Origin: Bacilli bacterium | GTDB taxonomy: Bacteria > Bacillota_I > Bacilli_A > RFN20 > CAG-826 | DNA: 64,000 nt | Direction: 5' to 3' | Assembly: GCA_016302065.1 (NCBI GenBank) | Contig: JAEDOI010000002.1 | Span: forward strand, 1,036-65,035 | Shown here: positions 1 to 64,000 of the stretch, in pieces | Layout: each line of letters starts with the position of its first letter | How positions within the stretch are numbered: the first letter of the stretch is position 1 | The notes under the pieces: generated by a model | Seen by the model: only the letters and a program-made list of their open reading frames with translations | Databases searched by the model: none | Told to the model about the DNA's origin: nothing | Program-made: the position numbers and the translations under genes

Positions 1-135
1 TAAAAATAAATTTAATCATCCTTCTAAAGAAACAATTGACATTCTCTTAAAGTATAAAATATCGATAAAAAGGACTGATATTGATGATACGATAACAATT
101 TTTATATGATTTTTAACTTACAAATTAACTAAAAA

Positions 136-663
136 ATGGTGTATAATAATTACATGAATTCGAGTTATAAAGTTGGCGATAAGATTTTAGTTATTAATAT
201 TGGTGTGTGTTTAATTAGCGACATCGAAACTAAAGATTTTGGTAATGGTGAAAAATCATATTATATCCTTCACCCAATTTTTAAAAATTGCAATGATAGA
301 ATAATGATTCCGGTCGAGAACACAAAAAATATTAGAGATCTTGTAGATAAAGAAGTAGCATCTAAAGTATATTCAAATTTTGAAATATATGAAAATTATT
401 GGGTTAAAAATCCTCGTGAACGAAAAGAATATTTTCTTAGTTTGTTAAATAGTGGTGATATATTCAAGATTAAAAACCTGTATTTAACACTTCAAAATAA
501 AAAAGCTGAACTTTTAAATAATAAAAAATTATTAAATACAACCGATAAATATGTATTAGATTCAGTAATTAAATCTTTATCTGAAGAAATTAGTGTTGTA
601 CTTGAACTTGATTATAACGAAACTTTTGATAAACTATCTAATTTTTATTTAGGATTAATTTAG
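136..663 (+). CDS. CarD/CdnL-family RNA polymerase-binding transcription factor
   Basis: 175-aa ORF. N-terminal YKVGDKILV..GVCLISDIETKDF..KSYYILHP..IMIPVENTKNIRDLV fits the CarD_CdnL_TRCF RNAP-interaction domain pattern. TAG stop. Confidence 0.7.
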   Translation: MVYNNYMNSSYKVGDKILVINIGVCLISDIETKDFGNGEKSYYILHPIFKNCNDRIMIPVENTKNIRDLVDKEVASKVYSNFEIYENYWVKNPRERKEYFLSLLNSGDIFKIKNLYLTLQNKKAELLNNKKLLNTTDKYVLDSVIKSLSEEISVVLELDYNETFDKLSNFYLGLI

Positions 664-698
664 TATATTATTAGTAATTAATTAGTTGATACTTAAAT
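649..698 (+). repeat. phased TTAGTA array A (11-bp period: TTAGGA-TTAGTA-TTAGTA-TTAGTT-TTAAAT)
   Basis: Units start at 649, 660, 671, 682 and 693. The unit at 660 contains the TAG stop of the upstream gene. The array ends 22 nt before hairpin 721-743. Confidence 0.8.
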
Positions 699-720
699 AT
701 TTCTTTTAAAATTTATTATA

Positions 721-743
721 TATAAAACTTTTTAAGTTTTATA
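721..743 (+). terminator. intrinsic terminator-like hairpin after the CarD-like gene
   Basis: 10-bp perfect stem TATAAAACTT/AAGTTTTATA with a TTT loop. A T-run (attttt) starts 6 nt downstream. The stem is all A/T plus one C:G pair, so it is weak. Confidence 0.45.
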
Positions 744-753
744 ACATAATTTT

Positions 754-762
754 TGATATAAT
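754..762 (+). promoter_or_regulatory. extended -10 promoter (TGaTATAAT) placed for a leaderless ybeY mRNA
   Basis: TGaTATAAT at 754-762 is followed by exactly 7 nt and then the ybeY ATG (770). There is no SD between them. Confidence 0.45.
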
Positions 763-769
763 TAAGTAT

Positions 770-1219
770 ATGGAAATTATATTTAACAACAAAACAAGAA
801 AGGATGTCGATTCTTACAAAAATAAATTCCTTTCATTATTTGATAAAACATTAAAACATTTGAAATTAAAAAATAATTACATCATGTCTGTTACTATTGT
901 TTCAAAAAATAGAATACATGAGCTTAACAATACATTTAGGGGAATCGATAGACCAACAGATGTTATTAGTTTTGCATTTCTTGATGATAAAAATGAAATA
1001 ATAAATAATAGTAAGATTATTGATTTAGGTGAAATATATATTTGCTACGATATATGTTTAAAAAATGCTAAAAAATACGGAAATAGTTTTGATCGAGAAT
1101 TTTGTTTTTTATTTATTCATGGTCTTCTTCACCTTTTAGGTTATGATCACCAAACAAAAGAGCAAGAAGAAGTGATGTTTAAATTACAAGATGAAATATT
1201 ACCACCAAAGGAGAATTAA
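770..1219 (+). CDS. ybeY: rRNA maturation endoribonuclease YbeY
   Basis: 149 aa with the metal-binding motif HGLLHLLGYDH. Sits upstream of cdd-era as in Firmicutes. Confidence 0.95.
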   Translation: MEIIFNNKTRKDVDSYKNKFLSLFDKTLKHLKLKNNYIMSVTIVSKNRIHELNNTFRGIDRPTDVISFAFLDDKNEIINNSKIIDLGEIYICYDICLKNAKKYGNSFDREFCFLFIHGLLHLLGYDHQTKEQEEVMFKLQDEILPPKEN

Positions 1220-1221
1220 TT

Positions 1222-1620
1222 ATGATTAAAGAAGAATTAGTTGAATATGCAATTAGAGCTAGAGAAAAATCTTATTCACCTTACTCTAATTTTAAAGTTG
1301 GCGCAGCTTTACTAACAAGTGATGATAGTGTATTTGAAGGAGCTAATATAGAAAATGCATCTTACCCATTATCAATGTGTGCTGAAAGAGTTGCGATGTT
1401 TAATGCTTATATGTCTGGAGTAGAGTACGATGATATTGTAGCTTTAGCAGTTGTAGCTGATACTGATACTCCTGTAGCTCCTTGTGGTGCTTGTAGACAA
1501 GTCATGGCTGAACTTTTACCAAGAAACACAATAATTTATTTAGCAAACCTTAAAGGTGAAATAAAAGAATGCAGTATTGATGAACTTTTACCATATTCAT
1601 TTTCTGGAGATGATTTATGA
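1222..1620 (+). CDS. cdd: cytidine deaminase
   Basis: 132 aa with zinc motifs CAERVA and PCGACRQ. TGA stop overlaps the era start (ATGA). Confidence 0.93.
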   Translation: MIKEELVEYAIRAREKSYSPYSNFKVGAALLTSDDSVFEGANIENASYPLSMCAERVAMFNAYMSGVEYDDIVALAVVADTDTPVAPCGACRQVMAELLPRNTIIYLANLKGEIKECSIDELLPYSFSGDDL

Positions 1621-2495
1621 TTAAAAGTGGTTTTGTCACAATTATTGGAAAACCAAATGTAGGTAAATCAACTTTACTTAACAGAATAATTGGTAGCAAA
1701 ATATCAATTGTTACTCCTAAATGTCAAACAACACGAAACAGTATTCAAGGAATATATAATGATAAAGAATCTCAAATAATATTCATCGATACTCCTGGAA
1801 TTCATAAACCATTTAATGAACTAGGTGTTGCTTTAGATAAAGTTTCTTATTCTTCAATTAGAGATTCTGATATTAGTTTATTGCTTGTTGATTGTAGTAA
1901 AGATTATAACGAAGAAGATTCTTTCTTAACTGATAAAATTAAATTTGATAATAAGTTAATTATTGTCTTTAATAAAATTGACTTAACAAATATTGAATTA
2001 ATTACAAGAATTAAAAATAAATATAAAGAAATTTATCCTTCTACTGATATGATTGAAATTTGTGCTAAAGATGGTTTCAATATTCCAGATTTAATTACTT
2101 TAATAAAAAAATATCTTCCTGAAGGTCCAAGATATTATGATGAAACAATAGTTACGGATAGAGATTTATCTTTTAGAATTCAAGAAATAATAAGAGAAAA
2201 GATCCTTTTGCTATTAAAAGAAGAAGTGCCTCATGGAGTATTGGTTTTAGTTGAAGAGATTCATAAAGAAGAAGGAAGGCCTTCAATTTACGCAAAGATT
2301 ATTGTTGAGAAAGAAAGTCATAAAGGTATCATCTTAGGTAAAAAAGGTTCGATGATTAAAAAGATTGGAACTTATTCTCGTCAAGATATTGAAAAAATGA
2401 TTGGGCAACATATAAATCTTGAATTAGTTGTAAATGTGGTAGAAAATTGGAGAAATTCTAGTAGATTTTTAGTAAAAGCAGGTTACAAAATTTAA
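1617..2495 (+). CDS. era: GTPase Era
   Basis: 292 aa. G1 motif GKPNVGKST, DTPG, NKID, and a C-terminal KH domain (KGIILGKKGSMIKKIG). Confidence 0.97.
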   Translation: MIKSGFVTIIGKPNVGKSTLLNRIIGSKISIVTPKCQTTRNSIQGIYNDKESQIIFIDTPGIHKPFNELGVALDKVSYSSIRDSDISLLLVDCSKDYNEEDSFLTDKIKFDNKLIIVFNKIDLTNIELITRIKNKYKEIYPSTDMIEICAKDGFNIPDLITLIKKYLPEGPRYYDETIVTDRDLSFRIQEIIREKILLLLKEEVPHGVLVLVEEIHKEEGRPSIYAKIIVEKESHKGIILGKKGSMIKKIGTYSRQDIEKMIGQHINLELVVNVVENWRNSSRFLVKAGYKI

Positions 2496-3166
2496 TGATT
2501 GAAATTGAAGGAATATTAATTAGCTGCAATCAATATAAGGACAATGATGGTATATTAAACGTCTTAACTCCTAATGGTTACGTATCTATATTAGGAAGAG
2601 GAATATATAAATATAATAATCTAAATTGTTTTTTTGCAAACTCATTATTAATTGGTAAATTTGAGTGTTATAAAGGAAAAGTTGGAGGATTAAAGCTTAG
2701 AACTGTAGATGTCATTAAAAATTTAACTTTAGATTTTTATCAATATAATTCAATAGTTGTACTTGATTCTTTAAAAGAAATTTTATTCAAAATAAAAGAA
2801 AATAATGATTATTTATCTTTATATAATGAGTTATATGATTTTTTAACTACTTCAACTGAAGAGACTAGATTTACTGATTTTCTTTATTTTATATATAATT
2901 TGACAATTATTTTAGGAATTAAACCATCAATAGAAGAAAGTTTTAATTATTTTGATATTAATAATGGAAAATTCATCTATAAGTGTAATGCCAATGAAGC
3001 ATATTCTTTAACCAAGAAAGAGATAGAAGCAATAAATTGTTTAGATAATGGACTAACTATTAAATTAAGTAAAGAAGAGTCTAAAAACTTGTTAGTCTTA
3101 TTTTTAACTTTTATAAGTCAATACTTTGATTTAAATCTTAATTGTATTTGCTATTTTAAAAAATAA
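2495..3166 (+). CDS. recO: DNA repair protein RecO
   Basis: 223 aa. N-terminal OB-fold-like GILISCNQYKDNDGILNVLT. Conserved position directly after era. Confidence 0.8.
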   Translation: MIEIEGILISCNQYKDNDGILNVLTPNGYVSILGRGIYKYNNLNCFFANSLLIGKFECYKGKVGGLKLRTVDVIKNLTLDFYQYNSIVVLDSLKEILFKIKENNDYLSLYNELYDFLTTSTEETRFTDFLYFIYNLTIILGIKPSIEESFNYFDINNGKFIYKCNANEAYSLTKKEIEAINCLDNGLTIKLSKEESKNLLVLFLTFISQYFDLNLNCICYFKK

Positions 3167-3194
3167 ATTTTAAATAAACTACACTCATAATAGG

Positions 3195-3223
3195 TTGACA
3201 ACTATTATTTAAAACAATAGAAT
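3195..3223 (+). promoter_or_regulatory. sigma-A type promoter of glyQS (TTGACA-17-TAGAAT)
   Basis: TTGACA at 3195-3200, a 17-nt spacer, TAGAAT at 3218-3223, GGAGG at 3236-3240 and ATG at 3250. The leader is about 20 nt. Confidence 0.6.
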
Positions 3224-3249
3224 TATAAAGATTTTGGAGGATATTATAT

Positions 3250-4629
3250 ATGAATAATGAAAATAAATTTTCTGTTGTTGCAACACATTTACAAACAACT
3301 GGATATATATTTCAAGGTTCAGAAATTTATGGTGGATTATCAAATACATGGGATTATGGACCTTTAGGGAGTGAATTAAAAAACAACTTAAAACAATTAT
3401 GGTGGAAGAAATTTGTACACGAATCACCAACTAATGTTGGAATAGATGCTGCAATTTTAATGAATCCTAAAGTTTGGGAAGCTACAGGACATGTTACTAC
3501 ATTTAATGACCCTTTAATTGATTGCAAATCTTGTAAATCACGTTTTAGAGCTGACAATTTAATTGAAGAACAATTTAAAGATGTTGATGTTAATGGAATG
3601 AGTCAAAAAGAAATGAATGACTTTATTAAAGAACACAATGTCATTTGTCCTGTTTGTGGTAAGTCTAATTTTACAGATATTAGACAATTTAATATGATGT
3701 TTAAAACTCATATCGGTGTAACAGATGATTCAAAAAGCGAAGTATATTTACGTCCTGAAACTGCTCAAGGTGTTTTCGTAAACTTTAAAAATGTTCAAAG
3801 AGCAACAAGAAGAAAACTTCCTCTTGGAATTTGCAATACAGGAAAAGCCTTTAGAAACGAAATTACTCCAGGAAACTTTACATTTAGAATGAGGGAATTT
3901 GACCAAATGGAACTTGAATTCTTCTGTAAGCCAGGAACTGATCTAGAATGGTTTAATTATTGGAAGAATTACAGTATTAATTTTGTTAAATTACTTGGTA
4001 TTAAAGAAGAAAATTTAAGATTTAGAGATCACGAAACGGAAGAATTAGCATTTTATTCTAAAGCAACTACTGATATTGAATATAAATTTAGCTTTGGTTG
4101 GGGTGAAATTTGGGGTATTGCTGATAGAACTGATTACGATTTAAAGAGACATCAAGAATACTCAAAAGAAAGTTTAGAATATTTAGATCCAGATACTAAT
4201 GAAAGATATGTTCCATATTGTATTGAACCATCATTAGGATTAGATAGGTTATTCTTAATGGTTGTTAATGATGCTTATGATGAAGAGACATTAGAAAATG
4301 GGGAAGTAAGAAAAGTTATGCACCTTCAACCTTTTATAGCACCATTTAAAGCAAGTATTTTACCTTTAAGTAAACAATTAGCTCCAAAAGCTAAAGAAAT
4401 TTTTGATTCTTTAATTCCATATATGAATGTTTCATTTGATGTAACTGGAAGCATTGGTAAAAGATATAGAAGAAATGATGAAATTGGAACTCCATATTGT
4501 GTAACGATTGATTTTGATACTGAAAATGACAATTCAGTTACCGTTAGAGATAGAGATTCAATGAAACAAGAAAGAATTGAAATTAGTAAATTAAAAGATT
4601 ATTTAATGGAGAGAACATTCTGTAAATAA
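3250..4629 (+). CDS. glyQS: glycine--tRNA ligase (homodimeric GlyQS type)
   Basis: 459 aa, class II aaRS. Sequence includes [35 protein letters not shown] and GLDRL. Confidence 0.97.
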
Positions 4630-6470
4630 TGGAAAATAACATCTTACAAATCTCAAAAGAAATATTAAGTCAAATTAATATAGTTGAAATTATTTCACAT
4701 TATATTCAATTAACAAAGAAGGGTAGAAATTATACCGCACTTTGTCCTTTTCACGATGATAAAAATTTAGGAAACTTCTACGTAAGCGAAGAAAAACAAA
4801 TTTTTAGATGCTTTTCATGCAAAGCTAGTGGTAATGCTATTAATTTTGTTCAAAAAAAGGAAAATATTTCTTATTATGAAGCGTTACTGAAAGTTTGTGA
4901 GATAGCAAATATTCACGATGATAGAATACAAAAAAGAACAAAAACTAATATAGATCCTCTACTTGAAGATGCTTATAAATGTTTAAATTCTGAGGTAGAT
5001 TTTTATTTCATGAGCCTAACTAAATCAAACGAAGGAAAAAGCGCTTTAGAATATTTAGCAAATAGAGGATTAAACGAAGATGTTATTAAATATTTTAAAA
5101 TTGGTTATGCTCAAAGCAATGGAACATTATTGATAGATTATTTAAAAAATAAAAATTTTAGTTTAAAAACTATTGTTAACACTGGAATTGCTCGAATTGA
5201 AGATAATCCAATTAAAGATATTAATAACGGAAGAATAGTTTTTCCTATATTTAATAAAATTGGACAACCTGTCGGATTTAGTGCTCGTGTATTTAAAAAT
5301 AAGAGTGATGCAAAATATGTTAATACAAGAGAAACAATAGCTTTTAATAAATCTTCATTACTTTACAATTATCATAACGCTTTACAAGAAGCTAAACGTG
5401 TTGGCTATATTTATGTTTTAGAAGGATTTATGGATGTAATTGCTTGTTATCGAGTTGGAATTAAAAGCGCTGTAGCTTTAATGGGAACATCATTAACAAA
5501 GCAACATCTTCAATTGCTTAGATATACTGGAGCAGAAATTCGACTTTGTTTAGACTTAGATAATCCTGGCCAAAATGCAATGGCTGAAATTATCCAAGTC
5601 TTAGATAATGAAGGCTTGAATTATCGTCTTGTATCTAATCTAACGAGTTATGAAGGCAAAGATTCTGATGAAATATTAAAAAACAATAAAGAAGAAGGGT
5701 TAACTGCTTTCCTAAACAACTTAATTAGTAAAGGAGAGTGGCTCATAAATTATTACTCTAAAAATATTAATCTTTCTTCACTTGAAGGAAGAAAAGAGCT
5801 TGTTAATAAGATGGTTCCATTTCTTGTAAAAGTAAATGATTCACTAGAATTAGAAGATTATTGTGTTAGAATCTCAAAATTAAGTCAATTTTCTTTAGAA
5901 AATATAAAAACTATTATTAGAAAATATAAGGCAAGTAAAGCGGATGATGATAAAAAGACTTACCAAGAACGGTATAGAAAGAATAAGTTTGAAAAAACAA
6001 CACTAACTAAACTTGAGTTGGCTGAAAAACAATTGATGCAATATATTTTAGAAAATAACGATGCATTAAAAATATATGATAAGAAGCTTGGCTTTATGAG
6101 TAATGAAATTTATCGTAATATAGTTAGTTTGATTGAAGACTACATATATGAAAATTCAATTAATAAATATAACGTTAACGATATAATTTCATATTTATCA
6201 TTAAAAGATGGAGATAATGATAAAAAGCAAATAATAATTGATGAATTAGCTGAATTATCTTTGAATAAGAAATATGTGCTTCCTCCTTATTCAGAAGAGA
6301 TTATTAATGAATTAATTTCAACAATTAATATTGAAAGAGAAAAAGCGAGAACTGTTCAAGCTTTTAAGGAAGGAAGTAAAGGTAAAAGTCAATCAGAGCA
6401 AGCTTTACAAGCACAGAACTATATAAATAAAAAACGTGCTATGATTGAGCATTTAGAAAATAAAAAATAA
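4629..6470 (+). CDS. dnaG: DNA primase
   Basis: 613 aa. Zinc finger CPFHDDKNLGNFYVSEEKQIFRCFSC and a TOPRIM region (YVLEGFMDV). Start overlaps the glyQS stop (TAATG). Confidence 0.96.
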   Translation: MENNILQISKEILSQINIVEIISHYIQLTKKGRNYTALCPFHDDKNLGNFYVSEEKQIFRCFSCKASGNAINFVQKKENISYYEALLKVCEIANIHDDRIQKRTKTNIDPLLEDAYKCLNSEVDFYFMSLTKSNEGKSALEYLANRGLNEDVIKYFKIGYAQSNGTLLIDYLKNKNFSLKTIVNTGIARIEDNPIKDINNGRIVFPIFNKIGQPVGFSARVFKNKSDAKYVNTRETIAFNKSSLLYNYHNALQEAKRVGYIYVLEGFMDVIACYRVGIKSAVALMGTSLTKQHLQLLRYTGAEIRLCLDLDNPGQNAMAEIIQVLDNEGLNYRLVSNLTSYEGKDSDEILKNNKEEGLTAFLNNLISKGEWLINYYSKNINLSSLEGRKELVNKMVPFLVKVNDSLELEDYCVRISKLSQFSLENIKTIIRKYKASKADDDKKTYQERYRKNKFEKTTLTKLELAEKQLMQYILENNDALKIYDKKLGFMSNEIYRNIVSLIEDYIYENSINKYNVNDIISYLSLKDGDNDKKQIIIDELAELSLNKKYVLPPYSEEIINELISTINIEREKARTVQAFKEGSKGKSQSEQALQAQNYINKKRAMIEHLENKK

Positions 6471-6531
6471 ATTGATACTTATTTTAAGGGTTTAAGTATT
6501 AATTTAAATATATTAGTTAGGAGGTATAGGT

Positions 6532-7809
6532 ATGGGAAGAAAACCAAAAAAACAAGAAGTTTTAGATGAAGAAGTCGAAGAATTAGAAGATGAGGACTTT
6601 GAAATCGATGATGATGAAGATGAAGAAACAAAAGTTCAAAAAAGCATCGAGAAAATTATTAAACAATACGAGAAAAAATGTAAAAATAAGAAAATTGATG
6701 TCGATGATTTCTTCGAAAATTATAAGTATGTCAATTTTTCAGATGATCAATACAATGAAATACTTGAAAAATTCAAAAGCGATGGATATGAAATTATTGG
6801 TCTTGATGAAGAAAAAGAACTAGATGATACAGATTTTAATCCTAATGATGCTACTTTAGAAGAAGATGATGATTATGAACCAGATGATTTTGATGAATCT
6901 GAAGATGAAAATGATGAATTAAAATCAATTGATCTTGATAATATTGATAGTATTGATAGTAGTGAAATTAAAGTTCAAGACGGTGTTAAACAATATTTAA
7001 AAGAAATTGGTAAATACCCTTTATTAAAACCAAATGAAGAAAAAGAACTCGCTCAACGTATTGCAAAAGGTGATAAAAGAGCAAGAGACCAATTAATTTG
7101 CTCTAATCTTAGACTTGTAGTTAGTATTGCTAAACATTACATGGGTAGAGGCCTTCAATTCCAAGACTTAATTCAAGAAGGTGACCTAGGATTAATGAAA
7201 GCAGTTGAAAAATTTGATTATACCAAAGGTTTTAAATTCTCAACTTATGCAACATGGTGGATTAAGCAAGCTGTTCAACGTGCTATTCAAGATAAAGCAA
7301 GAATTGTTAGAATTCCTGTTCATATGGTTGAAACTATTAATAAAATTAATAAAACTACTAGACAACTTACTGTTGAACTTGCAAGAAACCCAACTCCTGA
7401 AGAAATTTCAAAGGAACTTGGTGGACAATTCTCTCCTAAAAAGATTATGGAAATCCAAAAAATGGCCCAAGAACCATATTCTCTTGACCAACCAATTGGA
7501 GAAGAAGATGAGACTAAATTAGGAGATTTTATTGAAGATAAAGAAACTTTATCGCCTGCTGAATACACTTATAAGCAAATGAATAAAGAAGCTTTATATA
7601 AAATCATGGAAGATCTTACTGATAAAGAAAGAACAATCATTATTCTTCGTCATGGACTTGAAGATAATAGACCACGTACTTTAGAAGAAGTTGGTAATAT
7701 CTTTAATGTTACTAGAGAAAGAATTAGACAAATCGAAGCAAAAGCTATTAAAAAATTGCGTCACCAAAATAGAACTAAATATTTAGATAAGAATTATAAA
7801 GACTATTAA
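6532..7809 (+). CDS. sigA: primary RNA polymerase sigma factor (sigma-70/SigA)
   Basis: 425 aa. Acidic N-terminus, region 2 ([13 protein letters not shown]), region 4 ([28 protein letters not shown]). AGGAGG SD. dnaG-sigA synteny. Confidence 0.97.
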
Positions 7810-7873
7810 TAAATTTGCTTAAAGTTTAACTATTTTATTCATAATATGTATAAATAGTGGATAAATGGTAAAT

Positions 7874-7912
7874 TTAGTTAATTATTAGTAAATATTTAGT
7901 ATATATTCAGTT
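7874..7912 (+). repeat. phased TTAGTA array B (TTAGTT-TTAGTA-TTAGTA-TCAGTT, 11-bp period)
   Basis: Units start at 7874, 7885, 7896 and 7907. The array lies 65 nt after the sigA stop and 23 nt before the trmK ATG. Confidence 0.8.
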
Positions 7913-7934
7913 AATAATATAAATCTTATTCATT

Positions 7935-8594
7935 ATGTTATCAAAAAGACTATCAATAATTTATTCATTTATTGATGAAGGATCAAGTGTTGTTGATGTT
8001 GGCTGTGATCATGGCTACCTTCTTATTGAACTAGCAAAAAATAATAAATCAACTAATCTTTTAGGAGTGGAAAACAAACTTGGTCCTTTTTCAACATTAA
8101 AGAAAAATATCAAATTAAACAAACTAGATGGCAAAATTAATACTAGTTTAAGTGATGGAATTTCAAATGTTGATTCTTCTTTTGATACTTTAGTAATTGC
8201 TGGGATGGGAAGCGACAATATAGTGGGAATTATTGAAAGAAATAAAGATAAACTTTCATTATTTAATACAATAATTATTGATTCTCATACTGAAACTGAA
8301 AAAATTAGAAGATACTTTGTTAAAAAATATTATAAAATAAGCAATGAAAAAATTATTAAGGATAACAAAATTGTTTATGAAATTATAAAATTTGTTAAGG
8401 GGAAAGCTAATTATAGTGATTTAGAATTTAAATATGGACCAATAATTCTAAATAATAAAAATGATGAAGAATTTAAAGAAATATATAATGAAAAAGTTCA
8501 ATATTTAACTAAAAAACTAGAAAATGCTACAAATGAAAAATTTAAAAATAATTTAAGTAGTGAAATAAAAGAAATTTGCTCAATATTAAGGTAA
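7935..8594 (+). CDS. trmK: tRNA (adenine22-N1)-methyltransferase TrmK
   Basis: 219 aa. SAM-binding VVDVGCDHGYL. Conserved position after sigA (B. subtilis yqfN). Confidence 0.85.
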   Translation: MLSKRLSIIYSFIDEGSSVVDVGCDHGYLLIELAKNNKSTNLLGVENKLGPFSTLKKNIKLNKLDGKINTSLSDGISNVDSSFDTLVIAGMGSDNIVGIIERNKDKLSLFNTIIIDSHTETEKIRRYFVKKYYKISNEKIIKDNKIVYEIIKFVKGKANYSDLEFKYGPIILNNKNDEEFKEIYNEKVQYLTKKLENATNEKFKNNLSSEIKEICSILR

Positions 8595-8600
8595 AAATTT

Positions 8601-9377
8601 ATGAAATCTAAAAGTTTATTTATTAAATTAGGTAAAAAATATCCTGCTAGTCTTCAAGAACCATGGGATCATTGCCTTTATCAAATGGGAAAATCTAAAG
8701 AAAACATTAATACAATTCTTCTTTGCTTGGACTTTGATGAAATGGTTTATGATTTTATGGAAAATAATGATTTATTTTCAAAAATTGATTTAATTATAAC
8801 TCATCATCCATTCTTATTTGGTACTCCTCATCAAGTTTTATCAAAAGATGAAAAGAAAAGAGCTTTATACAACAAACTTATTGAAAAAAATGCCTTAATT
8901 TATTCGTATCATACTAATTTTGATACTGCAAAAGATGGTATGAATGATGCTTTAGCTGAAAGACTTGAATTAACTAATGTTAGAGAAGTAACTTCATGCC
9001 CAATGGCTCGAATTGGAAACTTAAAAAAAGAAATGGAAGTTAAGGAGTTTTCAGTTTTTGCAAAAAATAAACTTAATATTAATTATGGACTTTTATTAAA
9101 TTATGGAAAGAAGATGATTAAAACTGTTGCTATAATTGGTGGAGGCGGTAGTAAATATTATAAGGATGCTATGCTTGATGGAGCTGATATTTATATTAGT
9201 GGAGACTGTCCACATCATGTTAGACGAGATATAATTACTTCTAATTTTAATTATTTAGATTTGCCACATGAAATTGAAAAAATATTCATTGATAAAATGG
9301 AATCTGTATTACTTTCATTTGATAAAACTTTAAAAATCATTAAAGTAGATCATGAAAAAGAACCAGAAGTTATTTAG
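8601..9377 (+). CDS. Nif3-family dinuclear metal-centre protein (YqfO-like)
   Basis: 258 aa. Sequence includes ITHHPFLF and SGDCPHH. Follows trmK as in B. subtilis. Confidence 0.85.
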   Translation: MKSKSLFIKLGKKYPASLQEPWDHCLYQMGKSKENINTILLCLDFDEMVYDFMENNDLFSKIDLIITHHPFLFGTPHQVLSKDEKKRALYNKLIEKNALIYSYHTNFDTAKDGMNDALAERLELTNVREVTSCPMARIGNLKKEMEVKEFSVFAKNKLNINYGLLLNYGKKMIKTVAIIGGGGSKYYKDAMLDGADIYISGDCPHHVRRDIITSNFNYLDLPHEIEKIFIDKMESVLLSFDKTLKIIKVDHEKEPEVI

Positions 9378-10227
9378 TTTTTAGATAATTATATATAGAT
9401 AAAACAACATTGTCATCGGAACTAGTCCCTGATAAAACGAGAACTTTTCCTACATTATTAAAATTAATTTTTTTAACCTCATTAAGAGTTGTAACAATAC
9501 TAATATTATTGTTTTTAGTAGTTTTATAGTATATTTCTAGTAAATTATTTGTATTAGCACTAGTTTTATCACCAACTAAAAATACATAATCATAAGTATT
9601 ATTTAATAAATGTTCTTTAAAAATTTCATATCTTTTAGCTGGTTCAACACAAATATTTCTTTCTTTATTTTTGATAAAATTATTTAATTTATCTAAACAA
9701 GAATCATAAGTATCTATGCTCATGGTTGTTTGATTTAATAATACATAATTTTTATTTTTATCTAATTTTTCATAATTATTAACTAAATAATTGTTATCTA
9801 AAAAAGAAAGAAGATATTTAATTTCCATGTGATTTTCATTTCCAATAATAAAATAATTAGTATTGTTCTTATTTTTAACAATATCTAAATTATGCCTAAC
9901 AAATTTACAACAAATATCAAAATATATAAATTTTCTTTCAATAAGAAGATCTAAAACTTGTTTATAGTACCCGTGAAGTCCAAAAATAATAATATCTTTA
10001 TCATTATCTAATTTATTAATGTATTCTAGTTGATCACATTTTTCAGTAGATTCAAAAATAATGAATCCATCTTTTAATAGTGATGTGTTGGTAAAATTAT
10101 TATGAACAAATGGTCCTAAAATATGTATTTTATAATTATGATAATCTCTTTTAATTCTATAAAGTTGACTTAGTCCGTTTTTTACTCCAAAACAATATCC
10201 GTAAGGCTCTAATAATTTTACTTTCAT
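9370..10227 (-). CDS. ispH: 4-hydroxy-3-methylbut-2-enyl diphosphate reductase (MEP pathway)
   Basis: 285 aa. Three candidate cluster cysteines in the expected contexts (YGYCFGV, DICCKFV, NICVEPAKR) plus VHN, LHG, NHMEI, NQTT and KTSANTNNL. Confidence 0.85.
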   Translation of the reverse strand: MKVKLLEPYGYCFGVKNGLSQLYRIKRDYHNYKIHILGPFVHNNFTNTSLLKDGFIIFESTEKCDQLEYINKLDNDKDIIIFGLHGYYKQVLDLLIERKFIYFDICCKFVRHNLDIVKNKNNTNYFIIGNENHMEIKYLLSFLDNNYLVNNYEKLDKNKNYVLLNQTTMSIDTYDSCLDKLNNFIKNKERNICVEPAKRYEIFKEHLLNNTYDYVFLVGDKTSANTNNLLEIYYKTTKNNNISIVTTLNEVKKINFNNVGKVLVLSGTSSDDNVVLSIYNYLKTK

Positions 10228-10278
10228 ATAAAAATTATATCAAAAGGAATGAAAATATTACATTTTTAATGTAAAATA

Positions 10279-11634
10279 ATGTCTATGAAATTTAGTGCAT
10301 TTAATTTAAAAGAAGAACTTGTAAACAATTTAACAAAACTAGGATATAACGAACCTACAAAAGTACAAGAAGTAGTTATCCCTAAAGCTTTAAAAGGAGA
10401 AAATATCATCGTTTCTAGTGCAACTGGAAGTGGTAAAACTCATTCTTTTTTAGTCCCAATTATTAATAATTTAGATTTTAATGAAAAATTAGAAGCAATT
10501 ATAATTGCTCCAACTAGAGAATTAGCTCGTCAAATCTATAATTTTGCCAATGAATTTAAACAATTTTATCCTTCATTAATTGTAAAAAACTTTATAAGTG
10601 GTGTAGATTATTCGCGCGATTTAAAATCAATGAATAATGGAGCAAATATTATTATTGCAACACCTGGGAAACTTAATAGTTTATTAAAAGATTCATCTAT
10701 TAATTTATCTACTATAAAAACTTTAGTTCTTGATGAAGCTGATATGTTAATGGAACAAGGATTTATTGAAGATATTGAATCAATCATTAATAAATGTAGT
10801 GTAAAACCTCAAATCGAGGTATTTAGTGCTACAATTTCAAAAAGAGTAGAATCATTCTTAAAAAAATTTATTGACGCAGATTACACTTTGACTTTAAAGG
10901 ATGAAACTCCAACTAGTTCAACTGTAAATCATTATTTAATTAATACAAAACATAAAAATATAAATGATTTAGTATTAAAGTTCTTAAAGATAAAAAATCC
11001 ATATTTATTATTAATTTTTGCTTCATTGAAAGAAGATGTTAAAAAAATGTATGAGTTTTTATCAATGAATGGATATAAAGTTGGTATTTTAAGTGGAGAT
11101 CTTGAATCTAGAGAAAGAAAAACGATGTTAAGAAGAATAAATAACGATGAATTTAGAATTGTTGTTTGTAGTGATATTGCTAGTAGAGGTTTAGATATTT
11201 TAGATGTTAGTGATGTTTTAAGCTTAAATTTACCTTCTAATCTTGAATATTATTATCATCGAGCTGGAAGAACTGGAAGAAATTTTAAGAGCGGAAATTC
11301 TTATATTTTTTATGATTCAGATCATACTAAAGAAGTATTTAAATTAATTGATAGTGGTTTAAAACTTCAATATTTAAAATTTAGTGATGATTCTTTAGTT
11401 GAAGATTTACCATTAATTAAACAAGTTAAGAAGAACAAAAAAATCGATACAGAACTCAAAAAAGATATCGAAAAAGCTAAATATGAAGCAAAAAGTGATA
11501 AAGTAAAACCAAATTACAAGAAAAAAGTAAAATTAGCAGTAGATAAAGTTAAAAGAAAACATAGAAGAGAAATAATTAAAAAAGATATTAGACGTCAAAG
11601 AGAGGAAAGATATAAACAAAATGGAAATAAATAA
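10279..11634 (+). CDS. DEAD-box ATP-dependent RNA helicase (CshB-like)
   Basis: 451 aa. Motifs ATGSGKTH, DEAD, SAT and HRAGRTGR, with a lysine-rich C-tail. The start could be 10285. Confidence 0.9.
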   Translation: MSMKFSAFNLKEELVNNLTKLGYNEPTKVQEVVIPKALKGENIIVSSATGSGKTHSFLVPIINNLDFNEKLEAIIIAPTRELARQIYNFANEFKQFYPSLIVKNFISGVDYSRDLKSMNNGANIIIATPGKLNSLLKDSSINLSTIKTLVLDEADMLMEQGFIEDIESIINKCSVKPQIEVFSATISKRVESFLKKFIDADYTLTLKDETPTSSTVNHYLINTKHKNINDLVLKFLKIKNPYLLLIFASLKEDVKKMYEFLSMNGYKVGILSGDLESRERKTMLRRINNDEFRIVVCSDIASRGLDILDVSDVLSLNLPSNLEYYYHRAGRTGRNFKSGNSYIFYDSDHTKEVFKLIDSGLKLQYLKFSDDSLVEDLPLIKQVKKNKKIDTELKKDIEKAKYEAKSDKVKPNYKKKVKLAVDKVKRKHRREIIKKDIRRQREERYKQNGNK

Positions 11635-12505
11635 AATTTTAATTGGTTCCCATGTTGGGATGAATGGACCATCTTATTTTGTTGGTAGCGTTAAAGATGC
11701 TTTAAAATGTAATGAAACTTGTTTTATGTTTTATACCGGAGCTCCTCAAAACAGTATTAGAACTCCTATTGAAAAATGTAAGATTGAAGAAGGTTTAAAA
11801 TTAATGGAAGAAAACAATATAGATATTAAAAATTGTATTGTCCATGCTCCATATTTAATTAATTTAGGCAATATTGATGAATATAAAAACCAATTAGGTC
11901 GTGATTTATTAATTAGTGAATTAAGAAGAACAAGTGCTTTCCATGTTGATAAAATTGTTCTCCATCCTGGACTTCATGTTCATAATGGAGAAGAAGTGGC
12001 CTTAAAAAAGATTGTTGAATCTCTAGACTATGTTTTTTCTGTTGATAATACAAATGTTATGATTTTAATTGAAACAATGGCTGGTAAAGGAACAGAAGTT
12101 GGTAAAACTTTTGAAGAAGTTGCTTATATTCTTAATAATTCAAAATATCCATCTCGTTTAGGAGTATGTTTAGATACTTGCCATATTAATGATGCTGGAT
12201 ATGATGTTAGTAATGTTGACAAAGTTTTAGATGAATTTGATAAAGTTATTGGATTAAATAAGTTAAAAGCAATACATCTTAATGATAGTAAAAATGCTAG
12301 AGGAAGTCATAAAGATAGACATGAAAATATTGGATTTGGAACAATTGGATTTGACACTTTAAATGCATGGGTAAAGCATGAAGCATTAAGAAATGTTCCA
12401 AAAATTTTAGAAACACCTTATATTAACGATAAGATGCCTTACAAAGAAGAAATTGAAATGCTAAAAGAAGGAAAATTTAATCCATCTTTAAAAGATTTAT
12501 TCTAA
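11621..12505 (+). CDS. nfo: endonuclease IV
   Basis: 294 aa. Sequence includes IGSHVG, HAPYLINL, CLDTCH and HLNDSK. Confidence 0.93.
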   Translation: MEINKILIGSHVGMNGPSYFVGSVKDALKCNETCFMFYTGAPQNSIRTPIEKCKIEEGLKLMEENNIDIKNCIVHAPYLINLGNIDEYKNQLGRDLLISELRRTSAFHVDKIVLHPGLHVHNGEEVALKKIVESLDYVFSVDNTNVMILIETMAGKGTEVGKTFEEVAYILNNSKYPSRLGVCLDTCHINDAGYDVSNVDKVLDEFDKVIGLNKLKAIHLNDSKNARGSHKDRHENIGFGTIGFDTLNAWVKHEALRNVPKILETPYINDKMPYKEEIEMLKEGKFNPSLKDLF

Positions 12506-12509
12506 TAAA

Positions 12510-12902
12510 ATGAAAACAATCATCACAAATATGTGTTTAATAAAAAATAGTGAAGGTAAATTACTATTTTTGAATAGGAAAAAATCTACATGGCCTGGAA
12601 TAACCTTTCCAGGAGGTCATGTCGAAAATAATGAAACTTATTTAGAAAGTGTAGTTAGAGAAATAAAAGAAGAAACAAATTTAGATATTTATGATGTTAA
12701 ATATGTTGGTAAATATGAATGGAACTCAAATTTTCCTCAAACAAAAGAAATAGGCTTATTTTATTTTACATCTTCTTTTAAAGGAGAATTGAAATCTTCT
12801 ATAGAAGGAGAATGTTTCTTTGCGTATTTAAAAGATATAAATAAAGATAACTATAGTTTAGATTTTGATATAATTTTAAATTTATATAAAGATTATCTTT
12901 AA
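12510..12902 (+). CDS. NUDIX hydrolase
   Basis: 130 aa with the Nudix box GGHVENNETYLESVVREIKEETNL. Confidence 0.85.
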   Translation: MKTIITNMCLIKNSEGKLLFLNRKKSTWPGITFPGGHVENNETYLESVVREIKEETNLDIYDVKYVGKYEWNSNFPQTKEIGLFYFTSSFKGELKSSIEGECFFAYLKDINKDNYSLDFDIILNLYKDYL

Positions 12903-13942
12903 TTTTTGTATAAATCTAATTCTTTTTTAAATTCATTAAAGACATCTTTTTCTTTAATTTCTCTTATTTTTTGACCATTTTTAAATAAAATATAGCTATT
13001 TTTTGTTCCTGCTAAGCCAATTGTAGCATTCTTTCCTTCATTTATTCCGTTAACTACACAGCCCATAATAGCTACTTTTATATTAATATTATTATCTTCA
13101 AGGTATTTTAAAACTTTCGTTGCTAACTCTTTATTTGACTTAACCATACTTCTTCCACAAAGCGGACAAGAAATTAATGTAGGATAATTAGGATATAAAT
13201 TTAAATCATGAAGTAATCTTTTACAAGCTTTTATTTCATTAATTCTTGGTGAAGTTAAACTAATTCTAATAGTAGAGCCTATCCCTTTAAGTAAAAGTGG
13301 AGCTAAAATTGCACTTGATCTAATAGTACCAATTTCATTAATACCAGATTCAGTGACACCAATATGAAGAGGATAAGAGAAAGTTTCGCTTAATAATTCA
13401 TAAGTTTTTAATGTAATTAGTGGATCGCTATCTTTAATACTTAAAACAGTGTTATAAAATCCATTTTGTTCAAAAAACGATACATATTCGCTCATTTTTT
13501 CAATTAATTGAAGAGGAATATCCTTATTTTCATCAATTTTTATACTTCCTCTATTAATTCCGATTCTAATTGCAACATTATTATTTTTAGCTAAATTAAG
13601 TAATTCTTTGAGTTTTAATGGATTAGTGTTTCCTGGATTAATTCTAATAGCATCAACTCCTTCTTTTATTGCTTTAAAAGCATAATCTAATGAGTAGTGA
13701 ATATCTGCAACAAGAGGAATATTTATTTGGCTTTTAATTTTTTTAATAGCTTTTATATCATTGTTATCAATAATTGAAATTCTCATTAACTGAAGTCCAA
13801 GTGGAGTTAGTTCGTTAATTTCTTTAACAACTTTCTTAACTTTACTAGTTTTAAAAGAAGACATAGATTGAATAACGACTTCATTACTATGTCCAATTGT
13901 TAAATTGCCAACTTTTACTAATCTAGTTTCTTCTCTTTTCAT
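12899..13942 (-). CDS. ispG: 4-hydroxy-3-methylbut-2-en-1-yl diphosphate synthase (MEP pathway)
   Basis: 347 aa. Sequence includes VIQSM, ADIHY, RINPGN and the C-terminal cysteines CPLCGR and GCVVNG. Confidence 0.92.
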   Translation of the reverse strand: MKREETRLVKVGNLTIGHSNEVVIQSMSSFKTSKVKKVVKEINELTPLGLQLMRISIIDNNDIKAIKKIKSQINIPLVADIHYSLDYAFKAIKEGVDAIRINPGNTNPLKLKELLNLAKNNNVAIRIGINRGSIKIDENKDIPLQLIEKMSEYVSFFEQNGFYNTVLSIKDSDPLITLKTYELLSETFSYPLHIGVTESGINEIGTIRSSAILAPLLLKGIGSTIRISLTSPRINEIKACKRLLHDLNLYPNYPTLISCPLCGRSMVKSNKELATKVLKYLEDNNINIKVAIMGCVVNGINEGKNATIGLAGTKNSYILFKNGQKIREIKEKDVFNEFKKELDLYKN

Positions 13943-13943
13943 A

Positions 13944-14396
13944 TTAATAATTAGTTTTATTTATAATTTTATTATATTCATTATATAACTTTAAGCATTC
14001 TTCTCTATCAAGTTCTTTTAATAAATTTTCACGATTATTGAAGTTATTATAAAATTTATTGTCTCTAAACCCAATAATTTCAGTATCGATTACATTACAG
14101 CCATAATATACTTTTGAAATATTAGCCCATAAAATTGCTCCCATACACATTGGACATGGTTCGCCAGTAGTGTAAAGAATTGCATTGCTTAAATCGAAAC
14201 TATTAATATTTTTGCAAGCATCATGAATTGCCATAATTTCACCATGGCATGTTGGATCGTTATTTTTTACCACTTCATTATGGCCCCTCCCAATAACTTT
14301 ATCATTTAATACAATTACACATCCAAAAGGACCTCCATGATTAGAATATATTCCTTTTTTAGCTTCTTCAATAGCCATTTGCATGTATTTATCCAT
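13944..14396 (-). CDS. CDA-fold nucleoside/guanine deaminase (GuaD-like)
   Basis: 150 aa. HGEIMAI and PCPMCMGAI zinc motifs. GGPFGCVIV and the C-terminal GFRDNKFY resemble B. subtilis guanine deaminase more than TadA. Confidence 0.7.
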   Translation of the reverse strand: MDKYMQMAIEEAKKGIYSNHGGPFGCVIVLNDKVIGRGHNEVVKNNDPTCHGEIMAIHDACKNINSFDLSNAILYTTGEPCPMCMGAILWANISKVYYGCNVIDTEIIGFRDNKFYNNFNNRENLLKELDREECLKLYNEYNKIINKTNY

Positions 14397-14437
14397 ATTT
14401 GTCTCCTAAAGTTATAAATTGCTAATAAAATGTAATT

Positions 14438-14476
14438 TTAGTAGTTAATTAGTATTTAATTAGCATTAAAATAGTT
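14438..14476 (+). repeat. phased TTAGTA array C (TTAGTA-TTAGTA-TTAGCA-ATAGTT, 11-bp period)
   Basis: Units start at 14438, 14449, 14460 and 14471. The array is in the 267-bp divergent gap, 42 nt from the deaminase start and sense with rpmG. Confidence 0.8.
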
Positions 14477-14622
14477 ATTTAAACATTTAACATTTTTAAA
14501 AATAATTGTTATTTTCAGCCTATTTATTAGTATAACAAATTTTTAAAATTGAATGAATAATTAAAATTGTAGATTTATTATTTTTTTCTAAAAATAAAAA
14601 TATTTATTTTTATATGCATTTA

Positions 14623-14631
14623 TGGTAATAT
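14623..14631 (+). promoter_or_regulatory. candidate extended -10 promoter of rpmG (TGgTAATAT)
   Basis: TGgTAATAT lies 33 nt upstream of the rpmG ATG, with AGGA SD at 14651-14654. Confidence 0.35.
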
Positions 14632-14663
14632 TTATAAGCATTTTAATGAAAGGAATTTAGTAT

Positions 14664-14828
14664 ATGGCAAAAAAAGGAAATAGAAACTCACTTATTCTTA
14701 AATGTACTGTCTGTGGTGAAGAAGCTTACATTACAAGCAAAAACAAGAAAAATACTCCTGACAAATTAGTAAAGGAAAAATTTTGCCCACACTGCAGAAA
14801 GAAAACAACATTTAAAGAGAAGAAATAA
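14664..14828 (+). CDS. rpmG: 50S ribosomal protein L33
   Basis: Hand-translated 54 aa: MAKKGNRNSLILKCTVCGEEAYITSKNKKNTPDKLVKEKFCPHCRKKTTFKEKK. Contains the CxxC..CxxC zinc ribbon typical of L33. Below the ORF-track size cut-off. Stop overlaps the next start (TAATG). Confidence 0.92.
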   Translation: MAKKGNRNSLILKCTVCGEEAYITSKNKKNTPDKLVKEKFCPHCRKKTTFKEKK

Positions 14829-15466
14829 TGTTAAAATCATTTCATTTCAATTCACCTGATGAACTTATTTCCAATACTTATGTATTTGGAAATGAGGGAA
14901 GGGGATGTTATATCATCGATTTAGGTAAATTTGATTCACGAATCGAAAAATATATTAATGAACATCATAACGGAATTATCTATGCAATTATATTGACTCA
15001 TGGACATTTCGATCATATTAGTGGAATTAAAACAGTTTTAGATAAAGGATATAATCCTGTTTTATTTATTAGTAGTGAAGAAGAGGAATTTCTTGAAAAT
15101 ACAAGATTAAATTGTTCATCAATGTATAAAGAAGAAATAACATTGAATTACGGAAATAAAATTTTAGTCGATGATGAAGATGAAATAGATTTTAAAGATG
15201 GCTATGTTCTTAAAGTAATACAAACAAGTGGCCACACAAGGGGTAGCGTTTGTTATCTCGTCAACAAAGAAAATGCTTTATTTAGTGGTGATACATTATT
15301 TAAAGATGGTATTGGAAGAACAGATCTACCAACTGGTTCAATTAAAGAAATGAGAAAAAGTTTAGAGAAACTATCAAAACTTGATCCAAATTTAGTTGTT
15401 TATCCAGGTCATGGGGATCCAACAACAATTAAAAGTGAATTTAAAAATATAGGAGGAAATTTATGA
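14828..15466 (+). CDS. MBL-fold metallo-hydrolase
   Basis: 212 aa with the HxHxDH motif LTHGHFDHISG and a later GHTRGS. Confidence 0.85.
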   Translation: MLKSFHFNSPDELISNTYVFGNEGRGCYIIDLGKFDSRIEKYINEHHNGIIYAIILTHGHFDHISGIKTVLDKGYNPVLFISSEEEEFLENTRLNCSSMYKEEITLNYGNKILVDDEDEIDFKDGYVLKVIQTSGHTRGSVCYLVNKENALFSGDTLFKDGIGRTDLPTGSIKEMRKSLEKLSKLDPNLVVYPGHGDPTTIKSEFKNIGGNL

Positions 15467-16026
15467 ACGTTACAGAATTAAGACCTGGAAATTACTTCAT
15501 GGATGGCGGAAATATTTACGCTGTTGTCGATATTTTATTAAATAAGACTGCCATGAGAAAAATGGTTGCTAAATTAAAAGTTAAAAATTTAAGAACTGGT
15601 GCTATCACTGATATGAGCGCTAATAGCGGATATCAAGTTGAAACCATTAGATTAGATAAGAAAAAGATGAATTATCTTTATGATGGTGGAGAAACATATG
15701 TCTTTATGGATCAAGAAACATATGAACAAATTGAACTTCCAAAAGACAGATTAAAATGGGAATCACAATTCTTAAAAGAAAATCTTGAAGTTGAAATTGT
15801 TACATATGAAGATGAAATTCTTGGTATCAACCTTCCAGCTAAAGTAAGTTTACATATCGTTCACTGCGAACCAGCTGTTAGAGGAGATACAGTTAACAAA
15901 GCAACAAAAGAAGCAGTACTTGAAACTGGATTAAAAGTTAGAGTCCCATTATTCATTAATAACGAAGAAGACGTTTTTGTTAGAACCGATACAGCTGAAT
16001 ACGATAGTAGAGCTACTGGTAAATAA
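15463..16026 (+). CDS. efp: elongation factor P (non-canonical beta3-beta4 loop)
   Basis: 187 aa, collinear with B. subtilis EF-P (KNLRTGA, YLYDGGETYVFMDQETYEQIEL, VRVPLFI). The loop reads NKTAMRK where KPGKG is expected. Confidence 0.9.
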   Translation: MNVTELRPGNYFMDGGNIYAVVDILLNKTAMRKMVAKLKVKNLRTGAITDMSANSGYQVETIRLDKKKMNYLYDGGETYVFMDQETYEQIELPKDRLKWESQFLKENLEVEIVTYEDEILGINLPAKVSLHIVHCEPAVRGDTVNKATKEAVLETGLKVRVPLFINNEEDVFVRTDTAEYDSRATGK

Positions 16027-16028
16027 TA

Positions 16029-16262
16029 ATGACAATTGAAGTTTGGGGATTTGTTTTATCCCTTATTGGTTGTCTTATCGTTGGTGGTATCGCTGGATTC
16101 TTCATTGCTAGATATTTCTTAAAAAAACAACTTGATAAGAATCCTCCAATTAACGAAGATATGATAAGAGTCATGTATCGTGAAATGGGACGTAAACCTA
16201 GCGAAGCTCAAATTAAAGCTGTAATGAACAACATTAATAAAGCTAATAAAAAATCTAAATAA
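16029..16262 (+). CDS. UPF0154/YneF-family small membrane protein
   Basis: 77 aa. One N-terminal TM helix followed by ARYFLKKQLDKNPPINEDMIRVMYREMGRKPSEAQI, typical of YneF. Confidence 0.8.
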   Translation: MTIEVWGFVLSLIGCLIVGGIAGFFIARYFLKKQLDKNPPINEDMIRVMYREMGRKPSEAQIKAVMNNINKANKKSK

Positions 16263-16267
16263 TAGTG

Positions 16268-16290
16268 AAGGAGTTGAAAAACTCCTTTTT
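16268..16290 (+). terminator. intrinsic terminator after the efp-yneF unit
   Basis: AAGGAGTT GAAA AACTCCTT followed by TTT, 6 nt after the stop. Confidence 0.8.
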
Positions 16291-16326
16291 CTATTACCGT
16301 CAATAATATTAAATATTTTGTCAATG

Positions 16327-16354
16327 AAAAATGCGATAACCATCGCATTTTTTT
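16327..16354. terminator. bidirectional intrinsic terminator between convergent yneF and plsY
   Basis: AAAA ATGCGAT AACC ATCGCAT TTTTTT: a perfect 7-bp core stem flanked by an A-run and a T-run. Confidence 0.75.
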
Positions 16355-16388
16355 AATTGTTAATTTAAGAATTGAAGTTTTCCACATA

Positions 16389-16416
16389 TACTAGAAAACT
16401 ACTAAATATCTACTAA
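16389..16416 (-). repeat. phased TTAGTA array D (minus strand: TTAGTA-TTAGTA-CTAGTA, 11-bp period)
   Basis: Plus-strand TACTAG, TACTAA, TACTAA at 16389, 16400 and 16411. The array begins 5 nt after the plsY TAG stop and is followed by the shared 14-mer at 16376-16389. Confidence 0.8.
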
Positions 16417-16420
16417 TACA

Positions 16421-17188
16421 CTATTTCATCCAAGTAATTTTATTTTCAGTACCATCTAAAATTCTATCAATATTTGCTTTATGCTTATATACAAGAAGTA
16501 ACCAAGAAAATATCGTAATTAATGGAAGATAAATTGAACATCTTGGTCCAATTCCAAACCACATTAAATAATCAACTATTCCAAATCCATGTTCTCTAAA
16601 GGTAAATAAATAAGTTAAAAATATAGCAAGATTTAATAAAACAGTAAAACCACTTGCAACAATAGAACCAAGGGAGACATATTTTTTAGCTTTTAATGTT
16701 ATTAAAAATACAGGTAAAACAACTGGAACACTAAGAAAAGTAGTTCCTAAGCAGTAACAAGCAAATGTTGAAACAATTTTTCCACCTTTAAATTTTAAGA
16801 ATATACTATAAGCATGACCTAACATTCCTCCAACAGGAACAATATAGTAACATAATTGATTTAAGGTATTACCTTCTCCAAATACAGACAAAGTGTTGTA
16901 TGTTGGATTCATAAATTCTTTAATAGTAACATTAAATTCAAATAATCTAATAGCAATGATAAATGGAATTAAAACTTTAATAATATCTAATAAAATTGTA
17001 ATTAATCCGGCTTTTTTACCAAAAACTCTTCCAGTATTAGTGCCGCCACTATTATGAGATCCATAATTTCTAACATCTTTTTTATAAAAAATTTTAGAAA
17101 TAATAACTCCATTTGGAATCGACCCACATAAATATCCAACGATAAAACATGCAATAATAATTAATACTCTATAAAATGTTTCTGACAT
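16421..17188 (-). CDS. plsY: glycerol-3-phosphate acyltransferase PlsY
   Basis: 255 aa. Sequence includes GSIPNGVIISK, GSHNSGGTNTGR and FKGGK. Longer than typical PlsY because of an insertion after TM3. Adjacent to parE as in B. subtilis. Confidence 0.9.
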   Translation of the reverse strand: MSETFYRVLIIIACFIVGYLCGSIPNGVIISKIFYKKDVRNYGSHNSGGTNTGRVFGKKAGLITILLDIIKVLIPFIIAIRLFEFNVTIKEFMNPTYNTLSVFGEGNTLNQLCYYIVPVGGMLGHAYSIFLKFKGGKIVSTFACYCLGTTFLSVPVVLPVFLITLKAKKYVSLGSIVASGFTVLLNLAIFLTYLFTFREHGFGIVDYLMWFGIGPRCSIYLPLITIFSWLLLVYKHKANIDRILDGTENKITWMK

Positions 17189-17301
17189 AAAAATAACTTC
17201 CTAGTAATATATTTTAAAACAAAACCTACGAAATATCTATTTTATTATGTAAACCTCAATATTAGTTTGAAATTTTAATTAATTATTATAATATATAGGT
17301 T

Positions 17302-17655
17302 ATGAAAGGTAATTTAGCAGCACATATTATAACATTAATATTATCTTTAGCAGTTGGTATTGGATTAGGAATTCTTGATACAATTTTATTTGTCGTTTAT
17401 GCTATAGCTGATGGATTAAGTGAAGGTAATGCTAATAAAGAAGTATTTTTCATCGTAATATTATTCTTTATAATAATTATTTTATGCTTGATTAGTGTGA
17501 TTTTATCAATTATTGGTATAATTTTTATATCGAAAAATAAAACAAATGGATTTAAAGTATTAGGAATTTTAGAAATTTGCACTCTTATTGGAGTAGTAAG
17601 TGGTAGTTTACTTATTGTTACAAATAAGAAAATTGCAAATAAATCTAATTCCTAA
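17302..17655 (+). CDS. hypothetical multi-pass membrane protein
   Basis: 117 aa with 3-4 hydrophobic helices and no recognisable motif. TATAAT lies 9 nt upstream of the ATG. Confidence 0.5.
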   Translation: MKGNLAAHIITLILSLAVGIGLGILDTILFVVYAIADGLSEGNANKEVFFIVILFFIIIILCLISVILSIIGIIFISKNKTNGFKVLGILEICTLIGVVSGSLLIVTNKKIANKSNS

Positions 17656-17695
17656 AGTTAAATCATTTACTAAATGGTCATAAAGTTAAATAAAA

Positions 17696-17721
17696 AGCAC
17701 TTAAAATAAGGGCTATTTTTT
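17696..17721 (+). terminator. candidate intrinsic terminator
   Basis: AGCACTT aaaat AAGGGCT (one mismatch) followed by ATTTTTT. Confidence 0.4.
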
Positions 17722-17751
17722 GATAAAATAAGGTATTAACGATTTAATATA

Positions 17752-19701
17752 TTGGATTTAAATATGGCAAAAAACGATTATAACGGTAATAGTATTGAAC
17801 TACTTGAAGGTCTTGAAGGTGTAAGAAAAAGACCTGGAATGTATATTGGCTCGACTAACGCTAATGGTCTCCATCATTTAGTATGGGAAATAGTAGATAA
17901 CGCTCTTGATGAAGCTTTAAATGGATATGGTAATAAAATTGTAGTAACAATCCATAAAGATAATAGCGTAACAGTAAGCGATGAAGGTAGAGGAATTCCT
18001 TGTGATATAAATACAAAAACTGGAAAACCTGCAATTGAATTAATTTTTACAACTCTCCATAGTGGTGGAAAATTTAACGAAGAGGCCTATGCAAATAGCG
18101 CTGGACTTCATGGTGTTGGAAGTAGTGTTACTAATGCATTAAGCGAATATACTGATGTTACATCCTTTTATAAAGGAGAAATTTATCATATTAGATTCGA
18201 AAAAGGTGAAAAAATATCAATTCCTTTAGAAAAGTTAGGAAAAACATTAAAACATGGAACAATAGTTACTTTTAAACCTGATAAAGAAATATTTTCAACA
18301 ACAGAAATGAGCTACGATCGAATATCAACTCATTTAAAAGAAGCAGCATTTTTACTAAAAAAAGTAAAATTTATTCTTATTGATGAGAGAAGCGGTTTTA
18401 AAGATGAATTTTATTATGAAAATGGAATTAGTGAATATATAGAAGAAATTAACGCTTCAAAAAGAGCTCTTGGTCCTGTTATTAGTTTTGAAGGAATGGA
18501 CCAAGGAATTGAAGTAAGTGTTGCATTACAATATTGTTACGATGATTATTCTGAAACAATAAGAAGTTATACTAACAATGTCCACACAGTTGATGGAGGA
18601 ACTCATGAAGTTGGTTTTAGAATTGGATTAACAAAAGCTGTTAATGATTATATTGATTCAAATGATTTAGGTAAAAAAATAAAATTAGAAGGAACTGATA
18701 TTCGTGAAGGTTTAACAGCTATTCTTTCATTAAGGATGAGTGAAAAAATTCTTGAATTTGAAGGTCAAACTAAATCTAAATTAGGAACACAAGCTGCTCA
18801 AGTTGTTGTTTCTAATTTAATTTATAGCAAAATGACCTATTATTTAAATGAGAATAAAGAATTTGCTATTCGTTTAATTAAAAAATGTCAAGATAGTGCA
18901 ACAGCTCGTCTTGCTGCAAGAAAAGCAAAAGAAGAAGCTAGAACTAAAAGAAAAGCTAAAGAATCAGTAATTTTAAGTGATAAATTAACTCCTGCTCAAT
19001 CAAAAGAATATGATAAAAATGAATTATTTATTGTTGAAGGTGATTCTGCTGGAGGAACTGCAAAAAAAGGAAGAGATCCAAAACACCAAGCAATCCTTCC
19101 TTTAAGAGGAAAACCATTAAATACTGATGGATTAACTATTGATAAAATTTTAAATAACTTAGAATTTTCAACAATTATTAATACAATTGGAGCTGGTGTA
19201 GGTGATAAGTTTGATATTGAAGATATCCATTATAATAAGATAATAATTATGACTGATGCTGATACTGATGGAGCCCATATTCAAACTCTTCTTTTAACAT
19301 TCTTTTATAATTATATGAGGCCACTTATTACTGAAGGTCATGTTTATGTTGCGGTTCCACCTCTTTATAGAGTATACAAAGAAGATAAGTTTGGTAATGT
19401 TACTACAGAACTTTATGCTTGGGATGATAAATCATTAGAGGAAAATAAAAAGAAAGTTGGTGCTGGATATAAAGTTAGTAGATATAAAGGATTAGGTGAA
19501 ATGAGTGATAAGCAACTTAAAAATACGACCATGGATCCAAAAAATCGTCTTCTTATTAAGATAAATATTAATGATCCATTAATAGTTGAATCAAAAGTTA
19601 ATATTTTAATGGGTAAAGATGCAGATAAACGTAAAAAATGGCTTGAACAAAATGTTGATTTTAATGAAGCTGATAATTTTATTAAGGAGGTTAAAAAATA
19701 A
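17752..19701 (+). CDS. parE: DNA topoisomerase IV subunit B
   Basis: 649 aa, GHKL ATPase plus TOPRIM (EGDSAGG, PLRGK, DADTDGAH). Called ParE from the plsY-parE-parC synteny. The start could be 17764. Confidence 0.88.
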   Translation: MDLNMAKNDYNGNSIELLEGLEGVRKRPGMYIGSTNANGLHHLVWEIVDNALDEALNGYGNKIVVTIHKDNSVTVSDEGRGIPCDINTKTGKPAIELIFTTLHSGGKFNEEAYANSAGLHGVGSSVTNALSEYTDVTSFYKGEIYHIRFEKGEKISIPLEKLGKTLKHGTIVTFKPDKEIFSTTEMSYDRISTHLKEAAFLLKKVKFILIDERSGFKDEFYYENGISEYIEEINASKRALGPVISFEGMDQGIEVSVALQYCYDDYSETIRSYTNNVHTVDGGTHEVGFRIGLTKAVNDYIDSNDLGKKIKLEGTDIREGLTAILSLRMSEKILEFEGQTKSKLGTQAAQVVVSNLIYSKMTYYLNENKEFAIRLIKKCQDSATARLAARKAKEEARTKRKAKESVILSDKLTPAQSKEYDKNELFIVEGDSAGGTAKKGRDPKHQAILPLRGKPLNTDGLTIDKILNNLEFSTIINTIGAGVGDKFDIEDIHYNKIIIMTDADTDGAHIQTLLLTFFYNYMRPLITEGHVYVAVPPLYRVYKEDKFGNVTTELYAWDDKSLEENKKKVGAGYKVSRYKGLGEMSDKQLKNTTMDPKNRLLIKININDPLIVESKVNILMGKDADKRKKWLEQNVDFNEADNFIKEVKK

Positions 19702-22391
19702 TGGCTAGAAAAAAGATTGAAGAAGAAATTTTACCTCTTAATGAAAATATTTCTGAAGAAGCAATGGATGATGTAATGAGTGATCGTTACGCAATCTATG
19801 CTAAATATGTAATCCAAGATAGAGCAATACCTGATGCAAGAGATGGTTTAAAACCAGTTCAAAGAAGAATAATTTATTCCATGTATAAAAATGGAAATAC
19901 TTTTGACAAACCAACAAAAAAATGTGCCAAAATTGTTGGTGATGTAATGGGAAGGTTCCATCCTCATGGAGATACATCAATTTATGATGCATTAGTTAGA
20001 TTATCTCAAGACTGGAAAATGGAAATGCCATTAATTAAATTTCAAGGAAATAATGGTAGTATTGATAATGATCCAGCTGCTGCTTATCGTTATACTGAAG
20101 CTAAATTAAATGAATTTAGTGAATATTTAATTAAAGATATCGATAAAGATACTGTCGAAATGACTTTAAATTTTGACGATAGTGAATTTGAACCAACAGT
20201 TTTACCATGTAGATTTCCTAATCTTTATGTTAATGGTAGTGAAGGAATTGCTGTTGCTATTGCTACTGATATTCCTCCTCACAACTTAACTGAAATGTGT
20301 CTTGCAACAATTTATCGAATTAATCATCCACAATGTGAATTAGATGAACTTCTTGAAATTGTTAAAGGTCCAGATTTTCCAACTGGTGGTATCTTATATA
20401 AAACTGATGGAATAAGAGACATTTACGCTACAGGAAAAGGAAAAATTGAACTTGCTAGTAAAGTAACTAAAAAAGAAGAAAAAGACCATAATGAGTTAAT
20501 AATTACTGAAATACCATATGGAGTTGTTAAACAATCTTTAGTTTTTTCAATTGATAAAATTAGAAAAAGTAAAGAAATTGATGGAATAATCGATGTAAAA
20601 GATTTAAGTGCTGGTGATGAAATTAAAATTGTAGTTGAAGTTAAAAAGGAAATGAACCTTGATACAGTTTTAGCTTATTTAATGAATAAAACTCAGTTAA
20701 AGATAAGTTATACTTCAAATTGCGTCGCAATTTGTCAAAATCATCCTCGTACTTTAACTTTACCTTTCTATTTAGATACTTATATCGATCATCAAATTGA
20801 TGTAATTACTAGAAGATCACAATTTGATTTAAATAAAGCTAAAAAAAGACTCCATATTGTTGAAGGTTTAATTAAAGCAATAAATGTAATTGATGAAGTT
20901 GTAAAAATTATTAGAAAAAGTAAAGATAAAGCTGATTCAAAATTAAATATTATAGCTAGATTCTCATTTAGTGAAGAACAAGCTGAAGCTATTGTTACTA
21001 TGCCTTTATATAAACTTTCTAATGCTGATGTTAATGTTTATATTAAGGAAAAAGGCGAGTTAGAGGATTTAATTAAAGATTTATCTGAAACTTTAAGTAG
21101 CAATGCTAAATTAAGAAAGATTATTGTTAAAGATTTAGAAGCAGTTATTAAGAAATATGGAAAAGAAAGAAAAACTGAAATTGTTGATTATGAAACAAAC
21201 AAATTTGAAGTTGATAAACGTGATTTAATTGTTAAAGAAGATTGTTATGTTGTTATAACAAGAGAAGGTTATATTAAACGCTCCACATTAAAATCATATT
21301 CTTCAAGTAATAATGCTCTTCCTGGAATTAAAGAAGGCGATTCATTAATTATGAATCAAATTGCTAATACTCTTGATTATGTTCTTCTTTTCACTAATAA
21401 AGGTAACTACATTTGCCTTAGTGTTGACCAAATTTTAGAAAATAAATACAAAGATGAAGGAAAACATATTAACTATTTATGTAATCTTCCTCTTGAAGAA
21501 ATGATTGTTAAAAGCATTTTAGTAAAAGATTTTACAAAAGATGTCAATATTTGCATCGTCTCAAAATTTGGACAAATTAAAAAGAGTAAACTTAATCTTT
21601 TCTTAAATGAAAGAACTAGTAAACCTATTACTTGTATGAGGCTTTTAAGTGATGATGAAGTAGTGGATGTTGCAATTTCAAATGGAAATTCTAATCTTTT
21701 AATTATTACTAAAAAAGGTTATGCAACTTATTTTAATGAAAGTGAACTTGCTTGCTTAGGTTTAAAAGCAAGTGGTGTAAAATGTATCTCAACTTTAAGA
21801 GAATCAGAAATTAAATCTCTTATCACTTATAGAAAAGATGAAAAAGGAAAGATGTTACTTTTAACTAACGAAGGTTGTGAAAGAATCTATGATATTTCAT
21901 ATTCTGAACTTACCGCTAGACTTGGTAAAAATCATTCCATTTTTAAATGTTTTGTATCTTCTCCTCATAATTTATTATATGTAACAAAAATAAAAGGTAA
22001 AGATCCAATTAAATTAAATTGTTTAATGAGCAATAACAGTGTTCTTGAACTTGAATTTAGTGATTTCCATCTTACACCTATCGAAAGTTATGCTAAAAAG
22101 AATATTGATTTTGATAAGTCATTAACAATTAAATATGTTTATAATTCTTTAGTTCAAGTAGTAGATTCTTCAACAATTGAGGAAAGAAGTGAACAAGATT
22201 TTAAGATTGAAGATTATTTTAAAGAAAAAGATACAAAAGAAATAAAACAAGAAGTAAAAGAAGTAGAACATAAAGAAGAAAAAGTTAGTGCTTTTGAAAA
22301 ATTCGGTTTAAAAAAGAAAGAAAAAAAGGAGAAGGAAGAATCCGACTCCAATTATGAACAAATATCAATTTTTGATGATTTTGGTGATTAA
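19701..22391 (+). CDS. parC: DNA topoisomerase IV subunit A
   Basis: 896 aa. Sequence includes DGLKPVQRRI and the catalytic-Tyr region AAAYRYTEAKL. I saw no GyrA-box. Has a long charged C-terminal tail. Confidence 0.88.
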   Translation: MARKKIEEEILPLNENISEEAMDDVMSDRYAIYAKYVIQDRAIPDARDGLKPVQRRIIYSMYKNGNTFDKPTKKCAKIVGDVMGRFHPHGDTSIYDALVRLSQDWKMEMPLIKFQGNNGSIDNDPAAAYRYTEAKLNEFSEYLIKDIDKDTVEMTLNFDDSEFEPTVLPCRFPNLYVNGSEGIAVAIATDIPPHNLTEMCLATIYRINHPQCELDELLEIVKGPDFPTGGILYKTDGIRDIYATGKGKIELASKVTKKEEKDHNELIITEIPYGVVKQSLVFSIDKIRKSKEIDGIIDVKDLSAGDEIKIVVEVKKEMNLDTVLAYLMNKTQLKISYTSNCVAICQNHPRTLTLPFYLDTYIDHQIDVITRRSQFDLNKAKKRLHIVEGLIKAINVIDEVVKIIRKSKDKADSKLNIIARFSFSEEQAEAIVTMPLYKLSNADVNVYIKEKGELEDLIKDLSETLSSNAKLRKIIVKDLEAVIKKYGKERKTEIVDYETNKFEVDKRDLIVKEDCYVVITREGYIKRSTLKSYSSSNNALPGIKEGDSLIMNQIANTLDYVLLFTNKGNYICLSVDQILENKYKDEGKHINYLCNLPLEEMIVKSILVKDFTKDVNICIVSKFGQIKKSKLNLFLNERTSKPITCMRLLSDDEVVDVAISNGNSNLLIITKKGYATYFNESELACLGLKASGVKCISTLRESEIKSLITYRKDEKGKMLLLTNEGCERIYDISYSELTARLGKNHSIFKCFVSSPHNLLYVTKIKGKDPIKLNCLMSNNSVLELEFSDFHLTPIESYAKKNIDFDKSLTIKYVYNSLVQVVDSSTIEERSEQDFKIEDYFKEKDTKEIKQEVKEVEHKEEKVSAFEKFGLKKKEKKEKEESDSNYEQISIFDDFGD

Positions 22392-22621
22392 ACTGAAACA
22401 GTTTCTAGTATTGTCACAAAATAATAAATAAAATACAAACTAACAGCAATAATACCAATTAAATTAAAATAGAAATCTTCTGGTTTACTATTTTCGTTTT
22501 TAAAAAAACCTACAAGACCAATTATAAAAAATGGTAGAGAAATAAACATACCAAAACTACTAGCTACTAAAAGTGAACCAATAATCCATGATAACTTACT
22601 AAAATTCATCTTTTCTTTCAT
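22388..22621 (-). CDS. hypothetical small membrane protein
   Basis: 77 aa with 2-3 hydrophobic helices. Its 3' end overlaps the parC 3' end by 4 nt. Confidence 0.45.
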   Translation of the reverse strand: MKEKMNFSKLSWIIGSLLVASSFGMFISLPFFIIGLVGFFKNENSKPEDFYFNLIGIIAVSLYFIYYFVTILETVSV

Positions 22622-22675
22622 AATGAATATTATAGTGTAATTTTAAATAAAATGATATTTAATTATAGATTAAAT

Positions 22676-22684
22676 TGTTATAAT
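22676..22684 (+). promoter_or_regulatory. extended -10 promoter (TGtTATAAT) placed for a leaderless yqeG mRNA
   Basis: TGtTATAAT is followed by exactly 7 nt and then the ATG at 22692. No SD. Confidence 0.45.
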
Positions 22685-22691
22685 TATTTAT

Positions 22692-23237
22692 ATGAATAAG
22701 TTATTGATTCCTACATTTTATGCTAAAAATTTATTTGATATCGATATAAATTTCTTTACATTATTAAATATTAAATATATTTTTGCTGATTTAGATAACA
22801 CTTTAGATTCATATAAAGAAGAAGTCGCATCAAAAAGAGTAATAGATTATGTAACTTTATTAAAGAAAAATGAAATAAATTTAATAATTGTTTCAAATAA
22901 TTCTAATAAGAGGGTAGAAAAATATGCTCATAGCATTAATATTCCTTATCTTTATAAATGTTATAAACCTTTTACTAAAAAAATTAATAAATATATAAAT
23001 AATAACAAAATAAATAAAGAAAATTGTATAATGATTGGTGATCAGGTATTAACTGATGTAAGATGTGGAAACAAATTAAAAATTAAAACAATCTTAGTTG
23101 ATGATTTAGTTAATTCTAATCAATTAGTTACTAAATTTAATAAATTTATGGCTAAAAATACTTTAAAGAAATTAAAAAGTAGAAATATGTTAGTTAATTG
23201 GAGGGATGTTTATGTCAGAATTCAAGAAAGTAGATAG
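22692..23237 (+). CDS. yqeG: YqeG-family HAD phosphatase
   Basis: 181 aa. Sequence includes FADLDNTL, VSNN and IGDQVLTD. First gene of the yqeG-yqeH block. Confidence 0.88.
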   Translation: MNKLLIPTFYAKNLFDIDINFFTLLNIKYIFADLDNTLDSYKEEVASKRVIDYVTLLKKNEINLIIVSNNSNKRVEKYAHSINIPYLYKCYKPFTKKINKYINNNKINKENCIMIGDQVLTDVRCGNKLKIKTILVDDLVNSNQLVTKFNKFMAKNTLKKLKSRNMLVNWRDVYVRIQESR

Positions 23238-24354
23238 ATGTTATCATTGTGGTGTTGTTTTACAAACCTCTAATAAAGATGAAAAAGGCTATATTAATAA
23301 AGAAACAGTGGAAAAATATCCAAATGGATTGTTACTCTGTAATGAATGTTATTCAAAAGCTAGAACAAATACTCTCCCAACATTAAATCAAATATATGAT
23401 AATGATTTTAAGAAAATTATTGATGTTGTTAAAAGAAAAAATGCTCTTGTTGTCTATGTTGTCGATGTTTTTTCTTTTGAAGGAAGCTTCGTTAAAGAAT
23501 TAAACGAAGCATTAGAAGGAATAGATATTTTAGCAATTGCTAATAAAGCTGATCTTTTACCATCTAATACTGATTTAGAACATGTAAAAAAATATGTTGA
23601 ACATGTATTTAAAAAATCTAATTTAAAGGTTTTAGATTGCTGTTTAGTTTCTTCAAATACTGGATTAAATATTGAAGAAATGTATGAAAAATTAAAAGAA
23701 TTATCAAAAGGAAGAGATGTTTATTTTATAGGAGCAATTGATAGTGGTAAAAGTGCTGTAATTAAAGAATTTTTAAAACTTTATAAAAATAATACAAATC
23801 ATTTAATTACACTTTACACATTTAAAGATACCACATTAAGAGGATATAAAATTCCAATTGGAAATAAGCAATATATCTTTGAAACTCCTGGCCTTTATGT
23901 ATCTAATTCAATCTTAGATAAAATAGATAAAGCAAGTCAAAATAAAATTATTCCAACTAAAGAAATTAAAGTTGTTAAAAAAACAATCAGTAAAAACAAT
24001 ATGTTAATGCTTGGTGGATTATGTGTAATACAATTATTAAGTGAAGAAAAAACCCAATTCTTAACATATATCAATAATGAAGTAACAGTAAATAAAACAA
24101 TTTCTGGAAGATTTTCTTCGTTAGAATATAAATTTAGAAAAGGTCTATGTGTTCCAATTAGTAAAACAATAAAATCAGAATTGGATCTTGATATGTTTGA
24201 TATTACCATTGATGAAACTGGCAGTAGAGATCTTGGAATTTTAGGTTTAGGATGGGTTAGTTTTATTGGAAATAACCAAAAATTAAGAATAATCGTTCCA
24301 AAAGGTACATTTATATTTAATATTAGGAGCAAAATTGATCATGTTAACAAATAA
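23212..24354 (+). CDS. yqeH: ribosome biogenesis GTPase YqeH
   Basis: N-terminal zinc finger CYHCG..CNEC and a circularly permuted GTPase (NKADLL..GAIDSGKS). I prefer the ATG at 23212 (GGAGGG 6 nt upstream) over the track start at 23206. Confidence 0.88.
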   Translation: MSEFKKVDRCYHCGVVLQTSNKDEKGYINKETVEKYPNGLLLCNECYSKARTNTLPTLNQIYDNDFKKIIDVVKRKNALVVYVVDVFSFEGSFVKELNEALEGIDILAIANKADLLPSNTDLEHVKKYVEHVFKKSNLKVLDCCLVSSNTGLNIEEMYEKLKELSKGRDVYFIGAIDSGKSAVIKEFLKLYKNNTNHLITLYTFKDTTLRGYKIPIGNKQYIFETPGLYVSNSILDKIDKASQNKIIPTKEIKVVKKTISKNNMLMLGGLCVIQLLSEEKTQFLTYINNEVTVNKTISGRFSSLEYKFRKGLCVPISKTIKSELDLDMFDITIDETGSRDLGILGLGWVSFIGNNQKLRIIVPKGTFIFNIRSKIDHVNK

Positions 24355-24646
24355 AGATAAATCAACATTAAAACAAATTATTCATTCTGATATGAAAAAA
24401 ATTGTTAATTTCAATATTGGAAAAGAATCTTTAAATGAAAATAATATTAAAATGTTAAAAAATGCTTTTAATACTCATGAAATTATTAAAATATCATTTT
24501 TAAAATCTTGTTTAGAACAAGAAAATAAACAACAATTAATATTAGACTTAAGCAGTGAATTGCAAGCAGAAGTAGTTCAATCAATTGGACATACTGTTAT
24601 TTTATATAAAGAAAATAAAGAATTAGAAAATCATATTAAGTTATAA
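24335..24646 (+). CDS. yhbY: YhbY/CRS1-family RNA-binding protein (YqeI)
   Basis: 103 aa. Sequence includes LTNKDKSTLKQI..NIGKESLNENNIKMLKNAFNTHEIIKISF. Confidence 0.8.
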   Translation: MIMLTNKDKSTLKQIIHSDMKKIVNFNIGKESLNENNIKMLKNAFNTHEIIKISFLKSCLEQENKQQLILDLSSELQAEVVQSIGHTVILYKENKELENHIKL

Positions 24647-24648
24647 AT

Positions 24649-25251
24649 ATGAAAATTGAATTTAATTCTAAATATTTTATTGAAGATAGTAATGGTGTAA
24701 GTGCAAATGAAGAAATTTTAAATATAATTTCTTCATTTTTAGATGAAAAAAGATATAAACATTGTTTAAGTGTAGGAACTTTAGCTTATAAAATAGCAAT
24801 TTCTAATAATTTAAAAGATCCTCTTAAATATTACTTTGCTGGGATTGTCCATGATATTGGAAAAAATTTAGATAATAATAGTGAATATATAAATAAATAT
24901 TTAAGTGAAAAAGAAAAAAAGTATCCTAAATATATGTACCATCAGTTTTTAGGATATTATTTAGTTAAAGAAATATTTTCACTTGATGATGAATATATAC
25001 TAAACGCAATTAAATATCACTGTAGTGGAAGAAAAAATATGAGTGCAATTGAAAAGATAATTTATGCAAGTGATAAAATTGATCCTTTAAGAGGATATGA
25101 TAGCTCATATATGATTGAAGCAATGCTAAATAATTTCGAAACGGGATTTATTTTAGTCTTAGGTGAAAATAAAAAATTTATTAATAACAAGAAATTAAAA
25201 TATTCAGATAATGAGTTAACTGAAGAGTGCTACGAATATTATTTAAAGTAA
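24649..25251 (+). CDS. yqeK: YqeK-family HD-domain phosphohydrolase
   Basis: 200 aa. Sequence includes HCLSVG and VHDIGK. Last gene of the yqe block. Confidence 0.85.
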   Translation: MKIEFNSKYFIEDSNGVSANEEILNIISSFLDEKRYKHCLSVGTLAYKIAISNNLKDPLKYYFAGIVHDIGKNLDNNSEYINKYLSEKEKKYPKYMYHQFLGYYLVKEIFSLDDEYILNAIKYHCSGRKNMSAIEKIIYASDKIDPLRGYDSSYMIEAMLNNFETGFILVLGENKKFINNKKLKYSDNELTEECYEYYLK

Positions 25252-25288
25252 AACCCAATTGATTTATTAATAATTGGGTTATTTTCTT
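25252..25288 (+). terminator. intrinsic terminator after yqeK
   Basis: AACCCAATT (11-nt loop) AATTGGGTT followed by ATTTTCTT, starting directly after the stop. Confidence 0.7.
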
Positions 25289-25298
25289 GTGATATATT

Positions 25299-25326
25299 AC
25301 TTCGTATAATGTCTATTATGTTAATA
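25299..25326. other. dif: candidate chromosome dimer resolution site dif (XerC/XerD target)
   Basis: ACTTCGTATAA-TGTCTA-TTATGTTAATA has the 11-6-11 architecture and is close to the B. subtilis and E. coli dif sequences. It lies in the gap where plus- and minus-strand gene blocks converge. Confidence 0.65.
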
Positions 25327-25394
25327 AAAGCAATCAAAAATACGATAACATCGATATTTTAAAATATATCAAATATTATTATATAAATTTATGT

Positions 25395-25424
25395 ATAAAA
25401 AAATATGTGAGTTTTCCACATATT
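25395..25424 (-). terminator. intrinsic terminator after the ABC permease gene
   Basis: Minus strand: AATATGTG GAAAACT CACATATT followed by TTTTTTT. Confidence 0.65.
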
Positions 25425-25429
25425 CTTAT

Positions 25430-25457
25430 TACTAATAATCTACTAATTTTATACTAA
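25430..25457 (-). repeat. phased TTAGTA array E (three exact TTAGTA units, 11-bp period)
   Basis: Plus-strand TACTAA at 25430, 25441 and 25452. The array begins 9 nt after the permease stop and is followed by the terminator. Confidence 0.85.
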
Positions 25458-25465
25458 TTAACTAT

Positions 25466-26230
25466 TTATTTATCAATTTTAATGAATTTTTCTTTTAAAA
25501 TATATAAAACTAAATCAATAAGTAAATACACAACAACAATTAGCAAAGCATATGAATAAATATCTATATAATTGAATGTATGATTATATGCATTATTTAT
25601 TAAATGTCCAATTCCAATATTTTTATTATCCCCCATTAAAATTTCTGCCATAATTTCAATTTTTAACCCTAATCCAATTGATTGAATAACACTTAATAAA
25701 ATATATGGACTTGCAAGAGGAAATAAAACTTTAAATAAAGATGAAAACCCTTTTGTTTCCTCAAGTCTTAAAGAATTAATAATATTTTGATCTATTTCTA
25801 AAAAACCTTTTAATGTAGCCTCATAAATTAATGGGAATAAAACCAAAAAAGAAATTATTAAATAAGCAAATATATTTTTAATGAATATTATTAGCAAAAT
25901 AGAAATTATAATTGTTGGTATTACCCTAAATATTTTATTAATTGGAGAAAAAAATGCTCTAAATAATTCAAAATAATAGGCTAATATTCCAAAAATTATT
26001 CCAAATATTATCGAAATTAATACTCCAAGTAGTCCTAATCCAATAGTAAAAAATAAAGATTTATATAGATTTATATCTTTTAATAAATTAACAAAATTCA
26101 TTAAAGATTCGATAAAAGAAGGAAAAACACTATTGGAATTATAAATTCTAGAAGATATTTCCCAAAAAAATAGAACAAATAATAAGCCTAAAAATACAAA
26201 AATAATATTTAATATCTTCTTTTTTGTCAT
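25466..26230 (-). CDS. ABC transporter permease (NitT/TauT-like)
   Basis: 254 aa with about 6 TM helices and an EAA-loop-like LRLEETKGFSSLFKVLFPLASPYIL. Confidence 0.8.
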   Translation of the reverse strand: MTKKKILNIIFVFLGLLFVLFFWEISSRIYNSNSVFPSFIESLMNFVNLLKDINLYKSLFFTIGLGLLGVLISIIFGIIFGILAYYFELFRAFFSPINKIFRVIPTIIISILLIIFIKNIFAYLIISFLVLFPLIYEATLKGFLEIDQNIINSLRLEETKGFSSLFKVLFPLASPYILLSVIQSIGLGLKIEIMAEILMGDNKNIGIGHLINNAYNHTFNYIDIYSYALLIVVVYLLIDLVLYILKEKFIKIDK

Positions 26231-26232
26231 AT

Positions 26233-27225
26233 TTAACTAATTAAAGAAATAAATGAATCTATTTTTTCTTCACTTATAAAGTTAGATCCAGTTATTAAAT
26301 TATCACTAGAAGCAATTCCAAATCTATTTTCTTTATTATCTTGTAAAGCTAAAATATAATCTTTTTTGAATCCAAATTTAAGTTCAAATTCTTCATCACT
26401 TATATTTAATTCTTCTAATTTAGATATTATTTTAGAAGGAGCATTTATTGCTTCATCTAAATTTTTAGTAACTGAATTATTTAAATATTGTTCCACTATC
26501 TCTTTATTTTCATTATAAAAGCTATTTTTTACAAATAATCCAGCTTGAGGTATAAAATCATATTCATTATTTGTTTTTTCTTTTAAAGCCCTATTTATAT
26601 CTAAATATTCGTATATATCGTTAGATTCATTATCATCAAAATTATTTTGACTTTTTAAAGCATATAAACTAGGTTCTGCAATTAAAGCCCAATCAACCTT
26701 ATTTCCTTTATGTAAACCGCTCTTTAAAACAGTTGCAACTTGGCTAACTCCATTTAAATAATGAATATTATCTTTATTTTCATTATAAATTGAAGGCAAA
26801 ACATAATTTAAAGATAGATCTGTTATGCTTCCTTTTTGGAATGAAACAATATAATCATCCTTTGAAGGAATGTCTTTATTTGTCTTATTAAATCCTACAA
26901 AATGAAAATTACCTTTAGTTAATAAACCTAAGAATTTATAATCAGATTTATTATTTTTAATTAATTTTAAAGCGTTTGATGATTCAAAAACTATAAAATT
27001 ATATTCACTATTTTTATTTTGTAATTCAATAGGAATACTTGTAGGCGTACTTGTTGTCGTACAATTTGAAGAAAGAATTGATTCATAGATTCCTAAAGTA
27101 GGTGCACCAAGTGGTGATAAAATCTTAATATTTTCATCAATTAAATAAGTATTAGATGATAAATTAGAACAAGAAACGAGATTAATAACAAAAAAGATAG
27201 ATAAAAATTTAAGTTTTTTTATCAT
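26233..27225 (-). CDS. putative ABC substrate-binding lipoprotein
   Basis: 330 aa with a signal peptide and lipobox (FFVINLVSC). Directly upstream of the permease. Ligand unknown. Confidence 0.6.
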   Translation of the reverse strand: MIKKLKFLSIFFVINLVSCSNLSSNTYLIDENIKILSPLGAPTLGIYESILSSNCTTTSTPTSIPIELQNKNSEYNFIVFESSNALKLIKNNKSDYKFLGLLTKGNFHFVGFNKTNKDIPSKDDYIVSFQKGSITDLSLNYVLPSIYNENKDNIHYLNGVSQVATVLKSGLHKGNKVDWALIAEPSLYALKSQNNFDDNESNDIYEYLDINRALKEKTNNEYDFIPQAGLFVKNSFYNENKEIVEQYLNNSVTKNLDEAINAPSKIISKLEELNISDEEFELKFGFKKDYILALQDNKENRFGIASSDNLITGSNFISEEKIDSFISLIS

Positions 27226-27227
27226 AA

Positions 27228-28439
27228 TTATTTTAAAATTTCCTCTATTGTTCTACCAATCATAGTTGGATGTTTCTTTAAATTAAAGTTTGTTAAAATA
27301 GTGTCTCCAATATCAGCAAAACTATCTCTTTCTCCTAAATATCTTCCATCTTTAATCATTTTAGAATAAACAAGTAAAGGTACTTTTTCTCTAGTATGAT
27401 CTGTTCCTTTCCAAGTAGGATCGTTTCCATGATCTGCAGTAATCATTAATAAATCATCATCTCTTAATGATTCTAATAATATATTTAACTTTTCATCAAA
27501 TTCCTCTATTGCTTTCCCATAACCTATAGTATTTCTTCGATGACCATATTCACTATCAAATTCAACTAAATTAACAAAACAAAGACCACTATTAAATGAA
27601 CGATCTAAGCAAATATTGAGTGTTTTATCCATTCCATCATTATTTGAAGTTGTATGAACTGTTGAGGTTACACCACATCCATTAAAAATATCATTAATTT
27701 TACCAACACACCTCACTTCATAATTATTATCTTTTAATATATTTAAAGCTGTTATTCCACTTGGGCTTATTGCATAGTCATGTCTGTTGCTAGTTCTTTT
27801 AAATTCACCCTTCTTCTTGCCAATAAATGGTCGTGCAATAACTCTTCCAACAAACCATTCATCTTTTAAACATAATTTACGAGCAATTTCGCAACATCTA
27901 TATAATTCATCAAGACCTGTAACTTCTTCACTTGCACAAATTTGAAGAACTGAATCACTTGAAGTATAAACGATTAAAGAATTATCTCTAATTTGCTCTT
28001 CTCCTAAATCATCCAAAATTTTTGTTCCACTAGCAGCATAATTTCCAATAATTTTATGCCCAGTTTGTTTTTCAAGTTCATCAATCAATTCTTTTGGAAA
28101 TCCTGTATCAGTAAATGTTTTAAAAGGAGTTGTTGTTTTAATTCCCATCATTTCCCAATGCCCAGTCATGGTATCTTTTCCATTGCTTGCTTCATTAAGT
28201 TTTAATGTATAAGAAGACAAATGCTCGACACTATCAATATTTTTTAAGTTATCAAGATCTTTAATTCCTAATTTTGTAAGTGTTGGAATATTTAATTTAT
28301 CAAATGCTTCACTAATATGTTTAAAAGTATTAGCACCTAAATCACTTACTTCTCCAGTTTGATGAAACAAAGCTTGATCCTTAGCCTCTCCAATTCCTAA
28401 ACTATCCATGACAATAACAAATATTCTTTTAAATTTCAT
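27228..28439 (-). CDS. deoB: phosphopentomutase
   Basis: 403 aa. Sequence includes [26 protein letters not shown] and TDHTRE. Confidence 0.96.
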
Positions 28440-28451
28440 ATTTTTCTCCTT

Positions 28452-29339
28452 TTATTTCTTTTTCCAAAATTGATCATATTCATTTAATATTTTCTCATTA
28501 GTTAAATGAGTGTAAATTTGAGTTGTTTCAATGTTTGTATGTCCAAGTAATTCTTGAACAACCCTTAAATCAGCCCCATTTTCAAGTAAATGTGTGGCAA
28601 ATGAATGCCTTAATGAATGAGGATGAATTTCTTTTTCAATTCCTGCCATTTTGGCATATTTTCTAATCTCTATAAAGAAATATTGCCTCGATATCTTTTT
28701 TCCCTTTAAATTTAAGAAAACATAACTCTTATCAACAATTAATTTTAACTTATTTCTAACTTCATTAATATATAAAAGTAAATATTTTAATGACTCTTCT
28801 CTAATTGGAATGCTTCTTTCTTTTTTACCCTTTCCTAAAACTGTAATAATCCTTTCATTTACATTAACTTGCTTCATTTTTAAAGAACAAAGTTCACTAA
28901 CACGAAGACCACTACAATACATAATTTCTACCATTGCTTTATTTCTAATATGATTTTTGTTAGTTAATGGTATTACATCAAGCAGTCTATCAACTTCTTC
29001 TTTCGTTAAATAAACTGGCAATTTTTTAGGAGTTTTAGGCATTTCAATATTGTCGATTATGTCTTTTGTAACTATTTTTTCACTTTCTAAGAATATATAA
29101 AAACCTTTTAAAAATGTTATTCTTCGAGAAATAGTCTTTTCACTTAATTCATCAATAGATTGATTAAAAGTGAAATTATCAAAATCATCTTTAGACAAAT
29201 CATCTGTATCCTTAATATTAGGAAAATAATAAAGAAATTTCTTAAAATCGTCTTTATAATCAGTAATAGTTACATTTGTAAGTTGTTTTTCAAACATACA
29301 AAATTGTAAATATCTTTCAAATGCCTCATTTATCTCCAT
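28452..29339 (-). CDS. xerD: tyrosine recombinase XerD-type
   Basis: 295 aa. Catalytic region includes GLRVSEL, HSLRHSFATHLLENGADLRVVQELLGH and IYTH. xerD-deoB adjacency as in other Firmicutes. About 3 kb from the dif candidate. Confidence 0.8.
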   Translation of the reverse strand: MEINEAFERYLQFCMFEKQLTNVTITDYKDDFKKFLYYFPNIKDTDDLSKDDFDNFTFNQSIDELSEKTISRRITFLKGFYIFLESEKIVTKDIIDNIEMPKTPKKLPVYLTKEEVDRLLDVIPLTNKNHIRNKAMVEIMYCSGLRVSELCSLKMKQVNVNERIITVLGKGKKERSIPIREESLKYLLLYINEVRNKLKLIVDKSYVFLNLKGKKISRQYFFIEIRKYAKMAGIEKEIHPHSLRHSFATHLLENGADLRVVQELLGHTNIETTQIYTHLTNEKILNEYDQFWKKK

Positions 29340-30543
29340 TTTTTCTTTCCTTTAATTTACTGCCTGAAAAGAATAAATCTTTATTTGCTTTTCGATTTAA
29401 GTCATTAATTAACAATTGAACTTTGCTTTCGCTTTCATATTTTTCATAGTTATCAAACGTCATTTGAACATCTAGCTTCTCTTTATCTTTTAAATTTTTT
29501 AATGTTACACCAGCCATTCTTAATAGAGTAAAATCATAAGTTTCATCAACAAATTGGCTAATTTTTTTAGTAATAAACTCCTTATCATCACTAAATTCAT
29601 TAAATGATTTAGCAAAAGTTTTAGTTTTAAAATCACTATCTTGACCACCTTCTTTATATACTAATTGAATAGTTTTACATACTTTATTTTTATTTTTCAT
29701 TTCATCAATAATAATTGAAGCTTGACTTAAAATCATATTTTTAATGAAATCAATATTATCACTATCATAATCAAACGTTGTAGTTCTTCCAATTGATTTA
29801 GGATCAAAGTCATTTAGGTTTAATTTATCATCACTTTTACCTTCTAAACATAAAATAATATTGTCTTTAAAGTTCATTAAATAATTATTTAATAAATCGT
29901 TAGGATCGTTTTTCTTAATTCGATAATATAAATCTCCAATAGTATTAATTCCAATATTTTGAAGCTTTGGATAAGTCTTATTACCAATTCCATAATAATC
30001 TTTAATAGGAAGAGGAAAAATTATTGATGGAATATCTTTTTTTCTAATTATTGTAATTCCGTTAGGTTTTTTAATATCGCTTCCCATTTTAGCTAAAAAC
30101 TTAGTACTAGCTACACCAATTGAACAATAAAGCTTGGTTTTATTATATAATCCAACTTGAATGTTTTTTAAATATTCATTTATATTATTGTTCCCATATT
30201 TTTTAAAAGATTCAGTAATGTCCATATAGCATTCATCAATTGATGCTTGTTCAACTAAAGGAGTAAATTGTTTTAAATGATGAACAAACTCTCTAGACAT
30301 CAAATTATAATATTTAAAATCACATGGAAGAATGATTAATTCTTTACATAAAGCTTGAGCTTGAAACATTGGCATTCCAGAATGTATTCCATAACTCCTC
30401 GCTTTATAAGAACATGTTGAAACAATACCCTTTCTTCCAGTTCCACCAACTGCAACAGGTTTATTAATCAAACTAGGGTTCTTAATTTCTTCGCATCTAA
30501 CAAAGAAGGCATTTAAATCAACATGAAGAATTATTCTACTCAT
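29326..30543 (-). CDS. dinB: DNA polymerase IV
   Basis: 405 aa, Y-family. Sequence includes ILHVDLNAFFVRCEE and SIDECYMDIT. Confidence 0.93.
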   Translation of the reverse strand: MSRIILHVDLNAFFVRCEEIKNPSLINKPVAVGGTGRKGIVSTCSYKARSYGIHSGMPMFQAQALCKELIILPCDFKYYNLMSREFVHHLKQFTPLVEQASIDECYMDITESFKKYGNNNINEYLKNIQVGLYNKTKLYCSIGVASTKFLAKMGSDIKKPNGITIIRKKDIPSIIFPLPIKDYYGIGNKTYPKLQNIGINTIGDLYYRIKKNDPNDLLNNYLMNFKDNIILCLEGKSDDKLNLNDFDPKSIGRTTTFDYDSDNIDFIKNMILSQASIIIDEMKNKNKVCKTIQLVYKEGGQDSDFKTKTFAKSFNEFSDDKEFITKKISQFVDETYDFTLLRMAGVTLKNLKDKEKLDVQMTFDNYEKYESESKVQLLINDLNRKANKDLFFSGSKLKERKNGDK

Positions 30544-30581
30544 ACTTATTTATTACTAACTATATACTAATAAATTACTAT
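30543..30581 (-). repeat. phased TTAGTA array F (minus strand: ATAGTA-TTAGTA-TTAGTA-TAAGTA, 11-bp period)
   Basis: Plus-strand TACTTA, TACTAA, TACTAA, TACTAT at 30543, 30554, 30565 and 30576. The array fills the whole xseB-dinB gap: its first TAG is the xseB stop and its last A is the A of the dinB ATG. Confidence 0.85.
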
Positions 30582-30775
30582 TTTTCACCTAATTTATTAT
30601 TTTCGATCTTTTCTTTAGCCTCTATAATTGTTTCTTCCAATTCTTTAATTAGCTTATTAGCTTCCTCAAATTTAATTAATGATTCTTCTAAATTTAATTC
30701 ATTATTCTCTAATAACGAAGCAATTTCATTAACTTTTTTTAGCTTTTCTTCAAAAGATAATTGTTTATTTTCCAT
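30578..30775 (-). CDS. xseB: exodeoxyribonuclease VII small subunit
   Basis: 65 aa, helical. Sequence includes SFEEKLKKVNEIASLLEN..LEESLIKFEE. Follows xseA. Confidence 0.9.
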   Translation of the reverse strand: MENKQLSFEEKLKKVNEIASLLENNELNLEESLIKFEEANKLIKELEETIIEAKEKIENNKLGEK

Positions 30776-30778
30776 ACT

Positions 30779-31993
30779 TTACTCCTTTTTTAAATCTGTT
30801 ATTCTAGCAACGATTTTACCATTTCCAGTTTTAATTATAATTTCATCATCTAAAGATAATGATGAAATATCCTTAATAAGTTTATTACCTTTATAAACTA
30901 GGCTATATCCTTTATTTAAAAGATTATTAATATCAAGTACTGATAATCTTAATTTTAAGTTATTTATCTTATTATTATTTATATCAATAATTTTATTAAT
31001 AGATGAATTAATTAATGAAGATAAATTACCTAATTGTTTTTCAATTTCAAAAAGATAAGAAGAATAACTTTTTAATGCAGGAATATTCTTTAATTCCATT
31101 ATCTTTTTTTCATAATTATCTATTTTATTAATTAATGATTTATATATATTAGATTTTATAAAATATAATTCTTTTATTATATCTTCAATATTAACTACTG
31201 CTCTTTCACAGGCAGCAGTTGGAGTTGAAACATGGACATCACTTGCTAAATCAACTAAAGAAAGATTTATTTCATGTCCAATTGCACTAATTATAGGTTT
31301 ATTTAAAGAAGCAACTTTTCTTACAAGTTGTTCTTCATCAAAAACCATTAAATCTTCTTTAGCTCCTCCGCCTCTTCCTAAAATAATTAAATCAGAATCA
31401 TCGTTAGAGGCTTTATTTAAAGCGTTTAGTAAATCATCTAAAGCTTCATTGCCTTGAACCTTAGAATATATAAAATTAACTTCTACTAAAGGATTTCTTC
31501 TTTTAATATTAAAACTAAAATCTCTTTCAGCAGCACTATTTTCTCCACAAATTATACTAATTTTTTTAGGAAAATAAGGAATTTGTTTCTTTTTTGAAAT
31601 ATCAAACAAACCTTCTTTATATAATTTTTCTTTTAATTGTTCTCTTTTTAAAAGAATATTACCTTCTCCATAAGGAATTACTTTTTTGATTATTAACTGA
31701 TATGTACCATTTGCAATATAACTCGAAATATTTCCAATTACTAAAATCATATCGCCATCTTTAAAACTAAAGTTTAGTTTCATAGCATCATATTTAAATA
31801 AAACACATGAAATAATTGATTTTTCATCTTTTAAAGAAAAATAAAGATGCCCACTTCTGTTGGCACCTCTAAAATTCGAAACTTCACCAATTAACCCAAC
31901 ATTATTTAATGTTAAAGTATTATCAAATAATGTTTTGATATAATCATTAATTTCAAAGATAGTATAAAAAGGTTTATTTTCGTAAGTTATCAT
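30779..31993 (-). CDS. xseA: exodeoxyribonuclease VII large subunit
   Basis: 404 aa. N-terminal OB fold (GEVSNFR..SGHLYFSLKD) and a catalytic core (RGGGAKEDL). Confidence 0.93.
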   Translation of the reverse strand: MITYENKPFYTIFEINDYIKTLFDNTLTLNNVGLIGEVSNFRGANRSGHLYFSLKDEKSIISCVLFKYDAMKLNFSFKDGDMILVIGNISSYIANGTYQLIIKKVIPYGEGNILLKREQLKEKLYKEGLFDISKKKQIPYFPKKISIICGENSAAERDFSFNIKRRNPLVEVNFIYSKVQGNEALDDLLNALNKASNDDSDLIILGRGGGAKEDLMVFDEEQLVRKVASLNKPIISAIGHEINLSLVDLASDVHVSTPTAACERAVVNIEDIIKELYFIKSNIYKSLINKIDNYEKKIMELKNIPALKSYSSYLFEIEKQLGNLSSLINSSINKIIDINNNKINNLKLRLSVLDINNLLNKGYSLVYKGNKLIKDISSLSLDDEIIIKTGNGKIVARITDLKKE

Positions 31994-32402
31994 TTAAGCA
32001 ATTATCTAAAATACCATTAACAAATTTATAATCTGTAACATCACCATATTTTTTAGCAAGTTTAACAGCTACATCAATTATTATTGGTTTTTCCATTTCT
32101 GGAAAAAATTTATAATGAGTTAAAGATAAAATCAGTATTGATTGAATTGTTAAATTTAAACGATTAAATTTCCATCTCCTTAAATAAGGAGTTACATATT
32201 CAATTAATTCATCTTTGTATTTTATAGCTTTTACTAAAGATAGTTTTAAAAATACATCGACCTCATCAAAAGGTAAGTCACATGATTCTTCAATTAATGT
32301 GACAATATCTTTACTTTTACCTAATTGTTCAAGTAAAAGGTGCGAATAAAGAATTTGCATCGCTTTTTCTTGTAATTTATTTCTAGTTAACTCTTGACTC
32401 AT
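31974..32402 (-). CDS. nusB: transcription antitermination factor NusB
   Basis: 142 aa. Conserved asp23-nusB-xseA order. Sequence includes R..A.Q.LY and NGILD. Confidence 0.88.
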   Translation of the reverse strand: MSQELTRNKLQEKAMQILYSHLLLEQLGKSKDIVTLIEESCDLPFDEVDVFLKLSLVKAIKYKDELIEYVTPYLRRWKFNRLNLTIQSILILSLTHYKFFPEMEKPIIIDVAVKLAKKYGDVTDYKFVNGILDNCLNDNLRK

Positions 32403-32404
32403 AA

Positions 32405-32734
32405 TTAAATAATATTAGTTTTAATAACGATTTTAAAAGGAACAGCATCCAAAAGATATAATAGATTATTTGTTAAAACTTCTTTTATTTTAGTTTCAAT
32501 CTCATCTTTATTAACATCTTTTGATATATTTACCTTAATTTTGAAAATAGCTTCATTTTCACGTAAGGTAACATCAACATCATCATCTGTTAAAAATGTT
32601 TTCTTTTTCTTATCTAAAGAAATAATTCCGTTTATTTGACGAATTGATTCCTCTCCAATTTGTTTAAAAACGCTTTTAGAGATGCCAAGTTCACCTTTTT
32701 TATTAGTTTTTTTAATATATACGTATTTTGCCAC
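32405..32734 (-). CDS. Asp23/Gls24-family envelope stress protein (YqhY-like)
   Basis: 109 aa. Called from its position upstream of nusB and an Asp23-like N-terminus (GELGISKSVFKQIGEESI). Confidence 0.65.
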   Translation of the reverse strand: MAKYVYIKKTNKKGELGISKSVFKQIGEESIRQINGIISLDKKKKTFLTDDDVDVTLRENEAIFKIKVNISKDVNKDEIETKIKEVLTNNLLYLLDAVPFKIVIKTNII

Positions 32735-34728
32735 TAATTTTCCTCCTTTAATTCTTTAACACATGAAAGAATATATTCTTTTAAATCATTAGCAGTAAAA
32801 TGATATTTCTTTACAACATCACTTGCTTTACCACTAGCACCGAAACGATCAATACCAAAATTAAATCTAGCATATTTACCCCAACCAAATGTTGAAGCCA
32901 TTTCTACGCTAATTCTACGGTTATAAAATTTAGTTAACACGGATTCTTTATATTCTTTGCTTGTTGAATCAAATAATTCAAAGCAAGGCATAGAAACAAC
33001 TCTAATATCTAATTCATCTTTTAATAATTCTTTAGCTTCTAAGCATAATGAAACTTCACTTCCAGTTCCAATAAGGACGATATCTGGTTCTTTTTCTTCT
33101 TTTGAAACAATGTAAGCACCATTTTTAACACCTTCATAAGAAGATGAATTTTCTAAAATTGGAAGATTTTGACGACTTAAAATAATACAACTTGGAGATT
33201 TTGTACTTTCAAGAGCAATTTTATATGAAGCAAATACTTCTTTATTATCACATGGTCTAAACACTAATGTATTAGGAATTGAACGAAGCATAGCAAGTTG
33301 TTCAATTGGTTGATGAGTTGGACCATCTTCTCCAACCATTAACGAATCATGTGAGAAAAGATAAATTTGAGGTAATTCCATTAATGCTGACATTCTAATT
33401 GCAGGTTTTAAATAGTCGCTAAATACAAGGAAACAACCAGCATATGTTCTTAGTCCACCATGAAGAAGCATACCATTGCTTGCAGCAGCCATTAAAAATT
33501 CTCTAATACCCCAGTTTATATTTTTTCCTTCTAAATGTTCACTTGTAAAATTAACTTGATTATCTAAAGAAGTCATTACACTAGCGGCAACATCAGCACT
33601 ACCACCAACAAAATTTGGAAGCATTTTTGAGAAATGATTTAAAACTTTTTGACTACCTTTTCTTGTAGAATCTTCTTTTAATTCTTTAAATTCTAAATTT
33701 TCACCAACTAATAAAGATGACACATCATTATTTTCTAAAGCTAAAGCTTGCTCTACTAATTCTTTATTAGTTAAGGAATATTCTTTTAATCTTTCATTAT
33801 ATTCTTTTTCTTTTGTAATTCCTCTGTTAACAAAAGTAGCAATTAAATCTTCTTTTACTTCTTCTGGAACAAAGAATTCTTCATGATCAAATCCATAACT
33901 TAATTTAGTATTTTTTCCATCTTCTTCACCAAGTGGAGCGCCATGTACCTTACTTGTTCCTTGATTTTTACTTCCATAACCTATTATGGTATCGCAAATA
34001 ATTACTGTTGGGTTTTCAACACTTTCTTTAGCGATTTTTATAGCTTTTTTAATATCTTTGACGCTATTTCCATCTTTTACATAAATTACATCCCATCCAG
34101 CACTAAGAAAACGATCTTTAACATCAGTGTTATCACTTTGAGCAAGAGGTCCATCAAGAGTTACACTATTTGAATCATAAAATAAAATTAATTTATTTAA
34201 TTTCATGAATCCTGCATATGTCAAAGCTTCTTGGGAGATACCCTCTTCTAAACATCCATCACCACATAAACAATAAGTATAGTGATCATAAACTTCACTA
34301 CCATACATTTTTCTTAATTTAGCTTCAGCCATAGCAATACCAACAGCTTCAGCTATACCTTGACCTAAAGGTCCACTGCTAGCATCAACTCCGCTAGTAA
34401 CATGGATTTCAGGATGTCCTGGAGTTTTGCTATCAAGTTGTCTAAAATTCTTTAAATCATCAATAGTTACATCATATTGAGCAAGATGAAGCATTGCATA
34501 AAGAAGCATTGATGCATGTCCTGCGCTTAATACAAAACGATCACGATTTCTCCATGAAGGATTTTTTGGATTTGCATTTAAATAATATTTGTAAAGAGTA
34601 TAAACAATAGGAGCAGCACCAAGAGCAGTACCTGGATGACCACTTTTTGCTTTATTAATACCATCAATACAAAGACTACGTAATGTAGCAACGCCTAAAA
34701 CATCAATTTTCTTTTCTCTTAAATTCAT
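32734..34728 (-). CDS. tkt: transketolase
   Basis: 664 aa. Sequence includes SGHPGTALGAAP, RDRFVLSAGHASMLLY and GDGCLEEG. This is the Tkt pattern, not the DXS pattern. Confidence 0.95.
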   Translation of the reverse strand: MNLREKKIDVLGVATLRSLCIDGINKAKSGHPGTALGAAPIVYTLYKYYLNANPKNPSWRNRDRFVLSAGHASMLLYAMLHLAQYDVTIDDLKNFRQLDSKTPGHPEIHVTSGVDASSGPLGQGIAEAVGIAMAEAKLRKMYGSEVYDHYTYCLCGDGCLEEGISQEALTYAGFMKLNKLILFYDSNSVTLDGPLAQSDNTDVKDRFLSAGWDVIYVKDGNSVKDIKKAIKIAKESVENPTVIICDTIIGYGSKNQGTSKVHGAPLGEEDGKNTKLSYGFDHEEFFVPEEVKEDLIATFVNRGITKEKEYNERLKEYSLTNKELVEQALALENNDVSSLLVGENLEFKELKEDSTRKGSQKVLNHFSKMLPNFVGGSADVAASVMTSLDNQVNFTSEHLEGKNINWGIREFLMAAASNGMLLHGGLRTYAGCFLVFSDYLKPAIRMSALMELPQIYLFSHDSLMVGEDGPTHQPIEQLAMLRSIPNTLVFRPCDNKEVFASYKIALESTKSPSCIILSRQNLPILENSSSYEGVKNGAYIVSKEEKEPDIVLIGTGSEVSLCLEAKELLKDELDIRVVSMPCFELFDSTSKEYKESVLTKFYNRRISVEMASTFGWGKYARFNFGIDRFGASGKASDVVKKYHFTANDLKEYILSCVKELKEEN

Positions 34729-34729
34729 C

Positions 34730-36475
34730 TTATTCTCCTTTATCTATTTTTATTCCAAGAATTTTAAGTTGTTCTTCACTAACTTCGTAAGGGGCATTTG
34801 TTACAGGACAAATTGCATTTAAATTTTTAGGGAAAGCAATAACATCACGAATATTATCGGTTCCACTTAAAATCATCGCTAATCTATCGAGACCAAAAGC
34901 TAAACCTCCATGTGGAGGAGTTCCATATTTTAATGATTCAACAAACCAACCAAATTTTTTATTAATTTCCTCTTCGCTTAATCCTAAAATTTCAAAAATT
35001 TCTTTTTGAACTTTTTGATCATAAATTCTTAAACTTCCACCACCAGCTTCATAACCATTGATAACAATATCATAAGCGTAAGCATAAACTTCATATGGTT
35101 TTTCTCTTAATTTATCTAAGTCTTCATCACAAGGTCTTGTAAATGGATGATGGCAAGGAGTAATAGTTCCATCAAGCTCGCTCCTTTCAAATAATGGGAA
35201 ATGAACAACCCATAAAAGATCGTATGTTCCTTCTTTTACTAAATTTAATTCTTTAGCAATTAAACTTCTTAATGCTCCAAGACCAAAATTTACATCTCTT
35301 TTAATTTCACTAGTTGCTAAAAATATAGCATCGTTTTCCTTAGCTTCCATTGTCTTAATTAAAGCTTCTTTTTCAATATCACTTAAAAACTTGGCAACAC
35401 TTCCTTCAAGAGTATTGTTATTAACTTTAAGACAAATAAAACCTTTTAAGTTGAATTTTTTAGCTAATAAATTATATTCATCAGTCTTTTTTCTAGAAAA
35501 ATGAGCATTACTATTTTCTACTTTTATTGCTTTTACATATTTTGATTCTTTGAAACCATTAAATTCACAATTTAAGAAAATATCTTTAACATCGTGAATT
35601 TTAAGATCAAATCTTGTATCAGGTTTATCACTTCCATAAACATTTACAGCTTCATCGTATTCAATTTGTCTAAGTGGAAGTTTTACATCGTAATTTACTA
35701 TTTCTTTAAATAACTTCTTTAAAAATCCTTCAGCAATAGAAATAATTTCATCTTGATTTAAAAAACTAGTTTCAACATCAATTTGGGTAAAATCTGGTTG
35801 ACGATCAGCTCTAAGATCTTCATCTCTAAAGCATCTAGCTATTTGATAATATCTTTCAAATCCACTAACCATAAGCATTTGCTTATAAAGTTGAGGCGAT
35901 TGAGGTAAAGCATAAAAACTACCTTTATGAATTCTTGAAGGAACTAAATAATCTCTTGCGCCTTCAGGAGTTGATGGAGATAAATATGGAGTTTCAACAT
36001 AAATAAATCCATTAGAAGAAAAATATTCATTAGTAATATTAATAATTTTACTTCTTGTTAAAAATTTCTCTAACATGCAATGTCTTCTTAAATCTAAGTA
36101 ACGATATTTCAATCTAATATCTTCACTGGCGTTAGAATCCTCTTTAATATAAATTGGAGGTTGACAAGCTGTATTAATTAACTTAACGTTACTAGCAATA
36201 ATTTCAATTTCACCTGTTTTTAAATTTGGATTAGCAGTTGCTCTTTTTGAAACAACACCACTAACTTCAAAAATATATTCGTTGCCAATATTATCAATTT
36301 TGACTTCGTCATTATTTACAAGAATTTGAACAATTCCAGTTCTATCACGTAAATCAATAAACATGATTCCACCATGATTTCTAAATTTAGAAACCCAACC
36401 AATGACACTTACATTTTTATTTAAGTCATTAATTGTAATTTCTCCACAATAATTAGTTCTATTAAATTTTTCCAT
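34730..36475 (-). CDS. aspS: aspartate--tRNA ligase
   Basis: 581 aa. Sequence includes QSPQLYKQ, FRDEDLRADRQPDFTQID and GLDRL. Confidence 0.97.
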   Translation of the reverse strand: MEKFNRTNYCGEITINDLNKNVSVIGWVSKFRNHGGIMFIDLRDRTGIVQILVNNDEVKIDNIGNEYIFEVSGVVSKRATANPNLKTGEIEIIASNVKLINTACQPPIYIKEDSNASEDIRLKYRYLDLRRHCMLEKFLTRSKIINITNEYFSSNGFIYVETPYLSPSTPEGARDYLVPSRIHKGSFYALPQSPQLYKQMLMVSGFERYYQIARCFRDEDLRADRQPDFTQIDVETSFLNQDEIISIAEGFLKKLFKEIVNYDVKLPLRQIEYDEAVNVYGSDKPDTRFDLKIHDVKDIFLNCEFNGFKESKYVKAIKVENSNAHFSRKKTDEYNLLAKKFNLKGFICLKVNNNTLEGSVAKFLSDIEKEALIKTMEAKENDAIFLATSEIKRDVNFGLGALRSLIAKELNLVKEGTYDLLWVVHFPLFERSELDGTITPCHHPFTRPCDEDLDKLREKPYEVYAYAYDIVINGYEAGGGSLRIYDQKVQKEIFEILGLSEEEINKKFGWFVESLKYGTPPHGGLAFGLDRLAMILSGTDNIRDVIAFPKNLNAICPVTNAPYEVSEEQLKILGIKIDKGE

Positions 36476-36478
36476 AAC

Positions 36479-37765
36479 TTACTCTTCTTTTATTAAAATT
36501 TCATCTAAATATTCTATTAAATCATCAATCTTAACGGTTTCTTGTTCTTTTAAGGCAAGATTTTTAACAACAACTTCTTGATTTTTAATTTCATTTTCTC
36601 CAAGAATTAATGCAAGTTTTGCTCTTCTTCTTTCAGCCTTTTTAAACATTTGAGACATATTTTTATTTTCTAAACATACCTCGCATGCATAACCTAAACT
36701 TCTAAGTTTATTAGTAAACGATAACGCATAAGGAATATTTTCACTTCCTATTGGAAGCACATAAATATCAAGCATTGTATCTTCAAGATCAATTTCATCA
36801 AATAAAGAATCATCATTCATAACTGAAACCAAACGTTCAATTCCCATTGCAAATCCAATACCTTCAATATCTGGTCCTTCAAGCTCTTTTACTAACTTGT
36901 TGTAATGACCTCCAGCTCCAATTGCTCCATAGTTCTTTCCTTGTTTTGAAGTATAATGGAATTCAAAGACAACTCCACTATAATAATCTAATCCTCTAAC
37001 TAATGAATCATCTACTTCATAATTTACTCCATTAGTAGAAAGGATATTTTTAACTTCTTCAAACGAATTTCTCGCTTGTTCTGTTAAGAAATCACTCATT
37101 TTTGGAGCATTTTTCACTATTTCTTGATCGCTAGGATCTTTACAATCAAGAATTCTAAGTGGATTCAAATTGTAACGTTCGTGACAATCAGCGCACATTT
37201 CTTCAAGATGATCTTTGAAATAGTCCTTTAAAACTGTTTTATAATTTAATCTACTCTCTTCATCACCAAGAGTATTTATTTTTAAAGTAATATTTTTAAA
37301 TCCAAGCATCTTCAATGCATTATATGCAAGAATAATAACTTCACTATCTCTATATGAATTATTTACACCAACACATTCAACACCAAATTGATTAAATTGA
37401 CGATATCTTCCTTGCTGAGGGCGTTCATATCTGAAGCAAGGCCCAACATAATACGCTTTTTTTGGATAATCTTGTTCAATAAAAAGTTTATTATTAACCA
37501 TACTTCTTACAACACCAGCTGTTAATTCTGGCCTAAGAGTAATACTTCTATCTCCTTTATCAAGAAAAGTGTACATTTCTTTTCTTACAATATCGCTAGA
37601 ATCTCCAACAGATCTTGTAAACAAATTGCTAGCTTCAATAATCGGAGTTCTAAACTCTTTAAAACCATAAGTTTCAGCAACCCTAATTAAAACTTGTTCT
37701 ACGTATGTATATTTACTAGCTTCATCTAATATAACATCGTGAGTTCCTTTTAAAACAGTAATCAT
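36479..37765 (-). CDS. hisS: histidine--tRNA ligase
   Basis: 428 aa. Sequence includes GTHD, FRYERPQQGRYRQFNQFGVE and GGHYN. Confidence 0.97.
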   Translation of the reverse strand: MITVLKGTHDVILDEASKYTYVEQVLIRVAETYGFKEFRTPIIEASNLFTRSVGDSSDIVRKEMYTFLDKGDRSITLRPELTAGVVRSMVNNKLFIEQDYPKKAYYVGPCFRYERPQQGRYRQFNQFGVECVGVNNSYRDSEVIILAYNALKMLGFKNITLKINTLGDEESRLNYKTVLKDYFKDHLEEMCADCHERYNLNPLRILDCKDPSDQEIVKNAPKMSDFLTEQARNSFEEVKNILSTNGVNYEVDDSLVRGLDYYSGVVFEFHYTSKQGKNYGAIGAGGHYNKLVKELEGPDIEGIGFAMGIERLVSVMNDDSLFDEIDLEDTMLDIYVLPIGSENIPYALSFTNKLRSLGYACEVCLENKNMSQMFKKAERRRAKLALILGENEIKNQEVVVKNLALKEQETVKIDDLIEYLDEILIKEE

Positions 37766-37788
37766 ATTTAATTCTCCAAATCAAAATT

Positions 37789-37817
37789 ATTATATCTAAT
37801 ATTTAGATATAATACAA
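37789..37817 (-). promoter_or_regulatory. candidate hisS-aspS promoter (TTGTAT-17-TATAAT) overlapped by a 9-3-9 palindrome
   Basis: Minus strand: TTGTAT at 37817-37812, a 17-nt spacer, TATAAT at 37794-37789, and GGAG SD about 8 nt before the ATG. The palindrome TATATCTAA-n3-TTAGATATA is at 37791-37811. Confidence 0.45.
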
Positions 37818-37849
37818 AAGAAACAAGGTTAAAAATAAAATATTTAATG

Positions 37850-40075
37850 CTAATGAAATACTCTTTTTATTTCATTAACTGATCTGATATTTTTTAAAGC
37901 GACAAAAACTTTTTCTAATTCATTTAAATCTTCACAATATACTTGGCAAGAAACAGAACAAGAAAAGGTTTCAGAATGCAATTTAGCACTTATTTCAGTA
38001 CATTTAATACGAAGCGAACCAAGAACGGACATAATGTCAACAATTAAATTATCTCTATCGCTACACTCAATTAAAAGATCAACAGGATATGATTTGCTTT
38101 TTAAATTTTGTTTCCAATGAACATCAATAAGACGTTTTGTAACATTAGAAATATTTGGACAATCACATCTATGAACAGTAATTCCCATCCCTTTTGTTAC
38201 ATATCCAATGATTCGATCTCCTGGAATTGGGGTGCAACAATTGCCTAAAGTAATTTTAAGTCCACTTTCATTATCAACTGTTACTGGGCAATTATCATTA
38301 TCAAAGTTTTCTTTCTTACTTAAATTGACAGCATTATCAATTTCTTTTCTCTTGAATCCAATAAAGTCGGCAATTTGACTAGGGTTTGGATTATGAGAGG
38401 CAATTGCAATGAATAAATCATCTAAAGTTTTACAATGGTAGTTATTTAGTACATTATTAGTAGATATTAAGTCTATCGCTTCTTTTTCTTCTGCGCCTCT
38501 ATCCTTAAAAAAATCAAGACAGGATTGTCTTCCTTTATTAATTCTATCTTCTCTAAGAAGAGATTCGTTTCTCTTTATTAAAAATTTCTTAATATTAGTT
38601 TTTGCAGTATTTGTTTTAACTAAATTTAACCAGTTTTCATTTGGCCCAGGTGCATTATTTGATGTTTTAATTTCAACAACATCACCAGTTTTTAATTGAG
38701 TAGATAGCGGCACAAGGTTGTTATTAACCATAGCTCCAGTAATTGAAAGACCAAGTTTTGTATGAATTTTAAAAGCTAAATCAATAGGAGTTGATCCACT
38801 TGGCAAATCTATAACTTTTCCTTTTGGAGTAAAGACGTATACATTTGCTTCAAAAATATCTTTTGTTAAAGATTCCATATAATCTTTTGCAGATTTATCT
38901 TGATTTTCAGTAGAAATAGAAACAAAATCTCTAAACCAATGTAACTGTTCTTCAATTTCTCTTTGTTCCTGCTTAGCATTATAATGTGAATTTTCTTTAT
39001 ATCTCCAGTGAGCAGCAACACCGCTTTCAGCAACCTCATCCATTTCATGAGTTCTAATTTGAACTTCAAATATATTACCATCACCACTCATAATGGTTGT
39101 ATGTAAAGATTGATACATGTTTGGCTTTGGCATGGCAATATAATCTTTAAAACGACCAGGAATTGGTTTGAAATTTGAATGAATTAAACCTAAAATTTCA
39201 TAACAATTGATTTCAGTTTCTGCAATAATTCTAATCGCTAAAACATCATAAATTTGTTCGAATTTATGACCTTTTTGATACATCTTTTTGTATATCGAAA
39301 ATATTGACTTAACCCTTGATTCAATCTCAATCTTAAAATTAGCTGAAATTAAAATATCAGCAATTTTCTTTTTTAAACTATTAAGTGCTTTACTACGATT
39401 TTTAATATTTTTATTTAAATTGTCTAAAATATTTTGATATTCAACTGGATGTTCTATTTTTAAAGATAAATCTTCAAGTTCGCTTTCAATTTTATAAATA
39501 CCTAAACGATGAGCAATTGGAGCAAAAACTTCAAGAGTTTCTTTAGCTAAAGCGTGTTGTCTTTCAGGTTTTAAAGCTTCAATTGTTCTTAAATTATGAA
39601 GTCTATCGGCTAATTTAATGATAATAACACGTAAATCTTTAGCCATTCCAAGGAAAATTTTACGATGATCTTCAGCTTCAAATTCTTCTTGAGTGTTTCT
39701 TGAGAGCTTTAATCTTTGAATTTTAGTTAATGCATCGACAATTCTTCCTACTTCTTGCCCAAAAAGTCTATTAATATCTTCAATAGTAACTTCAGTATCT
39801 TCAACAACATCGTGTAAAAATGCACTACATATTGTAACAGGACCACTTTGAAGAGAAGCACAAATATAAGCGACCTCAATTAAATGTTGAACATAAGGCT
39901 CACCACTTTTTCTAAAAATTCCATCATGTTTTAAATTAGCAAATTCATATGCTTTTTTAATTAATTCTCTATCTGCTTCTTTAAAAATATATCCATAATA
40001 AATTTCCCTTACATCTTCGAAGGTATGCATTGGATAACCGCCATTTGGCACTAATTTTTTAACATTTTCTTCCAT
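37850..40075 (-). CDS. relA: bifunctional (p)ppGpp synthetase/hydrolase
   Basis: 741 aa. HD hydrolase domain (HDVVEDT), synthetase domain (RFKDYIAMPKPNMYQSLHTT), and TGS and ACT domains. Confidence 0.96.
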   Translation of the reverse strand: MEENVKKLVPNGGYPMHTFEDVREIYYGYIFKEADRELIKKAYEFANLKHDGIFRKSGEPYVQHLIEVAYICASLQSGPVTICSAFLHDVVEDTEVTIEDINRLFGQEVGRIVDALTKIQRLKLSRNTQEEFEAEDHRKIFLGMAKDLRVIIIKLADRLHNLRTIEALKPERQHALAKETLEVFAPIAHRLGIYKIESELEDLSLKIEHPVEYQNILDNLNKNIKNRSKALNSLKKKIADILISANFKIEIESRVKSIFSIYKKMYQKGHKFEQIYDVLAIRIIAETEINCYEILGLIHSNFKPIPGRFKDYIAMPKPNMYQSLHTTIMSGDGNIFEVQIRTHEMDEVAESGVAAHWRYKENSHYNAKQEQREIEEQLHWFRDFVSISTENQDKSAKDYMESLTKDIFEANVYVFTPKGKVIDLPSGSTPIDLAFKIHTKLGLSITGAMVNNNLVPLSTQLKTGDVVEIKTSNNAPGPNENWLNLVKTNTAKTNIKKFLIKRNESLLREDRINKGRQSCLDFFKDRGAEEKEAIDLISTNNVLNNYHCKTLDDLFIAIASHNPNPSQIADFIGFKRKEIDNAVNLSKKENFDNDNCPVTVDNESGLKITLGNCCTPIPGDRIIGYVTKGMGITVHRCDCPNISNVTKRLIDVHWKQNLKSKSYPVDLLIECSDRDNLIVDIMSVLGSLRIKCTEISAKLHSETFSCSVSCQVYCEDLNELEKVFVALKNIRSVNEIKRVFH

Positions 40076-40095
40076 AACTAAATTTTAATATACCC

Positions 40096-41652
40096 TTAAT
40101 TTTTTTCAAATGAATTAACAACAAATTGAGCACTTGAAAATCCATTAAATTCATTTAATTCTAGACTTCCAAACAATTTAACATTTTTATAAGTTAATAT
40201 TGTTAAATCAAAGTTAAAATAAACAAGCGAAGACTGAAATGCTAAGCTAGTAATTATGTGTTTATGGTCTCTAGAAAAAGTAAATTTAGAAGTATTAAAA
40301 GAATCTATTTCAAAAATAGGTTTATTAAATCCCATTCCAAATGGTCTAAATGAATTTAAGATTTCTAAATTTTTTAAATTAACCTCAGTTAAGTTAATAT
40401 TGATAGTTTTTTTATCTTCTTTAATAAATTCGTGTTTAAGAGCAATTTGATTAAATTTTTCTTTAAATTTTTCAAAATCATCTTTTTTAATAGACAATCC
40501 TCCAGCTTGAGCATGCCCACCACTTGTAAGAAGAAAGTCTTTTAACTCTTCAAAAGCTTTTACAACATTAAAACCAGGCTTACTTCTAATACTTCCTTTT
40601 AAGACGTCTTCTTTTTTACTATCCACAAAAATAATAGTAGGTTTTTGATATTTTTCTAAAAATTTATTAGCTACAAGACCACATAATCCTTCTTTAATAT
40701 CCATTTTTTCAATTATTGAAGGCATCGAGTCATCTACATTAACCGTTAACATTGCTTCATTAATTAAATCTTTTCTCTTTAAATTAATTTCATTAATCCA
40801 TTCAACTCTTTTTAAAATTTGAGTTTTAGAATCGGTTGTAAAATATCTAACAATGTTAAAAAGTGAATTATCTAAGGCAATTCGACCTATTGCATTAATT
40901 TTCGGAATTAAATTCATGGATAAATCACTTTCAGTAATTGCTGAATGAGAATTAATCAAAGAAACAATATTAAAATACTTATTTTTATTTAAATTCCTTA
41001 ATCCGATTTTAACTAATTCACGATTATAATCTTTTAATTCCATTAAGTCAGATAAAGTAGAAATTGCTCCTAAAGTTGCTAAATAATCATCATCCCTATT
41101 TAAAAATACTCTCGAAAGATAAAAACTTACACCTCCAGCACTGAGATTTATTTTTCCAAAATTGCTAACAATAGGATGAAGAATAAATTTAGCATTAGGT
41201 AAAATATCTTCCTTAGTATGATGATCAATAACAATACATTCCATATTTAAAGAATTAAGATAATCGATTTCATCAACTAATGTAATTCCGTTATCAACAC
41301 AAATTATAAGATCATAATTTAATTTTTTGAATCGATCAATATTAGCTTTATTTAATCCATATCCATCTATTTCTCTATTTGGAATATAAAACCCTGGAGT
41401 ATATTGTTTATATTCATGAAGCATATTAAAAATAATTGAGGTAGCCATAATACCATCACAATCATAATCTCCATAGATTAATATTTTCTTTTTTTGATCA
41501 ATTGCTTGTTTTAAATATAAAGCAACATCCTCTATTCCATCAAAAAATTTAGAATCTTTTAATGATTCATAACTAGGTTCCTTAATCATATCTAAATATG
41601 AAGAAGGATCTAAATCATAATATTCTAAAATTTTAGTTAAAAAATCTTTCAT
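40096..41652 (-). CDS. recJ: single-stranded-DNA exonuclease RecJ (short form)
   Basis: 518 aa, DHH/DHHA1 family. Sequence includes YGDYDCDG, VIDHH and GGHAQAGG. secDF-recJ-relA synteny. Confidence 0.88.
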   Translation of the reverse strand: MKDFLTKILEYYDLDPSSYLDMIKEPSYESLKDSKFFDGIEDVALYLKQAIDQKKKILIYGDYDCDGIMATSIIFNMLHEYKQYTPGFYIPNREIDGYGLNKANIDRFKKLNYDLIICVDNGITLVDEIDYLNSLNMECIVIDHHTKEDILPNAKFILHPIVSNFGKINLSAGGVSFYLSRVFLNRDDDYLATLGAISTLSDLMELKDYNRELVKIGLRNLNKNKYFNIVSLINSHSAITESDLSMNLIPKINAIGRIALDNSLFNIVRYFTTDSKTQILKRVEWINEINLKRKDLINEAMLTVNVDDSMPSIIEKMDIKEGLCGLVANKFLEKYQKPTIIFVDSKKEDVLKGSIRSKPGFNVVKAFEELKDFLLTSGGHAQAGGLSIKKDDFEKFKEKFNQIALKHEFIKEDKKTININLTEVNLKNLEILNSFRPFGMGFNKPIFEIDSFNTSKFTFSRDHKHIITSLAFQSSLVYFNFDLTILTYKNVKLFGSLELNEFNGFSSAQFVVNSFEKN

Positions 41653-41663
41653 ACATTAGTTTA

Positions 41664-41685
41664 AAAGGCGATGTAAATCGCCTTT
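41664..41685 (-). terminator. GC-rich hairpin in the 37-bp secDF-recJ gap (terminator or attenuator)
   Basis: AAAGGCGAT-(4-nt loop)-ATCGCCTTT, a 9-bp perfect stem. On the minus strand it is followed only by TTTTAAA, and it ends 12 nt before the recJ ATG. Confidence 0.45.
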
Positions 41686-41689
41686 ATTA

Positions 41690-44470
41690 TTAATCGTTAA
41701 TTCCAGTAAAGACGGCTTCTTCAGGTCCTTCTTCACCTTTTTTAATTTTTGCTTGTTTTTCTTTCTTTGTAAACTTAATTCCTTTTGTGATAAACAAATA
41801 AACTTTAGAGCAAATCTTTTGCCCTTCAAGAGAAAGGTAATTAAGTGTTGGGACACTAGCAAGAAGTCCAACAATCAATAAAGCAAGTAATAATTTATTA
41901 ACTGATGGAGCAAAAATTAAAGCTATGATTGGGAAACAACAAATTAGAATAATGTTTTTAATTGTGTAATAATCTAAATTATTTGTTTCTTCAAAAACTT
42001 CATATCTTTTAGCAAGATCGGTTTTAAATACTTTTTTGTTTTCTTTATATTTTTCTTTTTCACCAACATAAATAAAATCAAATAAAATAGTATTAACAAT
42101 ATAAAGAACCAATAAACCAAGAATAATTACAGGACTTGCAGATACATGGACTAAACTGAATAAGCCAATAGTAATAAATAAAGCACAAGCATTCAATAAT
42201 GTAGAAACAATTGCTTTATTTACCCCAAATCTAATGATGAAATATACAAATTGAACAGCAAGAGCAATTCCTACAAAAATAAATACATAATTTGTATAAC
42301 TATCACTATCAACACTATAAATTTCTTTTAATTCAACATTTTCATTAGAAACATTATTCATTAAGACAATGTCTTTAGCATAACTTGAGAATGCTTCAAG
42401 AATTGGTGTTTCTATAAATGTTCCGTTAGTAGCATCATCTCTATAATAAATTGTAGAAGTCGAAGAATAAGTGTCTTCAAGACTAATCATATATGTGTAT
42501 TCATACTTAGTTGTATTACCGTTTTTAAAATTAAAGTAATAATATTCAACACTCAAATTTTTAATTAAAGCAGTTCCATCTTTATCCTTAGCGAAGTGAT
42601 CATTAAATTTTTCTTCAAAACTTACAACATAATTTTCAGCATTTTGTTCTGTAGGAACAATTTGTTGAATGTAAATTTCACTGCTTTGTTGACTTGAAGG
42701 AGTATTAAGTAATGTACCATTAATTGAACTAAAAGCAATCATTCCAGCAATTGAAGCAACAAGTACTACACCATAAATTGAAGCAGCAATAACTTTCTTT
42801 TTCTTCGTTTTCTTAGTATTAAAGGCTTCAAAATACGTTGGTTTTTCATCCATTGAAAGATCTGGAATAAATTTCTTTTCTAAAGCAATTACTTTAGGAT
42901 TTGAAGCAACATAGCTTGAATTATAAACAAACCAACTAACACCTCTAAGAACTAAGATATTTAATATAGCATTTAATACAGAACCAATCATTACAATAAT
43001 TCCAAATGAAGAAATAGCGGCATTTGGAATAAGATAAGCTATTAAACCAGCAAGAAGTCCAATAATTGAAGCATCTAAGCCAATCCATTGAGCTTTTTTA
43101 GAGCCATCAATAAAAGCTTTTTTAAAGTTTTTACCAGTATATATCTCTTTTTTAACTTTGTAGAATAAAGACATTGATGAAATAATACCCATTATTGTTA
43201 AAGTTAAAATTCCTAAAATTGCACCAATATTAAATTCAACACCAAGAAGATTAAATAAAGCAAGTGATATAATTCCAACACCAAATGTAGTAAGAGAACC
43301 AATAAGGCCATTAGCACCAAAATTTAAACAATAAACTAAAGTTACTATTACTATAGCGGCAAGAGTTGCAATCATTAACAAAGAAAGTCTTACTTTACTC
43401 ATGTAAACTAAATTTTCATATAAAGGTGGAACAGTATTATCAAGAGTTTCGCTTGGATAGTATTGATTTAAATATGTAACTTGATATTTATAAGTTGAAG
43501 CATTAAACATATTTAACCAAACAAGAGATTTAAAATAAACATCACTTGCACTATTTACGAAAGAGCCATAATTTGCTCCTTCATTAGCAGATCCATTTAA
43601 ATTGTATCCACCAAAATAAATCTTTTTAAAGTTATCTTCTTTACCTACGTCAGTAGAATCAAAATTCCAAAAAAATGATTCAGGTTTAGTAGCATCAAAT
43701 TCAAATAAAACATGTTTATGGTATTCACTCATTGAAAGATTGTCAGTTTCTTTTTTATCAACTAAATCTTTAATTGAAAGACCATCAAGCCAATCATTTA
43801 AAATGTAAATTTTATTTTCAGGTTTAGTAGCTTCCTCTTCGCTTCCTTCACCTTCTTTTAAAACGTGAAGATTTTTATTAGTAGGATCACCACTTTCTTC
43901 ACCTTTAGCTTTTTCATATAAGTCTTTAAATTTAGCACCATTATCGCTTAATTCAATAACAATATATGGATAATTATTTTTATATTCAATCGAAGCACTT
44001 CCTGCTGTAAAGAAATCGTTTGATGTTGAACCATTTTGAATTAAAGAAGCACTATTTCCAATTGTAACTGGACTTTCTGAATAAGTTGAAGCCATAAAAG
44101 ACCAACTAAAAGTCAAGTATTCAGTAATATCACTATAATAGGAATCATTTTCAGCTTTTAAAATGACACTAATCATGTCTTCACCCATTTTAGTGACTTT
44201 ATAGTTTGAAATTTGAATAGCATCTAAACGGCTTTCAAATGTTTGAATTATTTCATCAATTGCACCTTCATCTTGAAGTAAATTAGTGTTTTCATCTGTT
44301 CCATTAAATTCACCATCTGTAATAACACGATCACTAATTTTAAAGACAAATTCTTTTGATGAAGCATAATCAGCACTTCCTTTTATTCCTTTAACAGTAG
44401 GAATAAACCCAACTCCTAAACCAATAAAGATAGAAGCACATAATGTAACGTATCCGACAAATCTTTTCAT
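41690..44470 (-). CDS. secDF: fused protein translocase subunit SecDF
   Basis: 926 aa. Two six-helix membrane modules separated by large periplasmic-type domains. Position upstream of recJ. Confidence 0.85.
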   Translation of the reverse strand: MKRFVGYVTLCASIFIGLGVGFIPTVKGIKGSADYASSKEFVFKISDRVITDGEFNGTDENTNLLQDEGAIDEIIQTFESRLDAIQISNYKVTKMGEDMISVILKAENDSYYSDITEYLTFSWSFMASTYSESPVTIGNSASLIQNGSTSNDFFTAGSASIEYKNNYPYIVIELSDNGAKFKDLYEKAKGEESGDPTNKNLHVLKEGEGSEEEATKPENKIYILNDWLDGLSIKDLVDKKETDNLSMSEYHKHVLFEFDATKPESFFWNFDSTDVGKEDNFKKIYFGGYNLNGSANEGANYGSFVNSASDVYFKSLVWLNMFNASTYKYQVTYLNQYYPSETLDNTVPPLYENLVYMSKVRLSLLMIATLAAIVIVTLVYCLNFGANGLIGSLTTFGVGIISLALFNLLGVEFNIGAILGILTLTIMGIISSMSLFYKVKKEIYTGKNFKKAFIDGSKKAQWIGLDASIIGLLAGLIAYLIPNAAISSFGIIVMIGSVLNAILNILVLRGVSWFVYNSSYVASNPKVIALEKKFIPDLSMDEKPTYFEAFNTKKTKKKKVIAASIYGVVLVASIAGMIAFSSINGTLLNTPSSQQSSEIYIQQIVPTEQNAENYVVSFEEKFNDHFAKDKDGTALIKNLSVEYYYFNFKNGNTTKYEYTYMISLEDTYSSTSTIYYRDDATNGTFIETPILEAFSSYAKDIVLMNNVSNENVELKEIYSVDSDSYTNYVFIFVGIALAVQFVYFIIRFGVNKAIVSTLLNACALFITIGLFSLVHVSASPVIILGLLVLYIVNTILFDFIYVGEKEKYKENKKVFKTDLAKRYEVFEETNNLDYYTIKNIILICCFPIIALIFAPSVNKLLLALLIVGLLASVPTLNYLSLEGQKICSKVYLFITKGIKFTKKEKQAKIKKGEEGPEEAVFTGIND

Positions 44471-44542
44471 TGCTATACCCCTTTTATAAATTATAATTTA
44501 TAAATATCGCAATAAATAATACTATAAAACTAACGATTAAAC

Positions 44543-44572
44543 AAATGTTTTATACAATGTATAAAAACATTT
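44543..44572 (-). terminator. candidate terminator after ruvB
   Basis: A 13-bp A/T-rich stem with one bulge (AAATGTTTTATAC/GTATAAAAACATTT), 11 nt after the ruvB stop. Confidence 0.45.
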
Positions 44573-44583
44573 TCACAAATAAA

Positions 44584-45552
44584 TTAAAAATCATCGTTTA
44601 AAAGTGCTTCTTCACACTTTTTAATTCCTTTTAAAGTTAATATTCTACCTCTTTTTGTCCTTTCAATATACCCTTCATTTACTAAATAGCTTTCATAAAC
44701 ATCTCTAATATTGTTTACATTTTCTCCTATATAGCTTGCAATTACCTCTAAAGAAATAGGAACAGTTTTAAACTTCTTAAACATCAATTTTAAAATATCA
44801 ATATCTTCTTTTCTTAGACCATCTTTATCAATTTTAAGCATTGCAAATGCATTATTTAATATTTGTTTTGTTATTTTTTTACTATTTTCATAAATCGTAA
44901 AATCAACAATTCTTTTAAGTAAATTATTAGCAATTCGTGGTGTTTTTCGGCTTCTTTTTGCGATTTCAATTGCTTCACTATTATCAATCGAAAAACCCAT
45001 TTTTATAGTGTTTTCCCTAATAATTTTTGAAATTTCTTCAACAGTATAATAATCAAATTTAAATGTAATTCCAAAGCGATCTCTTAAAGGAGAAGAAATT
45101 AAAGCAATTTGAGTTGTAGCTCCAATAAAAGTAAAAGGAGAAATATCAAAATTAACTAGTTTTACTTGTTCACTATTTTTAAATGTAATGTTTAATTTGA
45201 AATCTTCTAAAACTGAATAAAGAATCTCTTCAAGAGATTTATCAAGTCGATGAATTTCATCAACAAATAAAACATCCCCTGGGTCTAAAATTGATAAAAT
45301 CCCAACTAAATCCCCTATAGTTTTTAATGTAGGAGCTGAAACAACCTTTATTTTTGAATTAAATTCATGAGCAATAATAAAAGCTAGTGAAGTCTTTCCA
45401 ACTCCAGGAGGCCCATAAAAAAGAGTATGATCTAAAGTTTCGTTCCTTTCTTTGGCACTATAAATATATATCTTTAATTTGTTTACAATTTCATCTTGAC
45501 CAACAAAATCTGATAATAAATTTGGTCGAAATAAATTATTTGTTTCGCTCAT
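44584..45552 (-). CDS. ruvB: Holliday junction helicase RuvB
   Basis: 322 aa. Sequence includes GPPGVGKTSLA, DEIHRL and RTPRIANNLLKR. Confidence 0.97.
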   Translation of the reverse strand: MSETNNLFRPNLLSDFVGQDEIVNKLKIYIYSAKERNETLDHTLFYGPPGVGKTSLAFIIAHEFNSKIKVVSAPTLKTIGDLVGILSILDPGDVLFVDEIHRLDKSLEEILYSVLEDFKLNITFKNSEQVKLVNFDISPFTFIGATTQIALISSPLRDRFGITFKFDYYTVEEISKIIRENTIKMGFSIDNSEAIEIAKRSRKTPRIANNLLKRIVDFTIYENSKKITKQILNNAFAMLKIDKDGLRKEDIDILKLMFKKFKTVPISLEVIASYIGENVNNIRDVYESYLVNEGYIERTKRGRILTLKGIKKCEEALLNDDF

Positions 45553-46096
45553 TTGTAATCAGCCTTAAACTTTGTTTTAAAGCTTCTCCATCTGTTAAAT
45601 TATCAGGAAGAAAAGCAATAGCTTTACCAATTTCTTCATCGTTATAGCCAAGATTTTTTAAAATTCTTATGACATTTACATAACGAAGTAAGTCAAAATC
45701 AAATTCTTTTAATTTGTTTTTTAACTCTAAAATAATTGATTGTCCTCTATTTTGAATTCCTTTTAAATTGTTTAAAGTAGTTGCATCTCCTTCTTTTATT
45801 AAAGAAACTAGCACATTTACATTATTATGCTTTAAAATAGATAAAGCAGATTTTGGTCCTATTCCATTGACAAGCAACAATTTTTTAAACATTGTTAATT
45901 GTTCAAAATCTTGAAAACCAAAAATAATTATTTCGACATTTTCTTTAATATAATCGTAAAGAAAAAGTTTGCAAGTATCATTTAATTTATACTTATCTAC
46001 ATCTAAAACAAAAACTTCATATCCAAGCCCATTAATTGTTATACAAATGGAACTTAAAAACTTATTTGTTACAATTCCTTCTATGTAAGAATACAT
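45536..46096 (-). CDS. ruvA: Holliday junction DNA-binding protein RuvA
   Basis: 186 aa. N-terminal OB fold and an HhH region (VNGIGPKSA). Overlaps ruvB. Confidence 0.92.
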   Translation of the reverse strand: MYSYIEGIVTNKFLSSICITINGLGYEVFVLDVDKYKLNDTCKLFLYDYIKENVEIIIFGFQDFEQLTMFKKLLLVNGIGPKSALSILKHNNVNVLVSLIKEGDATTLNNLKGIQNRGQSIILELKNKLKEFDFDLLRYVNVIRILKNLGYNDEEIGKAIAFLPDNLTDGEALKQSLRLITNERNK

Positions 46097-46111
46097 TTTT
46101 GCTTTTAAGGA

Positions 46112-47386
46112 TTAAGCAAAATATTCAAATTCAAAATCATCTAAAATGACAGTATCGCCATTTTTTGCTCCCATTTTTTCAAGAGCTTCTTCTACACCAA
46201 TATCATTAAGATATTTAATAAGTCTTAAAACACCTTCTTCCTCACTTAAATTGATAAGATGGTAAGTTCTAAGAACTCTTTCACCAACTATTCGATATGT
46301 ATTTTCGTTTTCTTTCTTAATGGAGAAAATTTCTTCACTCTTTCTAAGATCATAAACTTCCTCTTCATCTTTTTCATCATAAACTGGGAAAGTTTTAGCT
46401 GTTTTTAATAAGTCACTAGCTTTGTATAAAACCAATTTAAGATTAAAATCTGTTAAAGAACTAATTGGAATAACTTCTTTATTTTGCTTTTCCATCTCTT
46501 TTTTAAAATAGAGATATTTTTCGTTTGCTTCATCACTATCAACCTTGCTTGCAACAATAATTTCAGGTCTCTCAGTTAGATGCATTCCATAATTTGCTAA
46601 TTCGTCTCTAATAGTATTGTAATCAACTAAAGGATCTCTATCTGAAGACATATCAACTAAATGAATTAAAACTTTAGTTCTTTCAATATGCCTTAAAAAT
46701 GTAAGTCCAAGCCCTTTTCCTTGATATGCACCTTTTATTAACCCAGGCATATCAGCAAGAACAAAGCTTGTATTATCATCTAAATAAGCTACTCCTAAGT
46801 TTGGAACAATTGTTGTAAAATCATAATCACCAATTTCTGCTTTACAATTTGAAACACAAGAAATAAATGTTGATTTTCCAACACTTGGTAAACCAATAAT
46901 TCCAACATCAGCAAGTAACTTTAATTCGACAATGACCGTTTTTCTTTGACCTGGAAGTCCGTTTTCAGCAATTTTTGGAGCTTTATTACGTGCATTTTTA
47001 AAGCAAGCATTGCCTCTTCCACCTCTTCCGCCTTTACATAACAAAAATACTTTACCATCCTCATTCAAATCACAAATGAATTTATGAGTGTCTTTTTCAA
47101 AAACAACACTTCCAATTGGCAAATCAATATATAAATCATCCCCTTTTCTTCCATAAAGATTCTTTATATCACCATTTTCTCCATCTGGAGCACAAAATCT
47201 TTTTGCATGACGATAATTTACAAGGGTCGTAGTATTTTTATTAGCTCGAAGATAAATTGATCCGCCTCTTCCTCCATTTCCACCATCAGGACCACCTAAT
47301 GGGCGATTTTTTTCACGAAGAAAAGAAAGACGGCCATCACCACCTTTTCCACTTCTACAATCTAATATTACTCTGTCTATAAACAT
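46112..47386 (-). CDS. obg: GTPase Obg
   Basis: 424 aa. Glycine-rich N-domain (GGDGGNGGRGGS), GLPSVGKST, and a TGS-like C-terminus. Confidence 0.97.
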   Translation of the reverse strand: MFIDRVILDCRSGKGGDGRLSFLREKNRPLGGPDGGNGGRGGSIYLRANKNTTTLVNYRHAKRFCAPDGENGDIKNLYGRKGDDLYIDLPIGSVVFEKDTHKFICDLNEDGKVFLLCKGGRGGRGNACFKNARNKAPKIAENGLPGQRKTVIVELKLLADVGIIGLPSVGKSTFISCVSNCKAEIGDYDFTTIVPNLGVAYLDDNTSFVLADMPGLIKGAYQGKGLGLTFLRHIERTKVLIHLVDMSSDRDPLVDYNTIRDELANYGMHLTERPEIIVASKVDSDEANEKYLYFKKEMEKQNKEVIPISSLTDFNLKLVLYKASDLLKTAKTFPVYDEKDEEEVYDLRKSEEIFSIKKENENTYRIVGERVLRTYHLINLSEEEGVLRLIKYLNDIGVEEALEKMGAKNGDTVILDDFEFEYFA

Positions 47387-47399
47387 ACTTTTTACTTTT

Positions 47400-47434
47400 T
47401 AGAAATAAAACCACCTACATTAAAGCAGGTGGTT
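47400..47434 (-). terminator. intrinsic terminator after the rplU-prp-rpmA operon
   Basis: AACCACCT (10-nt loop) AGGTGGTT. On the minus strand it is followed by TTTATTTCT, 8 nt after the rpmA stop. Confidence 0.65.
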
Positions 47435-47441
47435 CATTTTT

Positions 47442-47723
47442 TTAATATACACTAACTTGTTTTTTAGTTTTTCCAACTCTTTCGAATTTAACAACACCAT
47501 CTTTTGTAGCAAAGATTGTATCATCTTTACCAAGCTTTGTGTTAACTCCAGGAAGAATTTTTGTTCCACGTTGTCTATAAATTATTGATCCTGCTTTACA
47601 AAATTGACCATCGCCAACTTTAATGCCAAGTCTACGTCCAGCACTATCACGTCCGTTTTTTGTACTACCGACACCTTTATGGGAAGCAAATAATTGTATA
47701 TCAAGTTTAAATGTTAATTTCAT
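47442..47723 (-). CDS. rpmA: 50S ribosomal protein L27 (with Prp-cleaved N-terminal extension)
   Basis: 93 aa. [27 protein letters not shown] carries the Firmicutes-type propeptide ending F-A|S. Confidence 0.97.
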
Positions 47724-47726
47724 ATA

Positions 47727-48047
47727 CTAACCAATCCTTTCTTCTCGAATCTGAATATTTTTACTTCTAGCTTCTTGAATAGAAAGTAGTTGATATCTAA
47801 TTGTTTCTAACACGACTTTATCATGTTCGCTTATTGTTTCATTATCTTTTAAGATACATTTTACATAACCTTTTTCGATTGAAACATCAAACGATTCAAT
47901 ATTTTTAATACCATTTAAGCCACCAACTACTACACTGCTTATTGCAGAACACACTATATCTTTGCCATATTCAGCAAAATTTGCATGTCCTTCAACAATT
48001 AAGCCGATATATTCAGTTTTATTTAAAATAAACGTTACTTTAACCAT
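47727..48047 (-). CDS. prp: ribosomal-processing cysteine protease Prp
   Basis: 106 aa located between rplU and rpmA. Contains GHA and DIVCSAIS. Confidence 0.9.
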   Translation of the reverse strand: MVKVTFILNKTEYIGLIVEGHANFAEYGKDIVCSAISSVVVGGLNGIKNIESFDVSIEKGYVKCILKDNETISEHDKVVLETIRYQLLSIQEARSKNIQIREERIG

Positions 48048-48358
48048 TATTTTTCATTAATTGATAAAATAGTTAAACTAGTATAAGGTTGTCTATGACC
48101 AATTGTTTTACGGTAATTTGATTTAGCTTTATATTTATAAACTCTAAGTTTTTTACCTTTGGCTTGCTTTTCAACCTTAGCAACGACAGAAGCGCCTTCG
48201 ATAGTTGGGTTTCCGGTTTTGATTGTCTTATCGCCGATTAAAAGAACATCTTTGAAGACATATTCGCTACCTTCGACAGCATCTAATTTCTCAACAAAAA
48301 TCTTTTGTCCGACTTCTACTTTGAGTTGCTTTCCACCACTTAAAATTATAGCGTACAT
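48047..48358 (-). CDS. rplU: 50S ribosomal protein L21
   Basis: 103 aa. Sequence includes [18 protein letters not shown] and GHRQPYT. AAGGAGGG SD. Confidence 0.97.
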
Positions 48359-48458
48359 ATTTAGCCCTCCTTAATTAAAAAATACTCGCTCTTAAGGTAT
48401 TCTAAATAGAATTTAAGACCTTTTTAATGCGGTTGTAATAATAATAGAGTTACAACGC
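48359..48458 (-). promoter_or_regulatory. structured rplU 5' leader (L21-leader-like)
   Basis: Minus strand carries hairpin GCGTTGTAA..TTACAACCGC (48458-48430) and an imperfect hairpin TCTTAA-ATTCTA..TAGAAT-TTAAGA (48418-48390), then a U-run and the SD. Firmicutes carry an L21 autoregulatory leader at this position. Confidence 0.35.
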
Positions 48459-48462
48459 TAAA

Positions 48463-48491
48463 ATATTATCAAAGATAATATAATATGTCAA
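48463..48491 (-). promoter_or_regulatory. sigma-A type promoter of rplU operon (TTGACA-17-TAATAT)
   Basis: Minus strand: TTGACA at 48491-48486, a 17-nt spacer, TAATAT at 48468-48463. Confidence 0.6.
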
Positions 48492-48495
48492 TATT

Positions 48496-49167
48496 TTAAA
48501 AAATTTTATGTTCTTTGAAACTGAAGTAACCATTTTGAGAAACAATAAGATGATCAATTAATAATACCTTATCTTCTCTTAAGCTGCTTTCAATAAAGAA
48601 AGTTGTAAATATATCATCATTGCTTGGCTCAATATATTCACTTTCGTGATTATGAATTAACAAAACTTCATTTGCTTTCTTTTCTAATATTCTTTTTTTA
48701 ATAGAATTTAATGAAAATCGAATAAAATCATTTGAATATGATGAAAATTTTAAAATATCTACTCGATACTTATTTTTGTAAAGAAGAACAAACATCTTTT
48801 CATTTGAGTTTGAGTAGATTATAAACTCTTTTGCAAAAACTTTAGCATCGTAATGAATAATATCAATTTTTTTATTAATATTTGAATTTATTCTCTTAAC
48901 CAACTCAATTAAAGATAAAATCCTATAAACTTTAGCATCTTTCATTCCTTTAATGCTAATTAAATCGTTATAAGTCAAATTAATCAAATTATCTACACTT
49001 GTGCATTTCTTCAATACTTCATTTGCTAAATCAATACAGGAATACCCCTTAATTCCACTATTAATAATTAATGCAAGTAATGAAGAATTAGTTAAATTCT
49101 CAATACCTTTAGTTTTTGCTTGTTCCCTTGGCTTATCATCATTAATTAAATCTTTTATTTTGCTCAT
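48496..49167 (-). CDS. radC: RadC-like JAB/MPN-domain protein
   Basis: 223 aa. N-terminal HhH region and the C-terminal motif HNHESEYIEPSNDD, a variant of HNHPSG..PS..D. Confidence 0.85.
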   Translation of the reverse strand: MSKIKDLINDDKPREQAKTKGIENLTNSSLLALIINSGIKGYSCIDLANEVLKKCTSVDNLINLTYNDLISIKGMKDAKVYRILSLIELVKRINSNINKKIDIIHYDAKVFAKEFIIYSNSNEKMFVLLYKNKYRVDILKFSSYSNDFIRFSLNSIKKRILEKKANEVLLIHNHESEYIEPSNDDIFTTFFIESSLREDKVLLIDHLIVSQNGYFSFKEHKIF

Positions 49168-49349
49168 TATTTCCGTTCAAAAGAATATCCACCTGGAAGT
49201 TTCACTTTTCCAGTGTCTTTAATGAATAGTTTATAAACAATTACAGCAATAATTGCTACAGCCATAATTGCTAAAACTCCAGCTAAAGTAATAGCTTCAC
49301 CTGGACGAATAGATTCTAATTCATTTTCACTTAACGGAATTTTCCTCAT
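49167..49349 (-). CDS. hypothetical 60-aa single-pass membrane protein
   Basis: MRKIPLSENELESIRPGEAITLAGVLAIMAVAIIAVIVYKLF..PGGYSFERK. AAGGAGGT SD lies 7 nt upstream of this ATG, so I prefer it to the track start at 49373. Stop overlaps the radC start. Confidence 0.6.
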   Translation of the reverse strand: MRKIPLSENELESIRPGEAITLAGVLAIMAVAIIAVIVYKLFIKDTGKVKLPGGYSFERK

Positions 49350-49351
49350 AT

Positions 49352-49394
49352 TTTTTACCTCCTTACTATACAAGACGTCGTTTGGAGGTAAAAA
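49352..49394 (-). promoter_or_regulatory. SD-sequestering hairpin (11-bp perfect stem)
   Basis: Minus-strand TTTTTACCTCC (49394-49384) pairs with GGAGGTAAAAA (49362-49352), which contains the SD of the 60-aa ORF. The loop is 21 nt. The hairpin begins 4 nt after the valS stop. Confidence 0.6.
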
Positions 49395-49397
49395 TTA

Positions 49398-51986
49398 TTA
49401 TAGTAAATTCAATTTATTTTTAATTTCGTTTAAATTTTCTAAATATTTATTATATTTTTCAGTTTCTAAATCAATTTTTGCTTTTGGAGCTTTGCTAATA
49501 AAATTTTGGTTATGCAATAATCCTTCACTTCTTTTAATTTCAGCTTCAAGTCTTTCAATTTCCTTAAGTAATTTATTCTTAATTTCTTCCTTATTTTTAT
49601 TGTCATTAATATAAAGTGTAAATCCATCAAAAACTTTAAAAGTTGTGTTCATTTCTTTGTCAATATATTTAATATCGCTAGCAAAAGAAAATCTTAAAAG
49701 ATATGGTATTAATTCTTTATTCAAACCATCACCTAATATGTCAAGTTCAAAACTAGCATTTGGAGCTAATTTATTATCTACTTTATAAGCTCTAACAAAT
49801 TCAATTGCATAATTTAATTTTAAAACTTGATTAACTTCTTTATTAAATGAGAATCTTCTATTAACAGTAGGGTAATTTTCAAGCATTATTGATTCTTTTA
49901 TAGATGGAAGGTGAAGATAAATTTCTTCACAAATAAAAGGAGAAAATGGATAAAGCATCATAATAATAGCTTTTAAAACATAAATTAACGTAAAGTAAGT
50001 ATGATTATGATTACCATCACTCTTTAAATCTACCTTACTATATTCAAGGTATAATGAACAAAAATCATCATAAACAAAATTAAACAAAATATTAGATGCA
50101 ATACCATAATTGTAATTATCCATATATTTTGTCACTTCTTTTATTGTTTTATTTAATTTTGCAAGAATGTAACGATCAATTAAATTTAGTTCTTTTGTTT
50201 TAATATTTTCATCATATATATAATTAGGATCAATATTCATTAAAATATATCTAGCACTATTCCAAATCTTATTTAAATAGTTACTACTTGCATTAACTTT
50301 TTCTTCGTCATATTTCATATCTTGTCCAGGAGTTGAAGATGTAGCAAGGAAATATCTTAAAGAATCTGTACCATATTTATTAATAACGTCAATTGGATCA
50401 ACACCATTTCCTGCTGATTTTGACATTTTTCTTCCTTTTGAGTCTCTGACAAGTCCATGAATTAAGACATTTTTAAATGGAACTTGTTTTGTAAAATTAA
50501 GGGATTGAAAATACATTCTTGCAACCCAGAAAAAGATAATATCATATCCAGTTACTAATAAATCAGTTGGAAAATAATGCTTATATAGTTCAGTTTCATC
50601 TGGCCAACCCATTGTAGCAAATGGCCAAAGACCACTTGAAAACCATGTGTCAAGAACATCTTCGTCTTGATAATAATCATCACCTTCTGGTTTATGATCA
50701 CTTACTAGTATTTCATTAGTAGTTTTTGAGTAATAAACTGGTATTCTATGTCCCCACCATAATTGTCTAGATATGCACCAATCTTCACAATTTTCCATCC
50801 AACGAGTTAAAACTTTTTCAAATCGCCTTGGATAAAAATTAACTTTTTCTTTAGAATTTTGGTTATTTAATACCATTTCTGCAAGAGGTTTCATCTTTAT
50901 AAACCATTGCATGGATAAAATTGGTTCAACAACTGTGTCAGTTCTTTCACTATGTCCAACATTATGAACCATTTTTTCAATTTTAATTAAATTACCATCT
51001 TTTTTAATATTTTCGACTAATAATTTTCGACATTCATATCTATCAAGACCTGAATAAATTCCACAATTTTCTTTCATTGTCCCATCAATATTCATAATAA
51101 TTGGATGATCAAAACCATATTTTTTACCAATTATGAAATCATTTGGGTCATGAGCTGGAGTACATTTCATAGCCCCAGTTCCAAATTTGATATCAACATA
51201 ATCATCAGCAATGATCACTAATTCATCATTATTTGCTGGATTAATTACTTTTTTTCCAATTACATCTTGGTATCTCTTATCGTTAGGATTTACAACAATA
51301 CAAGTATCTCCAAACATTGTTTCAGGTCTAGTTGTAGCAATTACTAAATATTTTTCTTTATCATCAACAAAGCGGTATTTAAAGTAGAAAAATTCACCTT
51401 CTTCTTCTTTATAAATTACTTCAATATTACTTAAAGCAGTCCTCATTTCAGTATCGTAATTAACAATTCTTTCCCCTCTATAAATGAGTCCTTTATCATA
51501 TAAATCTTTAAATACTTTATATACTGCTTTGTTAAAGCCCTTATCGAGAGTAAATCTTTCTTTTGTATAATCAAGCATTAATCCCATTTTAGCCCATTGA
51601 GAATGAATAATTTCACTATATTCTTCTTTCCATTCAAAAGCTTTCTTTAAAAATGCTTCTCTTCCTATATCATATCGAGAAATTCCTTCTGCTTTTAAAC
51701 GTGCATCAACTTTAGCTTGAGTAGCAATGCCTGCATGATCACAACCTGGAAGAAAAAGACAATCGTAACCTTTTGCCTTTTTATAACGCATAGTTATATC
51801 CATAATAGTTGTATCAATAGCATGACCAATATGTAATTTTCCAGTGACATTTGGAGGAGGTAAAACTAATGAAAATTTAGGTTTAGTATAATCTCCACAC
51901 TTAAAATAACCCTTGTTTTTCCAAGTATCATACTTATTTTCCTCAACTTTTTTAAAGTCATATCTCTTATCTAAAATTTCCATCAT
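49398..51986 (-). CDS. valS: valine--tRNA ligase
   Basis: 862 aa. Sequence includes PPPNVTGKLHIGH and KMSKS, with a C-terminal coiled coil. Confidence 0.97.
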   Translation of the reverse strand: MMEILDKRYDFKKVEENKYDTWKNKGYFKCGDYTKPKFSLVLPPPNVTGKLHIGHAIDTTIMDITMRYKKAKGYDCLFLPGCDHAGIATQAKVDARLKAEGISRYDIGREAFLKKAFEWKEEYSEIIHSQWAKMGLMLDYTKERFTLDKGFNKAVYKVFKDLYDKGLIYRGERIVNYDTEMRTALSNIEVIYKEEEGEFFYFKYRFVDDKEKYLVIATTRPETMFGDTCIVVNPNDKRYQDVIGKKVINPANNDELVIIADDYVDIKFGTGAMKCTPAHDPNDFIIGKKYGFDHPIIMNIDGTMKENCGIYSGLDRYECRKLLVENIKKDGNLIKIEKMVHNVGHSERTDTVVEPILSMQWFIKMKPLAEMVLNNQNSKEKVNFYPRRFEKVLTRWMENCEDWCISRQLWWGHRIPVYYSKTTNEILVSDHKPEGDDYYQDEDVLDTWFSSGLWPFATMGWPDETELYKHYFPTDLLVTGYDIIFFWVARMYFQSLNFTKQVPFKNVLIHGLVRDSKGRKMSKSAGNGVDPIDVINKYGTDSLRYFLATSSTPGQDMKYDEEKVNASSNYLNKIWNSARYILMNIDPNYIYDENIKTKELNLIDRYILAKLNKTIKEVTKYMDNYNYGIASNILFNFVYDDFCSLYLEYSKVDLKSDGNHNHTYFTLIYVLKAIIMMLYPFSPFICEEIYLHLPSIKESIMLENYPTVNRRFSFNKEVNQVLKLNYAIEFVRAYKVDNKLAPNASFELDILGDGLNKELIPYLLRFSFASDIKYIDKEMNTTFKVFDGFTLYINDNKNKEEIKNKLLKEIERLEAEIKRSEGLLHNQNFISKAPKAKIDLETEKYNKYLENLNEIKNKLNLL

Positions 51987-52582
51987 TTATCCTCCAAAGC
52001 TATATAATGGTCAATTGTTTCCTTTAATATCAATAATGATCTATCATCTTTAGAACTTGTTAATAATATTAAAGAATTTTCTTTTGTAACATCTAATTTA
52101 TCTTTTAAATTTTTATAAATTTTACTCTTTTCTGATTGATTCAATTTATCACATTTAGTTAAAGCGATGCAGAAAGGATAATTATAAGAAATTAAAAACT
52201 TATAGAAATCGTAATCATCATCAGTTGGTAAATGTCGTGAATCAAGTAAGAAAACAACAAGTTTTAAATATTTATTGTTTTCAAAATATTTTTCAAGCAT
52301 ATCTCCATAAAATGTATAGTCAACATCCTTTTTTTGAGAATAACCATACCCTGGAGAATCGACAAAATAAAATGAATCATCGATTAAAAAATAATTTAAT
52401 AATCTAGTATGACCAGGTTTCTTGCTAGTAAAAGCTAATTTTGAATTATTAGTTAATGCATTAATTAAGCTAGATTTTCCAACATTAGATTTACCAATAA
52501 AGATAACCTCGTTTTTCCTATTTTCTAAATCTTTTAAATCGATTATAGATTTAACAAATGTTGCTTTCTTATAAAAATTCAT
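51983..52582 (-). CDS. engB: ribosome biogenesis GTPase EngB/YsxC
   Basis: 199 aa. Sequence includes GKSNVGKSSLINAL, DSPGYG and TKCDK. lon-engB synteny. Confidence 0.93.
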   Translation of the reverse strand: MNFYKKATFVKSIIDLKDLENRKNEVIFIGKSNVGKSSLINALTNNSKLAFTSKKPGHTRLLNYFLIDDSFYFVDSPGYGYSQKKDVDYTFYGDMLEKYFENNKYLKLVVFLLDSRHLPTDDDYDFYKFLISYNYPFCIALTKCDKLNQSEKSKIYKNLKDKLDVTKENSLILLTSSKDDRSLLILKETIDHYIALEDK

Positions 52583-54906
52583 AAATCAAATATAATTTTT
52601 AAAGCATCAAGGACGCTTTCCATATAAATAAACTTAATATTGTCTTGAATTTCATGTGGTAATTCAAGAACATTTTTCTTATTTTCAAGTGGAACAAAAA
52701 TTGTTTTAATACCACTTCTTAAAGCAGCTAAAGTTTTCTCTTTTAAACCGCCAATTGCTAATGCTTTTCCTCTTAAACTAATTTCACCAGTCATAGCAAT
52801 ATCTCCACTAATAGGTTTTTTAATTAAAGCGCTAACAATTGCACAACATGTTGCACATCCAGCACTTGGGCCATCCTTAGGAATAGCTCCTTCTGGGAAA
52901 TGAATGTGTATGTCGCTATTTTTCAATATTTCTTTATCTATATTTAAAGTTTCATAGTTTGCTTTAATAAAGGAATAGGCTATCGCACAACTTTCTTTCA
53001 TTACATCACCCAATTTTCCAGTTAAAGTTAACTTTCCATTTCCTTCAAAGTAATTGACTTCAATAGGTAAAATCGATCCTCCAACTGAAGAATAAGCAAG
53101 TCCAGTCATAACACCAATTTGCTTATCTTTTTCTTTCATTGTTGGGTCGAAATCTTCAATACCTAAAAATTCCTTAATAGTATCTTTAGTAATTACAAAT
53201 CCTTCTTTAACTTCGTTACTTAAATATTTAACAACAACTTTTCTAAGGCAGTCAGCAATTCTTCTTTCAAGATTTCTAACACCAGATTCACGAGTATAAC
53301 GTTCAATTAAATATTCAATAGCTTCATCGTCAAAATTAATATTTTTATCATTTAAGCCAGTATTTACCAACTCTTTTTTAATTAAATAATCTTTCGCAAT
53401 GTGAACTTTATCAAGAAGTGTGTAACTATCAACTTCGATTAATTCAAGTCTATCCATTAATGGACCAGGAATTGAATTTAAATCATTAGCAGTACAAATA
53501 AATAAAACATTGCTTAAATTATATGAAATTTCTAAGTAATGATCGTTAAATGCAACGTTTTGTTCTGGATCAAGAACTTCAAGCAAAGCACTTGAAGGAT
53601 CTCCACGAAGTCCATTTTGACCAAGTTTATCAATTTCATCAAGTAAAAATACAGGATTGTTTACTTTAACTTTATTTAAAGATCTAATAATAATTCCAGG
53701 ACGAGAACCAACATAAGTTCTAATATGCCCTCTAATTTGGGCTTCATCATCAATTCCACCAAGTGAACATTTAACAAACTTTCTATTCAAAGCTCTTGCA
53801 ATTGATCTAGAGAGACTTGTTTTTCCTACTCCTGGAGGTCCATATAAACATAAAATTGGAGCTTTTAAATTATTATTTATTGTTTTTACAGCAAGATATT
53901 CTAAAATTCTTGATTTTACTTTCTCTAAACCGTAATGGTCTTCATCTAAGATTCTTTTAACCTCTTTTATATCTTTGGTATCTTCACTATGTTGATACCA
54001 AGGAAGATTCATAACATTTTCAATATAATCCTTTACCAAAGCTCCTTCTAAACTGCCAGCAGGCATATTTTTTAATTTTTTAAGTTCAGTATGAATTTTA
54101 GTTTTCACTTCTTCAGGATAAGGATTGTCATCAAGTTTTTTATTAACACTTTGTTCAAAACTTGTTTCATCATCACCAAGTTCCTTATTAATTGCACGCA
54201 TTTTTTCGCGTAAAATATATTCTTTTTGACTTTTTGTTGCTGAATCACGAACAATATCATTAATTTTTTGTTCGATTAAATCACTTTCATCGAGATAATT
54301 TAAACAATCAATAATTATTTTTAATCGTTCTTCAACATTTTCGGCTTCAAGTAATTGTTGTTTTCTTGAAACATCCACAGCCAATAAGTTAGAAATTAAA
54401 TAAGATAACTCAATGGCACTGATACCACCTTGAATTTTATTTAAAAAAGATTTTTCAATTCTAGAATTTAAGTATTTTTCTGGTCTAGAAGTTATAATAT
54501 CTAAAACATTCTTAATTAAAGGACCACAAATTTTTGGATCTTCAATTGGATCATCAAGAAATTCGACATCAGCAAAAAATGCATCGCTAGAAAAATCAAA
54601 ATTAATTATTTTAGCTCGCATTGTACAATTTACAAAAGCGCGATATCCATTTTTATTTTTCTTCCTATCAGTAAAATAAACAAACGTTCCAACCTTAGCA
54701 ATATCATCTTCTGAGGATATTTCGTTTTTTGAATCGTCAAGTTGCGTAACTAAAACGCATTGTTCTGAATAATTTTTAATAGATTCATCAAAACTTTTTT
54801 TCGAGTGTTCGCGCTCAATTGATAGAAAGAAATTTGTAAATGGAAATGCAACAACACCTTTTGTAATAATTACTGGTATTTTAAAAACTTTGTTATCTTT
54901 TTCCAT
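52579..54906 (-). CDS. lon: ATP-dependent protease Lon
   Basis: 775 aa. Sequence includes GPPGVGKTS and the proteolytic site PKDGPSAG. Confidence 0.97.
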   Translation of the reverse strand: MEKDNKVFKIPVIITKGVVAFPFTNFFLSIEREHSKKSFDESIKNYSEQCVLVTQLDDSKNEISSEDDIAKVGTFVYFTDRKKNKNGYRAFVNCTMRAKIINFDFSSDAFFADVEFLDDPIEDPKICGPLIKNVLDIITSRPEKYLNSRIEKSFLNKIQGGISAIELSYLISNLLAVDVSRKQQLLEAENVEERLKIIIDCLNYLDESDLIEQKINDIVRDSATKSQKEYILREKMRAINKELGDDETSFEQSVNKKLDDNPYPEEVKTKIHTELKKLKNMPAGSLEGALVKDYIENVMNLPWYQHSEDTKDIKEVKRILDEDHYGLEKVKSRILEYLAVKTINNNLKAPILCLYGPPGVGKTSLSRSIARALNRKFVKCSLGGIDDEAQIRGHIRTYVGSRPGIIIRSLNKVKVNNPVFLLDEIDKLGQNGLRGDPSSALLEVLDPEQNVAFNDHYLEISYNLSNVLFICTANDLNSIPGPLMDRLELIEVDSYTLLDKVHIAKDYLIKKELVNTGLNDKNINFDDEAIEYLIERYTRESGVRNLERRIADCLRKVVVKYLSNEVKEGFVITKDTIKEFLGIEDFDPTMKEKDKQIGVMTGLAYSSVGGSILPIEVNYFEGNGKLTLTGKLGDVMKESCAIAYSFIKANYETLNIDKEILKNSDIHIHFPEGAIPKDGPSAGCATCCAIVSALIKKPISGDIAMTGEISLRGKALAIGGLKEKTLAALRSGIKTIFVPLENKKNVLELPHEIQDNIKFIYMESVLDALKIIFDL

Positions 54907-54926
54907 TAAAATTTCCTTTTAAATTA

Positions 54927-56342
54927 TTATTTTGCTTCTTCAGCAGGTTTTTCTTCAGTCTTTTTTGCTCTTGGTTTTCTAGTCTTCTTAACTGGAGCAT
55001 CTTCTTTAACTTCTGTTTCAGCAGGTTTTTCAGTTGGTTCTTCTTTAGTTTCTTTTTCTTCAGTTAAAGGACCGTTATTTGCTTTAAGGAAGTTAATAAT
55101 TTTTTGATTTGATAATGAAGAAACGATTTCTCTTTCTTGTTCTGAATATTTTTTCTTAAATTCAGCAACATCCATATTATAAAGTTTAGCTGTATCTTCA
55201 TAGAATTTATCTAATTCAGCTTTTGAAATGTAAAGATTTTCAACTTCAGCAAGTTTTCCTAAAACAACTTGACTTGTAATTTCATGTTTAGCATTTTCTT
55301 TAGCAGTTTCTAATAATTTTTCTTCAGTTAATCCTAAAATTTGAAGATATTGTTCAAAAGTTAAACCGTTTTGTTCAACTTGTTGTTTTGTTTTTTCAAC
55401 AGTATTTTTAGCTTCTGCTTCTAAGACTTTTTCACCAATTACAACTTCACTATTTTCACAGATTTTGTTGATTAATCTTTGTAAATAATCTGATTCAGCA
55501 TTTCTGACTTTTTCGTTAAATAATTTATTCTTTTGATGCTTCTTTAAATCTTCAACAGTTTTTACATTTGCAATATTTAAAGTTTCGACAAATTCATCAT
55601 TTAATTCTGGAACAACTTTAGTTTTAACTTCATGAATCATACAAACAAATTTAGCTGGTTTTCCTGCTAAATCTTTAACATATTGTTCTGGGAATGTAAT
55701 TAAAACATCTTTCTTAGTTTCAGCACTAACACCAACTAATTGTTCTTCAAAACCTGGAACAAAACTATTTGAACCTAAAACTAATGAATAGTTATCAGCA
55801 CTTCCACCTTCAAATTCTTTACCATCAATGTATCCTTTAAAATCAAGAACAACAGTATCACCAAGTTTTGCAGGTTCATTTGATAAAACTAATTCGGCAT
55901 TATCAGCTAATAATTTATCAATTGATTCTTTGACTTCTTTTGCACTTACTTTTGGTTCAGTATATTCAAGATGAATATCTTTATATTGTCCTAATTTTAC
56001 TTCTGGATAAACCGTAATTGTAAATTTTACTTTTAAAGCTTCATCAGTTAAATCAGTAACTTCTACATCTGGTTGAGTAAATGGAACAAGTTTAAATTCT
56101 TTAATTGCTTCATCATACATTGAAGGAAGAGCAATATTGATAGCTTCGTTGATTAATTTATTTGGATCAACATAATTTTTAGCCATTGATTCTGGAGCTT
56201 GTCCTTTTCTAAAACCTTTAATTTGAACATTTTTAATTAATTTTTTTAAAGCTTTCTCTCTAGCTGCTGTCCAAGCTTCTTTTTCAAGAGTTGCATCAAT
56301 TTCATAGACACCTTCGCCTTTGTTTAATAATTCTTTTTGCAT
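54927..56342 (-). CDS. tig: trigger factor
   Basis: 471 aa. Sequence includes GFRKGQAP and an FKBP domain (GDTVVLDFKGYIDGKEFEGG), with an extra charged K/E/P-rich C-tail. Confidence 0.95.
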   Translation of the reverse strand: MQKELLNKGEGVYEIDATLEKEAWTAAREKALKKLIKNVQIKGFRKGQAPESMAKNYVDPNKLINEAINIALPSMYDEAIKEFKLVPFTQPDVEVTDLTDEALKVKFTITVYPEVKLGQYKDIHLEYTEPKVSAKEVKESIDKLLADNAELVLSNEPAKLGDTVVLDFKGYIDGKEFEGGSADNYSLVLGSNSFVPGFEEQLVGVSAETKKDVLITFPEQYVKDLAGKPAKFVCMIHEVKTKVVPELNDEFVETLNIANVKTVEDLKKHQKNKLFNEKVRNAESDYLQRLINKICENSEVVIGEKVLEAEAKNTVEKTKQQVEQNGLTFEQYLQILGLTEEKLLETAKENAKHEITSQVVLGKLAEVENLYISKAELDKFYEDTAKLYNMDVAEFKKKYSEQEREIVSSLSNQKIINFLKANNGPLTEEKETKEEPTEKPAETEVKEDAPVKKTRKPRAKKTEEKPAEEAK

Positions 56343-56382
56343 ATTAAATATTTCCTTTCAAAAATTATACTTAAAAATTATA

Positions 56383-56403
56383 TACTAGATTTATAATCTA
56401 GTA
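56383..56403 (-). terminator. hairpin between uvrC and tig (terminator and/or tig promoter spacer)
   Basis: A 9-bp stem TACTAGATT-TAT-AATCTAGTA. On the minus strand it is followed by a T-run 6 nt downstream (TATAATTTTT). A TTTACT-17-TATAAT promoter for tig overlaps it. Confidence 0.35.
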
Positions 56404-56442
56404 AAGTATTTGAGAATAAAAAAATATGAATAAAAACAATAA

Positions 56443-58209
56443 TTAAGAAATCTTTTTAATTTTTTCAAGAAGTTTCTCTGCTGCATCTTTTGGAATAATC
56501 TGTGTTAACTCTTCAATAGTAGCAAACGATAGATCTTTTAACGTTGGATAACGTCTAATTAAATTCTCCTTTTTAACTTTTCCAATGCCTTTTACATCAT
56601 CAAAAATAGACTTAAACATATCTTTACTACGTTTTTTAATGTGTGTTGATATTGCAAAACGATGAACTTCATCTTGCATCCTTGTTAAAAAGAAAAATAG
56701 CGGCTTATCATTTTTTATGTCAATTTTTTCTCCATTTTCATTTAATAAACCTGAAGTGTGATGATTGTTATCTTTAAATAAAGAACAAATATTTATATGA
56801 ATTCCTAACTCTTTTAATACTTCTTCACCAATTTCAAGTTGAGATAAACCTCCATCTAAAATAATTAAATCAGGATATCTTGAATTTTCTTCTTTAAGTC
56901 TTTTGTATCTTCTTGTTAGTATTTCTTTCATACTGCTTAAATCATCATTTTTATTAAAAGATTCAATATTGTATTTTCTATACAATTTTTTATATGGTTC
57001 GCCATTAATAAAAGCAACACTTGCTCCTATTGCATTTGTTCCGTTTAAATGAGAATTATCAAACAATTCGATATAATATGGTGTTTTTATATTTAAAATG
57101 GAGCCAAGTTTTTCTAATAATTCAAGTTTATTATCATCTATTCTTGCAGTTAAAAAATGTTCGTCTAAAGCTTCTTTCGAATTATCTAAAATTGTACTTG
57201 AAGAATCAAATATTTTTCCTTTTGTAACATAAATTACATTTAAATTTTCATTAAATGTTACTATATAATCTTTTAAATCCTTATTAAAAACATCTATTTC
57301 TTTAGGGATTATATTATTTGCATAGTATTGTAAAATAATATTTCCAACAAATTCATTTAAATCTCCAATTATTTCATAAACAAATTTTCTTTTTGACAAT
57401 AATTTTCCTTGTCTATATATAAAAAATACAATACCAACATAACCTTCTCGAGTCGAAAACCCTATTAAATCCCTGTCAATTTTATCCATAAATTCTACTT
57501 GTTGTTTTTCATTAATGTTTTTAATTGCATCAAGTAAATTTTTATATTCTTTTGCTTTTTCAAATTCTAAATTAGAAATAGATTCATTTAATAAATTATT
57601 TAAATTCCCTATGATTTCCTTATTATTTCCATTTAAAAATGATTCAATCTTTTTAATTTCTTCGTCATATTCTTCCTTTGAAATATGATTAATACATGCT
57701 CCAAAACATTGATGCATATGATAATATAAACATGGTTTAGTAGGTAAAGTTTTACATTTTCTAAGTCTAAATAATTTATCAACAACTCCTAACGTTTCAT
57801 AACAATATGATGAAGAAGGATAGGGTCCAAAATAAATAAATTTACTATTATTTGTATTTCTAGAAATTGTAATATATGGATTTTCATTTTTCTTAGCAAT
57901 CGCAATATAAGGATAATGTTTATCATCCATTAATAAAATATTATATCTAGGAGTATGTTTTTTAATCAAATTCATTTCTAAAATTAATGCTTCTTTTTCA
58001 GTTGAAGTAATAATTGTTTCAAAATGATCGACATTTTTAACCATCATAAAAGTTTTTCCGTTTTGTGGACGTAAAAAATATTGGGACACTCTATTCTTTA
58101 AATTTTTGGCTTTTCCAACATAAATTATATTGTTATCTTTATCAAACATTTGATAACAACCAGGTTTATTTGGCAATAAACTTATTTCTCTTTTTAATAA
58201 TTCGTTCAT
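56443..58209 (-). CDS. uvrC: excinuclease ABC subunit C
   Basis: 588 aa. GIY-YIG motif (GCYQMFDKDNNIIYVGKAKNLKNRVSQYF), an RNase H-like domain and a C-terminal HhH. Confidence 0.95.
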   Translation of the reverse strand: MNELLKREISLLPNKPGCYQMFDKDNNIIYVGKAKNLKNRVSQYFLRPQNGKTFMMVKNVDHFETIITSTEKEALILEMNLIKKHTPRYNILLMDDKHYPYIAIAKKNENPYITISRNTNNSKFIYFGPYPSSSYCYETLGVVDKLFRLRKCKTLPTKPCLYYHMHQCFGACINHISKEEYDEEIKKIESFLNGNNKEIIGNLNNLLNESISNLEFEKAKEYKNLLDAIKNINEKQQVEFMDKIDRDLIGFSTREGYVGIVFFIYRQGKLLSKRKFVYEIIGDLNEFVGNIILQYYANNIIPKEIDVFNKDLKDYIVTFNENLNVIYVTKGKIFDSSSTILDNSKEALDEHFLTARIDDNKLELLEKLGSILNIKTPYYIELFDNSHLNGTNAIGASVAFINGEPYKKLYRKYNIESFNKNDDLSSMKEILTRRYKRLKEENSRYPDLIILDGGLSQLEIGEEVLKELGIHINICSLFKDNNHHTSGLLNENGEKIDIKNDKPLFFFLTRMQDEVHRFAISTHIKKRSKDMFKSIFDDVKGIGKVKKENLIRRYPTLKDLSFATIEELTQIIPKDAAEKLLEKIKKIS

Positions 58210-60488
58210 TTTAATGTTACTATTGTAGCTCCACTTCCACCATCGATTCCGCCCAATTTAAAAGATTTTACATATCTAGAAGTTTTTAAATAATTGTGAA
58301 TTGCTTCTCTTAATTTTCCAGTACCATATCCATGAATTACTTTTACTTCCTTATATTTTCTAATTGAACAATCATCTAAATATTTACTTAATGCATCAAT
58401 TGCTTCATCGATGTGATACCCTATTAAATTAATGGAGAAACTAACAGGTTTAATGTTAAAAATTTCATCATCTATATTTCTTGTAGACTTTAATGTTTTC
58501 TTTTCTCCTTGCACTAAAGAAACTTTATCTTTGCTAATTTTAGATTTAAAACCATTTTCTAAAGATACAACTAATGTGTCTTTATTAATTGACATTATTT
58601 TTCCTCTACAATTCAAAGACTTAATGAAGACATTGTCCCCAACCTTAAATTCTTCATTATTTTCAACTTTAATTACATTTTCTAGCTTATTTGTTGCATC
58701 CTTAATATTCTTATTTTTAATAAAATCATCATAAATTGAATTAATTTCATCATATTTACTATCTAAATATTGATCTAATTCATCAAGTTTTTTGTCCTTT
58801 AATTTTTGCTCTTTTAATTGTAAATCTTTTCTTAATTTTTCAATTTCTTTCTCTTTTTCACTTAAAATATTTTCCCTATCTTTAAGTTCTTTTTCATATT
58901 CTTTTAACTTAATTTCTTTACTTTCTACTTTTCTAATTTTAACTTCTTCTTTTGTTAAATAGTTTTGATTATAAATAGATATAGCATCACTTACGATATC
59001 TGCACTTATTCCATATTTTTTAGCAATCAAAAAACCATATGATTTCCCACCTATTCCAATCAACATCTTATAAGTTGAGGTAATTTTTCTTTCATTAAAC
59101 ATAAATGAAGCATTAATAACTTCCTCATGTTCATACGCAAATTTTTTTACTAAATCATAGTGGCTTGTTAATATTGAAAAACATTTCTTCTTTAATAAAA
59201 ATTTTGCAATAGCAACTGCTAAAGATTCACCCTCTTTTGGATCTGTTCCATTTCCTATTTCATCTATCAAAACTAAATCATTGCAATTACAATGATTAAA
59301 AATATAAGAGAGAGATGAAATATGCGCACTAAAAGTTGATAAATTAGATTCTAACGATTGACTATCACCAATATCAAGATAAATATGGTTAAATAAAGTT
59401 ACTTCACTATCTTTCGATACAGTTAAAGGTAAGCCTAATTTAATCATATAACAAAGTATAGCAATTGTTTTTAAGGCTACTGTTTTTCCACCAGCATTAG
59501 GTCCGCTAATAATCATCATAATATTACTTTCATTAAGTGAAAAATCATTAGAAATAACTACATTTTTATCAATTAAAGGGTGTTTTGCTTCTAATAGATT
59601 AATAATTTTTTTCTTTGATGGAAAAATTATATTAGCATCATTTTCTTTTTTAAACTTAATTTTAGCTTCAATAAAATCTAATTCTCCAATAGAGTCATTT
59701 GTTGCTTTATAACTATTAAAATTATCTTCAAATTCTAACGTAAATACTCTTAATATCTTATTAATTTCATTTCTTTCTTCTATTTCAAGACAATGGAATT
59801 CATTTTGTAATTCAACTATTTCAAAAGGTTCAATAAATGTTGTTAATTTTGAATCACTAACATCTTTTACAATACCTTTAATACTATTTTTATAACTTGA
59901 ATTAACGGCTAAACAATATCCTCCATCTCTTAAATGAACTTTGTCACTTTCTAAAAATTGTGAATAAGTTGTTAAATATGAAGACATTTTTTTCTTAATT
60001 TCGCCTTGAATTCTAGATTTATTTCTTCTTATATTTTTTAAGTTTGGACTTGCTTCATCCAATATTTCACCATCTTTCCCAATTATTTTATTAATATCAT
60101 TTAATAAAATTAAAGATGGTTTAATTTTTTCAATATTTTCTTTTAAATAAATAAATTGATAATTATGTTTGAATATGAATCTTTCTAAATCAATTGTTGA
60201 AAGAATATCTTCTCTAATTACCATTAAATCTTCTTCAACTAATACTGCTCCTTGATTTATTTTTTTAATTAATTCATCTAAATCAATGTTTGTTGAAATC
60301 GGTAATACGCCAAACATTTCTTCATATTTATCTAATTCGTTAAACTTATTTAATTCATTTGTAATATATGAAAAATCATTTGAAGGTTTTAATAAATTTA
60401 AAATTTCTAACCCCTTTTTAGTTTTAAGGTTATTTTTAATTTTTTCAATAATTAAGTCTATTTCTAAAATTTTCCACGCTTTATCCAT
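58206..60488 (-). CDS. mutS2: endonuclease MutS2
   Basis: 760 aa. Walker A GPNAGGKTV and a C-terminal Smr domain (VIHGYGTGKLREAIHNYL). Confidence 0.95.
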   Translation of the reverse strand: MDKAWKILEIDLIIEKIKNNLKTKKGLEILNLLKPSNDFSYITNELNKFNELDKYEEMFGVLPISTNIDLDELIKKINQGAVLVEEDLMVIREDILSTIDLERFIFKHNYQFIYLKENIEKIKPSLILLNDINKIIGKDGEILDEASPNLKNIRRNKSRIQGEIKKKMSSYLTTYSQFLESDKVHLRDGGYCLAVNSSYKNSIKGIVKDVSDSKLTTFIEPFEIVELQNEFHCLEIEERNEINKILRVFTLEFEDNFNSYKATNDSIGELDFIEAKIKFKKENDANIIFPSKKKIINLLEAKHPLIDKNVVISNDFSLNESNIMMIISGPNAGGKTVALKTIAILCYMIKLGLPLTVSKDSEVTLFNHIYLDIGDSQSLESNLSTFSAHISSLSYIFNHCNCNDLVLIDEIGNGTDPKEGESLAVAIAKFLLKKKCFSILTSHYDLVKKFAYEHEEVINASFMFNERKITSTYKMLIGIGGKSYGFLIAKKYGISADIVSDAISIYNQNYLTKEEVKIRKVESKEIKLKEYEKELKDRENILSEKEKEIEKLRKDLQLKEQKLKDKKLDELDQYLDSKYDEINSIYDDFIKNKNIKDATNKLENVIKVENNEEFKVGDNVFIKSLNCRGKIMSINKDTLVVSLENGFKSKISKDKVSLVQGEKKTLKSTRNIDDEIFNIKPVSFSINLIGYHIDEAIDALSKYLDDCSIRKYKEVKVIHGYGTGKLREAIHNYLKTSRYVKSFKLGGIDGGSGATIVTLK

Positions 60489-60489
60489 A

Positions 60490-61281
60490 TTATTTTATTT
60501 TAATCTCTTTAAGTAAATTTAAATTATGTTTATCCACAAATCTTTTTAAGAAATTTGAAGGTATATTTAATATTGCTTCTGGAGAATGAACATCCATTCC
60601 TATAACAACTTTAGCTTTGTATTTTGAAATTTCGCTAAATGTATAATGATTTGGATAACATTGAGTACCATTAATAATCGAATTATAGTTATTACCTAAT
60701 ATTCCTCCACAATTCACCTCTAATGGAACATCATATTTAACACTAGCCTCACCTAAAACTTTTCCTATATATTCAAGAATTTTAGGATCTTTTATATTTG
60801 AAGCGCTAAAATCAGGATGACAAACATATAAAAATAATCCAGTTTTCATTGCTTCAACAATTGAAGAGCAATATTTTTTAACCCCATCAAAATCATCAAT
60901 ATGTTTCATCCAATATCTAACTTCACCATTTTCATAATAACAATGTTGACCAAGAATTAAGTACTCAATACCATTATTTAATAATTCTCTATAATAAGAT
61001 AAGTATTTTTTATCATACTCAATTTCTAACCCAATGTGAATTTCAATTTGATCTTTATATTTTTCTTTTAAAGAAGAAATTGATTTAATATATCCATCTA
61101 GTTCTTCATAATCCATTCTCATTCCATAATGATGAATATCTTTAAAAGGAGCATGATCACTAAAACCAAGAACCTTTATTCCTTTTTCAATGGCTTTTAA
61201 AACATACTCCTCATCGGTTCCAGAAGCATGATTACATCTATAAGTATGTGTATGTAAGTTATAATTGACAATATGATTCAT
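60490..61281 (-). CDS. PHP-domain histidinol-phosphatase-family hydrolase
   Basis: 263 aa. Sequence includes NLHTHTYRCNHASG, FSDHAP and GMDVHS. Confidence 0.8.
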   Translation of the reverse strand: MNHIVNYNLHTHTYRCNHASGTDEEYVLKAIEKGIKVLGFSDHAPFKDIHHYGMRMDYEELDGYIKSISSLKEKYKDQIEIHIGLEIEYDKKYLSYYRELLNNGIEYLILGQHCYYENGEVRYWMKHIDDFDGVKKYCSSIVEAMKTGLFLYVCHPDFSASNIKDPKILEYIGKVLGEASVKYDVPLEVNCGGILGNNYNSIINGTQCYPNHYTFSEISKYKAKVVIGMDVHSPEAILNIPSNFLKRFVDKHNLNLLKEIKIK

Positions 61282-61352
61282 ATTTAGTTATTTTAACATT
61301 TTTAAACAAGTTTAAATAGAAATAAAACCAAATTTAAGTTAAAATAATATTA

Positions 61353-62282
61353 ATGTTAACCATTAAAATAACTTTAGAGACATTAAAGTTAATAGAAGAA
61401 AAATATAAAGATTACATTACTGATAGAAATATTGGATATATTTTATTTGTTGCAAAATTTGATGGAAATATAATTACAGTCTACGATAATAACAAAAAGA
61501 ACTACTACAAAATGACTATCCAAGGTCAAGATCCAATGAGTATTGCTAAATTATATTCAATGGATGAAAAAATTTGTCCTAAGAAAGCTAAAATTGAAAA
61601 AGAATCTCCTTATTTTATTGATGTAGATAATCAAATTGGAAGTGATGAAGTTGGCACTGGAGATTTCTTAGGACCAATTGTTGTTTGTAGTGCTTTTGTA
61701 AATCATGAAACAATGAAATTAATTAAAGAACAAGGGATTACTGATAGTAAAAAATTAAGCGATGAAAAAATACTTGAAATTGTTCCAGCTTTAATTAATA
61801 AAGTTTATTATATAAGCAAAGTTTTAACTAATGATCGATATAATAATGCCACCAATAAAGGTTATAATATGAATCAAATTAAGGCGGTTTTGCATAACTA
61901 TTGTTTAGTTAATCTTCATAAAAAAATGCCTTATGTTCAAAATGTTTATGTTGATAAATTTTGTGATGAAAAATTGTATTACCAATATTTATCTCAATCA
62001 AAAGAGGTGGAAAAACATATAGTTTTTAAAGAAAAAGGCGAAACATATTTTCCTAGCGTAGCTTTAGCTAGTTGCATTGCTAGATACTTATTTTTAAAAG
62101 AAATTGCAACATTAAACGAAAAATATAAAGTTAAAATTCCTCTTGGAGCTAGCGCTGAGGTTGATAAATTTGCTATAGAATTTATTAAAAAATATGGTGA
62201 AAATGAGTTTTTAAAAATATGTAAATCTAATTTTAAAAACTATCAAAAAATTAAAGAACAAGAACAAGAAAAATTATTTTAA
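61353..62282 (+). CDS. rnhC: ribonuclease HIII
   Basis: 309 aa. N-terminal DUF3378-like domain, then GSDEVGTGDFLGPIVVC and DSKKLSD. Confidence 0.92.
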   Translation: MLTIKITLETLKLIEEKYKDYITDRNIGYILFVAKFDGNIITVYDNNKKNYYKMTIQGQDPMSIAKLYSMDEKICPKKAKIEKESPYFIDVDNQIGSDEVGTGDFLGPIVVCSAFVNHETMKLIKEQGITDSKKLSDEKILEIVPALINKVYYISKVLTNDRYNNATNKGYNMNQIKAVLHNYCLVNLHKKMPYVQNVYVDKFCDEKLYYQYLSQSKEVEKHIVFKEKGETYFPSVALASCIARYLFLKEIATLNEKYKVKIPLGASAEVDKFAIEFIKKYGENEFLKICKSNFKNYQKIKEQEQEKLF

Positions 62283-63179
62283 TTCATTTAATATATCTTT
62301 AAAATAAGAAGGTAATGGTGCTTCTAACGTCATTATTTCATTTGTTGAAGGATGTTTAAAAGTTAATTTATAAGCATGTAATAATTGCCCATTATTATAA
62401 ATATTAGTTGATCCATTATATAAACTATCCCCTACAATTGGGTGCCCAATACTAGACATATGAACTCTTATTTGATGAGTTCTTCCGGTTTCAAGAGAAC
62501 AATCAATTAATGTATATTTTTCATATCTTTTTAATACTTTAAAATGAGTAATAGCATCTTTGCCATTGACTGTATCAATAGCCATTTTTAAACGATTATT
62601 TTTATCTCTTCCAATTGGACCAATTACTTTTCCTGCATCTTTCGTAATAACTCCATCAACTAAAGCAACATAATTTCGATACATTGAGTGATCTTTTAAT
62701 TGCTCAGCAATATTAATATGGGCTTTATCATTTTTACAAATTAAAAGTAAACCAGAAGTATCTTTATCAATTCGATGGACAATTCCAACTCTTAATGCTC
62801 CATTTACAGTTGATAATTTCTTTTTATTATAAATTAAAGCATTAACAAGTGTATCGTTTTCATGTCCTCCACCTGGATGGACAACTAATCCTTTAGGTTT
62901 ATTAATCACTAATATATCTTCATCTTCATAAATTACATCTAATTTAAACTCATAAGGAGTTAATGAAGAATCTTGATCTTTAAAAAAACAAGTAATTTCA
63001 TCATTTAATTTAACATTATAGCTAGGAGAAACACTTTTTCCATTAACTAATATTTGATTATTTTTAATCATATTAGAAAAATAAGCTCTACTATACTCTT
63101 TATTTAATAAAGTTAAAGCTCTATCTAACCTTAAACTTACAATATTTTTATCAACTATATATTTAATTTCACTATTCAT
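62274..63179 (-). CDS. rluD: 23S rRNA pseudouridine synthase RluD family
   Basis: 301 aa. S4 domain and the catalytic motif HRIDKDTSGLLL. lspA-rluD synteny. Confidence 0.93.
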   Translation of the reverse strand: MNSEIKYIVDKNIVSLRLDRALTLLNKEYSRAYFSNMIKNNQILVNGKSVSPSYNVKLNDEITCFFKDQDSSLTPYEFKLDVIYEDEDILVINKPKGLVVHPGGGHENDTLVNALIYNKKKLSTVNGALRVGIVHRIDKDTSGLLLICKNDKAHINIAEQLKDHSMYRNYVALVDGVITKDAGKVIGPIGRDKNNRLKMAIDTVNGKDAITHFKVLKRYEKYTLIDCSLETGRTHQIRVHMSSIGHPIVGDSLYNGSTNIYNNGQLLHAYKLTFKHPSTNEIMTLEAPLPSYFKDILNELK

Positions 63180-63807
63180 CTTTATTTTTTATATTTGGAT
63201 CTATAGAATCATTTTTTAATTTTTGCTCAACCTTTTTATGTTTTTCGATCTCTTCTTTAACCAATTCAACTATAAAGTAAATTAATAAAGCAAAAATCGA
63301 ACATACAAGAATGGCATCAGCTACATTAAAAATCCCAAAATTTGGCCACCATCTTTGAATACTTAAAAAATCAACAACGCTACCTTGTTCTCTATTAAAG
63401 AAGAAAGTTCTATCAATCAAATTGCCAATATCACCTGCAAGAACAAAACTGAAAATAATCCAAAAGCCATATTTAATTTCTTTTCTTTTTATAACTAAAT
63501 ATATAAAATAACCAATTATTCCAACTGCAACAAGCCAAGAAATAATAACTAACAAAATTCTTGTGAATAGATTATCTCCGCCCATTCCCCAGGCTGCTCC
63601 TTTATTATAAACGAGATTAAAAACTAATAAATCACCTAAAAATGGCACTTCACCTTTTCCAGTTAAATATCTAATTGCTAAAATCTTTGTAATTTGATCA
63701 AATAGAACAAAAACAATGACAATAAGAACTAAAGATATGACAAAAAGGATATTTTTCTTTGTAAAAAACTTTTCTTTTATTCCATTGCTTTCTTGCATCT
63801 TGGACAT
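63172..63807 (-). CDS. lspA: lipoprotein signal peptidase II
   Basis: 211 aa. Sequence includes NKGAAWG, VVDFL and FNVADA. Follows ileS. Confidence 0.92.
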   Translation of the reverse strand: MSKMQESNGIKEKFFTKKNILFVISLVLIVIVFVLFDQITKILAIRYLTGKGEVPFLGDLLVFNLVYNKGAAWGMGGDNLFTRILLVIISWLVAVGIIGYFIYLVIKRKEIKYGFWIIFSFVLAGDIGNLIDRTFFFNREQGSVVDFLSIQRWWPNFGIFNVADAILVCSIFALLIYFIVELVKEEIEKHKKVEQKLKNDSIDPNIKNKDE

Positions 63808-64000
63808 AAATGGACTTCTCCTTCTGTAATAATTTCGTCTTCATCTTTATAATTCCAACATCTATCGCATCTAACTCCAGTGTGTTTACTAACTAATGAA
63901 TTAGAAACTTCACCTTTAAATCCTTCTACGTTATCTTTTAAAACAACTTTTGAGACAATAAACAATCTTTCAACTTCAACATGAGGATAGGTATCAATTA
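63777..64000 (-). CDS. ileS: isoleucine--tRNA ligase, C-terminal fragment (5' end beyond window)
   Basis: The reading frame is open to the window edge. The C-terminal zinc finger CDRCWNY..CPRCKK is typical of IleS. ileS-lspA synteny. Confidence 0.85.
   Translation of the reverse strand, partial: IDTYPHVEVERLFIVSKVVLKDNVEGFKGEVSNSLVSKHTGVRCDRCWNYKDEDEIITEGEVHLCPRCKKAME

Follow-up and report, generated by a model that had tools for sequence, protein, structure and literature searches.

TTAGTA arrays with an 11-bp period cluster around the dif site of a Bacilli bacterium

Why does the hexamer TTAGTA recur in arrays with a period of exactly 11 bp, within and between genes, in one stretch of a Bacilli chromosome? 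We analysed 64,000 nucleotides of this chromosome, hereafter the window. A preliminary description had listed six intergenic arrays (A to F), all of which were present where reported and with the units given.

Phased repeats in the 64-kb window

An array was called when its three-unit score reached at least 15 of 18, and controls were 100 dinucleotide shuffles together with first-order Markov simulations. Exact TTAGTA-N5-TTAGTA pairs numbered eight, versus 0.04 ± 0.20 expected from the shuffles; seven had been reported already and one was new (38446–38462). The earlier judgement that the pattern is not compositional noise was thus upheld. The lone hexamer showed no enrichment (81 copies versus 69 ± 8 expected). 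When spacers of 0–29 nt were scanned, spacer 5 (an 11-bp period) stood out with eight exact pairs and 19 pairs at no more than one mismatch. Spacer 16 (a 22-bp period) was the sole other enriched spacing, and the remaining spacers gave 0–1 exact pairs and 0–4 pairs with at most one mismatch. The three-unit score yielded 19 matches that fell into nine arrays, versus 0–2 matches per Markov simulation.

Six of these arrays are intergenic and three intragenic, and all three of the latter are antisense to their host genes. Six of the nine lie within the 4.7% of bases outside ORFs of at least 70 aa; we counted 19 gaps of at least 40 bp between such ORFs, where about 13 intergenic gaps had been claimed. 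The last part of the window (51–64 kb) contained no intergenic arrays and no exact pairs. A logo of the detected arrays showed conservation of T1, T2, T5 and A6, but is partly circular because detection itself scores likeness to TTAGTA. The arrays and associated sites, by window position and strand, were:

649–698 (+): array A, beginning in the last codons of a CarD-like gene and continuing into the gap that precedes ybeY
2458–2474 (+): weak site of two units, CTAGTA-N5-TTAGTA, within the final codons of era and in sense
7856–7864: near-box AGTGGATAA, directly upstream of array B
7874–7912 (+): array B, between rpoD and a methyltransferase gene
9515–9553 (+): intragenic array within ispH, antisense
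14438–14476 (+): array C, in the gap from which tadA (−) and rpmG (14664–14828, +) diverge
16377–16386 (−): TGTGGAAAAC box, 2 nt downstream of array D and followed by a strong terminator
16389–16416 (−): array D, beginning 4 nt past the plsY stop codon
25299–25326 (+): dif, ACTTCGTATAA-TGTCTA-TTATGTTAATA (XerC arm, central region, XerD arm)
25341–25360 (−): A-run, then the palindrome ATCGAT-gtt-ATCG, the local form of a GAT-WAA-ATC element
25411–25420 (−): TGTGGAAAAC box of the dif module, which supplies a terminator hairpin with its 5' arm and loop
25430–25457 (−): array E, three exact units, 8 nt past an ABC-permease stop codon; part of the dif-flanking module
28452–29339 (−): gene for a tyrosine recombinase of the XerD/XerC type (295 aa, lacking an additional arm-binding domain)
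30543–30581 (−): array F, from the xseB stop codon through the dinB ATG
38435–38473 (+): intragenic array within relA, antisense, holding the new exact pair
50705–50743 (+): intragenic array within valS, antisense

The preliminary description had missed the ispH, relA and valS arrays and the two-unit era site, and had not recognised the terminus, dif, the partner motif TGTGGAWAAC or the grouping of arrays near dif. Its details of array F (the xseB stop and dinB start) were correct. Array A consists, in order, of TTAGGA, TTAGTA, TTAGTA, TTAGTT and TTAAAT. Terminator hairpins had been placed after arrays A, D and E; folding against shuffled sequence showed those after D and E to be real, whereas the hairpin 3' of array A was no better than shuffles (z = −0.7).

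The dif site and its flanking module

Positions 25299–25326 are the window's best match to both B. subtilis dif and E. coli dif (21/28 each). The genes yqeK and the permease converge on the gap that holds the site, and the cumulative G−C of the window reaches its maximum at 25330. By these features of its sequence, the window spans the replication terminus. The same dif site occurs in 59 loci (38 non-redundant), in a conserved gene context: deoB, a binding protein and a permease on one side, and nadD/yqeK, yqeI and yqeH on the other.

Array E is part of a module that reads two to five TTAGTA-N5 units, a DnaA-box-like TGTGGAWAAC, about 85 bp and the XerD arm of dif; it recurs in 37 non-redundant lineages ranging from 24 to 51% GC. 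Adjacency to dif emerged independently of our composite scan pattern, which had no dif component: of 65 non-redundant array-plus-box composites, 37 adjoin dif, and all 37 are on its XerD side. The distance from the box start to ACATAA in the XerD arm is 98–101 nt in 33 of 37 non-redundant lineages, and 99 nt in the window. The offset from last hexamer to box equals 4 modulo 11 in 21 of 36 cases. Loci L005 and L011 also have the module at dif, though their exact three-unit scan match lies elsewhere in the locus. A conserved GAT-WAA-ATC element stands about 25–35 nt from dif. The dif-adjacent array always points at dif, and several such arrays sit past the terminator of the upstream gene. The window has only three exact matches to TGTGGAWAA, one of which is the box by array D.

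Conservation and clustering in related lineages

Arrays occupy orthologous positions with diverged spacers at the plsY and xseB 3' ends, on the 5' side of dnaG, in the parC-yqeG gap, and inside ispH, alaS and valS. Positions, phase and hexamers are kept across lineages whose proteins are only 40–60% identical, which bears out the earlier proposal of selection on a phased element rather than recent tandem duplication. The plsY array is orthologous in nine other loci (L064, L076, L120, L129, L144, L147, L156, L161 and L199), and the xseB array recurs in at least 12 loci regardless of the downstream gene. Relative L330 carries an 18/18 array in the same gap as array A, ending 3 nt before the ybeY ATG. 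The ispH array is common to L330 and L331 in position and hexamers, with different spacers, and L092 and L101 have an antisense ispH array at another codon position. The 39-nt valS array is matched letter for letter in L208 (whose MutS2 is 57% identical) and almost so in L207.

In an unbiased GTDB scan, 19 of 29 Bacilli-type loci were syntenic with the window, where about 5% would be expected, and 10 were not; clustering around dif was thus measured by the synteny of scan matches rather than by a whole-genome count. The outer flanks in L207 and L208, from +24 to +48 kb, held no intergenic arrays and no exact pairs. Five arrays surround nrdAB in L085, and L106 and L107 have arrays upstream of ftsA. 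The arrays have no terminal repeats, and no Rfam family overlaps them.

Possible roles of the arrays

The reading that we favour, with moderate confidence, is that the arrays are cooperative DNA binding sites for a putative protein that marks the dif/terminus zone and helps to build an accessory complex beside dif. With three to five hexamers spaced exactly one helical turn apart, one protein could occupy a single face of the duplex cooperatively. In a clade of low-GC Bacilli with reduced genomes (RFN20/Erysipelotrichales-like), the arrays are conserved in the terminus zone, which extends from about −33 to +25 kb relative to dif. One of them is built into a module of about 150 bp on the XerD side of dif, where arrays, box, GAT-WAA-ATC palindrome and dif stand at fixed distances and in helical phase. 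An accessory nucleoprotein complex may assemble on this module and control or direct the resolution of chromosome dimers at dif. The remaining arrays might load the same protein over the terminus zone, with organisation, polarity or barrier functions. Whatever its identity, a bound protein could affect Xer recombination, replication termination or segregation. No candidate for it is encoded in the 64-kb window. If this reading is true, the arrays would represent a terminus-handling system of which we found no description in the searchable literature. An accessory role at dif alone leaves the other arrays unexplained.

Among known systems, plasmid Xer sites offer a close parallel: cer acts with ArgR and PepA, and psi with ArcA and PepA (Xer review). 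Like the module, their accessory sequences place conserved binding motifs about 100–180 bp to one side of the XerC/XerD core site at fixed distances, and their accessory factors have further sites elsewhere in the genome. Unlike them, the module flanks chromosomal dif, a site thought to need only FtsK, and its motifs (TTAGTA arrays, TGTGGAWAAC, GAT-WAA-ATC) are unrelated. Plasmid accessory sequences lie on the XerC side, whereas the module lies on the XerD side, which counts against the favoured reading. ArcA at psi reads direct repeats with an 11-bp period, as in the arrays. The matS sites of MatP in the enterobacterial Ter macrodomain are likewise specific DNA sites confined around dif, and the arrays could similarly give the terminus a distinct identity. 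Yet matS is a single 13-bp palindrome found about once per 35 kb over 800 kb, whereas the direct-repeat arrays occur about once per 5–7 kb over some 60 kb, with one copy geometrically coupled to dif.

We consider it unlikely that an OmpR/PhoB-type response regulator, or another tandem-binding transcription factor, uses the arrays as operators for a replication/division regulon (dnaG, dinB, nrdAB, ftsA, parC-yqeG) and is co-opted at dif as ArcA is at psi, where it is an accessory protein (Xer review). The format suits that family, with head-to-tail hexamers, 5-bp A/T-rich spacers, an 11-bp period and variable copy number (two to five units); in four lineages an array directly adjoins promoter-like elements upstream of dnaG, and arrays occur also at dinB, nrdAB and ftsA. 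Many others, however, lie at 3' ends, within genes or at no consistent distance from a −10 element; such a regulon does not predict clustering around dif, and no regulator gene was found within the window. To our knowledge, TTAGTA fits none of the consensuses of PhoP (TTHACA-N5), WalR (TGTWAH-N5), CiaR (TTTAAG-N5) or ArcA. A replication fork trap, in which an RTP-like winged-helix protein bound at polar Ter-like barriers confines termination to dif, seems improbable. It would account for the clustering at the terminus and for the G−C switch exactly at dif, and B. subtilis too has a family of sites near its terminus, of which TerI and TerII read on one strand as direct repeats of TAGT hexamers belonging to the same family as TTAGTA (TTRGTA-c-ATAGTK-N3-TYAGTK). 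Within 10 kb of dif, 20 arrays in 38 lineages point toward it and five away, a bias confounded with gene direction. Ter copies form two strictly opposed groups, whereas array orientation is not mirrored, since those of plsY, relA, valS, alaS and the tkt upstream region (L001/L087) face away from dif. Moreover, Ter is a 30-bp site with spacings of 7 + 9 bp for two RTP dimers, versus three to five units at exactly 11 bp here; a homologue search found RTP only in Bacillaceae, and a barrier has no need of a fixed 85-bp distance to dif.

We give a similarly low probability to DnaA-binding loci, in which TGTGGAWAAC would be a high-affinity box nucleating DnaA oligomers on the phased units, as at the low-affinity 9 + 2-bp arrays of E. 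coli oriC and datA, so that DnaA would be titrated or regulated from the region replicated last. The box is identical to the DnaA-box consensus and always follows the array in the 3' direction on one strand with it; eight of 31 TGTGGAWA matches in low-GC loci lie at most 75 nt downstream of an array. The polarity agrees with oriC, where TAG-containing trios stand 5' of a reverse-complement box (read from T. maritima oligonucleotides); phage-like loci carry TGTTAGTAAC units in phase with tandem TGTGGATAAC boxes, and arrays flank nrdAB. In the best register, however, the unit AGTAGTTAA agrees with TGTGGATAA at 6/9 positions (compared by hand on the logo) and the highly conserved T1 and T2 fall in the 2-bp gap; most arrays have no box, runs of consecutive trios are absent, and the setting is the terminus rather than the origin. 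KOPS-like polar sites guiding or loading an FtsK/SpoIIIE translocase, with the dif-adjacent copy loading the motor on the XerD side, are very unlikely. Most arrays do point toward dif, the adjacent one invariably, but the exceptions are conserved, known KOPS, SRS and AIMS are single 7–8-mers skewed genome-wide, and single TTAGTA hexamers showed no strand skew across dif in a hand count. Still less do we credit recognition in RNA, where UUAGUA repeats in 3' UTRs or between cistrons would either recruit a multimeric RNA-binding protein or serve as a three-frame stop cassette, both of which had been suggested earlier. Many arrays do begin 0–20 nt past a stop codon, in sense and before a terminator, and the intragenic arrays are all antisense, as though sense copies were avoided in genes. 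The reported co-orientation with the adjacent transcription unit, which holds for the six listed arrays, nevertheless fails beyond them: coding arrays are antisense, as are arrays upstream of tkt (L001/L087), between nrdA and nrdB (L085) and upstream of ftsA (L106/L107). Since arrays run both with and against transcription, and some are found past terminators, DNA-level recognition is favoured, in line with the earlier suggestion of direct repeats read on one helix face, and RNA-level loading is unsupported as a general mechanism. Nor would action in RNA call for a fixed geometry between the arrays and dif. For a stop cassette, T1, T2, T5 and A6 need not be conserved and the 11-nt period need not be strict, and antisense and intragenic arrays go unexplained. 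The tendency of intergenic arrays to be sense and of intragenic ones to be antisense hints at a transcription-linked constraint for which the favoured reading does not account. Scarcely credible, and already disfavoured, is a functionless selfish or neutral repeat family (MITE-like or slippage-derived). Slippage could yield an 11-bp tandem structure, and 11-mers that contain TTAGTA are commonly found in tandem in phage contigs and in Bacteroidales; against this stand the lack of terminal repeats, the conservation of positions, phase and hexamers while spacers diverge, and the fixed geometry with dif.

Phased direct repeats cluster around dif

The window holds housekeeping genes of a bacterium with 25% GC and the standard genetic code. 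Its left arm includes ybeY, era, glyS, dnaG, rpoD, ispH, ispG, efp, plsY, parE, parC, yqeG, yqeH, yqeI and yqeK, and its right arm includes an ABC transporter, deoB, a XerD-type recombinase gene, dinB, xseBA, nusB, tkt, aspS, hisS, relA, recJ, secDF, valS, lon, tig, uvrC and mutS2. Among named relatives, Candidatus Onthovivens had the Era closest to the window's (62% identity), and no exact match to the permease protein was on record. Gene directions converge and the GC skew changes sign at ~25.3 kb, where the gap between the convergent yqeK and permease genes contains a canonical XerCD site, ACTTCGTATAA-TGTCTA-TTATGTTAATA. This dif is the window's best match to the dif sequences of B. subtilis and E. 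coli (21/28 to each), the cumulative G-C curve peaks at it (25330), and the recombinase gene is 3 kb from it. The window centres on the replication terminus, and array E, one of the repeats listed here, is ~100 bp from dif.

Arrays (direct repeats of TTAGTA-N5 with an 11-bp period), dif and the recombinase gene, by window position
649-698, + strand: intergenic array A
7874-7912, + strand: intergenic array B
9515-9553, antisense to the gene: array within ispH
14438-14476, + strand: intergenic array C
16389-16416, - strand: intergenic array D
25299-25326, + strand: dif
25430-25457, - strand: intergenic array E
28452-29339, - strand: XerD-type recombinase gene
30543-30581, - strand: intergenic array F
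38435-38473, antisense to the gene: array within relA
50705-50743, antisense to the gene: array within valS

The positions and unit sequences of the six intergenic arrays agreed with the preliminary description, which was also correct in that array F begins on the xseB stop codon and ends on the first base of the dinB start. It had further placed A, D and E ahead of terminator hairpins; those after D and E are real, and the one after A was no better than shuffled sequence. Its estimate that the phased pairs exceed chance held as well, with 8 exact copies of TTAGTA-N5-TTAGTA in the window versus 0.04 expected from dinucleotide shuffles. The hexamer alone was unenriched (81 observed, 69 expected). 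When spacers of 0-29 nt were scanned across the window, spacer 5 stood out (8 exact pairs, 19 pairs at one mismatch), its harmonic at 16 was likewise enriched, and each remaining spacer gave 0-1 exact pairs. We called an array where three in-phase units matched at 15 or more of 18 positions. This yielded 19 matches that merged into nine arrays (first-order Markov simulations gave 0-2 matches), six of which lie outside ORFs of at least 70 aa, that is, in 4.7% of the window. The other three, in ispH, relA and valS, had been missed earlier.

We then scanned public genomes, one per GTDB species, for three exact units. At least 120 loci were recovered, in two unrelated groups. Among the loci listed, group 1 comprised Bacteroidales and various other genomes with true tandem 11-mers and conserved spacers, and group 2 comprised at least 29 loci of low-GC Bacilli, 'Mollicutes' and Erysipelotrichaceae MAGs with variable spacers, as in the window. 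Among the matches listed, 19 of the 29 Bacilli-type loci were syntenic with the window's 64-kb block, versus ~5% expected if arrays were evenly spread, and 10 were non-syntenic. Because the detection patterns demanded exact TTAGTA units, the collection is biased toward well-preserved arrays and the array logo is partly circular.

Hexamer and phase, the features thought to be under selection, were indeed conserved at orthologous positions in relatives, where sites recurred with changed spacers. The array at the 3' end of plsY (D in the window) recurred in at least nine loci, often with a DnaA-box-like sequence, TGTGGAWAAC (hereafter the box), and that at the 3' end of xseB (F) in at least 12, regardless of the downstream gene. 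Arrays were also found immediately upstream of dnaG in four lineages and recurrently in the parC-yqeG gap. Inside genes, two 85-87% relatives had the antisense ispH array at the identical place, its hexamers retained and its spacers altered, and two distant lineages carried one at a different codon position; an antisense array within alaS was present in both close relatives. The 39 nt of the valS array were unchanged in a relative with only 57% identity in MutS2. The outer flank, both at 51-64 kb of the window and in the 22-kb mutS2 loci of two relatives (~+24 to +48 kb from dif), was free of intergenic arrays and of exact pairs. These results show phased direct repeats that exceed chance, are conserved and cluster around dif, though perhaps without strict confinement to the terminus.

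Among the non-syntenic loci were L106 and L107, with arrays upstream of ftsA; no candidate regulator was seen among the genes adjoining arrays in non-syntenic loci. One Bacilli MAG carried five arrays in 5 kb, in both orientations, around nrdA-nrdB-udk-degV (L085, 476-5327), its nrdA-nrdB gap being filled by 5-6 antisense units. In three genomes an exact three-unit array lay between lepA and hemW (L097, 4977-5004; L110, 2030-2068; L111, 4609-4636), ~45 nt upstream of the gene for a conserved 461-aa protein that matched neither Pfam nor NCBIfam. Bacteroidales/Paludibacteraceae MAGs carried multi-copy tandem 11-mers, TTAGTAtgtga or TTAGTAggtga, in 3-7 copies with conserved spacers and flanks (for example ...gtacttgtcgggttaagtgtatgtga...; loci L003, L007, L012, L015, L020-L021, L029, L031-L033, L035, L062, L065, L070-L071 and others), with at least nine such loci in the CAKUUM01 genome. 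This family appears unrelated to the Bacilli arrays. A scan of viral contigs was uninformative; most of what it found were true tandem 11-mers whose spacers were identical.

Array, box and palindrome in a conserved module beside dif

The sequence ATGTGGAAAACT lies 3' of arrays D and E, on the same strand as the array. Reverse-complemented, TGTGGAWAA gives the DnaA-box consensus TTWTCCACA, and the TGTGGAAAA boxes beside D and E are two of only three exact copies in the window. In the fetched low-GC public-genome loci, 8 of 31 copies of TGTGGAWA lay no more than 75 nt downstream of an array. We scanned metagenome contigs for the composite of array and box, using the pattern TTAGTA-N5-TTAGTA-N(1-31)-TGTGGAWAAC, which is blind to dif, and 86 loci were returned.

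Metagenome and genome loci together gave 65 non-redundant composites, and dif adjoined 37 of them. In all 37 the composite was on the XerD-arm side of dif, with TTATGTTAAC proximal. Counted from the box's first base, the ACATAA of the XerD arm was 98-101 nt away in 33 of the 37 non-redundant lineages, and this fixed distance spanned lineages of 24-51% GC and two dif subtypes. The 85 bp between box and dif were unconserved apart from an A-run followed by a GAT-WAA-ATC palindrome, which in 31 aligned lineages held a fixed position ~25-35 nt from dif (25341-25360 in the window) and whose best copies read CGATTAAATCG. In 21 of 36 cases the last hexamer and the box were offset by 15, 26 or 37 nt (4 mod 11), so that the arrays share the helical phase of the box and thereby of dif. 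The flanking genes were those of the window, with deoB, a binding protein and a permease on one side and nadD/yqeK, yqeI and yqeH on the other. Two loci (L005 and L011) had the module at their dif even though their exact three-unit match sat elsewhere in the locus. One array is an integral component of this conserved module, which adjoins dif on its XerD side.

A trio of 375-, 97- and 360-aa genes beside many composites was considered as dnaN-yaaA-recF, which would have been near-origin; these genes proved to be yqeH, yqeI and nadD/yqeK, the same locus as that of array E. In one lineage the stop codon that runs into the dif-adjacent array belongs not to the ABC permease gene but to that of a protein with a PemK/MazF-like toxin domain (L122, 6468-7007, - strand). 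A GCGAT-N4-ATCGC hairpin similar to the module palindrome lies 3' of composite D.

Known systems and a possible terminus system

The preliminary description offered three readings of the arrays: direct repeats read on one face of the DNA helix, repeats in mRNA that load an RNA-binding protein, and a three-frame stop cassette. Intergenic arrays are mostly sense and often start 0-20 nt past a stop codon, as an RNA element or a stop cassette might. Antisense intergenic arrays nevertheless occur upstream of tkt (L001, L087), between nrdA and nrdB (L085) and upstream of ftsA (L106, L107), all intragenic arrays are antisense, and dif-adjacent arrays lie past the upstream gene's terminator in several loci (L135, L187, L194). 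No Rfam match overlapped any array or dif module (whole window at the gathering threshold; positions 1-52000 at E ≤ 1), and a geometry fixed to the base pair relative to a recombination site belongs to the level of DNA. We therefore rejected RNA binding as the main explanation. We rejected the stop cassette in the same role because it needs neither a strict 11-nt period nor conserved T1, T2, T5 and A6 of the hexamer. The orientation exceptions, the post-terminator arrays and the fixed dif geometry favour the DNA-level reading, in its general form only. A constraint linked to transcription may lie behind the sense bias at 3' ends and the exclusively antisense orientation of intragenic copies. 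A role as core promoter elements was discarded, since clear leaderless promoters (TATAAT-N7-ATG) occur in the window without arrays.

Three to five sites at exactly one helical turn is the geometry of OmpR/PhoB-type regulators, plasmid centromere-binding proteins and DnaA assemblies. The arrays fit the direct repeats of 6-7 bp, the 10-11 bp period and the A/T-rich spacers expected of OmpR/PhoB operators, the last being uninformative at 25% GC. Unlike such operators, they keep no consistent position relative to -35 and -10 elements, lying at 3' ends, in genes and 3-120 nt from start codons; no candidate gene for a cognate response regulator was found within the window, and the C. difficile RR_1586 motif was unrelated. 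In the case of DnaA, only the box matches the 9-mer TTWTNCACA; array units match it at 6/9 at best, in a register that puts the conserved T1 and T2 in the inter-box gap. Judged by these matches, the box fits DnaA and the array units do not. Nor do the arrays resemble a DnaA-trio, whose three or more consecutive TAG/TAA triplets beside a box were not found (at most two, TAG TAT, at D) and whose triplets are not 11 bp apart as the units are. A tblastn search with a DnaA fragment found dnaA in none of the fetched loci.

In ten phage-like contigs of 32-60% GC (L130, L134, L138, L142, L154, L158, L167, L184, L191, L203), which carry a portal protein, DUF932 and many ORFans, tandem TGTTAGTAAC units share an 11-bp phase with consensus DnaA boxes, TGTGGATAAC, that are likewise in tandem. 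One assembly seems to read both box types there. High-GC loci with this arrangement were rejected as chromosomal origins, since they look like phage genomes.

Among terminus systems, RTP-Ter comes near in sequence. On one strand the TerI and TerII sites upstream of rtp in B. subtilis (L332, 9828-9860 and 9950-9985) read as three direct TAGT-containing hexamers, TTRGTA-c-ATAGTK-N3-TYAGTK, of the same family as the array units. The hexamers stand at offsets 0, 7 and 16 (7+9-bp spacing), whereas window arrays have 0, 11 and 22 only, and the arrays do not match a 30-bp site with overlapping A and B sites. The two opposed orientation groups are also absent, the window's left arm reading + + + + - and its right arm - - + +. 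Within 10 kb either side of dif in relatives, 20 of 25 arrays point toward dif and five away, with conserved exceptions, a polarity confounded with gene direction. Named hits to a validated RTP query (PF02334), in a word-seeded search that can miss remote homologues, were all from Bacillaceae genera, many hits carrying no name; no RTP or PadR match was found among the ~48 window ORFs scanned. The 117-aa and 77-aa ORFs, which had no family hits, were dismissed as DNA-binding candidates because they are membrane proteins. MatP differs in that its matS site is a 13-bp palindrome and the array units are direct repeats.

Plasmid Xer accessory sequences sit on the XerC-binding side of the core, and one protein that acts there, ArcA, reads direct repeats with an 11-bp period. 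By analogy, the accessory region of cer and psi would be the closest functional precedent for the module, with substantial differences. Both lie at a fixed distance beside a XerC/XerD core, but the module is always on the XerD-arm side, flanks chromosomal dif and consists of unrelated motifs. In cer and psi, ArgR or ArcA together with PepA occupy sites at set distances from the core and make recombination selective for resolution (Xer review).

We infer that the arrays are bound cooperatively by a protein along one helix face. Such a putative protein would form an accessory complex beside dif together with factors on the box and palindrome, and the remaining arrays could confer terminus-zone identity (MatP-like), polarity or barrier activity. 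It is conceivable, though rather doubtful, that these are parts of a hitherto unrecognised terminus system of reduced-genome Bacilli (RFN20/Erysipelotrichales-like), in which a protein polymerises on arrays over ~60 kb around dif and forms a complex at dif. That protein might be a distant PadR/RTP-like winged-helix factor. Its partner next to dif, on the XerD side, would be a factor that binds DnaA boxes, perhaps DnaA, and the two would make up a complex of fixed geometry. Through this complex, resolution of chromosome dimers would be tied to replication termination or to initiator status, and FtsK control would perhaps be replaced or directed by it.

What is understood of terminus handling (fork traps, Ter-domain organisers, Xer control) comes mainly from E. 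coli and B. subtilis; to our knowledge, Tus, RTP and MatP are taxonomically narrow and no equivalent is known for most bacteria. As kinds of element, phased hexamer repeats, terminus-specific site families and Xer accessory sequences are all familiar. The combination, clade and geometry appear new, and no description of the arrays or of the dif-flanking module was found in the full-text literature searched, a body that leaves out most subscription papers. The signature supplies candidate cis-elements of a terminus system in a large, mostly uncultured set of gut, rumen and digester Bacilli, among them a ~150-bp module positioned with base-pair accuracy relative to chromosomal dif. If chromosomal dif does have a conserved accessory architecture, the idea that XerCD and FtsK suffice for it would be called into question, and a consensus DnaA box 85 bp away would be an unexpected link between initiator and terminus. 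The module is also a practical marker for finding dif and the terminus in fragmented MAGs. Short and defined as they are, the elements lend themselves to direct experimental tests.

Further features of the window

Several operon-first genes (ybeY, ispH, the 117-aa and 77-aa ORFs, yqeG) have TATAAT ~6-9 nt before the ATG and no Shine-Dalgarno sequence, which suggests that leaderless mRNAs are frequent; operon-internal genes have AGGAGG-type sites.

Other features, by window position
755-772: TATAAT-ATG start
10228-10245, - strand: TATAAT-ATG start
14664-14828, + strand: 54-aa ORF downstream of array C, by its sequence probably ribosomal protein L33 (rpmG)
17283-17304: TATAAT-ATG start
22622-22640, - strand: TATAAT-ATG start
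22673-22694: TATAAT-ATG start
48372-48444, - strand: L21 leader (Rfam RF00559), upstream of rplU

Both close relatives carry two tandem rpoD-like sigma-70 genes (L330, 14852-17486; L331, 14860-17468), and the window has one (6532-7809).
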